The notes beneath the pieces are model-generated. The model was not told the origin of the DNA, searched no databases, and saw only the letters and a list, made by a program, of their open reading frames with translations. A stretch of DNA of 64,000 nucleotides, from contig JANJGN010000387.1 of assembly GCA_026770705.1 (NCBI GenBank), forward strand, positions 434,001-498,000. The letters run 5' to 3'. The DNA is from Isurus oxyrinchus. Lineage: Eukaryota. Below are positions 1 to 64,000 of the stretch, piece by piece. Both the position numbers and the translations under genes were made by a program. The stretch's first letter is position 1. Each line of letters begins with the position of its first letter.

Positions 1-129
1 CATATGGTCATTCAACTTAAATGACCAAAGCATCATTTACTCCGTCAATGTTAGAGTCTGATATCAATACTTCGTCACAATTAGGCACAATATCAGTTAA
101 AATGTCAAAGGGTAAAGTGATGCTTCTGT

Positions 130-790
130 AACAGTTTTTTTTATTCATTCATGGATGTGGGTGTCCCAGGTCCAGTCAGTATTTAATGCCCACCCGTAAT
201 TGCCCTTGAGAACATGGTGTTAATGAGCTGCTTTCTTGAACTGCTGTGGTCCATGTAGTGTTGGTACAGCTACGTTTCTGTCAGGGAGGGAGTTCCAGGA
301 TATTGACCCAGGGACATTGAAGGAACAGCGACATATTTCCAAGTCAATATGATGAGTGACTTGGAGGGGAAATTCCAGTTGTTGGAGTTCCCATATATCT
401 GCTGCCCTTGTCATTCAAGAAGGTAGTGGCCGGAAGTTTGGAAGGTGCTGACTAAGGTGAATTCCTGCATTGCAACTTGTAGATGGCAAATAGTGCTGCC
501 ACTGTGCACTGGTGGTGGAGGGAGTGAATATTTGTGGATGGGGGGGGGGGGGTCAATCCCACGGGTTGCTTTGTCCTGGATGGTGTCAAGCTTCATGAGC
601 GTTGTTGCAACAGCACTCATCCAGGCAAGTGGGAAGTACTTAATTCCACTTTTGACTTGCACCTTGTAGGTGGTGGGGAGGCTTTGGGGAATCAGGAGGT
701 AAGTTAATCGACGCAGGATGCCTAGCCTCTTACCTGCTCTTGTAGCCACAGTGTTTAGATGGCTAGCCCAGTTCAGTTTCTAGTCAATGG
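130..790 (-). mobile_element. L2/CR1-superfamily LINE 3' end (decayed)
   Basis: ORFs 411-749 and 220-414 (ATRAGKRLGILRR...KLDTIQDKA; SWNSLP) match the post-RT region and tail of the copy at 44770-45990. Confidence 0.8.
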
Positions 791-799
791 ATGTGTCAG

Positions 800-1690
800 G
801 GGAAGAGTAGATCAGGATTCGAAAAGCCGGCGTGAGGTAGGATGCTTTGAACTGACAGAATGTGTAAGGTGTTGTGAACAGTTGACGTAGTGTAACTTTT
901 GTCAGGAGTAGGTTTCGTCGGCAGTTGAGGAATGGTCGGGCTTGTAGTCCAGTTCAAGTGGGGCAGGATAGCTCGGGGCAGAAATGGTCGGGCGGGTTGG
1001 CTGGTTCAGGATGTCTGTTGGGTCGGGGAGGTAGAGTGGGTAGTATAGGTCGAGTGGGTTAGAATAGTCTAGACTGTAGGATAGTTCTTGGAGGCAGGAT
1101 GGATTGAGGGGGTTAGGTTGGGCTTGGAGAATTGGGTGCTTCAGGGTAGGATACTTGGAATGCTGTATGATGGGGTGGAGGTAGGACGGGGTGAGTGGGG
1201 TTGGGTCTGCCAGTCTGGATGGATGGATCAGGGGTAGAATGGTGGAGTATGGTAGGATGATTCAGTGATGTAATCTGTGGCTGGCTGGTTGGATGAGTTG
1301 AGTGGGGCAGTATGGGTCAGGGGCATAGGATGGTCCCGGGTTTAGGGTAGGTGGAATGGGAGAGGAAGGGTAGGGTGGTAGCATCGTTCAGGGGAATAGG
1401 ATACGTTGGGATTAGGATAGGTGGAGTAGGTAGGATGGGTTGGAGGGGGTAGAATTAGTCCAGGGGTATTTTGTGTCTGCGGGTGCCAGTCGAGGCATGG
1501 GTGAGATGATTTGTGGAGGGAATAATAATCGGGTGGTATTTTTTTTATTCGGGTTACTCAGGGGGATAGTGTTGTAGTCCGGGGTAGGAAGGTAGTCGGG
1601 CTGTCAGGAGGATAATCAGGGCAACCGAGTGAGGAATGGTGGAGGGGAATATTGGGGGTCAAGTGGGGAATCGGAAAGTAGGAAATTATT
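800..1690. repeat. G-rich low-complexity tract, followed by a repeat segment resembling 46330-46870
   Basis: Strong G/T skew with GGGTAGGATGG-like reiterations; similar GAAGTTTRAAGTTC motif at ~1810 and ~46750. Confidence 0.55.
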
Positions 1691-1956
1691 TCAAATCCCC
1701 TAACTTTTCCTGGATACCTATTCTGCTAAGAGTGGTGGAGCTACGTATGTTCTGCAATTTAAATTTGATTTCCAGATGATTCCAAGGCATCCAGGATAAT
1801 TTCCCATCGGAAGTTTGAAGTTCCTGTGCAATATCTGTGTAATGTTTACATGAGAAATTCCTGTGGGGGCCCCGGGTGCATCTTCTGGGGCACTCCCCGT
1901 GCACAACCCCTCCCACGCCCACGTACCGAATTCGGAAGTTCAGTGCGAATGACAAT

Positions 1957-2230
1957 GGTTCCCTGAATATAGTTTGCTCTGACCCTAAATACAATGCTCT
2001 CTGCCGTGTAAATGGAATGATCTCTGTCCCCTAATACAATTTTCACTGTCCCCTAAAACAATGACCACTGTACCATAACCATAATGATCACTGGCTGCTA
2101 AATACAACCTTTAAATGTCCCCTAACTACTATGATCATCTTCTCCTAAATTCAATCATTAATGTCCCCTGAATGCAATATTCACTGTCCCCTAAAAATAA
2201 TGTTGATTCACCCATAAATTGAATAATGCG
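1957..2230. repeat. Degenerate ~22-23 bp minisatellite (ACTGTCCCCTAAATACAATGATC)
   Basis: TGTCCCCTAA recurs at roughly 22-23 bp multiples. Confidence 0.75.
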
Positions 2231-3639
2231 CTCTCTGCAGGGAACATTTGTCAGAGCTCCGCAAGGGATTATTTAGAAGTTTACTACAAAAGCATCATAT
2301 TACCGCTGCTTTAAATGTTATTTATAGATAATTATTTTAAAATAGACTCGGCACAGTCACAGGCCCCTGTGAATTGTACCCATTTCGGTGAGTATGTTTT
2401 TGTCAAGGAGCTGGTGAAGCGATTGATAACTTCCAGCGTTTTTTCTTTTTATTTCTTTATGAGATTTTCAGATGTTACATAGTTGCCTTTGAATTACTTT
2501 CATCTTTTTCAGCTTGTGATTTCTGGCTCTAATGGCTTAATTACAGTATCACTTTTTACAACCAACGCTTTGTTCAAATACCTTAAGTGTAAAAATTAAA
2601 GTAATCAGGGATTCAAGCACATCATTAAACCGAGATGAGATACGGACCAAGGTGTGGCTTAAAACAATGAAATTCTATTTCATTGATTTATTAACCTATG
2701 TTTGCTTTTCTACATATAATTCCCAATCCCTGTTTTGTAGACTCCAGCCGATCATAGAAAACACACAAATTTAAATCATGAAGTCTTCTTAATTTCACAA
2801 AGTTCAAATGAACATGTAATTAAGAAAATACTTTGAACTGGAAGTCGATCTGTAAATTTACTAAGCTAGATATCGGGCATTGTTGTTTACGTGTCATCTC
2901 AGAGGTGAAACATAATTGTTTCATGTAACTGCTAACCAGATCTCCACTTTAATAGCAATTTCTCAAAATGCACAAATCCAACCAAGAGCATATTTTCTTT
3001 TTATTTTTAGTTTCAGCTTCTTGTTCCGTCGCCAGAACTCTCCTTTTTAAAAAATTCTTATGTATTTGTAACAAAGTGTGACATATGTTTTGTGATGGGT
3101 GTCCTGCAGCATAAGTGCATCGGCTCCAAGACTAACTGCAAATATGCAAACGGAAATGATAGGTTGTTTGATAGTGACAGAGAAACTACCCAATCAATAT
3201 GGACATTCATTTTGAGTGGAAAGTTTCGGCTCTTTTAAAGATAACAAGTTTATTTAAGGTCAGGAGATCTAATTGTTCTAAATAAACATCAAAGAGGTAT
3301 TTGAACTTAATCATTATTTTATTGTCATTGGGCCAGTTTGGTGCAGGTCAGTTTTTAGTTGTGGACAAAAACGCCCAACACTTTAAGATTTTTTTTTTCG
3401 CAGTATGGCCGAACCTAACTCTGAATGGTGATAGAAACCTGGAATATTGGCTGAACGGTACGATTCGAAATATGATTATGTCAGCCTGCTGCCTGAAGGC
3501 TCTCTGGGGCAGATCTCATGCATCCACATGTGTGTGAAGAAGACTTTACAGGATTGACAGAGCTGACTGTCTTTTTGTTGTTTCTGGTGCTTAGCTCGAT
3601 GCCGGGTGTTCCATCGGTTCTATTTTCAAACATTTTCTC

Positions 3640-3950
3640 CCGCTTGCTAGACCAGTTAAGGGGGAAGTTGTCACTCCACTGCATCTCCCTGGGCGTAGCG
3701 TCACATAGAGGCCAAACTTGGGAAAGACAACTGAATTCCTTCACGAAAGTAAATGAATGAAACGGATTGTGCTAATTCATGAGAATGCTGTAGTTTCATG
3801 GTCATCATTCATAATTGCTCCTTTTTAATTTTCAGTTTACTTTCGCAAACTGAATTTATGTTCATCAGTTGACGTGGTGGGATGTAAACTTTCGTCCCTG
3901 AATCACTAACCTTGCCTTCAGATTTACTAGTCCATGAACATGACCACTAT
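3640..3950 (-). mobile_element. SINE copy (family also at 18690-18990, 29210-29560, 30450-30800, 57650-58000)
   Basis: Degenerate version of the core GTCACATAGAGGCCAGAC...TTCCTTCCCTAAAG...GTGAACC shared between copies. Confidence 0.6.
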
Positions 3951-4691
3951 TTCAACATACACCAAGGCACTTGTCTACCAACGAGATATAGAGACTAGGA
4001 TTCAATTGAAAATATCAAAACTGAGATTGATAGGATTTGGTACCAACTGCTTTAAACTAAGGTGTCCAAATGGAGACATTCTGCATATTATCAATGCACT
4101 AATTGAAAGACAGGGAAGACTCCAGGACCAGAATATCTTTCTCCATTTGCTATGGGTCAACAACTTCGGGATAGGATCCCAAATTGCACTGGTAAATGCA
4201 TAACTGAAACCAGAAACCAGCTATAGTCAGCTATTTCTGCAAAGCAGAGAGAAGGGAACAAGGAAGCGTAGAACAGAACCAAGCAGATTGGAAAAATGGT
4301 CGCCAGTATGGTAAGTGTGACTATAATTCAATAGTCAGTGTGACAGCAAAAAGAATGTGATGCACACTGGACAGAGAGTGCTCCAATGCAATGGATGTGG
4401 ACAAAGGTTTAACTAGTTAGCACAGCATGAATAAATAAACGCATCGCACCATACACAGTGGGGAGAGGTCTTGCACGTTTTCAATGACTGGATGAAGTTT
4501 CAACTAATCATCCAACCTCAGTAGCACAACGATGTGGTATACTGCGAAACATTGCAAATGAGGACACTATAGGACGGGACTCGCTTCCTCAGCCTGACTG
4601 CAAATTTATCGAGATACTCCCACTGAGAAGAAGTCGTTCACATGCTGCATGGAGTAGGGAAGATGTTAACAGTTGTTTCTTCTTCTTGCAG

Positions 4692-5030
4692 TCCGTTATG
4701 TTCAGGAGGTAGACGTAGGAAAAACCTTTCAAATGATATGTAGTTGGCGAGTGAGTCAGTCGTGCATTTCAATTGCTGACAGATGAGTGAAATTTCAAGT
4801 AGCAGCAGAATTTCAATTATGTTCTTACTAATGATTTTAATCACATCTGGGGTTATTTAATAATCTGGACAAAGGGCATATAAAGCGAAGGCTAATGGAT
4901 CAGTTTCCGTCTGACATTGAAAGACCTATCGAGGTATAACAAATAATTACTTCCTTACTCATGATCTTCCGCTGGCAACAGTGACAAATATTGAGACCTG
5001 TGCCGCATTTTGCATTTGGGGAGCAGGAGA
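4692..5030 (+). pseudogene. Possible decayed IgV-like exon
   Basis: Pyrimidine tract + AG at 4690-4691. Phase-1 frame reads VRYVQEVDVGKTFQMICSWRVSQSCISIADR*VKFQ (Cys 4739, TGA at the expected Trp 4784); FRLTLKDL at 4905-4928 after a frameshift. Confidence 0.35.
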
Positions 5031-5904
5031 ACTGCCATACCCCAAGCGCATGTGCAGTACTCACCCGAGATTGGGACAATGATCTGTTGCAATGAGTAGC
5101 CAATAACTTCTCTGGCGTGACATTTTGTGGCTATCAGGATGGCAAGGAATGTGTTTGTGCATGGTCAGTGGGGAGCGGCAGTACTGTAAAATGTGGCGAG
5201 TCATTCAAAAGCTCATTGGCTTTGGCAGAACCAAAAAATCTCGCCGCCGAGAGGGGCCATAAAATTCTGAATTTGCCATTACATTTGATGAGTTATTTTT
5301 AATAATTCTGTTGTTCACGATTGATGCCCGTTGAAAATAAGACACTGTTGTTAGACTCGATTTATGCTGTTTGATAACACTGGAAATGTCATCATAATTG
5401 TCCGATTGAAAGTGTAGAAGGCGAATTACTGTTGTTCATTTTTTCCTGCCCCTTATTCCTATGTTTAATGACAAGGGATAGCGAGTGTGAAGCGGTGACT
5501 AGTGAGTTGAGAACAACGCATGGGAGCAGCATTTGTTACCATTTCAGAACGCCTTTTACCTATAAGGGGTAAACTACACAAAGCAATAACATTGAGGTTC
5601 TTACCTTAAATTGTTAAAATTTTGGTGTCCAATATCAGATCTAAGCCGGACTCTCTGTCTCCCACATGGATTTCCAAGGCCCTGGGGGCTGGTAGGGATG
5701 TACCAGGCCCCTGCTAGCACGAGGAAGACAACTAAAAACTAACGGGGAGCAGGCAACGTTCTTTATACATTGTTAAATTCACACGGAGGAAAAGGGACTC
5801 AAAGAAAATGACACTGCTTCCGGGAGACAAAACTTTTGTGTGAGATAAACAAAAGCAGCAATGGATGGAACACACATTATGACTCATGTTGAATTTTATT
5901 GTTA

Positions 5905-8129
5905 TCATCTTTTAAATAATTTAACAAGCAGGTTCAATGGGATTTTCACACCATTCTTTAACTCTACTCTGAATTTACTCTGGGTCCCTGCATAAATAAA
6001 CGGATTGACGCAAGAACTCAGGAGCTGAAGCATACGTGCACTTTCCTCCATAAGAAAATTTGATTCATTGAAATTGGTAGAGTCTACATAGCTAAGATTC
6101 GCAATTCGGACATAGAGGAAGTTTATAAGTCTTAACAAATGTAACAGGATGAAACTGCCCGAGATACAGAAGAGCAAAACCATGGATTTCCTTCTCTTCT
6201 GCATCTCTGGGTCACTTTGATTCTCTCCATTGCTCTGGATCTGGAGTCTCCTGCGGGTTCGACTGGCCGCTACAATGTGTCTGATGGTCAGAGCATTGAG
6301 CAGTAAAATAAGGAAGAAGGAGAGGCAAGGGGTTAAAACGGCGATTATGCTTTCATAAGCGACCCATTCAGGTGCCGTATAAAATATTGATTTTGAATTG
6401 CATTGCCAGGGTATATTGTCAATGATAAAGGCAGGCTTACACATAAAATACAAAGGGATGCTTTTAACGCAGTTAAGTACAGAGACAGTTGCTATCACCG
6501 CAGCCGCCATTTTCTCAGTGCAATATTTAATTTTCAGCTTCTGGCAGCAAATGGCTACAAATCGGTCAAAGGTGAAAGCCACTGTTACCCAGACAGAACA
6601 ATCGATGACTCCATAATTTAGCACAAGTCTGAGGCTGAAGACCGGAGTGATGGCCAGGAGACTGAACAGGAAATAAATACCTATAATCCAGTTTAATATC
6701 ACAACTGTGATCCCGACAAGAAGATACATCACGGCCATGGACATCAAGTAGTAAGTGATACATTTGGAGAGACCGCATCTTCCTCGAGTCAGTATCACAA
6801 TCACGACCAGATTAGCTGTGACAGCGAAACGCAGCCAGCGAATAGCCAATTTTGAGAAAGAAATTTAGAACATAAAATGTTGGAAATTCTCAGTCAGGCA
6901 GCAGTTGAAAAGAGAGGAACAAGTTAGCATGTCAGAAAGATGATCTGGAGGAAAATATCTTAAAACACAGCAATCTGTTCTGTACTGTCAGCAACACTAA
7001 GGGCTAACTCAAGGTGAACATTGAACGTCCTGCATTGTGACCCTGAAATACAATCAATGTTGTTCTCATTCAACATTTAGAGATGGGAAAATATAAGAAT
7101 ACTCTGAAACATTGGAAAATCGAAGATTAACAAATACATTATAGAACTTGAAAAAAGTTCAGCAAAAAAAAAAAACACTACTTAACTGAAAAGAAGATGA
7201 AGGAGATGTGATGCATCTGAGCTGTAACAATTCGAAGTTAAAGGAACAAGGCTTCACAGCCACGAGTAGAGCTGATCATGCTTACTATGGCTCAGTTTAC
7301 AGCAATCTCACTTTTGAGTCAAAAGGTTTAGCATTCAAGCCCAACTGTTGGACTTCAGCAACGTTGCACTGCCCGATATGCTATATTTCAGCTAAAGCAA
7401 AAGACTGAGGACCGGTCATGAATACAAAATCTTACTTAAGAAATAGCTGTTATTCACATTCCAGCACAAGGAGAAATATATGCACACGGCAAAGTGAGGT
7501 AATTCAACAGCTGTGTCAATAACACCATAGAGCTACATTTACAGCATGATAAATCATCCATGGTGACAGTGTCAATAATACAATTGATTTACATTGCACT
7601 GTGATATTAGTGTGCTTAATACTCCGCCCACGTTAATAATGACAATAACAACATCAAATTACGTTTAGACTGAGAGGCGGCACTGCTAAGTTGGGAGAAA
7701 AGTTTTAGTTAAAGAGATGGAACGGCATTGGCGAAGCAAACATAGTAATCCCTGAAATGGAAGTAAGTATAGTGGCAATGGGAAGAAACTGTTCTCGTGA
7801 AGGGGAGAAATTGTAGCCTTAAAGTGGAGAAAAGAGACCAGTAATGACCAGCAATATTGCAAGGAAAGGGAAGGTTTAATCTCATTTAAAAGAAGAATGC
7901 ACTAAACGTGGAGATAAGGATACTGCAAAAAAGGGAAAACATAAAAAAACAAATTATCCTGTTAATGGGGTGAACCATAGAGAAGCAGTACAGCTAAATT
8001 AAAGAAGTGATAGAGTGAAAAATGATTCTGGTAACTGGTAACTAACCGTAATACTTTACCTGGAATACCGATAGCTGCAAGAACGGGATAGTAAATGGCG
8101 AACACCAGACCTTTTGGTATCCCATGCAT
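5905..8129 (-). CDS. Class A GPCR, GPR139/GPR142-like (paralog 1); exon 1 8129-8060, exon 2 6815-5905; ~326 aa
   Basis: Exon 1 MHGIPKGLVFAIYYPVLAAIGIP, donor CCAG|GTAAAG, acceptor CACAG|CT. Seven hydrophobic segments, FTFDRFVAIC, NPFIY, open to stop. Alternative ATG at 8138. Confidence 0.92.
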
Positions 8130-8180
8130 TTCTCTCATAAGCTCCAAGTGCGCTCTGTGCTACACCGAAAGACTTTTAGA

Positions 8181-8242
8181 TTTATACATGATGTCGGACT
8201 CTAGGGAGACAATGAGAAGGTTTGGCTTTTTACATTAATTAC
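8181..8242 (-). promoter_or_regulatory. Promoter of GPCR 1: homeodomain site GTAATTAATG (8242-8233), O/E-like TCTCCCTAGAG (8209-8199), TATAAA (8186-8181)
   Basis: Motifs and spacing conserved in the other two paralog promoters. Confidence 0.7.
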
Positions 8243-8459
8243 ACTAACTGAAAAAAACATTTTAGTGCAGCTGCTGCCACGCTCGCATTTATATTTTTGA
8301 TGGAATTGAATCTGTTTTCAAGGACACTGGCGCGGCTCCAAATTGAAATAATCAGACAGGAGAGTACGGTCCAAGTTGCATTTTTTCCTAAAATTTAACT
8401 AACAAGCCAAATAAGCCATTGTAATTGTGAAAGTGAGCACTGTGCACGAGCATCCATGG

Positions 8460-8571
8460 CTTTAAACTCTGCAGGAAAACATTACAAAATTCTCACTCTT
8501 GATCATTTTTCGTCCACGTCTTTAAACTCCGCAGGAAAACATTACAAAGTTCTCACTCTTGATCATTTTTC
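8460..8571. repeat. 60-bp-period tandem duplication
   Basis: CTTTAAACTCYGCAGGAAAACATTACAAARTTCTCACTCTTGATCATTTTTC occurs at 8460 and 8520. Confidence 0.9.
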
Positions 8572-9099
8572 AGCCCGTGTGAACACGGATCACGTGTAAC
8601 GTGGCTCCCTTTCCCTTCTGGAATGCGTAACCAATCAGTAGCCATCCATCATTAGCCTCTCTGCCTGCTTGGACGTCAACTCATGACGAAAAGTGTCTCA
8701 ATTAACTCTGTAAATGAAACACCAATGCTATCGGTATTGGCTTGTGTCCTATTTCTGTTTGGCTTTCAGATGGATTTGTAGCAGAATTATTGATCCAGTC
8801 CCACTCAGGCACCTCCATCACACTTTTGCCGGGTATATTCATGACCAGATCAGTATTGATCTCGTTCAACCGCTGAACTGGAAAATGAGGTTACGTTTGC
8901 GTTGGAATGTAACCCTCCCCATGCCCTTACTTGCTCCATGTTTGAAATTTATATTTTCTTCTGCCACTTTGATGTGGACACATTGGGGAATTGGCTATGG
9001 CCCAATATTCAACAGAAGCTCACCAACAACCAGCTGTCTTGAATACACATCCATGCACATCTTTTACTGGAAAGGAACTTTTCCGTTCTCTCAGAATCT

Positions 9100-10215
9100 C
9101 AGTTTCTGCTGAATATGTTCGATTATCCCTTCTAGCTTTCTCTAATAGAGTTTCCAATTACTTCAGCCGAGTATTTCCAGCTCACCGTGGTTGACAGAAC
9201 CCAGCGTCATGCATGTAACATGTCTCACACTTCTGCTTTCACACCTTCTCCCCCTCCAGGATCCACAATAGGCTTCTCCTTGCCCTTGCATACCATTCCA
9301 CACATCTCTTGTATCATTTGGTCCACCTCTGCATTTTCAAACTCATCCGGCATGTTGTCACTGCCCAATATGCCCAACTCACTTCTACTCTTTAACATTG
9401 AGAATGGGTCTTTGCTCCACTCCGCACTTGTCTTCTCCAAAATCAATCCAACTTTTCCTTTTCCGAAGAACCTTCCCATGCACGCAATGAACATGCAACG
9501 CCAGCCCCTGTCTCCATGCCCTTCTCTCTGTCCTACGGCCCAAACAATGCTTCTAAATGGAAAATCGATTTGTTTGAACTTCTGTCCATTGAGTATACCC
9601 TGTTCACTGCTCAATATTCCGTCTGCTCTACATTCTGGATGTTAAATGTAGATTGGTGATAATTTCTCAGGTACATCCATTCGGTCCAGAAGTGTGAACG
9701 TCTGGTCACTTGTCAACCTAATTATCTGTTCCGCTCTCACTTTGACATGACTGTGATTGAACCCTCCTACTGCTCCAAGGAAATGGAACCTGTGCTCCAG
9801 GAGTAAAATCTCATATTTCCTTAAGGCACTTTCTAGGCTTTTGGATTTTCCATAAATTTCAACAATCGTGATCACACCCACTGCATTTTTCTTCCTTCTT
9901 TGCTCTTTGTTATTGCGTTGCGAAAACATTTCTTGATTTTGATTCTGTTATAAACAGTTTGCCATCTTTTAGACATTCCTCTTCTGCTTTTCCTTGTTCC
10001 ACTTTGACTTCCACCATCACTGCTTTTGTCATTTGATTTCTCCTGTTTTCCCATTTACCAGAAGCATCTCCTTTTGAACCTTTTCCCCCCAAATCCGTTT
10101 TTTGCCTCTACACTTGCATTAAAACTGTTCCATCTGTAACTTTTGACTGATTTGATGAAAGGTCACATGCTGCCGGATATCCTGAGTATTTCCATTGTTT
10201 CCTGTTTAATTCCAT
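9100..10215 (+). mobile_element. Penelope-like element relic (GIY-YIG end and terminal repeat)
   Basis: Decayed GIY-YIG-type coding region (~9600-9870), followed by a terminus resembling ...GATGAAAGGTCA...CCTGAGTATTTCCA. Confidence 0.6.
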
Positions 10216-11429
10216 TCAGGATGTTTACATTCAGTGTAGAAATGTGCAGCTCGGCATGGTTATATTCACAGTGCGCACGCCTGGTTTGGCACAGTTACTT
10301 CCATTGTGGACTAGTTCAATTCAGTTAGTGTAGCCATGTCAATCCCGGCAATAACGAAAGTGCACAGGTGTGTGAATTTACATTTTGTGTGGCAAGATCC
10401 AGTTCAGGACGTGTGTGCTTCGTGCTTTCAGTCTAAGCTCAGTGCTCTCACATTCAGAGAAGATAACCTCCTGTTGAGCATGATTAAATTAATGATGGAG
10501 TGCTCCAAATCAACATGGTTATATGCCATGTAGAAATTCCTGTTCAGCTCGTTAGCAATCACTGTTTAGTGGAAAACCAGTTTAGGAGATTATCACGCTG
10601 GTGTGACTGTCCAGTTCAGTAAATTGCATTCACTGCATTCAGGTTAAATTGTGCACAGCTCCACTCAGTACGAACAGGCCAATTTCTATCCTGTTACACT
10701 AAATGTACATGGACGACTTTTTGCCCGATTATTGTCAACTTTGTCCAGTGGAACACAACTACGTACAATGTGCACAGCCCCGGCTGAGAGCACATTCTTT
10801 CTTGCAGTGGAAAATTTCACTTCAGCGTGAATACATTCCATATAGAATAATCAATTTCATTACTGCTATATTCGATGGAGACAGGACTGGCCGAGCATGG
10901 TTATGTTTCGTGTAGATTTATGAAAGTCTGCTCGGTGTTAATAAATGTGTACATGGACATTTGCATTCAGACTGGACTGGTTTAGTTCTGCATTCTTACT
11001 TTTAATTTGACCTTCTGTGGTTCACTGTGGTGGACAGTCCCAATGGATCACTGTGAACCTTTTAATTTCCCAGCAGCTATGCTTCGTGTGCAGGTGTCTT
11101 GACCAGCGAGGTTACATTCAATTTGCGTAATTGCAGTTCTGTAGCATGATTTTCAGTGCAGACTGATCTCGGCCGGAGAGATTTTATTCATTGTGATTTT
11201 CCACAACAAAATCCAGGTCTATTGTTAATGATAAAGGAAGGTTCATAGGCAAAGTACCAGGGGATGAGGAGGTTCTGGAGACTTTGGAATTGTCTTCTCC
11301 AGAAAACAAAAGACGGCAGGGGCACTAAATATATTCAAGGCATAGTTAGACAAATTATTGATCGACAAGATTTCCAATGGTTACTCAGTCTGACAGGAAA
11401 ACGGAGTTAAGGCCAGGATTACATTAATC

Positions 11430-12290
11430 ATGAACTCCGATGGGTATCACACAGCGTTGACAACAAAATGCATCTTAGGAGAATTGAATGGAGCAGTTAA
11501 CAGCAGCAACAGAGTTAAAAGTGCTCTTCATAACAGTTAATCGATTGCAACTATTTGATAAATTTACGAATAAACATGTGGAGGGTAAACAAAAATATGG
11601 AAAAATACATACCACTATCATTTACAGTTTCACGCCAATTAGAAAATATGCTGATCTGTAATGGTTAAGCTCAAATCGCCACAAAAAACACCCTCCCACA
11701 AATTATATTCCTTCTCCCACAGTTTGCTCTTTCAGTTATCCAACAACAATCCTTCGCAATGTCCTCTTCTTATCTAAAATATTTACTGTATCACATGGCT
11801 TATTTTTGGCAGCACTTTGGATACAAAACTTACTGTTGCTTCATTTTGAACCTTCTAAATGCTGTGAAAAGTTGAGACCCAAATACAAATCTTGCGAATC
11901 AGCTGTCACCCCCTGTCAATTGAACTGTATTCACATTACCGATCAACAAATTAAATGAGCTTTGTACATATCACAGCCATCGCGCGTTAAATTTATGTCG
12001 ATATCACTTTAAATTAACATCTAGGCATGTAAAATAAATGACCTGTTTAACTAAGAAATTCTGGTTTTAATGACATTATTGAAGTAACAATTAAACTACA
12101 TTGTGCAGCATTTGTATCATTTCCAAAACGTCCGTCAACACAAGACACAGAAATCGCGGACATACATAAAACAATCTTGAATGTTTTGCTGTTGGAGGAC
12201 AGCCAAACATCCGGAGAAGCTACACAGTAAACATCTGACCCTCAAGGCTTCACAGTTGAACAAAGATTGAAAGGACTTAATTCCGGAAAA
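11430..12290. repeat. ~860-bp direct duplication of 13310-14200
   Basis: Colinear similarity, e.g. AATAAACATGTGGMGGGTAAACAAAAATATGG and GTAAACATCTGACCCTCAAGG in both copies. Confidence 0.92.
11613..11890 (-). pseudogene. Duplicated Ig-like domain pseudo-exon (copy B)
   Basis: AAG|AT acceptor and G|GTATG donor, 278 nt. Reads DLYLGLNFSQHLEGSK*SNSKFCIQ...KPCDTV...FVGGCFLW with stops and a frameshift. Confidence 0.55.
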
Positions 12291-12416
12291 AGAAACGTAG
12301 AATTCAGATTCAGAATGTTTCCGTTTCGTATTTTGAGTGGCTCAGAAAACTGACTGGAAAATAAACAGCCGTAAACCGGCTTAATATCAGTGTAATGATA
12401 ATAACATGGAGATCTG

Positions 12417-13798
12417 TCACCGCCATGGACTCTGCGTATCTGCAAAGACCACATCTTCCTCGGGAACGGATCACGATAGTCAGCTAGTTAGCTGTAAGGG
12501 AGAGAGCGAGAGAGAGAGAGAGAGAGAGAGAAAGGAGAGAGAAGGGAAAAATTAGTGCTGGAACTCCCAGCTACAACATCCGTTTGGCATGTGGACCATC
12601 AATACTTCATTCAACGCTGAACTGATTAATTTGCCAATGTATTAATGCTAGTCCATTTTTTATTTATATTGTCCCAAATAAAGTGGAAGTCGGAATATAA
12701 AATGACACAAAACACTTACTTTCCGTTTCATGTAAATTTTATGTAATCTAGAAATAGAGGGATTTGATCTTCACTAACGTATTAAATTGACATAAGGACA
12801 ACCTGAAAATGGCATTAAAATACAGGTCAAAGCTCAATACATTTATTCATTTATAAATACAGTAAATAATAACGTTATGAAACGTTAAACCGCTATAATA
12901 ATGAAACCAATCGAATGACAGGAAAGAAGTTATGGGTAATAACGGATTCCTATTAAATATCAGAAGGAACCAAGGTACGATGAAAAAGAAAATTTGAGCG
13001 AACACCATTGATTCAATTTGGGCTTTGCCTTTGTGGAAACTAGTCAAAGCGCATCAAAGGCTTTTTTTCAGTTCAGTGACTGCTGTAGTGGCAGATTAGG
13101 TCTCGCAGCAGTAGTGAGGATCTTCAACTGATAAAGCAGAAAGACCTCGGTCTAGAGCCTCGTCAGAAGGACGACAGAGTAGAATTCCTCAGGGGCATGG
13201 AGCTGGGCTACAGACACGCAATCGGAAGTAGGGGACAAACACAGGGCTTTCCGAACGAACACTGAGATTTCAAAATTTAGCTCAGCGAAGTAATGTGGCT
13301 ACGAGTATAATGAATTCCGGCTCCGAAGGGTATCACACAGCCTTGAAAACAAAGTGCACTTCTAAGGAGAATTGAATGCGACTGTTAACCGCAGCAACGG
13401 AGTTAAAAATAGTGGTCATCACGGGTCATCGACTGCAATGATTGCTGTTAAAGTTACGCATTGCAAATCGAACACCAATAAACATGTGGCGGGTAAACAA
13501 AAATATGGAAAATACTTACCACTATCATTTATAGTTTCACGTTAATTAGAAAATATGGTGACGTGCAATGGCTAAACATAAAGCGCCAGAGAAAAACACC
13601 CTTCCACAAATTGTATTCTTTCTCCCACAGTTTGCTCATTCACTTATCCAACAACAACCCTTCGCAATGTCCTGTCCTTCTGTAAACTATTTACTGTACC
13701 ACATGGCTTATTTTCGGCAGCAATTTGGATTCGAAACTTTCTGTTGCTTCATTTTGATCCTTCTAAATGCGGTGAAAAGCTGAGGCCCACATACAAAT
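12417..13798 (-). pseudogene. Type I membrane receptor pseudogene: Ig-like exon 13798-13520, stalk+TM exon 13127-12944, micro-exon 12747-12720, terminal exon 12491-12417 with ITIM-like relic
   Basis: Consecutive AG/GT-bounded exons with compatible phases (1,2,0). TM IESMVFAQIFFFIVPWFLLIF, basic LHKIYMKRK, tail LTS*LS*SVPEEDVVFADTQSPWR*. Several in-frame stops. Confidence 0.6.
12500..12545. repeat. (GA)n microsatellite, forming the minus-strand polypyrimidine tract of the acceptor at 12492-12493
   Basis: Direct observation. Confidence 0.9.
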
Positions 13799-15499
13799 CC
13801 TGCGAATCAGCTGTCACTTCCTGCCAATTCAACTGTATTTGCATGATCCATCAACAAATTAGATGAGCTTTGTACACACCGCAGCCATCGTGAGTTAAAT
13901 TTACATCGATATCAATGTAGATTAACAACTAAGCATGTAAAATAAATAACCCATTTAATGAAGAAATTGAGGAGTAAATTACAATTTGAATTAACAATTA
14001 AACTATATTATGCAACATCTGTATCATTGCCAAAAATCCTGTCAACACAAGAAACAGAACGCCTGGGAACTCATAAATCAATCTTAAATGTCTCGCCATT
14101 GGAGCGCAGCCAAAAACCCGTAGAAGCTATATAGTAAACATCTGACCCTCAAGGATTCACAGTTTAGCAAATGTTGATAAGAACTAATTCTGGAGAAAAA
14201 TATAGAATACAACGAACAATGCTAGATAGTACAGTAAGCTACAGAGACAAGACGCATGCCCCTGTGAAAGCCATTACCCAGACACAAAACTACAGAGACA
14301 TAGCTCAGCCATCTGTAGGATAAAAAGGGTTGAGTTATGAGAGAATTCCATTTAAAAGTTAAGAAAAATGTACACTATACGGTGAAGAAATTATACTAGA
14401 TTTTAAGAATAACTTCTTCAAATCATTATTTGTTTGAATATCCAGATTGTTCAATAAAGTGGATTTATAATCTTATGCTTTCTTACATAGGATTGCTAGG
14501 TTATATCCGGTGGTATAGTATTGATATACATATGAGTTGTAGCCTCATACTGAATTCCTCACAAACCCACATATAAGTAACAATATCGTAGAAATCTTAA
14601 GTTTCCTTTCTAAGTGCGGATATTGGTAAACTTTTAAAGAGTTTTTTCTTTCTGTAATATACCTGCAGTAATGTTCTACCCTGGCATAATTTTGTTAGTT
14701 CGACAACTCCGAGGAGCTGTCTGAGTTGTTTTGAATTTGTACAGAGCAGTTGTTGGGGGCGGGGAGCGGCGGTGGGGGAGTAAAGCAGTCGGATCAATGT
14801 TACATTTCGAAAAGGCCATAGGAAGTAATAATTGATTAGGTTCGATACATACCTATAATGAGAGAGCAGGGTCATGGGAATATTTTTGAATGAATACTGT
14901 ACTGCAATGCGAATGACGGGCAGTGCCAATTATTTTGGATAGATACTAACCTATAGTGAGAAGAAAGAAAATTGTGAGTTATTTTGGATTGGTACAGTCT
15001 TATTGTGAGAATAAAACACCAGGGTGAAATATCTCGGATTTCCAGAGGCTTACACTTAGAAAATAGGGCAGAGTGAATTATTCCAGGTTCGTACCAGGTT
15101 GAAGCGAATTGCTAGGCAATGTGAAATGTTTTGATCTGAGACAGGCATGTAATGAGAGAGCCGAGCAGTATGAATGCCCCTTGGATTGATACAGGATTGG
15201 AGTGAAAAGGCAACAATGTGTGAATTTCAAGGAGTCTTTTACTGTAGGGATATAGACGAAACAATGAATGATTTTCGATGCATTTAGGCCTGTAGTGAGA
15301 GTGCAGGGCCGACAAAATTGTTTAGGGATGATACAGGGCCACGGTGATAGAGTAAGGCACTGTGAACAATTTGGCTTTCTGCATTCATCTATTCACATTG
15401 GGAAATCCTCATATCATAATGTTACCAGGACATTTGGAGACAGAAGGAACTCATTCAGTCCTTTGCAAACATTCAGGATCTCTGAAGCACAGTTTAGTC

Positions 15500-16120
15500 A
15501 GTCTCCTCCTCCCCATTTTATCTCAGTGGCCCTTCACGTTTATTTCCATTAAGTAGCTATCACATTTCCATTTGAAATCACGAGTCATCTCCGTTTCCAC
15601 CACAATTGTAGGCAGCACTTTGAGGTCATGACCACTCGCTGCATAAACATCTTTGTTCATCACGTGCTGCCAGCACATTTCGCACCGTCCTTAAAACGTT
15701 GCACCCAAGCAACTTTACGATCGGTACATGGGAATATATTTTCTGCTGTCTACCTTACGTCAACCCGTTTAATCTAGGAAGTTTCTACCAATCATCTCAT
15801 CAATTCCCTTTCCTCCGATGAGAACAACCCAAGCTCCACTCACCGAATATTGCTGCCAAGGCGCCGCATCCTTGTTAACATACTTATGGTCAATTTCTCG
15901 ATTTATAAACTCGAAAATTCCAAAGCCTGTTGTAACGATACTTTCAACATGTCATGGCACCTTCGAATATCGATTCAGACGGACCCTCAGGTCCCTCTGT
16001 CCTTGTGCACTGTTTAGAACCTTAACATTGAATGGATATTGTTCCTCAGCGGCCATATTACTAAATCTAGCATTTCCTGGGTTAAGTCCCACATACCACT
16101 TTTATTCAGATGCTGTAGAC
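15500..16120 (-). mobile_element. Highly decayed CR1-like LINE 3' fragment
   Basis: Resembles reverse-strand CR1 tails elsewhere in the window (e.g. 32100-33260). Confidence 0.5.
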
Positions 16121-16599
16121 TTTTGAAATCAGAACTCCTCTTCCTAACTCTTTCCAACATTCTGATATGTCAGAGTCCTCGTAGTATTGTCTATGAAACA
16201 GATTAAACGTTGCGTTTCTAGTTTGATCTAAAACTAACATTGCCTTCTTCACCTTGTTTCGCGCTTTTATTTCAGTAATTGGGCGAGCACAGGCTTAGCC
16301 AATTTAGTTTAAATTATTCGCAACTACACTAGCTGTGCAACATTACTAGTCGCATCTTTGTTGCTTTGCACAATGGCCCTACTGAAGAAGTGCCTCCAGC
16401 TGATTCCCCCCCCCCCCAACCCCACATGACCACCCGCTCCCCTTCCCATACTTCCCTGATGAATCTGCACTGCTCCATGTTGAGCGCCACTTGCAAGAAA
16501 GACAAAGAGGTGCAAGGTCGCAGAATGAACTCAGGGGGCTTCAGTGTCCATCACCAAGTGCGTCTCTGAAGCACCACTAAAAATTGACCTGGTTTCATG

Positions 16600-17615
16600 C
16601 TCAAGGAAACACTGACCAGACTATGCCTGTAGTAGGTGGTGAGGGAGCCAAAAACAGGGAAGAACACACGTTACTTGATCATACGTAAACTACCTGTAGT
16701 AGATGCAGAGGCACCTATCCACCATAGTATTGGGAGAAGCCTCCAGTACACATTCTGTGTAAACATGAAAACTGTCACACTGTCGTGTTGTGTGGCGCTC
16801 CCATTGTGCTAAATCAAATCAAGAAAATCAAAGCCGGATTTCCATTAGGTGCAGTGAGCCATCAGCAGCTGTAGCATTGTATCAGATGTTAGTTTGTAAA
16901 CTCATGGCCCGTTATATCCTTCACTTTGACATTACCAACAGATGAAGGGATCAATTCTGATAAAGTGAAGGGTGTTGGACAGCATGGCAAGGCCTGCACC
17001 CACCGGACCTAAAAAGGAGGTTTCGACCTGGTGAAGAAAAAATAACCAGAAACCTGTGCAATCCAAGCAGCTTAAAAAGCTTGTGTTGACAGCACTAAGA
17101 TATCCCACAAAGAATTGGTCAAACCAAAGATCTGCAATCCTTCCACATCCAATCATGAACAGCGGTGGACAATAGAAGAATAAAGAGAAAGAGGGTATTC
17201 CAAAAATATCCCTAACCCTAAAGATGCGGGAGTTCAGCATATCAGTGCAAAAAGAGATGGTTGAAGGATGTTAATCCACATTCAGCCAGAACTCCCGAGT
17301 GGAAGATCCATCGTCCCTGGGTTCTGTCCTCACCCTATTCAATTGATTCCTTTTAATATTAAAGACGATTGAGTACAAAGGATGCCACAAAGGCAACGGG
17401 CCCGATAAAAGAGCCGGCTGTAGAATTGAAGATTAGTGCTTCAGAACAAGCCGACTCTATTTCCGACTTCTGCCCATCTTAGAAAGCTGGCAATGACTCA
17501 AACAATTGGAAGCTGCCCAAATATGGCCTGTCCAGAAAAGGAAGGAACAATCCAGTCCGGTCAAATATCGCCACATTAGTCTAAATTGCATTACAAGCAA
17601 AGTGATGGAAAGTCT
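16600..17615 (+). mobile_element. L2/CR1-superfamily LINE internal fragment (endonuclease to start of RT)
   Basis: Decayed coding motifs, e.g. CCTGTCCAGAAAAG...CAATCCAGTCCGGTCAAATATCGCCACATTAGTCTA (NYRPISL-like). Confidence 0.6.
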
Positions 17616-19579
17616 CGCCATTTTTGTTAATGGTTTGTCGAAATCATTCATGTGAATGGCGCTGTGCTTCAATAAGAGCTTCGTGGTATCTTTGTAATGT
17701 TTCCCTGTCCTTCCCTGGAACGTTGGCCACTTAAGTGATGGAAAATTTAGAGCATGTGGTGTGGGGTCGATTTCCTCGGGGCATGAGCATGAATTTGAAA
17801 TAAATATAGTTCATTGCAGTATTAATGGAGAGCTGTGCTGATTGTAGTTCGGGCAATCGGGTGGCATCTAAAACTTAAGCCAGTTTCACGATCCCAGGTG
17901 GATGCAAGAAACATCATGTGGAGAATTTGGCTTGGAGGCGCTTTATATGAATTAAAAATATCCCTATTTTTGTCCGTAGCTTCGGTCACATTGAGCAAAA
18001 CCCTGTTGCTGTGGACTGTGCGTTGACCCAAGTAATTTATTAATACTGAAATATACACAGAAGTATCGGAGTGCATGTGCTTAAAAGTACAAAGATTGGT
18101 CAAAGGGGAATATGATATTCTAACGATAATAGAAACTGCCACAATATGTGGGGTGATTGAAAGTTTCATATTCCTGTTTGCAATGCATTTTTGAATCATT
18201 CTTTTTAACTTTTTGCAAACTAAAGTTCTCTCACCTTCCCACTGTTCTGCGAGTGATGGAACATCCCAGGTAGTGTGGCAGCTCAAGTGTGATTTATCAG
18301 CTCCCAGCAGTTGGGTTATGTGTTTGATATGAGGAAGACATTCTTACTAGGACTGCAATATTGTCTCCACTCAATACAGATACCACCTTTTCAATTTATC
18401 ACTGCAATATGGCCCTAGGTGGCAAGCTCAATCTTTATTGCGCATTGCTAATTTTCTTTAGAATTTCGTGGTTAGCTGCTTTCTTGAGCCCCTTCAGTCC
18501 ATGTGCGCTATCTTCATCCATAATACTGCAAGGCAGGAAGTTTCACAGTTTGACCAAGTGATGAAAAATATTTTCAAGTTTCGAGCGTGAGTGAAATGCA
18601 GCTGCTGGTGTTTCCATGTGCCTGTTACCTTTGTTTTCCAAGACAGTAAAACCCGGACTTTGGAAGGTGCAGTTGCAGAATACTGATAACTTGATTGTTT
18701 TGCCCCATGGGATGTGGGCATCGCGTAGAAGGCCATATTTGTTATCAATTTGAGCGCAGTTATGAGGCAGACATTTTACTGTGGGTCTGCAGCCACATGT
18801 AGGCCAGATCGGGTAAGGACGGCACATTGTCTTCCCTAAAGGACTGTTGTGAAGCAGATGGGTGTTTGTAACAAACGATGACCGTTTTTTGTGGGCACAG
18901 TTACTGAGACGAGCTTGATAATCTAGTCGCATTAAATGAATTAGCTGCCATGTTATGATTTAAAACAAAGTCACAAAGATATGTGCCTCGGCCTCAGGAT
19001 CACCCTATCACTCTGCCCCGAATGTTGACATGGGGGTTCGACTATCGCAATTACATTAAATTCCAAGGGAAAGTTGTTTGAAGTCCTCATCATTGAATTG
19101 GTAACATTCTGCTCTATCCTTCCTGAATACATTCGGCATACCTGGATCTCTTGATACAGATTAGAATCACAAAATACTGTTCATTGTCGTGATAAACATA
19201 TAATACTGCTGAAAAAGACCAGTCCAGAATAGTAGATATTGCTCACAACTGGACCTGCACACACTGAATGTAACCGTGCTGAAGTAGCAATGTGCACATT
19301 AAACCTAACTACGATGATTTTAAGGAGGTCTCATTGCTTGCAATACTGATGATTTGGGATTTTTAACATTGAATCTAATGAGGTTGAACTGGAGCAGCCC
19401 ACGCCAGAAGTAACAGTGTATAACTGAACCAGTCCTCTTTGAACACTGGTGTCAAGAAATGAGATGTGGACGTTGAGAATTACTGTGCAGACCTGAGTCA
19501 TTTCACACTCATTATGGACCAGCAGGCCCCATCTTTGTGGAAAACAATCATACAAAATTGAGCATTTCACACTTGAAGG

Positions 19580-21205
19580 AAACCATGTCAATGAAATCAG
19601 TGCGATAGTGAGAGAGGGATATTTGGCTTAGAAAATCTAGATGTAGATGCAACCTGGGTGGAGCTAAGAAGCAACAATGAGTGGAAAAGATCACTTATCT
19701 GTAGACCTCCAGACAGCAGTGCCGACATAGGGGACGGCATAAAATAGGAACTTGGACTTGCATGTAACAAGGGTGCTCCAGAAATCATGGATGACTTTTA
19801 GCTACATATAGAGTGTGCAAACCAAATTAGCAATTACAATGGCGAATGGATTCCTGTAGTGTGTACGAAATGTTTTTTTTTCAGACTCGTATGTTGAGGA
19901 ACAGACTGGGGATCAGGCTATGCTAGATTTGATATAGTGAAATGAGAAGCACTTAAATCATAATCTTGTTGTGTTGGGTCCTTTGGGGAACAGTGACCAA
20001 CATGACAGAATTCTTCATTAGAATGGGAAGTGAAGTAGTCTGGTCTGAAACGAGGGTGCTAAATCTAACAAAGGAATCGACAAAGATAAGAGATTTGAGT
20101 TGGCTAAGATCGATCGGAATACTTTATTAAAAAGAAAGATGGTGCGTAGACAACGTCCAATGATTAACGAAAGTGTGCATACATTTCAAAAGTTATACTT
20201 TATTTTCTGGCCCAAAAGAACAAGACAGGAAAAACGGCCCCACCATGGGGAACAAAATAAATTAAGGATAGCTTTTGATCCAAAGAGAGTTCATGTGAAG
20301 ATGCTAGAAAAATTAACAAGCCTGAGGATTGGGAATAGTTTAGAACTCAGCAAAGGACGACCAAGAGTTTGAATACGGGGGGAAAATATTGGATGAGGGT
20401 AAACTTGCAAGTAACATAAAATTGGTCATTAAAAGCATCTATAAATATTTTTATTAAAAAACCTCACAGTCTGAAACGGGAGAATTTATAATAGAACAAT
20501 TACTTTAGCTCTGTCTTCACTTAGGGAGATATAAATAACTTCACAGAAATACGAAGGAACCTCGGGTCTATTGAGAAGGAAGAATTCAACGAAATTAATG
20601 TTACAAATACAATTGTGCTGGAGAAAGTAATCGGACTGAAAGCCAATCAATCCCCAAGGCCTGATAATATACATCTTGGGGTACTAAAGGAGGTGGCCAT
20701 GTAAATAGTGAGTGTAGTGGTTGTCAACTTCCAAAATTATGTAGATTCTGCAACAGTGCCGGCAGATTGCAGGGTGTTAACTATAACCCCGCTATTTAAA
20801 AAAATGAGCGAGGGAGAAAACAACGAATTACACACCAGTCAGCTGAACCTCAATAGTAGGGAAAATGCTAGAGTCTATTGTAGAGTATGTGATAACAGGA
20901 CACTTCAAAAATATCAATGGGATGAGACAAAGTCAACATGTATCCATCAGGGGAAATCATGTTTAACAAACCTACTGGAGTTTTTAAGGACGTAACCTGC
21001 AAAAAAGATAAGGGAGAACAAGTGGCTGTGATGTATTTGGAATATCAGAAAGTCTTTGACAAAGACCCACATAAAAGGTAAGCGTGTAAAATTAAAGACA
21101 GTAAAGAGAGCAGGAATAAGCGGGTCTTCTTTGGCGTGGCAGGCGGTGACAAGTAGACTAGCAGGGATCAGTGCTTTGGCCCGAGCTATTTATAATATAT
21201 ATAAA

Positions 21206-21245
<40 letters not shown>

Positions 21246-22150
21246 TATAATATATATCAATGATTTGCATGACGCAACAAAAGGCAATACTTCCAATTTT
21301 TGATGACACGAAACTTGGTGAGGATGTGAGCGATGAGGCGAGTGTTCAGGCGCTTCAAGGCAACTTACGCAGGTTGAGAGATTGGAAAAATAAGTGTGAA
21401 CTTATCTACTATGGCAGGAAAAGCAGATTGGCAGAATATTATTTAACTGGTGATTAATTTGGAAATGTTGATGTGCAAAGGGACCGAGATGCCCTTACGC
21501 AGCAATCACTGAAAGCAAGCATGCTAGTGCAGCAAGCACTTAAGGACGTAAATGGTACGTTGACCTTTATTGCGATAGGATTTGAGAGCAGCAGCAACGA
21601 TGTCTTACTGCAGCTGTGCATGGTCATTGTGAGATCACACCTGGAGTAGTGTGTGCAGTTCTGGTCTCCTTACCTAAGAAAGGATATATTTGCCGTAGAG
21701 GGAGTTCAGCAAATGTCCGCCACGCTGATTTCTGGGCTCGTATTCATTGGATCTCAGAAGAATGAGAGGCGATCGCATTGAAACATATGAAACTCTGACA
21801 GGGATCTACAGGCTGGTGCAGGGATGATATTTCCTCTGACTCGAGCGTCTAGAACAAGGGGTCACAGACTCAGGATACGGGGTAGACCATCTAGGACTGA
21901 AATGACGAGAAACGTCTTCAATCAGAAGGTGGCGAACCTGTGGAATTCTCTAGCACAGAAAGCTGTGGAGGTCAAGTCACTGGATATATTTAAGAAGTAA
22001 ATAAATAGACTTCTAGCCTTCAGATGCATCAAGGGGTATGGGGAGAGTGCAGGACTAAGGTGTTGAGATAGAGGATCAGCCATCATCAAACTGAATGGCG
22101 GAGCAAGCTCGAAGGGCTCGAAGGAGTAATCCTACTCCTATTTTCAATAT
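19580..22150 (+). mobile_element. CR1-like LINE, decayed (endonuclease to RT to 3' tail), interrupted by (TA)n at ~21190-21258
   Basis: Fragments VPADCRVLTITPLFKK, GKSCLTNLLEF, DDTKLG; CR1-type tail. Confidence 0.88.
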
Positions 22151-23092
22151 TTTGGTGGATAATTTTTTCCGGACACTGAAAGAAAGTATGAGGAATTAAC
22201 TATCTGTGCAAGATTTATAACACTGCTTCACATGTGCACATTGAAGATAGCAGTTAAAATGGGGCCTGTCCATATTCATTGCAAGATGACTGAACTGGGC
22301 CTTTGCAGACTTAGTGCAGCCGTGCATAATCTGGCCTGGCGCCACGGAAAGCGATTTACGGGAAAAGGACGTGCACACTTACCCTTCCTTATCCGTCATG
22401 AACTAATGTAACGTGGCAGAAATGGAGCCTCGACACATCACATAACCATACCGAACTGGAACGGTCCACATTAACTAGAATCGTGCTCAACTGGACCTCC
22501 GTTTACGGAGTTTAAGCGTACTCTCTATAATAATGCATAATTAACGCATAAGCGCCTGATTGCATCTGACCAAGTAAAACGTAGCCGTTCACAGCTACAC
22601 AGCTATGCACACTCACTACAGCTGGATTTGACATGTCTGCAATGAATTTAACTGATGTGGAATAATCTACACTGCAAGAAGCCGTACAGAAGATTTGAGT
22701 ACTTTAAAGCTAAATAAAGGTGATGAGTTGAACATTTCCATACCAAATGCGAACAGAATGAGACAAAAAATGCTGGAAATACACAATAGACCGTTCAGCA
22801 TCTGTGCAGAGAAAACGGTAAAAGGTTCAGATCCATGACTTTACATCGAAATTGGGGAATAGGTAGCAATGGAAGAGTTTTTGTTTTCACTATAACGGCG
22901 GGAAACGGTTGTGATAAAGGGCTGATGATAAACAAACATCAATGTAGGTTTGTGTTAATGTGGAAGACAGAAGGGCACTTTGTGAGGATGTTCCTCCAGA
23001 ACAATGTCAGTGACCTTGAAGAGCTTTCTACTCCGTCAAAACAAAAATAATTTCCCGTCAGCTGCAGCACGAGCATCTTTCTTTCAATTAGC

Positions 23093-23155
23093 GTAATTAT
23101 TGCAAAAGATCAAAGCGTCTAACTGTCTCCCTGGAGGCTGGCGTGAGATATATAT
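23093..23155 (+). promoter_or_regulatory. Promoter of GPCR 2: GTAATTATTG (23093), O/E-like TCTCCCTGGAG (23126), TATATAT (23149)
   Basis: Same offsets (33, 23, and 57 bp to ATG) as GPCR 1. Confidence 0.7.
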
Positions 23156-23205
23156 GTGACTGTCTTTAGTTGTGGTGCAGAACACACTCGCAGCTGGTGA
23201 CAGAA

Positions 23206-25574
23206 ATGCACGGATTGCCAAAAGGTCTTATTTTCATCATATATTATCCCGTCATTGCAGCGATCGGGATTCCAGGTTAAGTATTTTGGTTTGCTATGCT
23301 ATTGAAATCATTGTTTAATCACTTCTCTTTGGTTTGCTTTCATTTTAGTGAATCATTGTTCGTATTTAGGAGCTTTGCTTCTACATGGTACGATATTCTT
23401 TCTCCCATTAAACAGGACAATCTATCAACATTACGGCGACATCGTCCCAATTTATCACGCTAGACAATGTCACTTTTTTCCACTTCAAGGGAAATGCTTA
23501 ATTTAATTCTCCATTTTAGCAACAAAATTGTTTTCTTTTACTGACATGATTAGTCGTCATCACATGTCGAGTCGCTCAAGTTTGTCTGTGCCATTTCTTC
23601 CCTTGAACATAGTTTCTCCCCAATGCAAGAATAATATTTCAGCAGTAACAATGAACTATCTTCCCTGAGCTAGTAACATTTAGTCAGTTTAATTGGACAC
23701 TTTCATCTGTTTACCGCCACCGATCGAGGTTTTAGATGTTCTTTTATTTTATTCTTGGTATTTTTAAAAAGCGTAATGTATAACGCTGTTACCACTGAGG
23801 AAATGTTTTTCTATTGTTTCAATGGCATTGTCACCGTCGGTGAATTATTATAGAGGAACTGTATCTGTATTATGCATTATCTCATTCTTTTCCCTTTAAC
23901 CTTTCGTTGGAATATGAACAGTATTTATCTGATAAATCTGTGCAGAATATTAAATGACTGGCCTAGGGTTTCTTGCCTTAACGGAATCCTGGCACCCTGG
24001 GCGGCGAAGAATTCTCAGGGAGCTGAAGTTGGGCTTGAATCCAGGACATTTTGACTCTAAAGTTTGACGTCTTTCAACTTAACAGCAACTGAACCTTAAA
24101 CTGTGTGTGGATTTCCACCCTGCTGTGAAGGACAGTTGTGTTCGCTGCACGTCATCATAACTCAGGAGTGCTAGTTACCCTTTATTTCCTTCCAAAGGAG
24201 TTTTTTCTTTCCATTTTAGCTGTTCTCATTTGCTGGATTATGCCCACAAGAGTAACACTTTGTACTTAATTCCATTCAACGCCATCTACTCAGTTTCTGT
24301 CAAATTATTAGGTCGATTTAACATTGTGTACCTTTCTTTTTCCAATGTCCTAGCCTGTTCTTCTCTAAACAGCAAGCAAGCGGATACTTGATCGTTTTTC
24401 ATTTAACTGAGTAACAACGCAGCAATTTGAATATTCACTATAGGGCTGAGCCCGCATTCCTCCTGTAAATCAGCACAGTATTGACAACTTGCTGCATTTT
24501 GGAAAGAGTCTTTCTTTCTCCACTGGAGCATATAAGTCATAGGACTGAAATGGGAACATTGCTCTCTTTTCATGACCAATGCTGTATTTGTGAGTTTCTC
24601 AACATTTTCTGTTCTATATTCATTTGTCCCCACCGCAAACTTACTGGTTATATTCCTCTGTCACAGCTAATTTGGCAGTAATTGTGATCCTGTCTCGAGG
24701 AAGATGCGGTCTCACTGGATGTATCACATACTACCTGATGTCCATGGCCGTGACGGATCTCCTGATCATGATCCTTGCTGTGATGTTAAACCGGATTGTA
24801 GGTACATATTTCCCGTTCAGTTTCCTCTCCATCACTCCGGCCTTTGCTCTTAGTCTTGTGTTCATATATGGCGTCAGGGATTCTTCTGTCTGGGTGACAG
24901 TTGCTTTCACCTTTGATCGATTTGTAGCCATTTGTTGTCAGAAGCTGAAAACCAAATATTGCACCAAGAAATCGGCAGCTGTGGTCATAGGAACTGTCTG
25001 CGTTGTGCATTGTGCTAAAAAAATACCCTTGTACTTTGCTTGTGAACCTTCTGTTATCACGGACAATACACCCTGGTACTGCAAACTGAAGCCAATATAT
25101 TATTTGTCACCCGGATGGGTGGCATATGACAGCATAAATGCCGTTTTAACCCCTTGTCTCCCATTCGTTCTTATTTTGCTGCTCAATGTTCTGACGGTCA
25201 GGCACATTGTTGTGGCCAGTCGAGCCCGCAGAAGACTCCGAGCGCACAGCAAGAGCGAGAAACAAAGCGACCCAGAGATGGAGAAGAGGAGAAAGTCCAT
25301 CGTTTTACTCTTTGCCATCTCGGGAAGTTTCATCCTGTTATATTTCCTCGCTCTTATAACTTTCCTCTACGCACGAATTGCCAGCGTTAGTTATTTCGAT
25401 GGCTCGAATTTCAATCAATCAAATGTTATACTGGAGGAATGCGGACTTATGCTGCAGCTTTTAAGTTCCTGCATCAACCCCTTTATTTATGCAGGTACCC
25501 AGAGTAAATTCAGAGAGGAGTTAAAGAATGGTGTGAAATATCCATTGAGTCTGATTGTTAATTTTTTTAAATGA
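23206..25574 (+). CDS. Class A GPCR, GPR139/GPR142-like (paralog 2); exon 1 23206-23275, exon 2 24667-25574; ~325 aa
   Basis: Exon 1 MHGLPKGLIFIIYYPVIAAIGIP, donor CCAG|GTTAAG, acceptor CACAG|CT. Motifs MAVTDL, FTFDRFVAIC, NPFIY; intact frame. Confidence 0.93.
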
Positions 25575-26546
25575 TGAAAGCAGTGAAATCCAACATGAAT
25601 TCTACATTATACCCCACCCATTGCTGTTGCTGTACATGTTACATATGGCTTCAACCCGCAGAAACAGAGTTACCTCCTGCCCGAGGTGTGAATTCAGAAT
25701 TATATAACTAACTCTGCATTTTCCCAGTTAGTTTTTATTTTTTGTCCCCTTTCCAGAGCGGGCCTGGTACATTCCCAACTGTCCCTAAGGTCCCGGGGTG
25801 TCTCGACGTTCATGTAGGAGACAAAGTATCCGACAAAAATGTATAACTTGGCAACAAAGTTTCACTATTAAGTGTAGGAACCTTGCTATCTCCCCTTCCT
25901 ATGTTTTGGAACTTGATGGTAGATGGCGCCCTGAAATGGAAACGGACACTGTCCCCACCCATTGATCTATATTGAGCAGTCTCCGCTTCACACTTGAACT
26001 CTTTTTCCCATAAACATAGCAAGAGGGAACTGGAATATTACAGACACAGATAAAGGAAACATTTTGTTCGCCTCTTCCATTTGGCAATGGAGGGGAAATC
26101 CGCAGAGTCATCATACAGTACAAGTTACACTGGCAACAATCTCCCCTTTTAAATGATTACAAATCGCAACTGGCCAGAACAAAAAAAAACAAATTTAATG
26201 GAAACATTATCTTCACCATCCACAATGCATTATAAAAGTTTATTGCCATCCTGATACAGAAACAGTAATTAGAATGGAATTGTGGGTTACGCTTCACAAT
26301 GACCCCCTATCCCAATCGTGGATAAATACTACACACTTGCTGTTATTTGGAATTTCCCGTGTCGTGACTTACAACCACACCGAAAGTCTCAAGACTCAGC
26401 ATTGATCTCAGCAGAAAATCCAATCCAAGGCATTCATGCTGTGTACATATTATCATTTGTTATGTCTTCCGATGTTAATTGAAACAAACCGATTGCTCTG
26501 CACTTTATAAGGGATTTGTCTAAAGGATTAAGTAGCAGAAAAATGC

Positions 26547-26900
26547 ACATGTTGTAGAAGCTTATGCTCTTGCACTTATCAGGACAATTTGCAAGAGTAA
26601 CGCCGATTTCAACTGAACAAAGGACGGGAGAGCCTGTCTCTGGCTCATGGCCTCATCAAATGTCTTGACCAATCAGAGTCAACATACTTGATTTGAATGT
26701 AAACAACGGTTGACAGTTAACTTCCATTCATCAGGTCATTATCGCATTCTCTATTGCAACGCCACGAGTAATCCATTTTCACTCGCCCATCAATCATCAC
26801 TCTCTTCTCATGACGTTTTAAGTGTTGTTCCCTTTGATTTTTTTGTTACTCTTGCGAATTGTCCTGATGAGTCCAAGGTGAAAAGTTTCGAAAGCATGTG
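26547..26900. mobile_element. Small element bounded by ~55-bp inverted repeats, each carrying a hammerhead-like motif (Penelope-derived)
   Basis: TCTTGCACTTATCAGGACAATTTGCAAGAGTAAC (~26568) is the near reverse complement of GTTACTCTTGCGAATTGTCCTGATGAGTCCAAGG (~26845); CTGATGA at 26864. Confidence 0.65.
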
Positions 26901-26944
26901 TCTTTGATCAGCACTCTCACATTCTGTTCTACCGAACAACGAGT

Positions 26945-28330
26945 GAGTCCCACGTCAGTGGTCCGGAAACTATTGGAGAAAATTCTGAAGGAAAGAATCT
27001 ACCTTAACTTGGAGAGAGAAGGTTTGATAAGAGATATTCAGCATTGATTCTTCAGAGATAAGTCATGCCTAAAAGATTTGCCTGAATTTTTGAGGAGGTG
27101 ACCAGGTGTGTACATGGAGGTAGTGCAGTTGATGTAGTTAATATGGATTTCAGAAAAGCCTTTGACAAGGTCCCATATGGCAGCCTTATAAATAAGGCAA
27201 ATACACATGGGATACAGGGTAATTTGAAAAGGTGGATTATAAATTGGCTTAGTTGTAGGAGACAGAATGTAATTATAGAAGGCTGCTTTGGTGACTGAAA
27301 ACCCGAGTCCTGTGGTGTACCACAGAGATCTGTGCTGGGTTGCCTATTATTCGTTATTTATATAAATGACATAGATGACTATGTGGGGAGTAGGAATAGT
27401 AAGTTTGCGGATGACACAAAGATTGGCCGGTTGGTTAACAGTGAGGTTGAGAGGCTTGGGCTGGAGGAAGATATCGGCGTGGTGGTCAAATGGGCAGATA
27501 AGTGGCCGATGGAATTTAACACTGAAAAGCGTGAGGTTATACACTTTGGAAGGAGTAATTTGACAAGGAAGTATTCAATGAACGGCATGGCACTAGGAAG
27601 ATCTGAGGAACAAAGGGACCTTGGTGCATGTGTCCATAAGTCTCTGAACGCAGAGGGGCATGATAGTGGGGTGGTGAAAAAGGCATTTGGGACAATTGCC
27701 TTTCTCAATCGAGGCACGATTGCAAAAGTAGAGGGGTCATGTTGGAGTTGTATAGAACGTTGGTGAGACCACAGCTGGAGTGCTCTGTGCAGTTTTGAAC
27801 GCCAAATGATAGGAAGGATGTGATTGTGCTAGAGGCGGTGTAGAGGAAGTACACGTGGATGCAGCCTGGGATGAACCATTTACGTTATAAAGAGTGGTTG
27901 GATAGAGTTGGTTTTTTTCGGCGAAACAGAGAAGACTGAGGAGTGGCCAGTTCAAGGTGTACAAGCTTGTGAGGGGTATTGAAGGGGTGGATAGGGACAG
28001 CTGTTCCCCATAGTCAGAGGCTCAGTCACGAGGGAACACAAGTTCAAGGTGAGGGGCAGGAGGTTTCGTGGGGATGTGAGGGAAAACGTTTTTTACCCAA
28101 GTATTGGGGACGGTCTGGAATGCGCTGCCTGGGACAGTGGTGGAGGTGGGTTGCCTCACATCCTTTATAAAGTGTCTAGATGAATACTTGGCACGTCCTA
28201 ACATTCAAGGTTGTGGGCCAAGTGCTGGTCAACGGGATTAGTTAGGTAGGTCAGGTGTTTCTCACGTGTCAGTACAGGCTCGATGGGCCGAAGGGCCTCT
28301 TCCGCACTGTGCGATCCTTTGATTCTGTGA
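26945..28330 (+). mobile_element. CR1-like LINE, 5'-truncated RT and tail
   Basis: VDVVNMDFRKAFDKVP, LLFVIYINDID, SKFADDTKIG; frameshifted. Confidence 0.92.
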
Positions 28331-30449
28331 CTACTTATTAAATTTTCCATGAAATGATTGTCATGATTATAAACAGTAGAATCAAATCTCTAAATTCGCT
28401 GACCTATCAACAATTGAAGCGAATGACTGACTCTCTTCTTGCCTAAACATCGTTTTAATCATTTTATTATCTGAGTGAATGCACTTGAATTTGAAAGAAT
28501 GGGACAACTGGCAATATGCTTCCTCGCCGATGGTGCAGGTGAACGATTTATTACCTGTGGAAACATTTCAATAAATCTCCAGCTGGGGTGGGCAAACGAA
28601 TCCCTTTCTATGGTCCAGGTATTGTCAAGGTTTGCTTCTGTAGAGTACGTCCTGTCTCTGCCCAGGTTGGTAATCCATTGAAATCTATTCCACAGACAGA
28701 AGTGTTGCAGGGTCTCTCCCCATTGCAAATGCTGCAACTTCAATTGTAATTCTATGTCAGTGATTGCAGATCTTTGCATCGTCATTGCATTAGAACACAC
28801 TCAGTTGGGTGCGTGTTTTATTGTGCTTCCAGCAACACTGGCCTTTGAAAATAAATTCCACTGTCTGTATTGGCAAACATTGCTCCTTTTTTTTGTTTTA
28901 CTTTCTGTTCTCCATTCGCGGGATCCCCTCTCGCTGTCGCCTGAAAGAATTGCTTTTGGATGGTTTTTAGTTTTGCATTTACCCAACAGCCTTGGAGTTC
29001 CTCTCCTGAAGATATTGACTCAGAGGAAAAGCAGGATACATCCAGCTGCTCTAATATTTCCTATAATTCAGTTAGATCATGGGTAATCTATATATAACTT
29101 GCATCTACCGACTTTAGTTTTATTCTCTTTCAATGGTTTTCCTGAAAGTAGTCATTCTATCTCATTTTCGATTGACTCCGATTCTCTTTGAATCTTTAGG
29201 AGAAAATGGTCCAGGGGCATGGTAACACAGTAATTATTTTAATGGACTAAAATACAAAATCCATTTTATTGATTCGCGACATAATTTAAGATCCCACAGC
29301 AGTGGCTAAAGTAGTTGAATTAAGTTCTCTAAGTGCAACTGAAATTAAGAAGGCAAAGAAAAAGAAAAATGACACATCACGAATAATGACCATGAAAGTA
29401 TATTCTTATCAAGAAGGAAAAAATTGCGTTCTGTTTCATTAATGCATCTTAGTGCAAGGATTGTGCTTTAGTTCCCCTGCTTGGAGAACATGTGATTCCA
29501 GACCCATGGAGATGTATTTAAGTGTTAACCATTGTCTGAAATGGTCGAGCAAGCCGCTATGAAACAAAAAAAGAAAAGTAACAGTGTGAGGAACACTCGT
29601 GATTTTCCCAGCTGCTGGAAGCTACAAAGGGAAAGCCAGCCCAATCGATCCTGCAAAGCTCTCCTCATTCACATCTTGGGACATGAGAGCTGACCCTCAA
29701 ACTAGCCAATGGAAAGTCTGACATTGTCGGACTCGCCGAATCAAACCGTTGAGAAAATGTTCCAAACTCTTCCATCACCAGCTCTATTCATGTGCTGTCC
29801 CAAAGGCATAATAACAAAATGTATCGTAAAATGTGGCACGCTATTTGCCACAACAGGATGGAACATTTGTCCTCAAAATCGAAACGGGCTAAATCACAAT
29901 TAAATTTAGACAATGTTCAGATATCTCTTTGAGTTTTGCGAAGAGCAATTAGATCTCCTGGCCTTGAAGAAAAAAGCTTTGTAATCTTGAATACAACTAT
30001 ATCATTGCAGTAAAAATAATACTTTGTGCATTCCATGGCTAGTAATTATAAAAACGCCAATCTTTCAAATTTGCGCCTACAGTTTTGGAGCCAATGTAGT
30101 TTTTAACCGCCAGGCATCAGAAAGGATACGAAGCAAAACACACAATTTCAGTTATTGACCTGTTACAGCCATCTTCTTAATTAAGATGATCCATATAGAG
30201 AAGTCGTTTTCAAAGTGGACATCATTTCAGTAGTTGAATGTTGCAATTGTGAGCCATCTTTGAAAGTAATAATACCAGGCATCCAGTGTAGTTATATTAC
30301 ACATAGACTCCCATGTGGAAGTGTTTTCATAATTATATGCCAATTTGAATTTTGTCTAGTTAGCAAATGTCATGTGAATTTTGATTGCTTCCTATACTAG
30401 GCTGTGCTATTAAAATCAGGGATTTGAATTGTTTATTTCTTCTTGATGC

Positions 30450-30800
30450 TTTCACATGTCATGGATGTCACTGAACAGGCCATCATTTGTTGCCCATCCC
30501 TAATGACCTTTGTCCTGAGTGGCTTACTAGGCCATTTCAGAGGACAGTTAAGAGTCAACCACATTGTTGTGGGACTGGAGTCACAAGTAGGCCAGGCTAG
30601 TTAAGTGAACCAGATGGGTTTTTACAACAAACTGTGATAGTTCCATGGTCACTATTGCTGGGGCTAGTTTCACAATTTCTGATTCATTCAACGAGTTTAA
30701 ACTCTATCTGCTGCCGTGGTTTGATTTGATCCTCCCTCTCTAAGGTGTTAGACAGGTGTTCACACCTGGATTATTAGCTTTATCACAGTGCAACGGCGCC
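30450..30800 (-). mobile_element. SINE sharing its tail with the L2-like LINE
   Basis: CTAGGCCATTTCAGAGGACAGTTAAGAGTCAACCACATTG core; TTGCCCATCCCTAAT matches the LINE tail at 45930-45990. Confidence 0.75.
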
Positions 30801-31139
30801 ACTATCATCCCAATGTTATGGAGAGAAAAAACATGCAGAGAAACGCAGAGAGGTTTGGAAATCACACATACAATTGTGCTGCTTTAGATTACAGTGGGGA
30901 TACGTATCTCCTTTCAGTTTAAGATTCTACTTCAACCAATATATTGGTTTCATTTGTCCAATCCAGATATTCGAAGAAAGTTTATTTGAGATGTAAACTA
31001 TTGTATCTCAATTAACCAATTATAAGAAACAATAATTCATCGAAATGGATGAAATTATTTGAAAAGCAAGTATACAAAAATAAATCTGCAGTCTCTTTGT
31101 CCGCAGTGCTTTAGGCAAACTCGCTAAATGGTCACAGCC

Positions 31140-31670
31140 TTCCCTTTCGGGCCTGAAAAGACCTGGGTATATCTCAAATTATTCGGGAAGACTCAGGTAG
31201 CCCAAAATTGGAGCAACAGGTTAACAAAAAAAATGTTGTCACGATGCAATGGCGACACGAGTGGTATTGTCCACTAATTGGTTGAAGATAATAGAACAAG
31301 CCAAGTTTCTACTCACCAGGCAATTGAATAACGCAATGTATGAATTCCAGCACCAGCAAAGTGAGTCAGAGATCTCAGCGATTGGTCGGTCAAGTCAAAC
31401 AAAATGTCCCTCCACCCGGTACGTAATATACAGAACAAAGATCCAATTGAAGCAGCCCGCGCTTGTAAAACTCGAATCAAAACTCCAACAGTTAGAAATG
31501 ATTCCACGAATGGTCACAGTCATTGAGAAGCCTTGAGTGCGCTAATTGCAGCACACTAGCAAGAACTTCAAGGTGATCAGTCAAGTTGTTCACGTGGTTC
31601 ATTAAAACTTGTCAGGGGCAACATGCATTCATAAACAAGGGCTCGATCTCTGCAAGCTAAATTAATTTTC
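31140..31670 (+). mobile_element. Penelope-like GIY-YIG endonuclease relic
   Basis: FGPEK..VYLKL, ATRVV, YEFQ and I.KQG..LC remnants; same family on the minus strand at ~34080-34350 (YFNTQSPVLCKQK). Confidence 0.7.
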
Positions 31671-31699
31671 CAAGGTTTTTTCAAATTTTGTGTCCAGAA

Positions 31700-32090
31700 T
31701 TTAGGCTTCACTGGCTAGGCTAACATTTATTGCCAATCGTCAATTGTCCTTCGGAAGGTGATGGCGAGCCGCGTTCTTGAACCGCTGCAGTCCATGTGGT
31801 GTACATACAGCACAGTGCATTTACTGAGGAAGTTCAAAGATTTAACCTCCACCACAGTGAAGGAGCGATGATCTGATCGAAGTCTGGATGGTGTGTGGCG
31901 TGGAGGAGAACTTGAAGTCGATGGTGTTCTTATTTATTTCCTGCCCTTGATCTTCCAGGCAGTAGAGATCGTAGGTTGGTAAGATGATGTCTAAGAAGCC
32001 TTGGTGAGTTCCTGAAATGCATCCTGTAGGTTGTTCACAACTGCTGCCTCTTTGCATCGGTGGTGCAGGGACTGTTTGTTTGTCGATGCG
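31700..32090 (-). mobile_element. L2-like LINE tail
   Basis: Similar to 130-500. Confidence 0.7.
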
Positions 32091-32099
32091 GTGGTAATA

Positions 32100-33260
32100 G
32101 CTAAGTGATAATAAGAAATTGCAACAGCAGTAAGCCATTAGGCCGCTCAAGCCTGCCCCGCCATTCAATAACATCATGACTGATCTGCCCCAGGCCTCAA
32201 ATCCTCTTTACTGACAGCTCTTCATGAAGCTCAACTCACGATATTTCAAAAATCTATCCATCTCTTCTTTAAATACCTTCAGAGATCAAGCCTCCACAAC
32301 TCTCTGGGGTAGAGAATTCCAGACATTCAATACTCTCAGAGAGAAGATATTCCTTCGCAACTCAGTTTTGTATGTGTGGCCCCTTATTATGTAACTATGT
32401 CCCCTCGCTCGAGATTCCCCCACTAAAGCGAACATTTTCTCAACATCTACCTGTCAAGCAACCCCTCCCCTCAGGAATCTATTCATCTCAATAAGATCAT
32501 CCCTCATTCTTCGAAACGCTAATAAATAAAGTCCTAATGTGTTTAGCCGTTCTTGATAAGTCAACTCCTTCATCCCAGGAATCAGCCTGACGAATCCCCT
32601 TTGAACTGCATCTGATGCCAATATATCAATTCTTAAATACAGGGGCTGAAAGTGTTCACAGCACTCCAGGTGGGGCCCCACCAAATCCTGCATATTTGTA
32701 ACAAGACCTCCCTATTTTTTAAACTGTAACCCCCTAGCAACACAGACCAAAATGCCATTTGCCTTCTTAATTACTTGTTACATTTGCATGTTAACGTTTT
32801 ATGCTCCGTACACAGGAACAATCAGAGCCTGCACGTTTTTGAAGTCTCTCTCCATTTTAATAATAGTCTGCCTTTTGATTCTTCCTACAAAAGTGAATGA
32901 CCTCACACTTTCCGGCATTAAACTCCATCTGCCAAGTGCTTTTGCTCACTCACTCAACCTATCTACAACACCTTTTACATTCCTTATGTCCTTTCACAAC
33001 ATGTCTTCTCACCTATTGCTGTAGCATCAGCAAATTTGGATACATCACACTCTGTCCGCTCCTCCAAGTCATTGCAATAGCTAATAAATAGTTGAGGTGC
33101 TAGGACTGATACTGTGGCACTCCATTTGTTGCGTCTTTCCAACGCATCTGAAAAGGACACATTAATCCAGATTCTTTGTCTCCTCTCTGTTATCCAATCC
33201 TCAATCCGTGCTAATACATTTCTCTCAATACCACGGGCTCTTAATTTGTGCAATAAGTTC
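32100..33260 (-). mobile_element. CR1-like LINE RT and tail
   Basis: HKLRARGI...IEDW, SKFAD, LVGPHLECC..., RRMRDDLIE. Confidence 0.88.
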
Positions 33261-33275
33261 TGTCAAGTTCCCTCA

Positions 33276-33314
33276 AGTTCTGTCGAAGGATCATGAGGAC
33301 TCGAAACGTCAACT
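33276..33314 (+). ncRNA. Minimal type I hammerhead-ribozyme-like motif at a Penelope terminus
   Basis: AGTT-CTGTCGA-A-stem II-GAAA-CGTC-AACT: stem I AGTT/AACT, GUC cleavage triplet, non-canonical core position 6. Confidence 0.55.
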
Positions 33315-36300
33315 CTTTTCTTCTCCGCCGATGCTGCCAGACCTGCTGAGTTTTTCCAGGTAATTCTGTTTTTGTTTTTAACTTGTAACAGATGTTCCTC
33401 ATCCCTGTCATTATTTCGAAAGCTATAAATTCCTTGCAAAATGTTCTTCCCAGAACTGGCCTCAAATGCTTCAGCTGAGCCAAAACGTTCTTGTGTTTTT
33501 ATCCTAGGTTGCTACTTATAGAATCAAACATCCTGTATGCCGATTTATAAACATATGGGACATGTATTTTGCTCCTGAAATCCCATTACCATCATATCCT
33601 TTAATCGAGTTTTCTTATCCTTATTCTTCATTCGAAGATGATCCACTTGACAGATAGCTACGTTAAAGTTAATCAACCAACTTGTATGCCCATGTTAAAA
33701 ATTTGTCTATGGCTTTTGGAAGTTCAGCACCCTCGTCACATTGGTTTGCAATATTTTCAAGTTTTGACACATCTGTAAGCTTTGAAATTTTGTCACGTAC
33801 ACCCAAGTCAAAGCCATTATATATATCCAGAAAAAGGGTGCTGACACCAACTCCTGGCGAAATCTTCCTCCAATTAGAAACATTTTTTGACTCGTAAGGT
33901 CACTTTTTAAGAATACTGATGTAAGAGGAAAACAGCAATTTATACTGCATGTGAAGAGAGTGCTGATTGCTTGGCAAGTGGACTCCGGCAGAGGAATTGT
34001 CATGGAGAATGCACCAATTATGGCGACTGAAAGTTAACTCCTAAGCTTTGTTTGAAATTTTAGCTAGGCAGCTTGGCCTTGATTAGTCAATGCATTGCCT
34101 TGAGGAATAAGTCAGCAAATGGCTGTCACTTATTGTGTTTAGCTGAACCAGGCACAATGTGTGTGCATGTCTTTTCTGCTTGCAAAGAACAGGGCTCTGT
34201 GTATTAAAATATGCAGCGTCCAAATACATGCAAATGCAACACTCTGCAAGCCCAAATGATAATCTAAATTGGTTGTCAGCGTTATTCTTAGTGCAATTAA
34301 TTTTTTTTAACAAATGTTCTCGAGTTCTGGAATCGCATCCAATGTTGAACACTGTAATTTTAGCTTTACCAGCATGGCCCGGCCGGTTGGATATGTTCTG
34401 TACTTTGCCCGTTTTGAGGTTCAGTGAGCAGCAACATTTGCATGATTTACGCCATTTAGAAACATTATCTTACCCTTTCTTACCGCCAAAGTGCACAACT
34501 TCACATTTGTGCACTTTGTGCTCCGATAGGAAGTCCATCTGTTGCCCTCTCCCTTAACCTTTCGACATCAACTTTCAGCCTCCTTGTGTTCACCTCACAG
34601 CTTGCACCCGCACCTAGCATTGAATCGTCAGCAACTCAATTATTTTCCAGGTCTTTTCCGAAGTGATTAATGCAAATTGTAGCTGAGGCCATCATTGAAA
34701 GTTGCGGCACTCCACTGGTGACAGCCTGCCAGCCTGAAAGTGCCCAGTAAACCGTATTATTTGCTTCCTCGACATTGACCGATCTTCTACTCATGCTAAT
34801 GTATTCGCTTCAAACCCATGAGTTATCATCTTATGAACTAACCTTTGTGTGGAATCTTGAGGGATTTAAGTTCGAAGTCCAAGTCTATGACATCAACTGG
34901 TATCTAAAAGGGGGTAAAAACGATGTCACTATCATAACCCATGAAGATCCTCCCCAATCATAGCATAAATCTATTAATGAGTTGTTCAGAATTCTTAACA
35001 ATCGATTCCCACAGTTCCTGGTGACCGAAGAAAGGCTCACTGTACTTCTGGTCGACATGTGGCATTTTGTTTTACCATCTCTCTCTGTTGAAGTGCAAAT
35101 AATATCTGTCTCTCCAATTCAAAACATCTTCCTACAGCTTATCTTCTTCAGGTTTTGCAGTCGACCATCTTCAACAGCTTTGTTTCCTCCAAAATTCGGC
35201 CATTGTTGTTGTGTCATCGAGCTTCGGGTAATTATTAACGGCATTAAAAAAAAAGGTTCAAATAAGGAGACTCTAGGATATCCACTTTAACAGCTCCTCA
35301 GGCCAATTCATCTCTGTATCCATGCCTTATAGACACCATGCATCAACATGCTAGTAACCCCTTGAAATATATATCCACTGATTCCAGCAACTGATTCCTA
35401 GATGAACTACGTACAAGGACTAAAAAAGCCAAGGGTATCACATCCATTAAATGGACCCTACCTAGTGAAGTTTAATGATACAGACTCACTTTCATGAACA
35501 TATATCGACTATATATTGAGATAACTTTACATCCATCTGTTCCATGGCTTTATTTGCAGCAACGGTTGCACAGCATTACACACTCTGAACATCAAACTCA
35601 TTACTTTGTACTTTCCTGGATCAAATTTGCATCTGCTTTTCTGGAGCACCAACCACTCTTTAATAGTCAGGGCTTTCTCTTTGATTTGTGTGCGGCACCC
35701 TGCAGGTTGCTTACGTATTTACATAAGGAAGCTCGATTAAATTTAAGTGGCCACTTAGGTCGACGAATCAGAATTGAATTTTGGACAGCTGTTCATCAAC
35801 CATGTTGATCGCAATGTGACCTGAGTCACAACGATTCTCTGACACGCTCTATAAAAAAAGTCATTTTTTTAATCCATGGAGGTGTTTTAAATATCTGCAC
35901 GAAATTCGCCTATTCCCACTTCTCTACTAACAGTAAAAGAATATATTTCTGGGTCGCAATTACTGATGATTGAAAATTTGTCTGTCTGAATATCCCACTC
36001 CAATAACACGGAAAAAATACAATATCAAGTTATTCTGCTCTCTTCAGAGAGTGTTTCTATATGCATGAGGAAATGCTGGACACATTTCGTCGGCTGGATA
36101 ACATCTCGGGATTGAGAACAAAAAAACAGTTAACTGTTTCAGGTCGATGAGCTATCAACGAAAGTGAAAAGTGTTAGGGGAGTTCTATGGACGTGCTGAT
36201 TGGACTTTCAGTCAACATGTGTGGACTATTCAGTGGACATATTCGTGAAAATTTTATCTTGGAACATTTAATCAGTTGAAATTTCCCAATCATCTGCAAA

Positions 36301-37364
36301 TGTTGCGGCATTTATCTCAATGGGAATTCCTTGATTTTTGAAGCATTACCATTCTGGATGACCCCGAGTCTTAATCTCATTTAAGATCATAATTTCCAAC
36401 CAATAGATTTCCTCAGCTTAATCTTCCTACCAAATTACACTACTTCAATCTTGTTCAGAATCAAATTACTTTGCCATTTATCCTCATGAGTATTTGATAT
36501 TCTGGTATTTGGTCACATTTATCCTTAGCATAAGCAAAACCTCAACCCTTCCTAAATTAGCGAGGTACGCAAATGTTTTATACTATACTTCCCAACACTG
36601 AGATCAGCTCATTCAAGTCCATTGTGGTAAATGGTGGCTATCCCCATGGGTTATCGCTCCTACTTGGCACCCGTAGTAATAACTATATTCAATTCCTGCG
36701 CTCTGTTTTTCTTTTCTGTTTGTTTTATTTTGGTGGGAGAGGTTAAAAAACCACTGGGAATATCTGGACTTTTTAAATAAGTTATTCATGGTGACCTGTG
36801 TATGCACAAGCTGAACACTTGGTAGAAGCAGACTGGACAATATGTCTTCCAAAAATGAATCACTATTTAGAAAGGAAAATAAATTACTATGAGAAAGAGC
36901 ATTGGAATCGGACAAATGGAATAGCACTTTCAGGAAAAGGAATAATGTGTGTACTGGCCTCCATCCGTGCAGTGCAATGCTAAGCTTTGTTATCCATTCA
37001 GCTACTGAAAAACTGAAATAAAATATTAATAATTTTATCCTCAATTAAATAAACGGCTATAAAATGGTAGGCAAACGTGCACAAGTAAAAAAGCAATGGC
37101 GTAAACATAACAAAAGGCACTGGATGCTGAAGACATGAATGTTCCGATGAAATGGCATCGACGTGACACCTTGGCTTTCCATCTTTCTCCTCGTGAGTGT
37201 TATCTGTTTCTATATAATAACAGGTACTTTCACATGGATAAATTCCAGCTTTATTCTGACATCACATAATTTTTAATGTATCATATGAATTCTTGTCGTT
37301 ATTTTTTTTCTGCTGAGATTAATTGAGGTTCCCATTGGCCAACCCCTCGGTAATATCCGTGTAG

Positions 37365-37641
37365 ATTCCACAGACCACATCTGGATTGAAGGCTATGAGG
37401 ACGATAACGGGAACATCTGGACAAAATCTCCAACAATCATCATCCTGTTCTTCCTGAGCATTTTCGACAGCATTGCTGTCACTCTGGTAAAGGTGAGAAG
37501 ATTCAATCCACTCATGCTACAATCTGACAGAAACGGTTTGAAAATTTTCTAAACATTTCAACAATTAAAAGTAATAACATAAATGCACCTGATCATAAAT
37601 ATCTGCTTCATTATTGTCTCCTTCTTTTACAGATGAAGTGA
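37365..37641 (+). pseudogene. Orphan immunoglobulin heavy-chain (IgM-like) membrane exons TM1 37365-37492 and TM2 37633-37641
   Basis: TAG|(D)STDHIWIEGYEDDNGNIWTKSPTIIILFFLSIFDSIAVTLVK|GTGAG, then TTACAG|ATG AAG TGA; AATAAA at 38051. Matches the IgH TM pattern WTTASTFI.LFxLS.FYS..VTL.KVK. No CH exons seen upstream. Confidence 0.88.
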
Positions 37642-39049
37642 TCGGTTGAATTTGGACCTCGTAGCTTTTCCTCAGCTGTATTTTAAGATCTCTGTATTCC
37701 AATATAAAATCTGTTCTCTTGGTGATTCTAAAGGTGAAATGTCTTCACTTTGTGATCCCGAATCTGTAACCGAACCTGTAGCAGTATTTCCGATTTCATG
37801 TATGAAATATGTGAGATGAAAATGGTTGTAATGTAATTGTAGCATCTAATTTCCCTGGAGTTAGGATTTGAATTGTAATTAAGTAACGTTTTCATTCGTT
37901 ATTCATTATTGCCCCCTTCCCTTTCCTTTGAGCCACAGTTTTCTCTTTCTGATCTATGTTCCAGTGGTACATACAATTTACCAAATGTGAGCGCATGTGT
38001 TCTGTTCCCAACGTGACCTCAGGCATTGTATTCACTTCTGTTAACTTTAAAATAAAATTTCCTGTGAAATATTCTCTGATATTACTAATAAATCTGGAAT
38101 GAAAAGTGAGCTAACTGTGACTTTGCTGAATTCCTTTCCCCAAGGCCCATCGACACCGCTGCATTTTCCCTGTTACACATTTCTCTCAGTTTTACCAGTC
38201 CTGTCGGGGTTCTGTTTACACCCATCGCCCCATCCGTGTAAGGAGACCTTTACCTCTGCCTGTTTCTGGCTATTGCCCGAGGTGGAATGATTGAACAGGG
38301 AGAGTCACCTTGGTGACTTCACTCTGGACGGTCACAGACACATGTCTGGCAATTCCAAATTGTAGGGTTCGGCTTCATCGGAGGCTGATATAGGACAGGA
38401 AATTGGAGCAGAAAACTTCCTTTAAAATACCCCATCAAACACTCCCACCGTTGGTGCAATCATGGTCAGAAAAAGGTTAAAGATCCCTCTGCAATGTCCG
38501 ATTAAACACTTTGAAGTGGGGATGCCACAGGCTAGATATATAACACAGGCAGAATACGGAGCACAAACCAAGGGATGTTTCCAGGGGCTGGGGCGTGTCT
38601 GGCATTGCTATATTATTAAGTACAAATCCTGCAAATTATTATAGAGCTTTAGGTCTATTGGACATACGGGGGGCTGGTGGGGGTGGGGGGGGGGGTCAAA
38701 ACTGCGAAAATACTCAAAGATGGGGTCCAACTTTATGCTGCAAGCAACCATAAACATGGGGCTTGTTCACAGATCCTGGGGCCGATCGGATACTGAGACA
38801 CTGGCTTTCCATTTTCTCTTAAATACACAAATAGACGTAGCCTGCACCTCGCCCTGCCACACCCCTTTCCGTTCAGCATATACATGGTCCTTATTCCAGT
38901 AAACGCAGGCCGACTCTCCACTTCCACCTTTTCTGTTAAATCCATTAGCGCTGTCATTCTCCCTTCTGCTTTGATAATGAACTGTATTCCTGATCAGCTC
39001 ATTCCTACTGATACCATCTCCCTGAACTCGCTAAACATCACCCCAGGGG

Positions 39050-39260
39050 TGAAAACAGAAAACGCTGGAAATATCAGCAGGTCTGAAAGAATCTGCAGAG
39101 GCAGAAACAGAGTGGTCTTCTCGATTCGGTATGACCCTTCTTCAGCTGAACTCGAAAGGTCAACTCTGTTTCTCTCTCCTCAGATGCTGTCAGGCCTGCT
39201 GAGTTTTTCCAGCAATTTTTGTTTTTGTTTCAGATTTCCAGCATCCGCAGTATTTTGCAT
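39050..39260. mobile_element. Palindromic (tail-to-tail) Penelope terminal repeat; a second one at 39600-39840
   Basis: GCTGGAAATATCAGCAGGTCTG...ATCTG is inverted relative to CAGATGCTGTCAGGCCTGCTGAGTTTTTCCAGC. Confidence 0.75.
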
Positions 39261-40639
39261 TTATCACCCCAGGGATTTTGTTCTACCTGCTTCATCGTTT
39301 CGTCAGACGATACTTCAGAGCCTCCCAATCACGGGAATAACAGCAGAAGTTTCTCTTCATATCCTGCTATCTTCCAATATCATCCATCTGAAACTGCGCC
39401 ACTTTTCTCCAATTCCTCAGAGTTCAGGCGCGAGGTTCCATGTTGTTGAATAAAGGAAGGGTTAGGCAGAGAAAAATTACCTACACATCTTCAAGACTCG
39501 GAATGATATTTATGAATGAGTGGAGTTTTTGCTTAAACCCTGTCTCTCTCCCAATCTCTCTCCCTTCCTCTACCGCAAAGCCCGTCAGGACATCTGAATC
39601 AACAACAGAAAAAGTTGTAAAATCTCAACGGTTCATAAAGCATCTGTGAAGAAAACGACAGGGTTAACGTTTCGAGCCCGCATGATTCTACTTCAGATTC
39701 TTCTTATCTGAACAAAAGTCATAAAGACTCAAAACGTTAATCCTGTCTTTATCTCCACAGGTGATGTTGGACATGCTGAGGTTTTGCAGCATTTTCTCTT
39801 TTAGTTTTAGATTTCCAGAAACCGCAATATTTAGCTTTTACTGTTCAGGACTTCCCTCCTCTCATGGCTGCATTTTTTTTAACCGCTGTCATTGCACATG
39901 GGATTTGGGAGTGGCTTATTGATGCAATATAATGGGGATAAAACAGTAAGGCAGATTATTATCTGAATGGCTATAAATTGAGAGAGGGGAATGTGCAACG
40001 AGACCTGGGTGTCCTTATTGTTTCAGCAGAATGGATGTGTGAGTGACACACTTCTAGCTCCTGGAGCAGCTGAACAACCGTTCCCCAGTGAGAACAGACA
40101 ATTAGTGTTTTGGCGGATCCATACTTTCTTCTGTTGTTCGTCCAGCGCTGTAAACATCATCCCAGGCATTCTCTGCTATGCCCCCGCCCCCTCCACACGC
40201 ACAGGGAGATCCTGGTGTATTGGTAATGTCACGATGCGGATGAGCTAAAAAGGCAGGCTCCCGCTCTAGCACAAATGTTCAAGCCCTGTTACAGCAACTG
40301 GCTGAATTCCCGTCAAAAAATCAGGAATTGAAACCCTTTCAGGAATGGGGATGATTTCGGTCTAAATATGAAATCTCTGGTAATCTCCAGGAATTCTCCA
40401 CATTCTGGCTGCTCCACGAGATTCCAGACTCACAGCAATGTGGCTGGTCCTGAAATATTCTGGACACCGTGAGTTATATCAAAACGCTGCAGACAATCCA
40501 AACCAGATGGACAACTTCTCTTCAAGAACGTCCCCACCAACAACTTATCCAGGGAAATGAGGGATGGAAATAAACACTGGCTTTGTCTGCAATGCTCCAT
40601 TCAAATAAAGAATGCAATAAAAATCCAAACCTATCGCAA

Positions 40640-41640
40640 CGGAACAGAGGAACAGGAGAATGCCATTCAACCCATCGAACCTGTCCCACCTTTCATTGCG
40701 ATCATGGATGATCATCTCCTTCAACATCTTTCACCCACACCATCCTCATACCGTTTATATCTTTGGTATTTAGAAATCTGCCATTCTCTGCTTTAAACAT
40801 ACTCAATGATTATGCTTCGACAGCTCTCCGGGATGCAGAAATACAAACATTCGCAAACCACTGAGTAAAAAACAATTCTCCTCAGGTCAGTCCTAGTGGC
40901 TTTACCCTTATTTTGAAATTGTGTCCCCTGTTTCTAGATTCCCCGACCAGGGGATACATCTGACCTTCATTTACACTTTCTTCCATTCAGGTGTTTTGTT
41001 TGTTATAATGAGATCTTTTTGCTCATGTTTGGAAACTCTGGAGAATACAGGTCCAGTGTCCCCAATCCTTCTTCACAGGACAGTCACGCCATCCCTGATG
41101 CAAGTCTGGTGAGCCTTCGATTCACTCCCTCAATGACAATTACTCCCTTCCGAATGTAAGGGGGGCAAACCTGCACATTGTACCCCAGGGTTGGCCTAAC
41201 CAAGATTATATACAAAGGAAATGAGACTTCATTATGGCTGTATTCAAATCCACTTGTGAGAGAAGCTAACATTATATTCGTCTTCCTAAATGCTTCATAT
41301 GTATGTCAGGTTTCAGAGACCTATTGATGAGGGTACACAGGCCCCCTTGTACAGCTACATTTTCCAGGCTCTCACGTTTTATGAAATAATCTGCACATCT
41401 GTTGATCCTACCAAGCTTGTTAACCTCGCATTCTTCCACGTTAAATTTCATCTTTCCTGTTCTGTCCCCCTCACCAAGTCTGTCCAAATCGCCTTGAAAC
41501 CATTTTTCACCTTCCTCACAATACACGTTCCCACCAAGCTTTGTGTCATCCTCGAACTTGGAAATATTACATTTGGCGCTCATATCCAAATCATTCATAT
41601 GTTGTGAACAGCTGGCTCTCAAGTAGTGAGCCTTCCAATT
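40640..41640 (-). mobile_element. CR1-like LINE RT and tail
   Basis: MNDLD...ISKFEDDTKLGG...QGDLDRL; LVRPTLGYNVQ. Confidence 0.88.
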
Positions 41641-42562
41641 CCCCACTGGCCAGATGCTGACAAAGTTTGATATTTCACTCTATACTCCATCACCCCCACC
41701 ACCCCAACCGCCACAATAGAAAACACACACTTAGGTCGCCGGCGCCCCTCACCCCACACCTCACACTTTGAAATGACATGCTTCAGTTACTGCTGCAGCA
41801 GCAGGAGTCCTTTGGATCACGTAAGAGTGTCACAACACTGATGGAAGCCCTTGAAGCATTAGTCTGTTTCTCGCTACACAAAGGTAGCGAGGGCTGCTGA
41901 TTATTCCCAGCATTGCTGTTTTTTATTTCAGTTCCGAGCACATTGGCCCCTCCTCTCTCTCCTCTCCTGAACATAATTTTTCCAGATGAGTTCAGGGGAC
42001 ATTTGAATTGACGAATTTCACTGGAACATAACTTGTGCAGTGGAAATAATTCTTTATTTGAAACGAGGAGACGTCCCGCTCCAAGATACTGTGACTGTTC
42101 AGCTCTAAAAACACTGGAATAAAATCACAGAAAGATTTTGAAAAGCTGAAATCACTGACTTTCGAACGTCTAAAACCCATCCTCCCATCTGCAGGTTGGT
42201 CCGAAATGTTTTGAACAAGGTTTCCCTGGGATAGTGGAGACACTGCAGCATGTCCGTCCCTGGACTGTAACCTGCACAAGTGGCCTTATCCTCCAAAGCC
42301 CCTCTGGGTAATGACATGGAACTCGAGCCTGGTGGGTGGGAATTTCACACACCAGGCCCAAGGACAACAGGAGAGTTGGAATAGCCTGGAAACCAGCAGG
42401 ACAAACAGGACTGAGGTAAATTACTTCCCAAATGCACCGTTTCTGTTAGTCATTGAATCCTGGCGGTGAAAGATGAAAACTGGCCTCACCCTGTGCTCAT
42501 CACCGAGGTGAAGGGATTGGGAATAAAACAGGGTCAACTCGTATTGATAATGGATATTCTTG

Positions 42563-45500
42563 TCACTGTTTAATAAATTTAAAAATTACAGAAAAGGGAT
42601 ATTTCACCACATTCTTCAGCTCATTTCTGAATTGAGTCTGGGTCACTGCATAAATGGCCATGTTAGTGCAACAGCTCAGGAGCTGAAATATAAATCCCAG
42701 TTCCTGCACAAACATAGGAAGGTATACAGGAATAGCATCTAACACATATAGCCTTTTACAAATAGGATGTATCATAAAAACTACCCACAACAGGATAAAA
42801 TTCCCCGATATAGCAAACAGTAAAATGATGGATTTCCTGCATTTCTCCATCTGTGGGTCCCTGGGTCTCTCCCCACTGCAGTGAGCCCGAAGTCTCCTAC
42901 GGGCTCTGCTCGACACTAAAATATATCTGACAGTTAAAGCGTTCAACATCAAAATCAAAACAAATGGCGCAAATGGTGTTAAAATATAATGAAGACATTC
43001 GATTGCTGCCCACATTGATGAGAATTCAGCATCCGTCACTAATGTGCAAAACCAAGGAGCATTGAAAAGCGAATATTGACCTACATACATAAAGTACCAG
43101 AATGTATCCTTCACACAGAATAGCAGACTGACTGTTCCGAGAACCACAGCCGCCGTATGCTGGGTGCAATATGTTGTTTTCAACTTCTGGGAACAAATAG
43201 CCAGAAATCTATCAAAGGTGAAAGAGACTGTGAACCAGACAGAACAATCTGTAGCTGCATAAAGCAGGACTGCATGGATATTACACACTTTAAACCTCCA
43301 CAGGAACTGAAATTGAGCCCAGTAAAGAATAGCAATTTGCCTGAATATGAGATCAAGGATAACGACCAGTAGATCCGCGGTTGCCATGGACACCAGGTAA
43401 AGGGAAACACATTTTGAGAGACCGCACCTTCCCCGAGACAGGGTCACAATAGTCAGTATGTTCACTGTAAGGAAGAGAAAGGCAGGATAGTTATTGTTTA
43501 ACTTAGAGCAACTGTTACAGACTGATGGAGTGACATTTGAACAGAGTTATCCAAGGTCAGAATCTAATTACTTTACCAGTGTTTGAGCTTTACGCTGGAG
43601 GGAGTGTTTCGAGTTAAACACCATCCTGTTGTAGCAGGAAACCAAATCCTGCAGCAGGTCCCATCGCCACTTCCCTAAATTATTCATGGAATTCGGAGTG
43701 AAAATCACTCACCCCACTAGTAGTCCTGCTCAATATCCCATGAACATGCTGCAAACTGCGTCACAACGATATGTTGGGCTATGATTTGTACTGAAGGAAA
43801 ATGGTTCATTTATTTTTGAGAAGACATTTGAGTGGAACATTAAGGTTGTGTAAAGAAGTAAATACAGATTTGAATTCAGAAATTGTATTTCAAATCAGGA
43901 TTTCCAAATGTGCCTTCCTGATAATTATTGCCTTTGCCAAAAGGCACAATGAATGCTTAGACTGTATCCCAGTAACAAATAGACTCTCGAAAAGAAATAA
44001 AGAACAGGGAGGTAAATGGATCGCTAGACTGAAGAAAATAAATTAGAGATTGAATCAGAGCTGGATTCTGGCCAACACGAAGGAACAGCAGAGAGTGGCA
44101 GCACCCAAAATTCAGGCTGGCTAGCAGGAGAGAATTTACCAATGGATCTAATGTCTGTGTTTTGGGCCAGGAATTAAATGGGCCAATGGTTGGGAAATGA
44201 AGTTGTTACATAAGAATACAAGAACTAGGAGCAAGAGCAAGCCATATTTCCCTTTGGTCAACTCTAATGTTCACTAAGCCCATGGCCATTCTTCCACTTC
44301 TACTATCCAAAACTATCACCATTTATCTTAATGGCCTTAGAGCACAAAAATCTACCGACCAACAGCCCTGAGAGTTGATAATTCCGACGTTTCTCCACTT
44401 TCTGAGTGAAGAAGATTCTCTTCATCTCAATTCCAAATGGCCAACATCTTATCTCAGGGATCGAGTTCTCGACTCCCCACCTAAGGGAAACATTCTCTCA
44501 GCATCCATGCTATGAGGACACTAAATTATTTTCTATGACACGATGAGATAATCGCACATCCTCTAAATTTAAGAAGATGCATGTCAAATTTGATTGATTG
44601 ATTGATTACTTAAGTATATTTTTCCTTAGGCAAGAAGGCCAAAACTGTACACATTAATCGATATGTTTTCTCACCAATCGCATGCATAATTTTATCAAAC
44701 GTTCCTTACTCGAATACAGGGAAGAATGCCATTTATTATCCTATTCACTTGCTATATTGCTGTATCCTAACCTCATTACAGCTTTGTTTCAAACATGGAA
44801 AAAAGAGCTGAACTCCCGGGGGGAGGTGAGAGCGGCTACCCTTGACATCAAGGCAACATTTGGCAGAGTGTGACATCAAGGGCCCCTAGCAAACCTGGAG
44901 TCAATGGGAATCAGGGGGGAAATCTCTGCTGCTTCGAACCATACCTAGCAGAAAGGATGATGGTTGTGTTTGTTGGGGGTCGATCATCTCAGCGCTAGGA
45001 CTTCACTACAGCATTCCTTCAGGGGACTGTCCTCGGCCGAACCATCTTCAGCTGCTTCATCAATGACCTTCCTTCCATCACATAGTCAGAAGTGGGATGT
45101 TCGCTACTGATTTCACAATGTTCAGCGCCATTAATGACTCCTCAGGTACTGAAGTAGCCCATGCTCAAATGCAGCAAGAGCTGGACAATTACCAGGCTTG
45201 CACTGACATGTGGCAAGTATCTTGTGCACCGCTCAAGTATCAGGCAATGACCATCTCCAACAAGGGAGAAACCAACCATCGCTCTTTGTCATTCAATGGC
45301 ATTAACATCACTGAATCCCCCACTATCAAATCCTGGGGTTTACCATTGACCAGAAACGGAACTGAACAAGCCATATAAATACTATGGCTACTAGAGCAGA
45401 TTAGAGGCAAGGAATAGTGCGACGTGTAACTCACCTCCTCACCGCCAAAGCCTGTCCACCATCTGCAAGGCACAAGTCAGGAGTGTAGTGGAATGCTCCT

Positions 45501-48500
45501 CGCTTGCTTGGTTAGGTGCAGCTCCCAGAACGCTCAAGAAGCTTGACACCATTCAGGGCAATGCACCTCGCTGGATTGGTAGCACATCCAAAAATATTTA
45601 CACACTCCACCACTGTTGCATAGTAGCACCAGTGGGTGCCATCTACAAGATGCACTGCAGGAACTCATCAATGCTCTTTCAGCTGCACGTTCAAACCCCG
45701 ACCACTACCATCTAGAAGGAGAAGGGGAGCAGACAGATGTGAACACCACCAAACGGAAGTTCCCCTTCAAGTCACTCACCATTTTGACCTGGAAATATAT
45801 CGCCGTTCCTTCACTGTCGCTGGGCCAAAATCCTGGAATTCCCTTCAGAACAGCACTCTGGGTGCGCCTACACCCCGAAGACTGTAGCAGTTCAAGAAGG
45901 CAGCTCAGCACCACCTTCACAAAGGCAACTAGTGATGGGTAATAAATTCTGGCCCAGCCAACGAAGCCCATTTCCCATGAATGGATAATAATAGAACATA
46001 TTGCATGCTAGCTTTCTCTAGATTGTGTACCCGAGCACCCAAATTATGAAAATTTACAATTTTTACCAGTTTCTCGACTGTTTAAACGCTGGATGAGGAC
46101 AGAATGAAACTCGTCTGTGTTATTATCTCAGGGAAACTGAAGATTCTGGTGCAATATTAACACAGGGCTTTGATGCGTGTGTAAATTAATATGTAAGATA
46201 ATTCATAAAATTAATGGTCCTGGCCTCCCATTTGGTGGCGATACTCGGATAATCAGTGCTGATTGTAAATGTAATTAAAGCCCTATCTTTTTCCACCCTT
46301 GCAGCTTGTTTTTCTTGCCTACGTAGCGGGGTGGGGGAGATGAGCTGTGTATGAGGTGCGTAGATGGCGGGTGGTCAGCAGTTGGGATGGGGATGGGTAA
46401 GTAGTTAACGTGCTTTGCAGTCAGTTGAGGGTTGAATGGACGGGCGATGGCTAGTGAGAGCTGTGCAAGTGGATCGAGGGGAAGGCAATCGAGTCAGATT
46501 AGGTATTCTGGGGTCAGTAGTTGGGGGTGTTGTGGGTTGTTGTGTGTGGGCTGAATGTGGGAGTTCTGTAGGTGGGGGTTGGGCGTGCATGGGCTTTGCT
46601 TGAAAGTTATTCACTGACACATGCTAGAAATTAATAGCGGGAAAATACTACGCCAAGCATCTGTCACACAACAGGCACAACAGTGCAAAACTGAAGTCAG
46701 TATTGGAGTCATTGTTAGAGGGGCCTGGGCAGTACAAATCTGCCCATCTGAAGTTTAAAGTTCATGGGAAATTACCATGCATGCTCCTGGATCAAGATTT
46801 CCGATGGGTCCTGATATGCAGAGCGGCAGACATTTCAATATTCACCACTGTTGGCATCAGGAGCTCCGGTTAATGATATAGTCAGTATTAATTTCACGGC
46901 AATGGACTCCAGACACCAGCTGCAGATAGAGGGAAATTACACAAGAGCGAAATGGAGATCAGGTCAAAGAAGGCTGGCTTAGGATGAATAACAATAAAGA
47001 ACACATTTTAAGAATTATCTTAAAGGATGGTAAGTTTGTAGCGAGGACAAAGGATTTAGGAGGAAATTCAGAACATGAAACTCTTAATATTTCATTGTGG
47101 TCACCCATGCCAAAGGCTGCAGACATGTCGACAAAAGGGAAGAGAGGCAGCTCGACATTAGCAGAGTCACATAAGATATAATTTGTGCCTTTTCTAAGGA
47201 CGGTATAAGAGTTGTAATAAGGGAGAAAAATGGTTAGAAGGATTTAAGCATGGTGTCCCTGGAAGATGGGGCGGAAACGTGGGGGGTAGCAGCAGGGACA
47301 AGGAATTTGTAGAGGAAAGAGAGCTTAGGGATGGAGTGTTTGCTTACAAGGACTGAGGCAACAGGGGTTGCTTATTTACAAGGGCAGGGGCAATGACTAC
47401 AGAATGGAGCAGCAGAAGAACAGTGGCTAAGCAGATGGAACTATTAACTATATCAGCAACTGAGGAACATGATGAGGAAGTTCGAGGTTCAGCAGTTTGG
47501 TGGCAGTGCGGTGAACCAGTCCCCTCCAGCAGCCACCCCTCCGCCCATACCCTACACCATGCCTCCCACCAGACCAATCAAACGCCTGGAAATCTCACAT
47601 CTGAAACATAATGGAACGCTCACTACTCATCAGTATGGTTATCAGAGCAACACCCAATAAGCAGAATCACCTTCAATAATGGAATAGATTTTCCATCAGT
47701 GTCCGTCCATCATTAAACTTGCTATTTCTCCAGCTCCACCTCTGTGGATACAGGAAGAATGTCTACAGAATCAACTACAACAACACACCGGGGCTACTTC
47801 GACAGCACGTACCAGGACAGCAAAATGCAGAATGTGTGCAATGCCATGAGATTCACCTTCTCTAACGCACCATCCTGACTTGGAATGGTAACATCTCCCT
47901 TCATCAGCGTTCCGGAATTCCCTAACAGCAGGTAGGAGCACAGTCAGCAGAGGGAATACTTCAGCTCAACAAGAAGACTCAGCACCAACTTCTCAGCTCA
48001 CTTCCAGATGGGTAATAAATGGAAGTTTGTCACAAGCATCCATTTCCCAAGGACACATTTTGAAAATAAAAAAAAACTTTGGGAGGGGGATAATGATTTG
48101 CAGCTCTAAATAACGTCATGCAGAGACAAGGGAAGGAAATTAGGTCTGTGGACAGAAATGGGAACGGAACCAATTGTTGGTGAGGGGAGCAAATATTGTT
48201 GAACAATTATTACATTTTAAATTCTCTCCTAAATATCTAAATTTGGTTATTGTTAGGCAAAGCGGGAGATGGTGGAATGGAATTTGCCTGGAGCTGAATT
48301 ATTATGTGAGATCTTCCCTCGTTCCTGTCTGCCCTAATTTCCGCAGATCAGTGCAAATTACTATCTGCATCACACAGCAAACCCAATATCTGCGCAACAT
48401 ATTCTGCTCAGTTATTGGGGTTCAGTTTAAACAGCAGACTGCAGCTGTTCAATAGCTATAATTCACCACTAATATTTATTGCGTAAAATATTTCACCAGC

Positions 48501-48833
48501 CAAATTCTGAAGAAAAAAATCACTTGAAGCAAGTCTTGAGATGTACAAACGGTCCAATGAACTGTGAACAGTGAATCAGCAACTGCTGAAATGCTACTTC
48601 ACAGAAGCACAGGGCATTACATGTCACAGGACACAAGAATTACAGAGAATAAAATTAATTAACTCACGTTAAGGGCAAGGACAACAAACATGGTGAAAGA
48701 TGTTTTATAAAATAAGTTTCTAAAATAATCACTCACCAGGAATGCCAACAGCAGCGAGGAGCGGATAGTAAATCCTTTGCAAATCATAAATCACCCAGAC
48801 AATCCGAAGTTCAGTTGGAATTTCAAAGAACAT
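42563..48833 (-). CDS. Class A GPCR, GPR139/GPR142-like (paralog 3, more divergent); exon 1 48833-48737, exon 2 43464-42563; ~332 aa
   Basis: Exon 1 MFFEIPTELRIVWVIYDLQRIYYPLLAAVGIP, donor CTG|GTGAGT, acceptor TTACAG|TG. Motifs MATADL, KVCN, FTFDRFLAIC, NMAIY; intact. The start codon is less certain. Confidence 0.9.
44765..45990 (+). mobile_element. L2/CR1-superfamily LINE RT and 3' end, inside the GPCR 3 intron
   Basis: LDIKATFGRV, FSCFINDL, MFATDFTMF, LKKLDTIQ, SWNSL. Confidence 0.9.
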
Positions 48834-48925
48834 GATCTCATTTGCTGTGAGATCCAATGATCGCTGTTTATACTGGCAACCACACTCTGTCAAACACTCA
48901 TATACACATTGAAAACATTGCCTAG

Positions 48926-48986
48926 ATATAGGCGGAGGAGAGTCCTGGTGATTCAATTAAACAATACACAGGCTGGCATTAATTAC
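48926..48986 (-). promoter_or_regulatory. Promoter of GPCR 3: GTAATTAATG (48986-48977), O/E-like AATCACCAGGA (from 48953), TATAT (from 48930)
   Basis: Homeodomain 10-mer identical to GPCR 1, with the same 33 and 23 bp offsets. The O/E match is weaker; a second TATAAA lies at 48872-48867. Confidence 0.55.
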
Positions 48987-49399
48987 AGTCACTTAACAAA
49001 CAAGATGCCTTAACCCTTTCATCCCATCACTTTGTATGGAAAAAATATACTAGAAACTACATGGCATTCCTGTCAAGATAATTTATTCAAAGCAAGCACG
49101 TGACGTCAGCCACTTTTGTGATAAACAGGTTATGGAATTCTGCAGGCTTGCAGCACCGATAAGAAAAGAAAAATAGACTCAAATCCAGATCTTTGATTAT
49201 TCCGGAGATAAAATGCTGCCAAACAATTTCATGGTTTCAATTAATTTCTCAGGGGATGAACATAACACAAGTGCCAGAGTATGGACAGAAGCAGTAACAG
49301 TCCAAAAGGATGCGTAGTTGATCATTGTCTAGTGATCAGAAAGGGAAATAGTAGACTGATGATTTGAAACTGCTTGGTTTAACAGTAAACGTAAAACTG

Positions 49400-49980
49400 A
49401 TGCTATGGATCAACAATTACCATGGAAATGATATGAGAGTTTAACTTTAAAGCTGACCTGGAAAATGATGCCCCGTTGTAACTAAACCTTGTAATTGAAA
49501 TCCATGGAATATTAGTGTCCATGTGAATGACACTACACAATCTAAAATGACTTTGTGCATGACACCACGGACTTACAGTGACCATGCAACTAATACTTGG
49601 TCACACAGTGCTCATTTGAATTATGCATAGGTCCATCAGTGGGCTTCCTACAAATACTGTTGTCAAACGGTGACCATGGGATTGAAATGTGGTATCCTAT
49701 TCGCCTTGCACCCGAAACTTCGCTGTAACTGATAACCGAGTACAACAGTGAAGTTGTAACTGATATCCCGATCTTACATTGACCATGTACATGACATTCC
49801 AGTCTATCAGTGCTATTCTAACTGATAATTCAGTCTAACAGTGGCTTTGTACCGGATACCCCAATTTGAACGTGAACATGTACCTGACGCCCCGGTCTAA
49901 CTGTGACTTTGGAACTGGTATACCAGTTTAATAGTAAATTTGTACCTGATACTGCGGTGAAAAATTCACCTTCTGTTACC
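49400..49980. repeat. Degenerate 31-bp minisatellite
   Basis: GTAACTGATA...AACAGTGA.TT repeats with a 31-bp period, clearest at 49725-49955. Confidence 0.75.
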
Positions 49981-50559
49981 AATGGCTAGTGTCATAATTC
50001 AGCTGATTTTCAATCCAATTGTTAGTTTTAGGAATTAAAGATTTAACTGTAGGCAGTGGGGATATCTGGTGGCAAAAACTGGTAAAAGCAGTCGTAAATT
50101 AAATGCAATTTAACCAACTTTGAAGTTTATTATTCTTAAAAGTTTGGAGCCATGTTGACTTAAGAGGCTCACAGCTAAAATTACAAGATCATGATACTGT
50201 GGGCGCTTTTAATTAGCTAAGGACAAGGAGGCAGGACCTTTGAAGTTATTCCAGTAAATAAAAAGCTTGTTACGTAGTTTCCCAAGATTAAGGTAGGTTT
50301 TGGAGCTAACAGGTAGTTAAATTGCATTTCTAAGTGGTAACAGACCTTGTGTATCACTTGAGGATCAGTGAAGCTCAGTTGAGATTTTAGAACAAGGTGG
50401 AGTGAAGGAAACGTATTTGTCATCAGAATTCGGTTCAAATTCTGGGTGTTTGCTTAAGGAATTAAAACTTTTGTCATCTGCAGGGTTTTTTCAACACTGA
50501 TTTAAATGTCTGGTATGGCCAAGCTAAGGGAGCAGAGAAGGAATGATTTATAGATACAA

Positions 50560-51515
50560 CCCTCCATAGTCGGAGATGATCACAGCAAGGGGAGCCCTGG
50601 CTGGAGGCCGCAACGTCGCTAGAGACAGCGCTGTTGAAAGGTGTGGGAGTCCTCCGCCAGTCCGTGGCCTCTCAATGTTGTTACAGGCTGCCTTCTCCTG
50701 AAAGCACAGAGGTGCATTCATTAGTCCACATCCAACATGCAGCGCCATTACAGCCTGGCGAACCCCAGCATTGGGGCGCCTTGCAGGCCACATCCATATC
50801 ATGGCCGGTGATTCGCATGGCACTCAGTCAAAGCAGCCAAAGCTCAGCAACTTGGCCAGAGCCGGAGTGATTGACAGTTAGGACTCAGGTTCTGACACGC
50901 TGAACTGCTTGGGGAGGGCGGCTTGTTCAAAACAATTCCACACACTGACTGATGCCAACACAGCAATCACCTTTTCCGAGTGTAGCAGGTCAATCAAACG
51001 CCTCTGGCACTGCACCCAGGTGTGCATTATGGCTGTTCACCGAGGCTGCCTCTTCCTCCCAATGCTTCTTTGTGAGGTTTGGAGGCGTCCCCTTCCATCT
51101 CTTCGGACAAGGGTGTCCCTTCCGGCAGCCACCCCCTCCATGAGGTCAGCGAGGCACACCTCAGTAAACTGGGGGCCGAATGCCCAAACAACATGCCCTC
51201 CCTTCTGGTGTTTGCTGCCGCACAGGAGTCTATCTTTGCAACAGCAGACAGAGGTCATTCTCCAGCAGCCTTCCTGGGGCTGCCTGGGCCGTTTTCAAAC
51301 TGACGGCCGGATCGCCATTGGACCCGGCGGCCGAGAGGCTCCCATCCCCGCTCGGCCCCTCCAACCTGTCACCAGCTGAGTTTCACGCGGGGTGGCCCTT
51401 AATTGACCTGCCAGCGTGAAATCGCTTTCCGGCCCTGATCGTGGGCTGGCAGTCGCGTTACGGAAAGCTCCTGTCCACCTCTCTGTGCCCACCCGATGAG
51501 GACAAAACTCCTCCC
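50560..51515 (-). mobile_element. PIF/Harbinger-type transposon relic encoding a decayed Myb/SANT-like domain
   Basis: GC-rich island. Minus-strand frames join to give PQFTEVCLADLMEGV..RDTL...TKKHWEE.AASVN...TWVQCQRRLIDL. Confidence 0.7.
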
Positions 51516-52647
51516 TTTGACCTAGTGGCCATTGGTAAAACCCCCATCTCTTTCATCATAAACTGCACTCTCTGTAGCGTGATGGAGAATTGAGAGTTTA
51601 ATTTGAGTCCATTTTACTTTGGAAATAGGTTCAGACTTCGTGACCTGCTGAGAAACCTATAAGTCCACACCTGGGCTGTGTAATTAGCCTGCCATGTGTG
51701 CAGGAGAGAATTCACCTACTGTCCAACCTGCTGAGGTTCTAGTGGCTCTATGCAGACCAAGCGATGCGGCTTAATTGGTTAATCACCATTTAGATCCAAG
51801 TTCACTCACACGTTCCACCAATGAAGGCATAATTGCATTCAGATACAGTAAGACCAAGAAGAGATCTACTGCCCCTCCTCAATACTGTCTCATACATACA
51901 ACCACACCGGTGATTAGCTGTTACCCACTCCCAATGACTTCAATCTTCCATTTCACTTGGTGACTCATTGACACAGCGATACCAAAGAGTGGACCTGCAA
52001 CAGTCCGGGCTGTGGCCAGGCGTTACTTTCTGCTTATGCACTAGAGTATTCACATTGTTAAGAGGTCAAATATCTCTTTGGCGTTTCTGTGGGATTTTAA
52101 CCAGCAAATATCACTGCGAATGAGAAATCATGCACCTGTTCCAGCTCTGAGATGGGCTGTGCATAGTTGCCCTTCACAATGAGACACGAACGTCCTTGAG
52201 TAATGGGGGGAGGGCACTCGAATATATAGATATATTTTTTCAGAATATCTCTTAGAGAGAAAAAAATGCCTGATCTATAATTTACATCATTATATGACTC
52301 TAGAAAAAGAGGATATAGAACGTTTTGAAAATTGACTCATGGGAATTTGAAGTCATGGGAATAGTAAGTTCACTATTGTGTCACATAGTTTGAGCTATCG
52401 AAGTCTTAGAGCAATTTCGGACCTCAATTAGTTGCTTATCGAAAATATTACAATAGCTTCCAGAAAGAATCTGAATTGGCATCAAATTTGCAAACACAAA
52501 AATAGTTTCAAGCCCCTGGAAGAGTAACGATTGGGGTTTGGAATTAAAATTATTCTAGGATTTATCCAGTTTACTCTATTTATTTTTGAGTGACATGAGT
52601 TGAAAGATGCTGTTCAGAGTCCGGAGATTTGCAAGCATTTTTAAATT

Positions 52648-53130
52648 ATGTAAATTGAGGATTTCCCTCACCATCCATTGCTCCTTGTTCATGCCTCTAC
52701 TGGTATCTTCTATTTAACTAACTTAGCCAGCCGTCACATGTAGCTAATTGTGGACACAGATGTGACTGGTAACTGATCAGTCACTGGACCAAAGAGTAAT
52801 AGATAGTCGTTGAGCATGTGACCTTGATATTCATCACCAAGCGATGTATAAAAGATCAACTTAACACTGTTGCGTGTTTGCCTTCTGAAATGTTAGGCAT
52901 AAAAGCCTGTGTTTGGGGATCCTTATGGCCTTGGTAACTGCTTGAATGTAAACGTTTGTTAAGTGAATATGAACCTGAACTGTTTGAGGGAACAACTGCA
53001 GGGCCACCACTAGCAATACACGGTGGTGGTGGTATCACGGGTGTATGAGCAATGTTTACTCCCCTCCTCCTTGCACCCTGACAGTGTTGTTGGGTTCTCC
53101 ATTTTGATAGACTGTGCATTAATAAAATAA
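52648..53130 (+). pseudogene. Candidate leader (52648-52702) + Cys-rich exon (52897-~53130), decayed
   Basis: 55-nt phase-1 leader-like exon ending LLLVHAST|G; TTAG| acceptor; GIKACV..LNVNVC...NCL...QCLLPSSLHP with stops and a frameshift. Confidence 0.35.
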
Positions 53131-55086
53131 GTCAAAATAGCAGGCAATGTTCTTGCAGTTTGTCCGCCTCTATTTCCATTTAAAACGACATAAAATATAT
53201 ACAGATACATACGTGTTGATGTCGAAATGCATGTGGTTGTGTGGGTACATGCGTGTTTGCGTGTGTGCAAACGCACCTATGTGTGTACGCGTGTGTGTTT
53301 GTTTGTGTAGCCTCTTTGACAAGTGTCTGTGCGCATGCCTGCCTGTGTTATTATAGTTCAGAGCTTCAACATTTTTTTTTGACCAAGAGTCTGTTTATCT
53401 CCACCTTGATGCCAGGTCATTTTAATCTGGCTCTTTCTATGCAAGGAGGTGGGAATGTGACACATAAGTTTTCGTTTAACGTTGTGTGGTCTACGGTTAA
53501 ACTATGTCATCAAATAGCAGATGACAAGATTCACTGGAGCAGGAAGCATGATTTATGCTGCCTGAGAGTAACTGAGAGCTGTTAATTACCTTTGATCAAA
53601 GATCCGTTGGTTTCTCTGACAATAAACTAAGAAGCGGGTATCCAACGACTCCTCCAGCTTGCAGCAGTTATAATCATTCAAAGGATTTCATTACAATTGT
53701 TTAACTTCCTTAACTTCTCCTTGCGCTTTTAGAACATAAAAAATTAAACATCTTATTGATTGGAGAATGCTTAGAGGCCTGATTCTTTGTTCCAAATTTC
53801 TGTGAATTTCATGCTGTACGAGGGAAATTTTAACAGAGCAGAAGTTGAAAATTCAAAAGACCTTTACATCTCCTGGATCTTCATCAAGCATCGTAAATAC
53901 GTGGAAAGAAAAAAAAATCACGTTTATATCTCTTTCTTAAGATGTTATTTAAACAGATTCTGTATTTTCCTCTAACTCTATCACTAGATTAAAGGAGTGA
54001 CTATTCTTCACTAGATATGCCCTTGTCGTTAAGCAACCTGGGACACTCTGAACTATTGAAGGACTTTATATAATTTCAGAAGTTGCTGTCTCCCAGTAAC
54101 TATGAATGAATAATGAGATGGAATTGTGAAATGAATGTACAGCTTCTTTCCACTAATTGTCAATTTCTATGCCTTTTTCCCTTTCCCTTGTCTAGGACTC
54201 TCCTTCAATTTATCTCTGTCTATTTGACTCTGTCTCTATCCTTAACTCTTTTTTTTCTCATTTGCTCGCCTTGATCTCTCTGTGTGATGAATATTCTCGC
54301 TCTCGCTCTGGTTAATTAGGCCAGGGTTGTTTCTAGATCGATTATTGCTCTGACATGGAATTCATAGCTGTGCAATGGATTAGCTCCGATTCAATACAAT
54401 GAAGACTAAATCTGTCCCTCACTTTTGATTCAGTACTCGGAGGAACATAGTGTTTTTTTCAGTTGCCATTTTGTATCTATAGCTCTCTGTCAGTCTTCGA
54501 ATTAAATACGTACAGAGAGAGAGGGAAGAGCCAAAAATATGCAGGAGAACAATGTCTTTATGTTTTTTTTCTCTGTTCAAACTGGTTAATAACAAAGACT
54601 AATCAACAGTGTTTGTGAAGCCGTCGCAAGAGGTTTGGATAAGGAGTGTAACGAAGCTTTGCTGCAAATATATAAGATTTTGCTAACAACACATTTGGAG
54701 AACTGTGCTCAGTTTTGGTCCACCTAACTGGGGCTGGGTAGCTCTGCCATAGATTGGTGCAACCAGATTCACCAGTCTCATTACAGCACGGAGCTGGAAA
54801 GGAGGGGAGGGGGGCGCTGTGGAGGCGGGGTTGGGGAGGGCGGAGTGGTGGAGGCGGGGAGGGAGGCATTCGACATACACAGTCTTTGCCGGACTTCCGG
54901 AGAGCAAACCAGTCAGATCAGCAATATCATCTTCATCTTCTTCGTCTTCTTCTTCATCATCATGAGAAACGAGTCAGCCTGAACCTATCAGGGTCAAGCT
55001 GTCTGGCTTAAATTTCAAACAATTCTTGGCAGTTAACTGTGCTTCGCCATAGGTGGTGCATTATTCAGGGAAATGCCACTTGCCAA

Positions 55087-55118
55087 CCAATCATCATTCT
55101 CCTCACATACAGTATAAA
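55087..55118 (+). promoter_or_regulatory. CCAAT (55087) and TATAAA (55113) upstream of a leader exon
   Basis: Motifs seen directly; function inferred from position. Confidence 0.4.
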
Positions 55119-55284
55119 TTGTGCTCCCCCCTCCCATGTATTTTTATTCTTGCGAGTTTCCTGATGAGTGCAGGGTGATAAGCTGAGACCTGTCTCTTTT
55201 TCAGAAATACTCAAGTTCTGTCCGAACAAAAACCAAAGTGTATTCTTTCTGCATTGAATAACAATGCGCAGTGTTGATTGTTGT

Positions 55285-55780
55285 ATGAGTGTCCATGACA
55301 CCAATGTTATATTGGTGTCCATCACACAACTTGCATCTGGTAAGGAACAGCATTTATTGGAGTCAATGAAATATTAAAGATCAATTGTGTCTATTAACTA
55401 ACAAATGCCATTGACGTACCTCGATATTGAGGCCGGGCTAAAGATATGAATTTGGATTTTTTAAAATTTTGATTCGTTGCCTTTGTTTGTCTGCCCCACC
55501 CCTGCCAGCATCGCACCTATCGGCTGCTGGAAGACATCAAACTGAGGAAACTTACATTTGCAATTTTTGTGTTGTTTATAAATCTCGGAGCCATACTCAT
55601 GTGCAGCTAAACGTGGTGGTAGGATGTAACAAATGTCTTGAATATACATCACATACTTCCGTACAGCATGAAATTCTGGCACAGGATACAACTTCAACAT
55701 GTCTTCTGATCGCCAGTGTGTCTCCTGGACAAGAATAATATTCGTCAAAGTGTTCCTTTTCCTCATAAATGTTCAACCAA
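55285..55780 (+). pseudogene. Leader exon (55285-55339) + 272-nt Cys-rich, possibly divergent Ig-like exon (55509-55780)
   Basis: MSVHDTNVILVSITQLAS|GTAAG; CCAG| acceptor and |GTAAGT donor. Open for ~75 codons; adding one base near 55735 gives a 91-codon phase 1-1 exon. Confidence 0.55.
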
Positions 55781-56248
55781 GTAAGTATTTCATGCGATTG
55801 TAACGCCTTTATTTTGTTAACTGTATTGTTATTTTTCCTCCAATTTTTCTTCACTCCATTGGTGAGGTCAGCTTCCTCAGCTTCGCTCACTGGTCAGTGA
55901 GTGTTCGTACAGTATCTAAATTAGTCACAAGCTGACCTGTCACTGTCTCAGTGGGCCGGAGAAGGGCTTCTCTATTTCCAGCAGAAACGGTAGCCTTGGC
56001 TGAACACTGCCAGAAGGAAATTACACCTATGATGGCCTGGGATCAGTTAACTGAGGGGTGAAATCGCTGAAGCTCCCTGTTTTTGTTGTTGTCTTCACAC
56101 TCGAAATGCAGTCAACCGTTGTATTGAAGGGAATGATTTAACGTGAGCCCGTGTGTGTGTGCGTGTGCGTGTGCATTGGAAAGCCTATTTCGTCCAAATG
56201 AAAAAAGTCTAAAAGTTGCATTGATAACATTCTGTTATTGTTTTCCAG

Positions 56249-56595
56249 AATACGGCCAACAGGAGAGACTTTCCCAAACACCCTCAATTGTAGCAGTGAG
56301 TGAAGGTGATACTGCGGTGTTGTCATGTATCTACCCAGCGACATACACAGCTGCTTACCTATTCTGGTACGTACAGTACTCGGGAAAAGGCCTTTAGTAT
56401 ATGCTGCTCAGACACACGGCTGGGAATGAAGAGAATGCACCAGCTTTTGCAAAGCGCTTTTCAGCCGTACAGGATAGGAGCAACACAAACATCCCTTTGA
56501 ACATCACAGACACCCAGCTCTCTGACTCAGCCGTGTGTTACTGCGCGGCTATGAAGCACCACGTTACATAAACCCTTACCACTGGTACAAAAACT
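56249..56595 (+). pseudogene. TCR alpha/delta-type V segment pseudogene with 23-RSS
   Basis: LSQTPSIVAVSEGDTAVLSCIY...YLFWYVQYSGKGL*YML...RFS...LNITDTQLSDSAVCYCA; stop at 56395. Heptamer CACCACG at 56557, 23-bp spacer, nonamer ACAAAAACT at 56587. Confidence 0.9.
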
Positions 56596-57019
56596 ATCAG
56601 CTCCAGTTGTTGTGAATTCTCTGAATTCCCTGCTTCAATCAGCCGTCGCACTGCTGTTATTCCTTTACAGATTTGTGGATCAGTGGTGGCACTCTGGCCT
56701 CAGAATCAGAAAATGTTATTTTAAGTCCCAGTCCGGAGATTGCATTTTTAATGTAGACTGGCATTTCGGTGTACAACTGTGGGAGCTTTCGAATGTATTG
56801 TACTGAAGCACGGTTTGCTTTCTCTGTTACAGATAAATGATGGCATATTTCAAGAAGGGCATTGCAGGTCTCCCAGTGCCCTGAATTAATACTTCATGCC
56901 GGCAGAGCAGCAGACTCCATCTGAACATGACTTTAATGGTGGAATGTGTTGTCAACATTGGGAAGGGACAAAGATGAAGAAACTACAACCATTTGCATGC
57001 GTTTATTCGGACAGCAGGC

Positions 57020-57125
57020 ACGTTCTGTTGAAGAGTCATGCGGACTCGAAACAATAACTGTGTTCCTCCTAGCAGATGCTGTCAGAAAAGCTAAGGTTTT
57101 TAGATGTATTTTTATTTTTGATTTC
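57020..57125 (+). mobile_element. Penelope terminal repeat with hammerhead-like motif
   Basis: GTT-CTGTTGA-A-GAGTC-ATGCG-GACTC-GAAA, then CAGATGCTG. Confidence 0.6.
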
Positions 57126-57649
57126 GTTTAATACAAATGCGGCTCATCCCACCATTTGACAGCGAACACACGGTCTGCAGATTCAACATCAATATCTATT
57201 GTATAAAATGGCAAACTGCATTTGATATTCACAAGTCTATAACTTGGTACTCCACGGTATATCTGTGTGTGCAGGAATGGACAGTGTTAAAGTCACACGG
57301 ATTCTGCTCAATAACAGAACAGTTGTGGTGTATCAGTTGTGGGCTACAACATTCAGTTGTGACAGTGAAAACTTCACATTACATATTGAAGAATTTCGAT
57401 GGGAGGAATGGAGATAGGAATGCTGGAATGGAAGAACGAAATCAGGAAGGGGAGAGGAAGGATGAAGTTAGGAAGGTGAGTAGGATGGAAGGGAGGAAAC
57501 TATAGATCTGCCTGATCTGTTGGTGAACATCTATTCTCAACCAATATAATAAAAAGGGGTGATATCGTCAGGATCATATTGCTGCTTTTTGGGAGCTTGC
57601 TGGGCTAAAGTTTCCTGACGTGCTTCCTAAATTTATTTTATTTGTTTCA

Positions 57650-58000
57650 TAGGATGTCGGCATCGCTGGCAAGACCTGCATAAGCTGTCCATTCCTAAAT
57701 GTCACTGAGTTGAATGGCTTGTTAGGGTATTTCATCAAAGGGCAGTCTTCAATCAATCTGGAGTCACATAGAGGCCAGACCAGGTAAGGGTGACAGATTT
57801 CCTTCCCTGAAAGATATGAGTGAACCACATGGGTTTTGTGACAATCACTGATAATTCACAGACACGATCATTGAAATGAATTCTCGATTCAGATTTTGTT
57901 AAGTTAATTTTACCAGCTTTCCGTGGTGGAATTTGAAAATGCATCCTCCAAAGATGAGCCTGAATCTCTGAATAATTACTCTAGTGACATTGCTAATAAG
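57650..58000 (-). mobile_element. SINE copy
   Basis: CTGGAGTCACATAGAGGCCAGACCAGGTAAGG...TTCCTTCCCTGAAAG core. Confidence 0.75.
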
Positions 58001-59155
58001 CCATTGTCTGCTCTCTAAGAGGTGATGTTGCACGGCGTAACTTTACATGTAAAGTACGTAAAGAGCAGCCTTGGTTTCATGTTTTGCAGGAAAACATTCC
58101 CCCTTGTCTGTTCCGATCCTAATTCATGTCCTTTATTTAAAAAAAAAATTCTATAATCAGTTCCCCAGAAATGTACTTGGAGAGTGAACATGTGGTGTCA
58201 CCAGTGTTTTCAAATGTTGACTCATTTTCTATGAATATTTTGTCTCATAGAATTGCCCTACTTTCCATTCAGCCTTTTTCTTCTGTCACCACTCAGTTGG
58301 AGATAAGGAGCCGCCGTTAGAGCCGGAAATGCACCTGTCTCGTTCTGTCCCACCTTGTACCGCAACTGTCACTCCCAGGTTACAGCAGCAGCGAGAAGCG
58401 TCACCTCACGAGGTGGTTTTAACATAACCTCAACAGTTAAAAATGCCCACGTGTGTTTTACGTCTCATGGAAGCTTTGCTGTGGCAAAAGCGATATCATT
58501 ACATTTTCATTGCCTATGCAAATTATTGCACTTGTTAATGTCACAGAAGGAAGTAAAATACAAAGTATCGTTTTGATAAGCAGTTGGTAACAAATAATGT
58601 AACAGAATTGTCCAAAGGGGAAACCTTTTATTTATATGTCCCTTGTTTATTTTTTGTGAAATCCAGGCAGGACTCTAATATCCTGGTGCCTCTAATTGAA
58701 CTCAAGCAAAAAAACAAATGTTCAATATTTACAAAATATTCCCTGCAAGTTAATGACTTCTGCCACGTTCTGTGACACGCTACATTATATACAATACGTT
58801 GGTGAACTTCAATGTACTTGGTGAAATTCAATCGTAATTTCCAGCTGTTAGTCATTGCAACAAGTTCACACTTGCGTCGAGAGTGAATAATCTAAATTTG
58901 ATGCTGTAAAAATATATTGCTTCCTTCCCTCTGAATAAACTCGTTATCCTGTTTGGATTTTTGATGCTTGCAGCTTGGTCGATTGTAACGTTTCCTTTCT
59001 CATTGCCTGGAGAATCGTAGCCCTGGTTAACCGCAAAGATTGAACATTACGACATATCAGTGGGGACACAAGAAGGGAACAACGATCCTCAATGCGGCTA
59101 GTTTCAGAGGTCAATTTGTGCCATTTTCTCTAGGTTACTATGTTAATACACGTTA

Positions 59156-59648
59156 ATGAAAGCGGCAGTGCGCTTACTCCTTTTCGGTGCCGTGTTTGGA
59201 GCACTTATCACGGGTAAGTATTATTGGAAGTATTTTTGAACCAAACGTAACAGCACTTTAAAAATGGGTTAGCTTTTGATTTTATTTTCCATTTAAAGCT
59301 GGCCTGACTCAGGAAATCTCTGTGACACAACACCTCCTGACAGTGGTTTGGACAAAAGGAGGCATTACAACTTCAGAATGCTTCTATTTCAGTACCAAGG
59401 GTTCCTTCAGCTTATTCTGGGTCCTGCAATACCCGGGCAAATAATTACAAATTCTACTTCGCAAGATTTCGGCTGGTTACCAAATGAGAGCACATTCTGC
59501 TCGAAGCCTTTTCTCGTCTGTACTGGTCACTACGAATACCATCATTATCTTAAAATTCTCCAAACTGCGGCTCTCTGACGCAGCCGATGTATTACTGCGT
59601 ATTGACACTCACAGCGATTGGAACCAGCCCGACAATCGTACAATAACT
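59156..59648 (+). pseudogene. TCR alpha/delta-type V pseudogene: leader 59156-59213, V exon 59299-59609, 23-RSS 59610-59648
   Basis: Leader MKAAVRLLLFGAVFGALIT|GTAAGT. V reads SVTQ...ECFY...LFWVLQYPGK*LQ...LRLSDAA, +1 frameshift, MYYCVL. CACAGCG-23-ACAATAACT. Confidence 0.9.
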
Positions 59649-61699
59649 TGATGGGCCCATGTGACTTGGAGGTAAGCTCTCATTGCGACTGTGGAACCTG
59701 GTAGTGAGAAGAACAGCACTCGCTATACGGTGTACTGTCAGGGTCACAGGACAAATATAATATACTGGTTCAGATAAATATTTGCAAACGGTACCAAAGC
59801 CTCAAATGTACCAATATGGCTCATAGAGTAGAATGAGTTAGATTTAATTTCCCAGTTATCGATCCAAACATGAAAGTCATATTTCTCTGGTGCATCTCTA
59901 GTGAAATGGTAAAGAAAGACTTCAGCAAGGACTGGATTTACATTATAGTGATTTTTTAAAAAACTTAGTCGATGACGTGAGTTTCAGTGAGTAGCGTACA
60001 GTTTCATAGAAAGCATTTCCAAGCGGTTAAGGTAGATCAGTTCAATCAAGGGCAGATTTCCTTGCTTGGGAGGTCACTTTGCTTACTATAGATATGTCAG
60101 GAATGAGCTAGTCTTCATCTCTCTTGGTTATGTGGTAACCTTCAGCTCCATACGGTATACCCTCAGAAAATGCCTCTATCGAGGCAGGTGACATAAGAAA
60201 TGCGGGGAGTCCCTGTTGGGCGCTGTAATTGTCTTCCGTTGAATGATTAGATTGGCAGTTCAGCCAAAGGCAAAGTCTTTTGAGTGATCCTTGCTAAAGC
60301 TGATTTTCGTTCGCAGCTAAATCGGGAGAAGTAATGTGCTGGAACACGTAACATGTAATAAGAGAGAAAGTAACGTTCAAAGAATTGATATTAGGGCAGG
60401 TACGAATCAGCCATTCCTGTTCAACCAGGGAGCTGTAATAGGAATTCGCCAGAAACTTGTGTTTCCCGAAATGCTCTATTAAATGTAAAGGATGAATAAA
60501 ATCCTTCTGCAATTTCAAACTTTCAAAGCGTCGAAACTACACCTGAGCTCAGAAAAGAAAATGTCATTGCCAAACCGGTGACTAATTTCACAGCTATTCT
60601 AAAATTCACACCGTTAACATTGTTAATGTTGCGTTTTTGCTCATCAAAACATCAGAAACAACTGGAGACGGATTTCACCCGAATTTAATGATACATCACA
60701 AACAATGGCAATAATATTGAAAGCCATAAATTTAAAATGCATTATGTTAAAACGTCATGACATATGTTTTCATACTTAGTTTGTTTATCCTATATCTGCC
60801 TTCATAGATATTACATTTTAAACCTGCATAAAATGTTTGGAAATCTATATGAGAAATTGTTATCAATAGTATTTTTCTATGCGTGGGTAATGACCATGAA
60901 TGCGAACATATGGGCTTGAACTTACTAAATTGTCAGATAACTTATAATTTGAACATTAAGGGAGACCATTCACTAAAATTACAACACATTGATAAAAGGA
61001 AATGTTTGCCATATTTGTCACATGTCTCACAAAGGCATCAGGATGAAACACATACCACATATCACCATCCCTGTTCCATTCTAGACGACGAAAACGAGCA
61101 GAGAACGTTAGAATTAATATTTATCTATCCTATTCAAATGGATAAAATAGATAAAATACAGAAGCAAGATGACGTTATTTTGAAACTCCAGGCTCCTTTG
61201 TCATTCGCTAGAATCATGACTAAAATTATTGACTGAAATTCATGGCAACATTTATTTGATTCTCTTTGATTTATCGATTTCTCTCTTGACTACACCTACA
61301 GTCCAATTGCGGTCGAAATTTCCAATGATTCACAATTCTCCGAGTTTGAAAATTTATTGCCACCTCAGCTCTAAATGGCCGATCTCTTACTTAGCACGTA
61401 ATATATTAATTACACCAAAAACACTAAATCTGGACTAGCACCCAGTATTTGACAAGGGCTTAGAGGAAAATCATTCTTCTTGTACGTATTCCTCTATTAG
61501 GAAATCTATGGTCCTGAGAAACCATCTCTGTTCATCCTGTGACCTACAAATTTTGGTTTCATTTAATCCCAGGAGCTCTTGCCCCCGATAAAATCACGCA
61601 TTTAATCCATATTATCTTTCCTCACTATACCTACCAAAATGGATAATTTAATACTTCTCCGAGATATGTGTGATCTGTTATGTGTCTGTCTATATCGCC

Positions 61700-62130
61700 A
61701 GAATGTGTCAATTATTTCCCACATCATTAGTGGATTGGATAGCTTCATTGTTTTATCTCTGCCTTTTAGCCTATTTCGATCCCTTCCCTTTATCCCACTC
61801 CACCCCCACTAGGGCTATCTGTACCTTGCTTGTCATGCTTTCTACCCTTAATTAGAACATTCCTTAGATAATATCACCACCTTCAACCCATCTTTGTCCT
61901 TTTGTCTGTGACATCATTTGGTTATCTCCAACTATCACTGGCCCTCTATCCAGCTCTACCTGTTCCCCCTCCCCCCGACACCCCACTTAATCCAGCTTAT
62001 ATTTCACCTCTCTTCTATTTTTACTTAGTTCTGTTGAAGAGTCATATGGACTCGAAACGTTAACTATGTTCCTCTCCGCAGATGCTGCCAGACCTGCTGA
62101 GTTTTTCCAGGTATTTTTTATTTGTGTTAC
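61700..62130 (+). mobile_element. Penelope-like element 3' end
   Basis: Pyrimidine-rich tail followed by the terminal repeat CAGATGCTGCCAGACCTGCTGAGTTTTTCCAG. Confidence 0.7.
62026..62066 (+). ncRNA. Minimal type I hammerhead-ribozyme-like motif
   Basis: TAGTT-CTGTTGA-A-GAGTC/ATATG/GACTC-GAAA-CGT-T-AACTA: perfect 5-bp stems I and II, palindromic loopless stem III. Confidence 0.65.
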
Positions 62131-62319
62131 CTAAATCTGTATTCCTCCTTCCCCTTGCAGTAAGCAACAGCAATCCATTTGCCATCCACATCAATTGTTG
62201 CATCTGGATTCCAGCTTTCCTTTTGTTATTCATGTAGCAGAACACAAAGCTCCCTCTGTACAGAAGAATTCTGCAATATCATTCAATTTAAATATAATAG
62301 TGTTTTTTGTTCTCCACTA

Positions 62320-63110
62320 TCCTGCCAACATGGACACCGCAACAGTTCCATGTGCCCTAAATTCCCACTTAATTAACAGTCCCTATGTATCCTCACTGAA
62401 CATTCGTTCATCAGTTCCCATGTTTCTGAAATTTAATTTCATGATTGCTCCAAATGTATCCTTCCTGACCAATGCATTAAGAGCCCCATAGGCCTGGGCT
62501 GCCGATTCTTTATTAGTCGTCATATATTCTTGCTGACCACGCCATTGTTAGTCCTGGATTTCTGAGTGAACCCGTTATTATCAGTCTCCATATCTCGGAT
62601 TTTACCTTCGGATTCTTCGTCTCCATGTAACCTTACTGCCAATTCAATCATCATACAAGTATCCTGACGGACCATAGAATTTTCTGTCATCATATACCCT
62701 TATTGAAAGTTCAATAGTCTATATTCTTGCATTCACAGAAAACATTTTATTTCTACTCCACATCTATTCTACTGAGCATTTAATTCTCAGTCCCAAAGTT
62801 TCCTTCAAGACCATTGTATTAACGTTTCCCATGCATCATTCCAGGCCATTCGATTGCTTTGCCCCATGTATCCATCCTGATCATTCAATTTTTAACATGC
62901 ACATTTGATCACTGACTTGCTTTATGAATCACCATGCTTAATTACAGGTCACTTCATTGACAGTTCCCATGTTCCCTTACAGACCATTGCATTTTCAAAC
63001 CTCACGTTATTATTAGCCCCTTTGTGTCCTTAATAATTTACGTATTTGCAGTCCCCGTTTATCCATACTAGACATGTATTATCAATTCCCGTTTGTCCTT
63101 ATTAACCACA
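62320..63110. repeat. Highly degenerate ~34-bp tandem repeat
   Basis: Recurrent CAGTTCCCATGT...GACCATTG-like units. Confidence 0.5.
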
Positions 63111-63489
63111 ACTTGATCTGCCTCTTTCAACTCTGTGAAGTTGTTAAGCTAACACATAAGCTAATTTACATCAGATTATTATTTGTTTACTGCATAATCC
63201 ACGTGCTATGTTTAAGATGATTGAGACATGTAATATTTGATATTTCGCTGATTCTGTCTTGTATTTCAATAAACATTTTCAGTTTCTCATGACCTGCTTC
63301 AACTAGCAGTCTCTGAAGTCTTGAACAAAATCCATTCATATTTCAGGTCCCTTCAGTTTGCTTTCTTTCCACCGTCTCCTGCTCCTTCATGTCATGACTG
63401 ATTCTGGATTGACAGTGTAGATGAAAACCTGTAACACATGTTCTCGTACAATGTTTATTCGACTGATAGCTGGGACGGGGTGTGAGGCT

Positions 63490-63945
63490 TATTTTATGAG
63501 GACAGTTTGGTCAGGCCTGGGACTGTAACCATTGGAGTTTAGAAGATAGAGAGATGAGCTTAGTGAAACATATATGACCCTGAAGGGACTTGACAAGGTG
63601 GATGCTGAAATTGTGATTCCCTCTGTGGGAGGGACCAGAACTAGGAGAGAGAGTTTAAGAGGGAGATGAGAAGATTTGTTTCCCCTTTTTTTCTCTCGGG
63701 GGGCGCTGAATGTTTGAAATTCGTTTCGGTGGAGAGCGGTTGAAGCAGGATCATTCAATGTTTTTAAGGTAGAGAGAGATGCATTCTTGACTAACCAGCG
63801 AGTCAAAGGTTCTCAGGTGGAGGAGAGAGGTACACAGAATGCGGAGTTGAGGCCACACTCACATCAGCTGTGACATTATTTAAAGATAGACCAAACCAGA
63901 GATGCTGAAGGGGCTACTTGTGCCCCTAATTCATATGTACGTATT
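63490..63945 (+). mobile_element. CR1-like LINE 3' tail
   Basis: TTGGAGTTTAGAAGATAGAGAGATGAGCTTAGTGAAACATAT (LEFRR.R..L.ETY) and tail. Confidence 0.8.
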
Positions 63946-64000
63946 TCCCAAATGAAATTATTTATTTGCACTGTTGAACCACAGTTCAGGAGATATTGAT

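What the first reader, a model, noticed from the sequence alone, without database searches (positions are those of the whole stretch)
5905..48986. GPR139/142-like receptor cluster with an olfactory-receptor-style promoter: candidate unrecognised chemosensory receptor family
Seen: three intact, diverged paralogs, each preceded by a TAAT homeodomain site, an O/E-like site exactly 33 bp later and a TATA exactly 23 bp after that (8242/8209/8186; 23093/23126/23149; 48986/48953/48930). The spacing is kept even in the distant paralog 3. Established: homeodomain (Lhx2) plus O/E (EBF) sites typify vertebrate odorant-receptor promoters; mammalian GPR139 and GPR142 are single-copy aromatic amino acid sensors; sharks smell amino acids but have few classical ORs. 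Inference: an expanded GPR139/142-like family may act as an extra amino-acid odorant repertoire. EBF is also a B-cell factor, so lymphoid expression is the alternative.
Basis: partly seen in the sequence, partly recalled or inferred. Interest (0 to 1): 0.82.

Follow-up and report, generated by a model that had tools for sequence, protein, structure and literature searches.

The report
Conserved promoter of expanded shark receptors
Three neighbouring shark genes of a very large, little-studied receptor family share a short, selectively preserved switch region with a homeodomain-type site at a fixed distance from a TATA box, but nothing here shows that it is a smell-receptor switch or that the genes work in the nose.

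Summary
The sequence facts hold. All nine coordinates are exact.

The homeodomain-type 10-mer GTAATTAWTG occurs 3 times in 64 kb, expected 0.38. All 3 copies lie in sense, 56 bp before a TATA.

- **G1/G2 promoter:** identity is 67-70% from -200 to -1. It falls to the shuffled baseline (48-50%) further upstream and deep in the intron.
- **G3 promoter:** G3 belongs to a subfamily that split off before sharks and rays parted. It keeps the same register.
- **"O/E" label:** weak. G1/G2 match TCCCNNGGGA with 2 mismatches, a quality seen once per 360 bp. G3 has 3 mismatches.
- **Family:** hundreds of members per elasmobranch genome. Related genes were found in coelacanth, salamanders and teleosts. 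Similarity to GPR139 is distant, 63 bits.
- **Variation:** it sits in the extracellular halves of the protein, as in ligand-diverse repertoires.
- **Expression:** no RNA evidence could be obtained.
- **Other genomes:** their DNA was out of reach.

This scan noted the same family and promoter before on other pieces of this genome. An olfactory role remains an untested hypothesis, about 0.2.

The parts
5905..6815 (-). G1 coding exon 2 (TM1 end to stop)
   Evidence: ORF; 7tm_1 E 4.9e-15; acceptor AG 6817-6816 read; tblastn to P0001 70% id
8060..8129 (-). G1 coding exon 1 (MHGIPKGLVF..., 70 nt, phase-1 donor GT 8059-8058)
   Evidence: matches the N-termini of homologs
8130..8329 (-). G1 promoter block conserved with G2: homeodomain site 8233-8242, conserved 13-mer TGTCTCCCTAGAG 8199-8211, TATAAAT 8180-8186
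11197..12492 (-). Remnant of a fourth family member: fragments 12492-12340 (aa 24-78) and 11265-11197 (aa 143-165), no exon 1 or promoter relic found
   Evidence: tblastn E 6e-11 and 3e-6; relic search
23006..23205 (+). G2 promoter block: homeodomain site 23093-23102 (preceded by CAATTAG on 23085-23091), conserved 13-mer TGTCTCCCTGGAG 23124-23136, TATATAT 23149-23155
23206..23275 (+). G2 coding exon 1 (MHGLPKGLIF..., donor GT 23276-23277)
24667..25574 (+). G2 coding exon 2
   Evidence: 74% id to P0001
42563..43464 (-). G3 coding exon 2 (subfamily B)
   Evidence: 78% id to P0123
48737..48833 (-). G3 coding exon 1 (MFFEIPTELRIVW..., 97 nt, donor GT 48736-48735)
   Evidence: N-terminus matches P0123/P0124
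48834..49000 (-). G3 promoter: homeodomain site 48977-48986, second TAATTG 48954-48959, block at the O/E position 48942-48951 (TCACCAGGAC, 3 mismatches), TATATC 48925-48930

Best explanation
The window holds part of a tandem birth-and-death cluster of an elasmobranch-expanded orphan class A GPCR family. Public annotation auto-names the family 'probable GPR139', but it is a separate old clade.

Each gene has two coding exons. About 200 bp directly 5' of exon 1 forms a compact TATA promoter inherited from the common ancestor of the paralogs and kept by purifying selection. Its most constrained feature is a TAATTA-type homeodomain site held exactly 56 bp upstream of the TATA box.

Inferred mechanism: a Q50 homeodomain factor bound at this site, together with whatever binds the downstream conserved block, recruits or stabilises the TATA-dependent initiation complex. 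This restricts expression to one cell type. Transcription is predicted to start about 25-30 nt after the TATA, giving a 5'UTR of about 27 nt in G1/G2 and about 67 nt in G3.

The receptors pair a conserved intracellular face with variable extracellular halves. They therefore most likely form a ligand-diverse repertoire feeding one signalling route, which is chemosensory-like in the broad sense.

Shown: gene structures, the conservation footprint, the shared register, family size and the variability pattern. Inferred: factor identity, start site, cell type and ligand class. The tissue is unknown.
For: - **Gene models:**
- **Footprint, G1 vs G2:** identity is 48-50% at -600..-201, which equals the shuffled 50.4 +/- 2.9. 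It is 66.7% at -200..-114, 69.9% at -113..-1 and 78.6% in exon 1, then 49-50% in the intron beyond +170. Exon 2 gives dS 0.60 and dN/dS 0.29.
- **Homeodomain site:** the exact 10-mer occurs 3 times in the window, expected 0.38, and only at the three promoters.
- **Shared register:** the composite pattern is found 3 times against 0.00 expected, though it was built post hoc from these three. G3 keeps the register, with 260 of 127,680 windows scoring as high.
- **Age:** G3 lies in clade B (support 100) and G1/G2 in clade A (96). Each clade holds a ray as well as sharks, so the split predates the shark-ray divergence.
- **Family size:** 2254 and 1565 hits. By my count of the listings, about 80 of the best 120 and about 49 of the best 120 are from Heterodontus francisci alone.
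- **Variability:** mean column entropy is 1.4-2.0 bits in the extracellular halves and 0.7-0.9 bits in the intracellular ones.
Against: - No transcript evidence of any kind. No listed run is on record as RNA, and the four holders are DNA. The start site and even transcription itself are therefore inferred.
- Only three promoters, two of them close paralogs, could be examined.
- At >=80% likeness, paralog contigs pile up on exon 2 but hardly on the promoter and exon 1 of G2. The promoter as a whole is thus not highly conserved across many copies; only short elements could be.
- One contig in each of X2, X3 and X4 matches both flanks of the module but not 23047-23176. This is unexplained.
- G1 lacks the TM2 Asp and may be decaying.
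Confidence: 0.7

Rival explanations
1. The family is an extra odorant receptor repertoire of the shark nose, perhaps for amino acids. Genes are chosen in olfactory neurons through Lhx2-type and O/E (Ebf) sites, as in odorant receptor promoters.
For: [quoted passage not shown]
- G1/G2 carry a conserved TCCC..G.G block at the right place.
- G3 has TAATTG 2 nt before the block, a juxtaposition that recalls the Lhx2/Ebf composite.
- The family is large, clustered and varies in the pocket half.
- Catshark has only a few OR, TAAR and V1R genes (PMC11979771 and PMC10116579, passages).
Against: - The O/E match is no better than chance density, and it fails in G3.
- Rigid spacing is a Greek Island feature, not an OR promoter feature.
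- Cartilaginous fishes seem to lack ciliated OSNs, and ORs are not expressed in the catshark nose.
- The 50 most specific 'brain & olfactory epithelium' genes of catshark included no GPCR (PMC11979771, passage). Its supplementary tables could not be opened.
- Similarity to GPR139 is too distant to carry ligands over.
- No RNA data here.
Confidence: 0.2
2. The same promoter logic, but in a non-nasal cell type. Candidates are taste or solitary chemosensory cells, somatosensory ganglion neurons (as for MRGPRs), hair-cell or ampullary lineages, or enteroendocrine or brain cells. A different homeodomain factor would read TAATTA.
For: - TAATTA is a generic Q50 homeodomain site (recalled knowledge).
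- The O/E assignment is unsupported.
- G1 and G2 share a CAGCTG E-box about 30 nt upstream of the homeodomain site (seen in the sequences).
- Published nose data do not point to class A receptors.
- Relatives in coelacanth, salamanders and teleosts suggest an older, non-repertoire function, though only one or a few sequences per species were returned and copy number was not counted.
Against: No expression data either way. The E-box is one event shared by two close paralogs and is absent from G3.
Confidence: 0.3
3. Lymphoid or other immune expression driven by EBF.
For: Only the O/E-like block in G1/G2.
Against: The O/E match is at chance density and missing in G3. The invariant element is the homeodomain site, which is not a typical B-cell promoter feature (recalled).
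Confidence: 0.05
4. The shared module is only residual similarity by descent, with no regulatory role.
For: G1 and G2 are sister paralogs, so some similarity is expected.
Against: - Flanks and intron of G1/G2 have already fallen to the shuffled baseline, while -200..-1 stays at 67-70%.
- G3 split off before the shark-ray divergence, yet keeps the exact 10-mer and the 56-nt distance to TATA.
Confidence: 0.05

Closest known systems
Mouse odorant receptor promoters (O/E + homeodomain, TATA in a subset)
   Same: AT-rich homeodomain site and a TATA box within about 100 bp of the presumed start; large clustered receptor family (PMC3247239).
   Different: - The O/E element is not established here.
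- The first exon is coding. OR genes usually have non-coding 5' exons and one coding exon (recalled).
- Fixed spacing is not an OR promoter trait (PMC5608512).
- No expression evidence.
Greek Island Lhx2/Ebf composite motif (mouse OR enhancers)
   Same: Stereotyped distance between a homeodomain site and a pyrimidine/purine-rich Ebf-like block. G3 has TAATTG, then 2 nt, then TCACCAGGAC.
   Different: - Those are intergenic enhancers, not TATA-proximal promoters.
- In G1/G2 the proximal homeodomain site is degenerate (TCATTG, TAACTG).
- I could not score the published matrix, because figures and supplements are not held.
GPR139 / GPR142 (aromatic amino-acid-sensing orphan class A receptors)
   Same: GPR139 is the best solved-structure match of the family profile (63 bits, E 2.2e-16; the next, NMUR2, scores 46.6 bits) over the full 7TM length. 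Public annotation names the family after it.
   Different: - A separate clade: coelacanth, salamander and teleost relatives score 118-217 bits.
- Cys-rich ICL1/ICL2 signatures (RGRCGLSxC, AICCQKLKxKYC), DRF in place of DRY, and a very short N-terminus.
- Ligands unknown.
Lineage-specific class A repertoires co-opted for sensing (TAARs, mouse vomeronasal FPRs, MRGPRs)
   Same: 7tm_1 receptors expanded in tandem, with variable pocket residues and pseudogenes.
   Different: Here the sensory tissue and ligands are unknown. The comparison with these families is recalled, not tested.

Membership tests
GPR139/GPR142 subfamily | Rhodopsin-class 7TM domain | tested here: met
   PF00001 E 4.9e-15, 2.9e-22 and 8.5e-16 for the three ORFs
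GPR139/GPR142 subfamily | GPR139 is the nearest characterised receptor | tested here: met
   Profile vs PDB: GPR139 63 bits, next NMUR2 46.6 bits. With a single sequence, CCKAR (E 2.7e-5) ranked just above GPR139 (E 9.5e-5).
GPR139/GPR142 subfamily | Orthology-level similarity to GPR139 or GPR142 | tested here: not met
   Human GPR139 scores 63 bits. Salamander, coelacanth and teleost relatives of this family score 217, 189, 173 and 118 bits. No true GPR139/142 sequences were in the tree.
GPR139/GPR142 subfamily | Activation by aromatic amino acids; conserved pocket residues | not tested
   No assay possible. The pocket halves are the most variable parts of the family.
Odorant-receptor-type promoter | Homeodomain site within about 200 bp of the start | tested here: met
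   Exact GTAATTAWTG in 3 of 3 promoters, 3 in the window against 0.38 expected. The start site itself is inferred.
Odorant-receptor-type promoter | O/E (Ebf) site near the start | tested here: inconclusive
   G1/G2 have 2 mismatches to TCCCNNGGGA, a quality seen 178 times in 64 kb (192 expected). G3 has 3 mismatches. The block is conserved between G1 and G2.
Odorant-receptor-type promoter | Binding by Lhx2/Ebf and expression in olfactory sensory neurons | not testable with these tools
   No RNA holder among 12 listed runs. Laid runs are DNA contigs.
Chemosensory multigene family (general hallmarks) | Large lineage-specific expansion in tandem clusters with pseudogenes | tested here: met
   (135 representatives at E<=1e-30). 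Three genes plus one remnant in 64 kb.
Chemosensory multigene family (general hallmarks) | Variation concentrated in the ligand-facing half, signalling face conserved | tested here: met
   Entropy is 1.44-1.99 bits in the extracellular segments and 0.72-0.92 bits in the intracellular ones, over 82 sequences.
Chemosensory multigene family (general hallmarks) | Sparse, one-receptor-per-cell expression in sensory cells | not testable with these tools
   No RNA data.

The most novel reading that the evidence does not exclude
This family of more than 100 genes is the unrecognised main class A chemoreceptor repertoire of sharks and rays, used in the nose or in another chemosensory epithelium. Its members are selected through a homeodomain-anchored TATA promoter whose register has been kept since before sharks and rays split. 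If so, homeodomain (plus possibly Ebf-like) receptor-choice logic would be shared with, or have evolved in parallel to, odorant receptor genes.
Probability: 0.2. Interest if true: 0.9.

Novelty: new variant of a known kind. Interest (0 to 1): 0.55.

Why it matters

By the counts here, this orphan class A family has well over a hundred members per genome. No paper I could search describes it. That makes it an obvious candidate for missing sensory capacity.

The conserved, sharply bounded promoter gives a concrete handle:
- a defined 200-bp element and a single invariant site to mutate;
- a motif to search for genome-wide;
- probes for in situ work.

Even if the genes are not nasal, a promoter register kept across subfamilies older than the shark-ray split is a useful case of regulatory constraint in a fast-evolving gene family.

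Tried and rejected
- **DNA of homologs in other shark genomes:** The main refutation test, module enrichment across the family, could therefore not be run.
- **Metagenome scan with the family profile:** it returned 11 loci, all distant GPCRs at 23-44% identity apart from one 27-residue match at 63%. None was a family member, and they were not used.
- **RNA evidence:** 12 runs were listed and none is on record as RNA. The four holders, laid at 80% likeness, cover intron and intergenic DNA evenly. They are therefore DNA, differing from the window by about 1-4%. They showed paralog pile-up on exon 2 only.
- **Relic of the pseudogene's promoter or exon 1:** none found.
- **Bacterial-type promoter scan:** irrelevant to a vertebrate gene.
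- **Pfam on six other ORFs:** 0 of 6 gave a hit, so their reverse-transcriptase look is by eye only.
- **Juxtaposed homeodomain + O/E-like pairs across the window:** 12 observed against 4.6 +/- 2.2 in 30 block shuffles, maximum 11. This is a weak excess and I did not interpret it.
- **Reading the rigid spacing as OR-like grammar:** rejected after reading PMC5608512.
- **Carrying amino-acid ligands over from GPR139:** rejected because the similarity is low.
- **Joined spliced protein:** left out. Exon 2 was searched alone, and exon 1 was compared separately.
- **Supplementary files:** the tables of PMC11979771 (tissue expression) and PMC5608512 (motif matrix) may bear on the claims and could not be seen.
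Full report
**What is there**

The window is elasmobranch DNA. The best protein matches, at 74-78% identity, are to Heptranchias perlo, Heterodontus francisci and other sharks. The species was not identified.

The window holds three uninterrupted rhodopsin-class receptor ORFs. Comparison with full-length homologs shows that each ORF is the second coding exon of a two-exon gene:

| Gene | Strand | Exon 1 | Intron | Exon 2 |
|---|---|---|---|---|
| G1 | - | 8129-8060 | 8059-6816 | 6815-5905 |
| G2 | + | 23206-23275 | 23276-24666 | 24667-25574 |
| G3 | - | 48833-48737 | 48736-43465 | 43464-42563 |

- The intron is in phase 1, at the same place in TM1, in all three.
- G3's exon 1 peptide matches the N-terminus of the Heptranchias model P0123.
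- A fourth, decayed copy survives as two fragments on the minus strand, 12492-12340 and 11265-11197.
Exon 2 was searched alone, and exon 1 was compared separately.

**The observation**

The modules lie directly 5' of exon 1. The TATA is 57 nt before the ATG in G1/G2 and 97 nt before it in G3.

- The 10-mer GTAATTAWTG occurs exactly three times in the 64 kb on both strands, against 0.38 expected. All three are at these promoters, in sense.
- Counting from the G of that 10-mer, all three genes have a second homeodomain-like hexamer at 27-32. It reads TCATTG, TAACTG and TAATTG.
- All three have a block at 35-44, reading TCCCTAGAGT, TCCCTGGAGG and TCACCAGGAC.
- All three have TATA at 56. TATA has a per-position frequency of 0.004.
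- The composite pattern built from the three is found only there even with one mismatch allowed, against 0.00 expected. It is post hoc.

A fairer test aligns G3 without gaps to G1 and G2 at offsets 10-85. This gives 30/75 and 29/75 identities. Only 260 of 127,680 windows score as high, and G3 is the best of the 64 other TAATTA-anchored windows.

**Is it selected?**

G1 and G2 are sister paralogs, with dS 0.60 and dN/dS 0.29 in exon 2. Under one global alignment scheme their identity runs as follows:

| Region, relative to the ATG | Identity |
|---|---|
| -600..-201 | 48-50% |
| -200..-114 | 66.7% |
| -113..-1 | 69.9% |
| Exon 1 | 78.6% |
| First 100 nt of the intron | 58% |
| Deeper intron | 49-50% |
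| Shuffled pairs (baseline) | 50.4 +/- 2.9% |

So a sharply bounded block of about 200 bp is conserved, while neighbouring non-coding DNA has been randomised.

G3 belongs to a different subfamily (clade B, support 100) from G1/G2 (clade A, support 96). Each clade contains a ray as well as sharks, so the split predates the shark-ray divergence. That divergence is roughly 270-300 My old by recall. Keeping the exact 10-mer and an indel-free 56 nt to the TATA over that time argues for function.

**The O/E label**

- Against TCCCNNGGGA, G1 and G2 have two mismatches and G3 has three.
- Sites with two or fewer mismatches occur 178 times in the window against 192 expected, one per 360 bp. G3's block is not among them.
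- The block TGTCTCCCTRGAG is conserved between G1 and G2 and probably binds something. Calling it an Ebf site is not supported by this evidence.
- Young et al. found relaxed O/E matches about 2.7-3.3-fold enriched in mouse OR promoters. They also found about 240 such matches in 314 shuffled promoters (PMC3247239, passages). That shows how common weak matches are.
[quoted passage not shown] Rigid spacing is therefore not an OR promoter hallmark.

**The family**

- G2 finds 2254 proteins and G3 finds 1565 proteins at E<=0.001. By my count of the listings, about 80 and about 49 of the two best-120 lists come from Heterodontus francisci alone.
- A profile of 82 members finds 135 representatives of 50% clusters at E<=1e-30.
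- Outside elasmobranchs the nearest full-length hits are from salamanders (217 bits), Latimeria (189), and the teleosts Odontesthes (173) and Engraulis (118).
- Human GPR139 in the PDB scores 63 bits. It is the best solved match, ahead of NMUR2 at 46.6 bits.
- The family is therefore a distinct old gnathostome clade, related to GPR139 only distantly.
- Its members have a very short N-terminus, Cys-rich ICL1/ICL2 motifs and DRF.
- Column entropy is 1.4-2.0 bits in the extracellular halves and 0.7-0.9 bits in the intracellular ones. This is the pattern of a ligand-diverse repertoire with one signalling interface.
- G1 has Y in place of the TM2 Asp and 10 departures at near-invariant columns; the family median is 4.

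**Expression**

None could be shown.

- No listed run is on record as RNA.
- The four holders, laid at 80% likeness, cover intron and intergenic DNA at even single-contig depth. They differ from the window by about 1-4%, so they are DNA.
- Paralog contigs pile up on exon 2 (24578-25649) but hardly on the promoter and exon 1 bins.
- One contig in each of three runs matches both flanks of the module but not 23047-23176. This is unexplained.

**Literature**

- Searches for GPR139 with shark terms, for GPR139-like names, and for shark GPCR expansions found no description of this family.
- PMC10116579 (passages) reports that cartilaginous fishes seem to lack ciliated OSNs, that nearly all catshark OSNs express Go and TRPC2, and that ORs are not expressed in the nose.
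- PMC11979771 (passages) found no GPCR among the 50 most specific 'brain & olfactory epithelium' genes.
- These results lower, but do not exclude, a nasal role.

**Earlier notes of this scan**

- 53 notes describe such clusters and 7 describe the promoter on other pieces of this genome.
- Two follow-ups reached the same verdict as mine.
- One note gives the layout HD-18-HD-2-O/E-11-TATA for another cluster. G3 fits it if the elements are taken as 8, 6 and 10 nt. I could not see that window.

**Verdict**

This is a real, selectively kept homeodomain-TATA promoter shared by members of a large orphan receptor family that I could not find described. The olfactory-receptor-style reading is a reasonable but untested hypothesis whose O/E leg is weak.

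Noticed in passing
window 11197-12492 (-): Remnant of a fourth family member: TM1-TM2 at 12492-12340 and a TM4 piece at 11265-11197, with about 1 kb of extra DNA between them and a (GA)n run at 12500-12542.
   Followed up: partly
window 23047-23176: In DNA runs X2, X3 and X4, one contig each matches both flanks of the G2 promoter module but skips these 130 nt. What lies between is not known. It could be a deletion allele or a paralog diverged exactly in the module.
   Followed up: no
window 22702-22835: Depth in the DNA runs rises several-fold just upstream of the G2 promoter block. This is probably a dispersed repeat.
   Followed up: no
window 49238-49256 and 19048-19070: Juxtaposed homeodomain + O/E-like pairs with only one O/E mismatch: CAATTAATTTCTCAGGGGA about 410 bp upstream of the G3 ATG, and CAATTACATTAAATTCCAAGGGAA between G1 and G2. 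The window-wide excess of such pairs is weak, 12 against 4.6 +/- 2.2.
   Followed up: partly
window 8296-8301 and 23066-23071 (approx.): G1 and G2 share a CAGCTG E-box about 30 nt upstream of the homeodomain site. It is not present in G3.
   Followed up: no
proteins P0129-P0137, P0150 (Heptranchias perlo): A clade B subgroup has an N-terminal extension made of 3-5 tandem copies of a 14-residue unit (MGRNLRTIDWNVTT) carrying N-glycosylation sequons. None of the window genes has it.
   Followed up: no
window 27332-27766 (+), 41272-41646 (-): ORFs with an FADDTK/FEDDTK-type motif that looks like reverse-transcriptase debris. The same kind of peptide forms the probably mis-annotated N-termini of public models P0128 and P0138. 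Pfam gave no hit.
   Followed up: partly
window 8453-8571: A 60-bp unit repeated twice (93% match) about 210-330 bp upstream of the G1 homeodomain site.
   Followed up: no
window 24846-24979: The strongest paralog pile-up in the DNA runs is on the TM3/DRF region of exon 2. Many contigs there break off into unlike sequence, as expected for hundreds of diverged copies.
   Followed up: no
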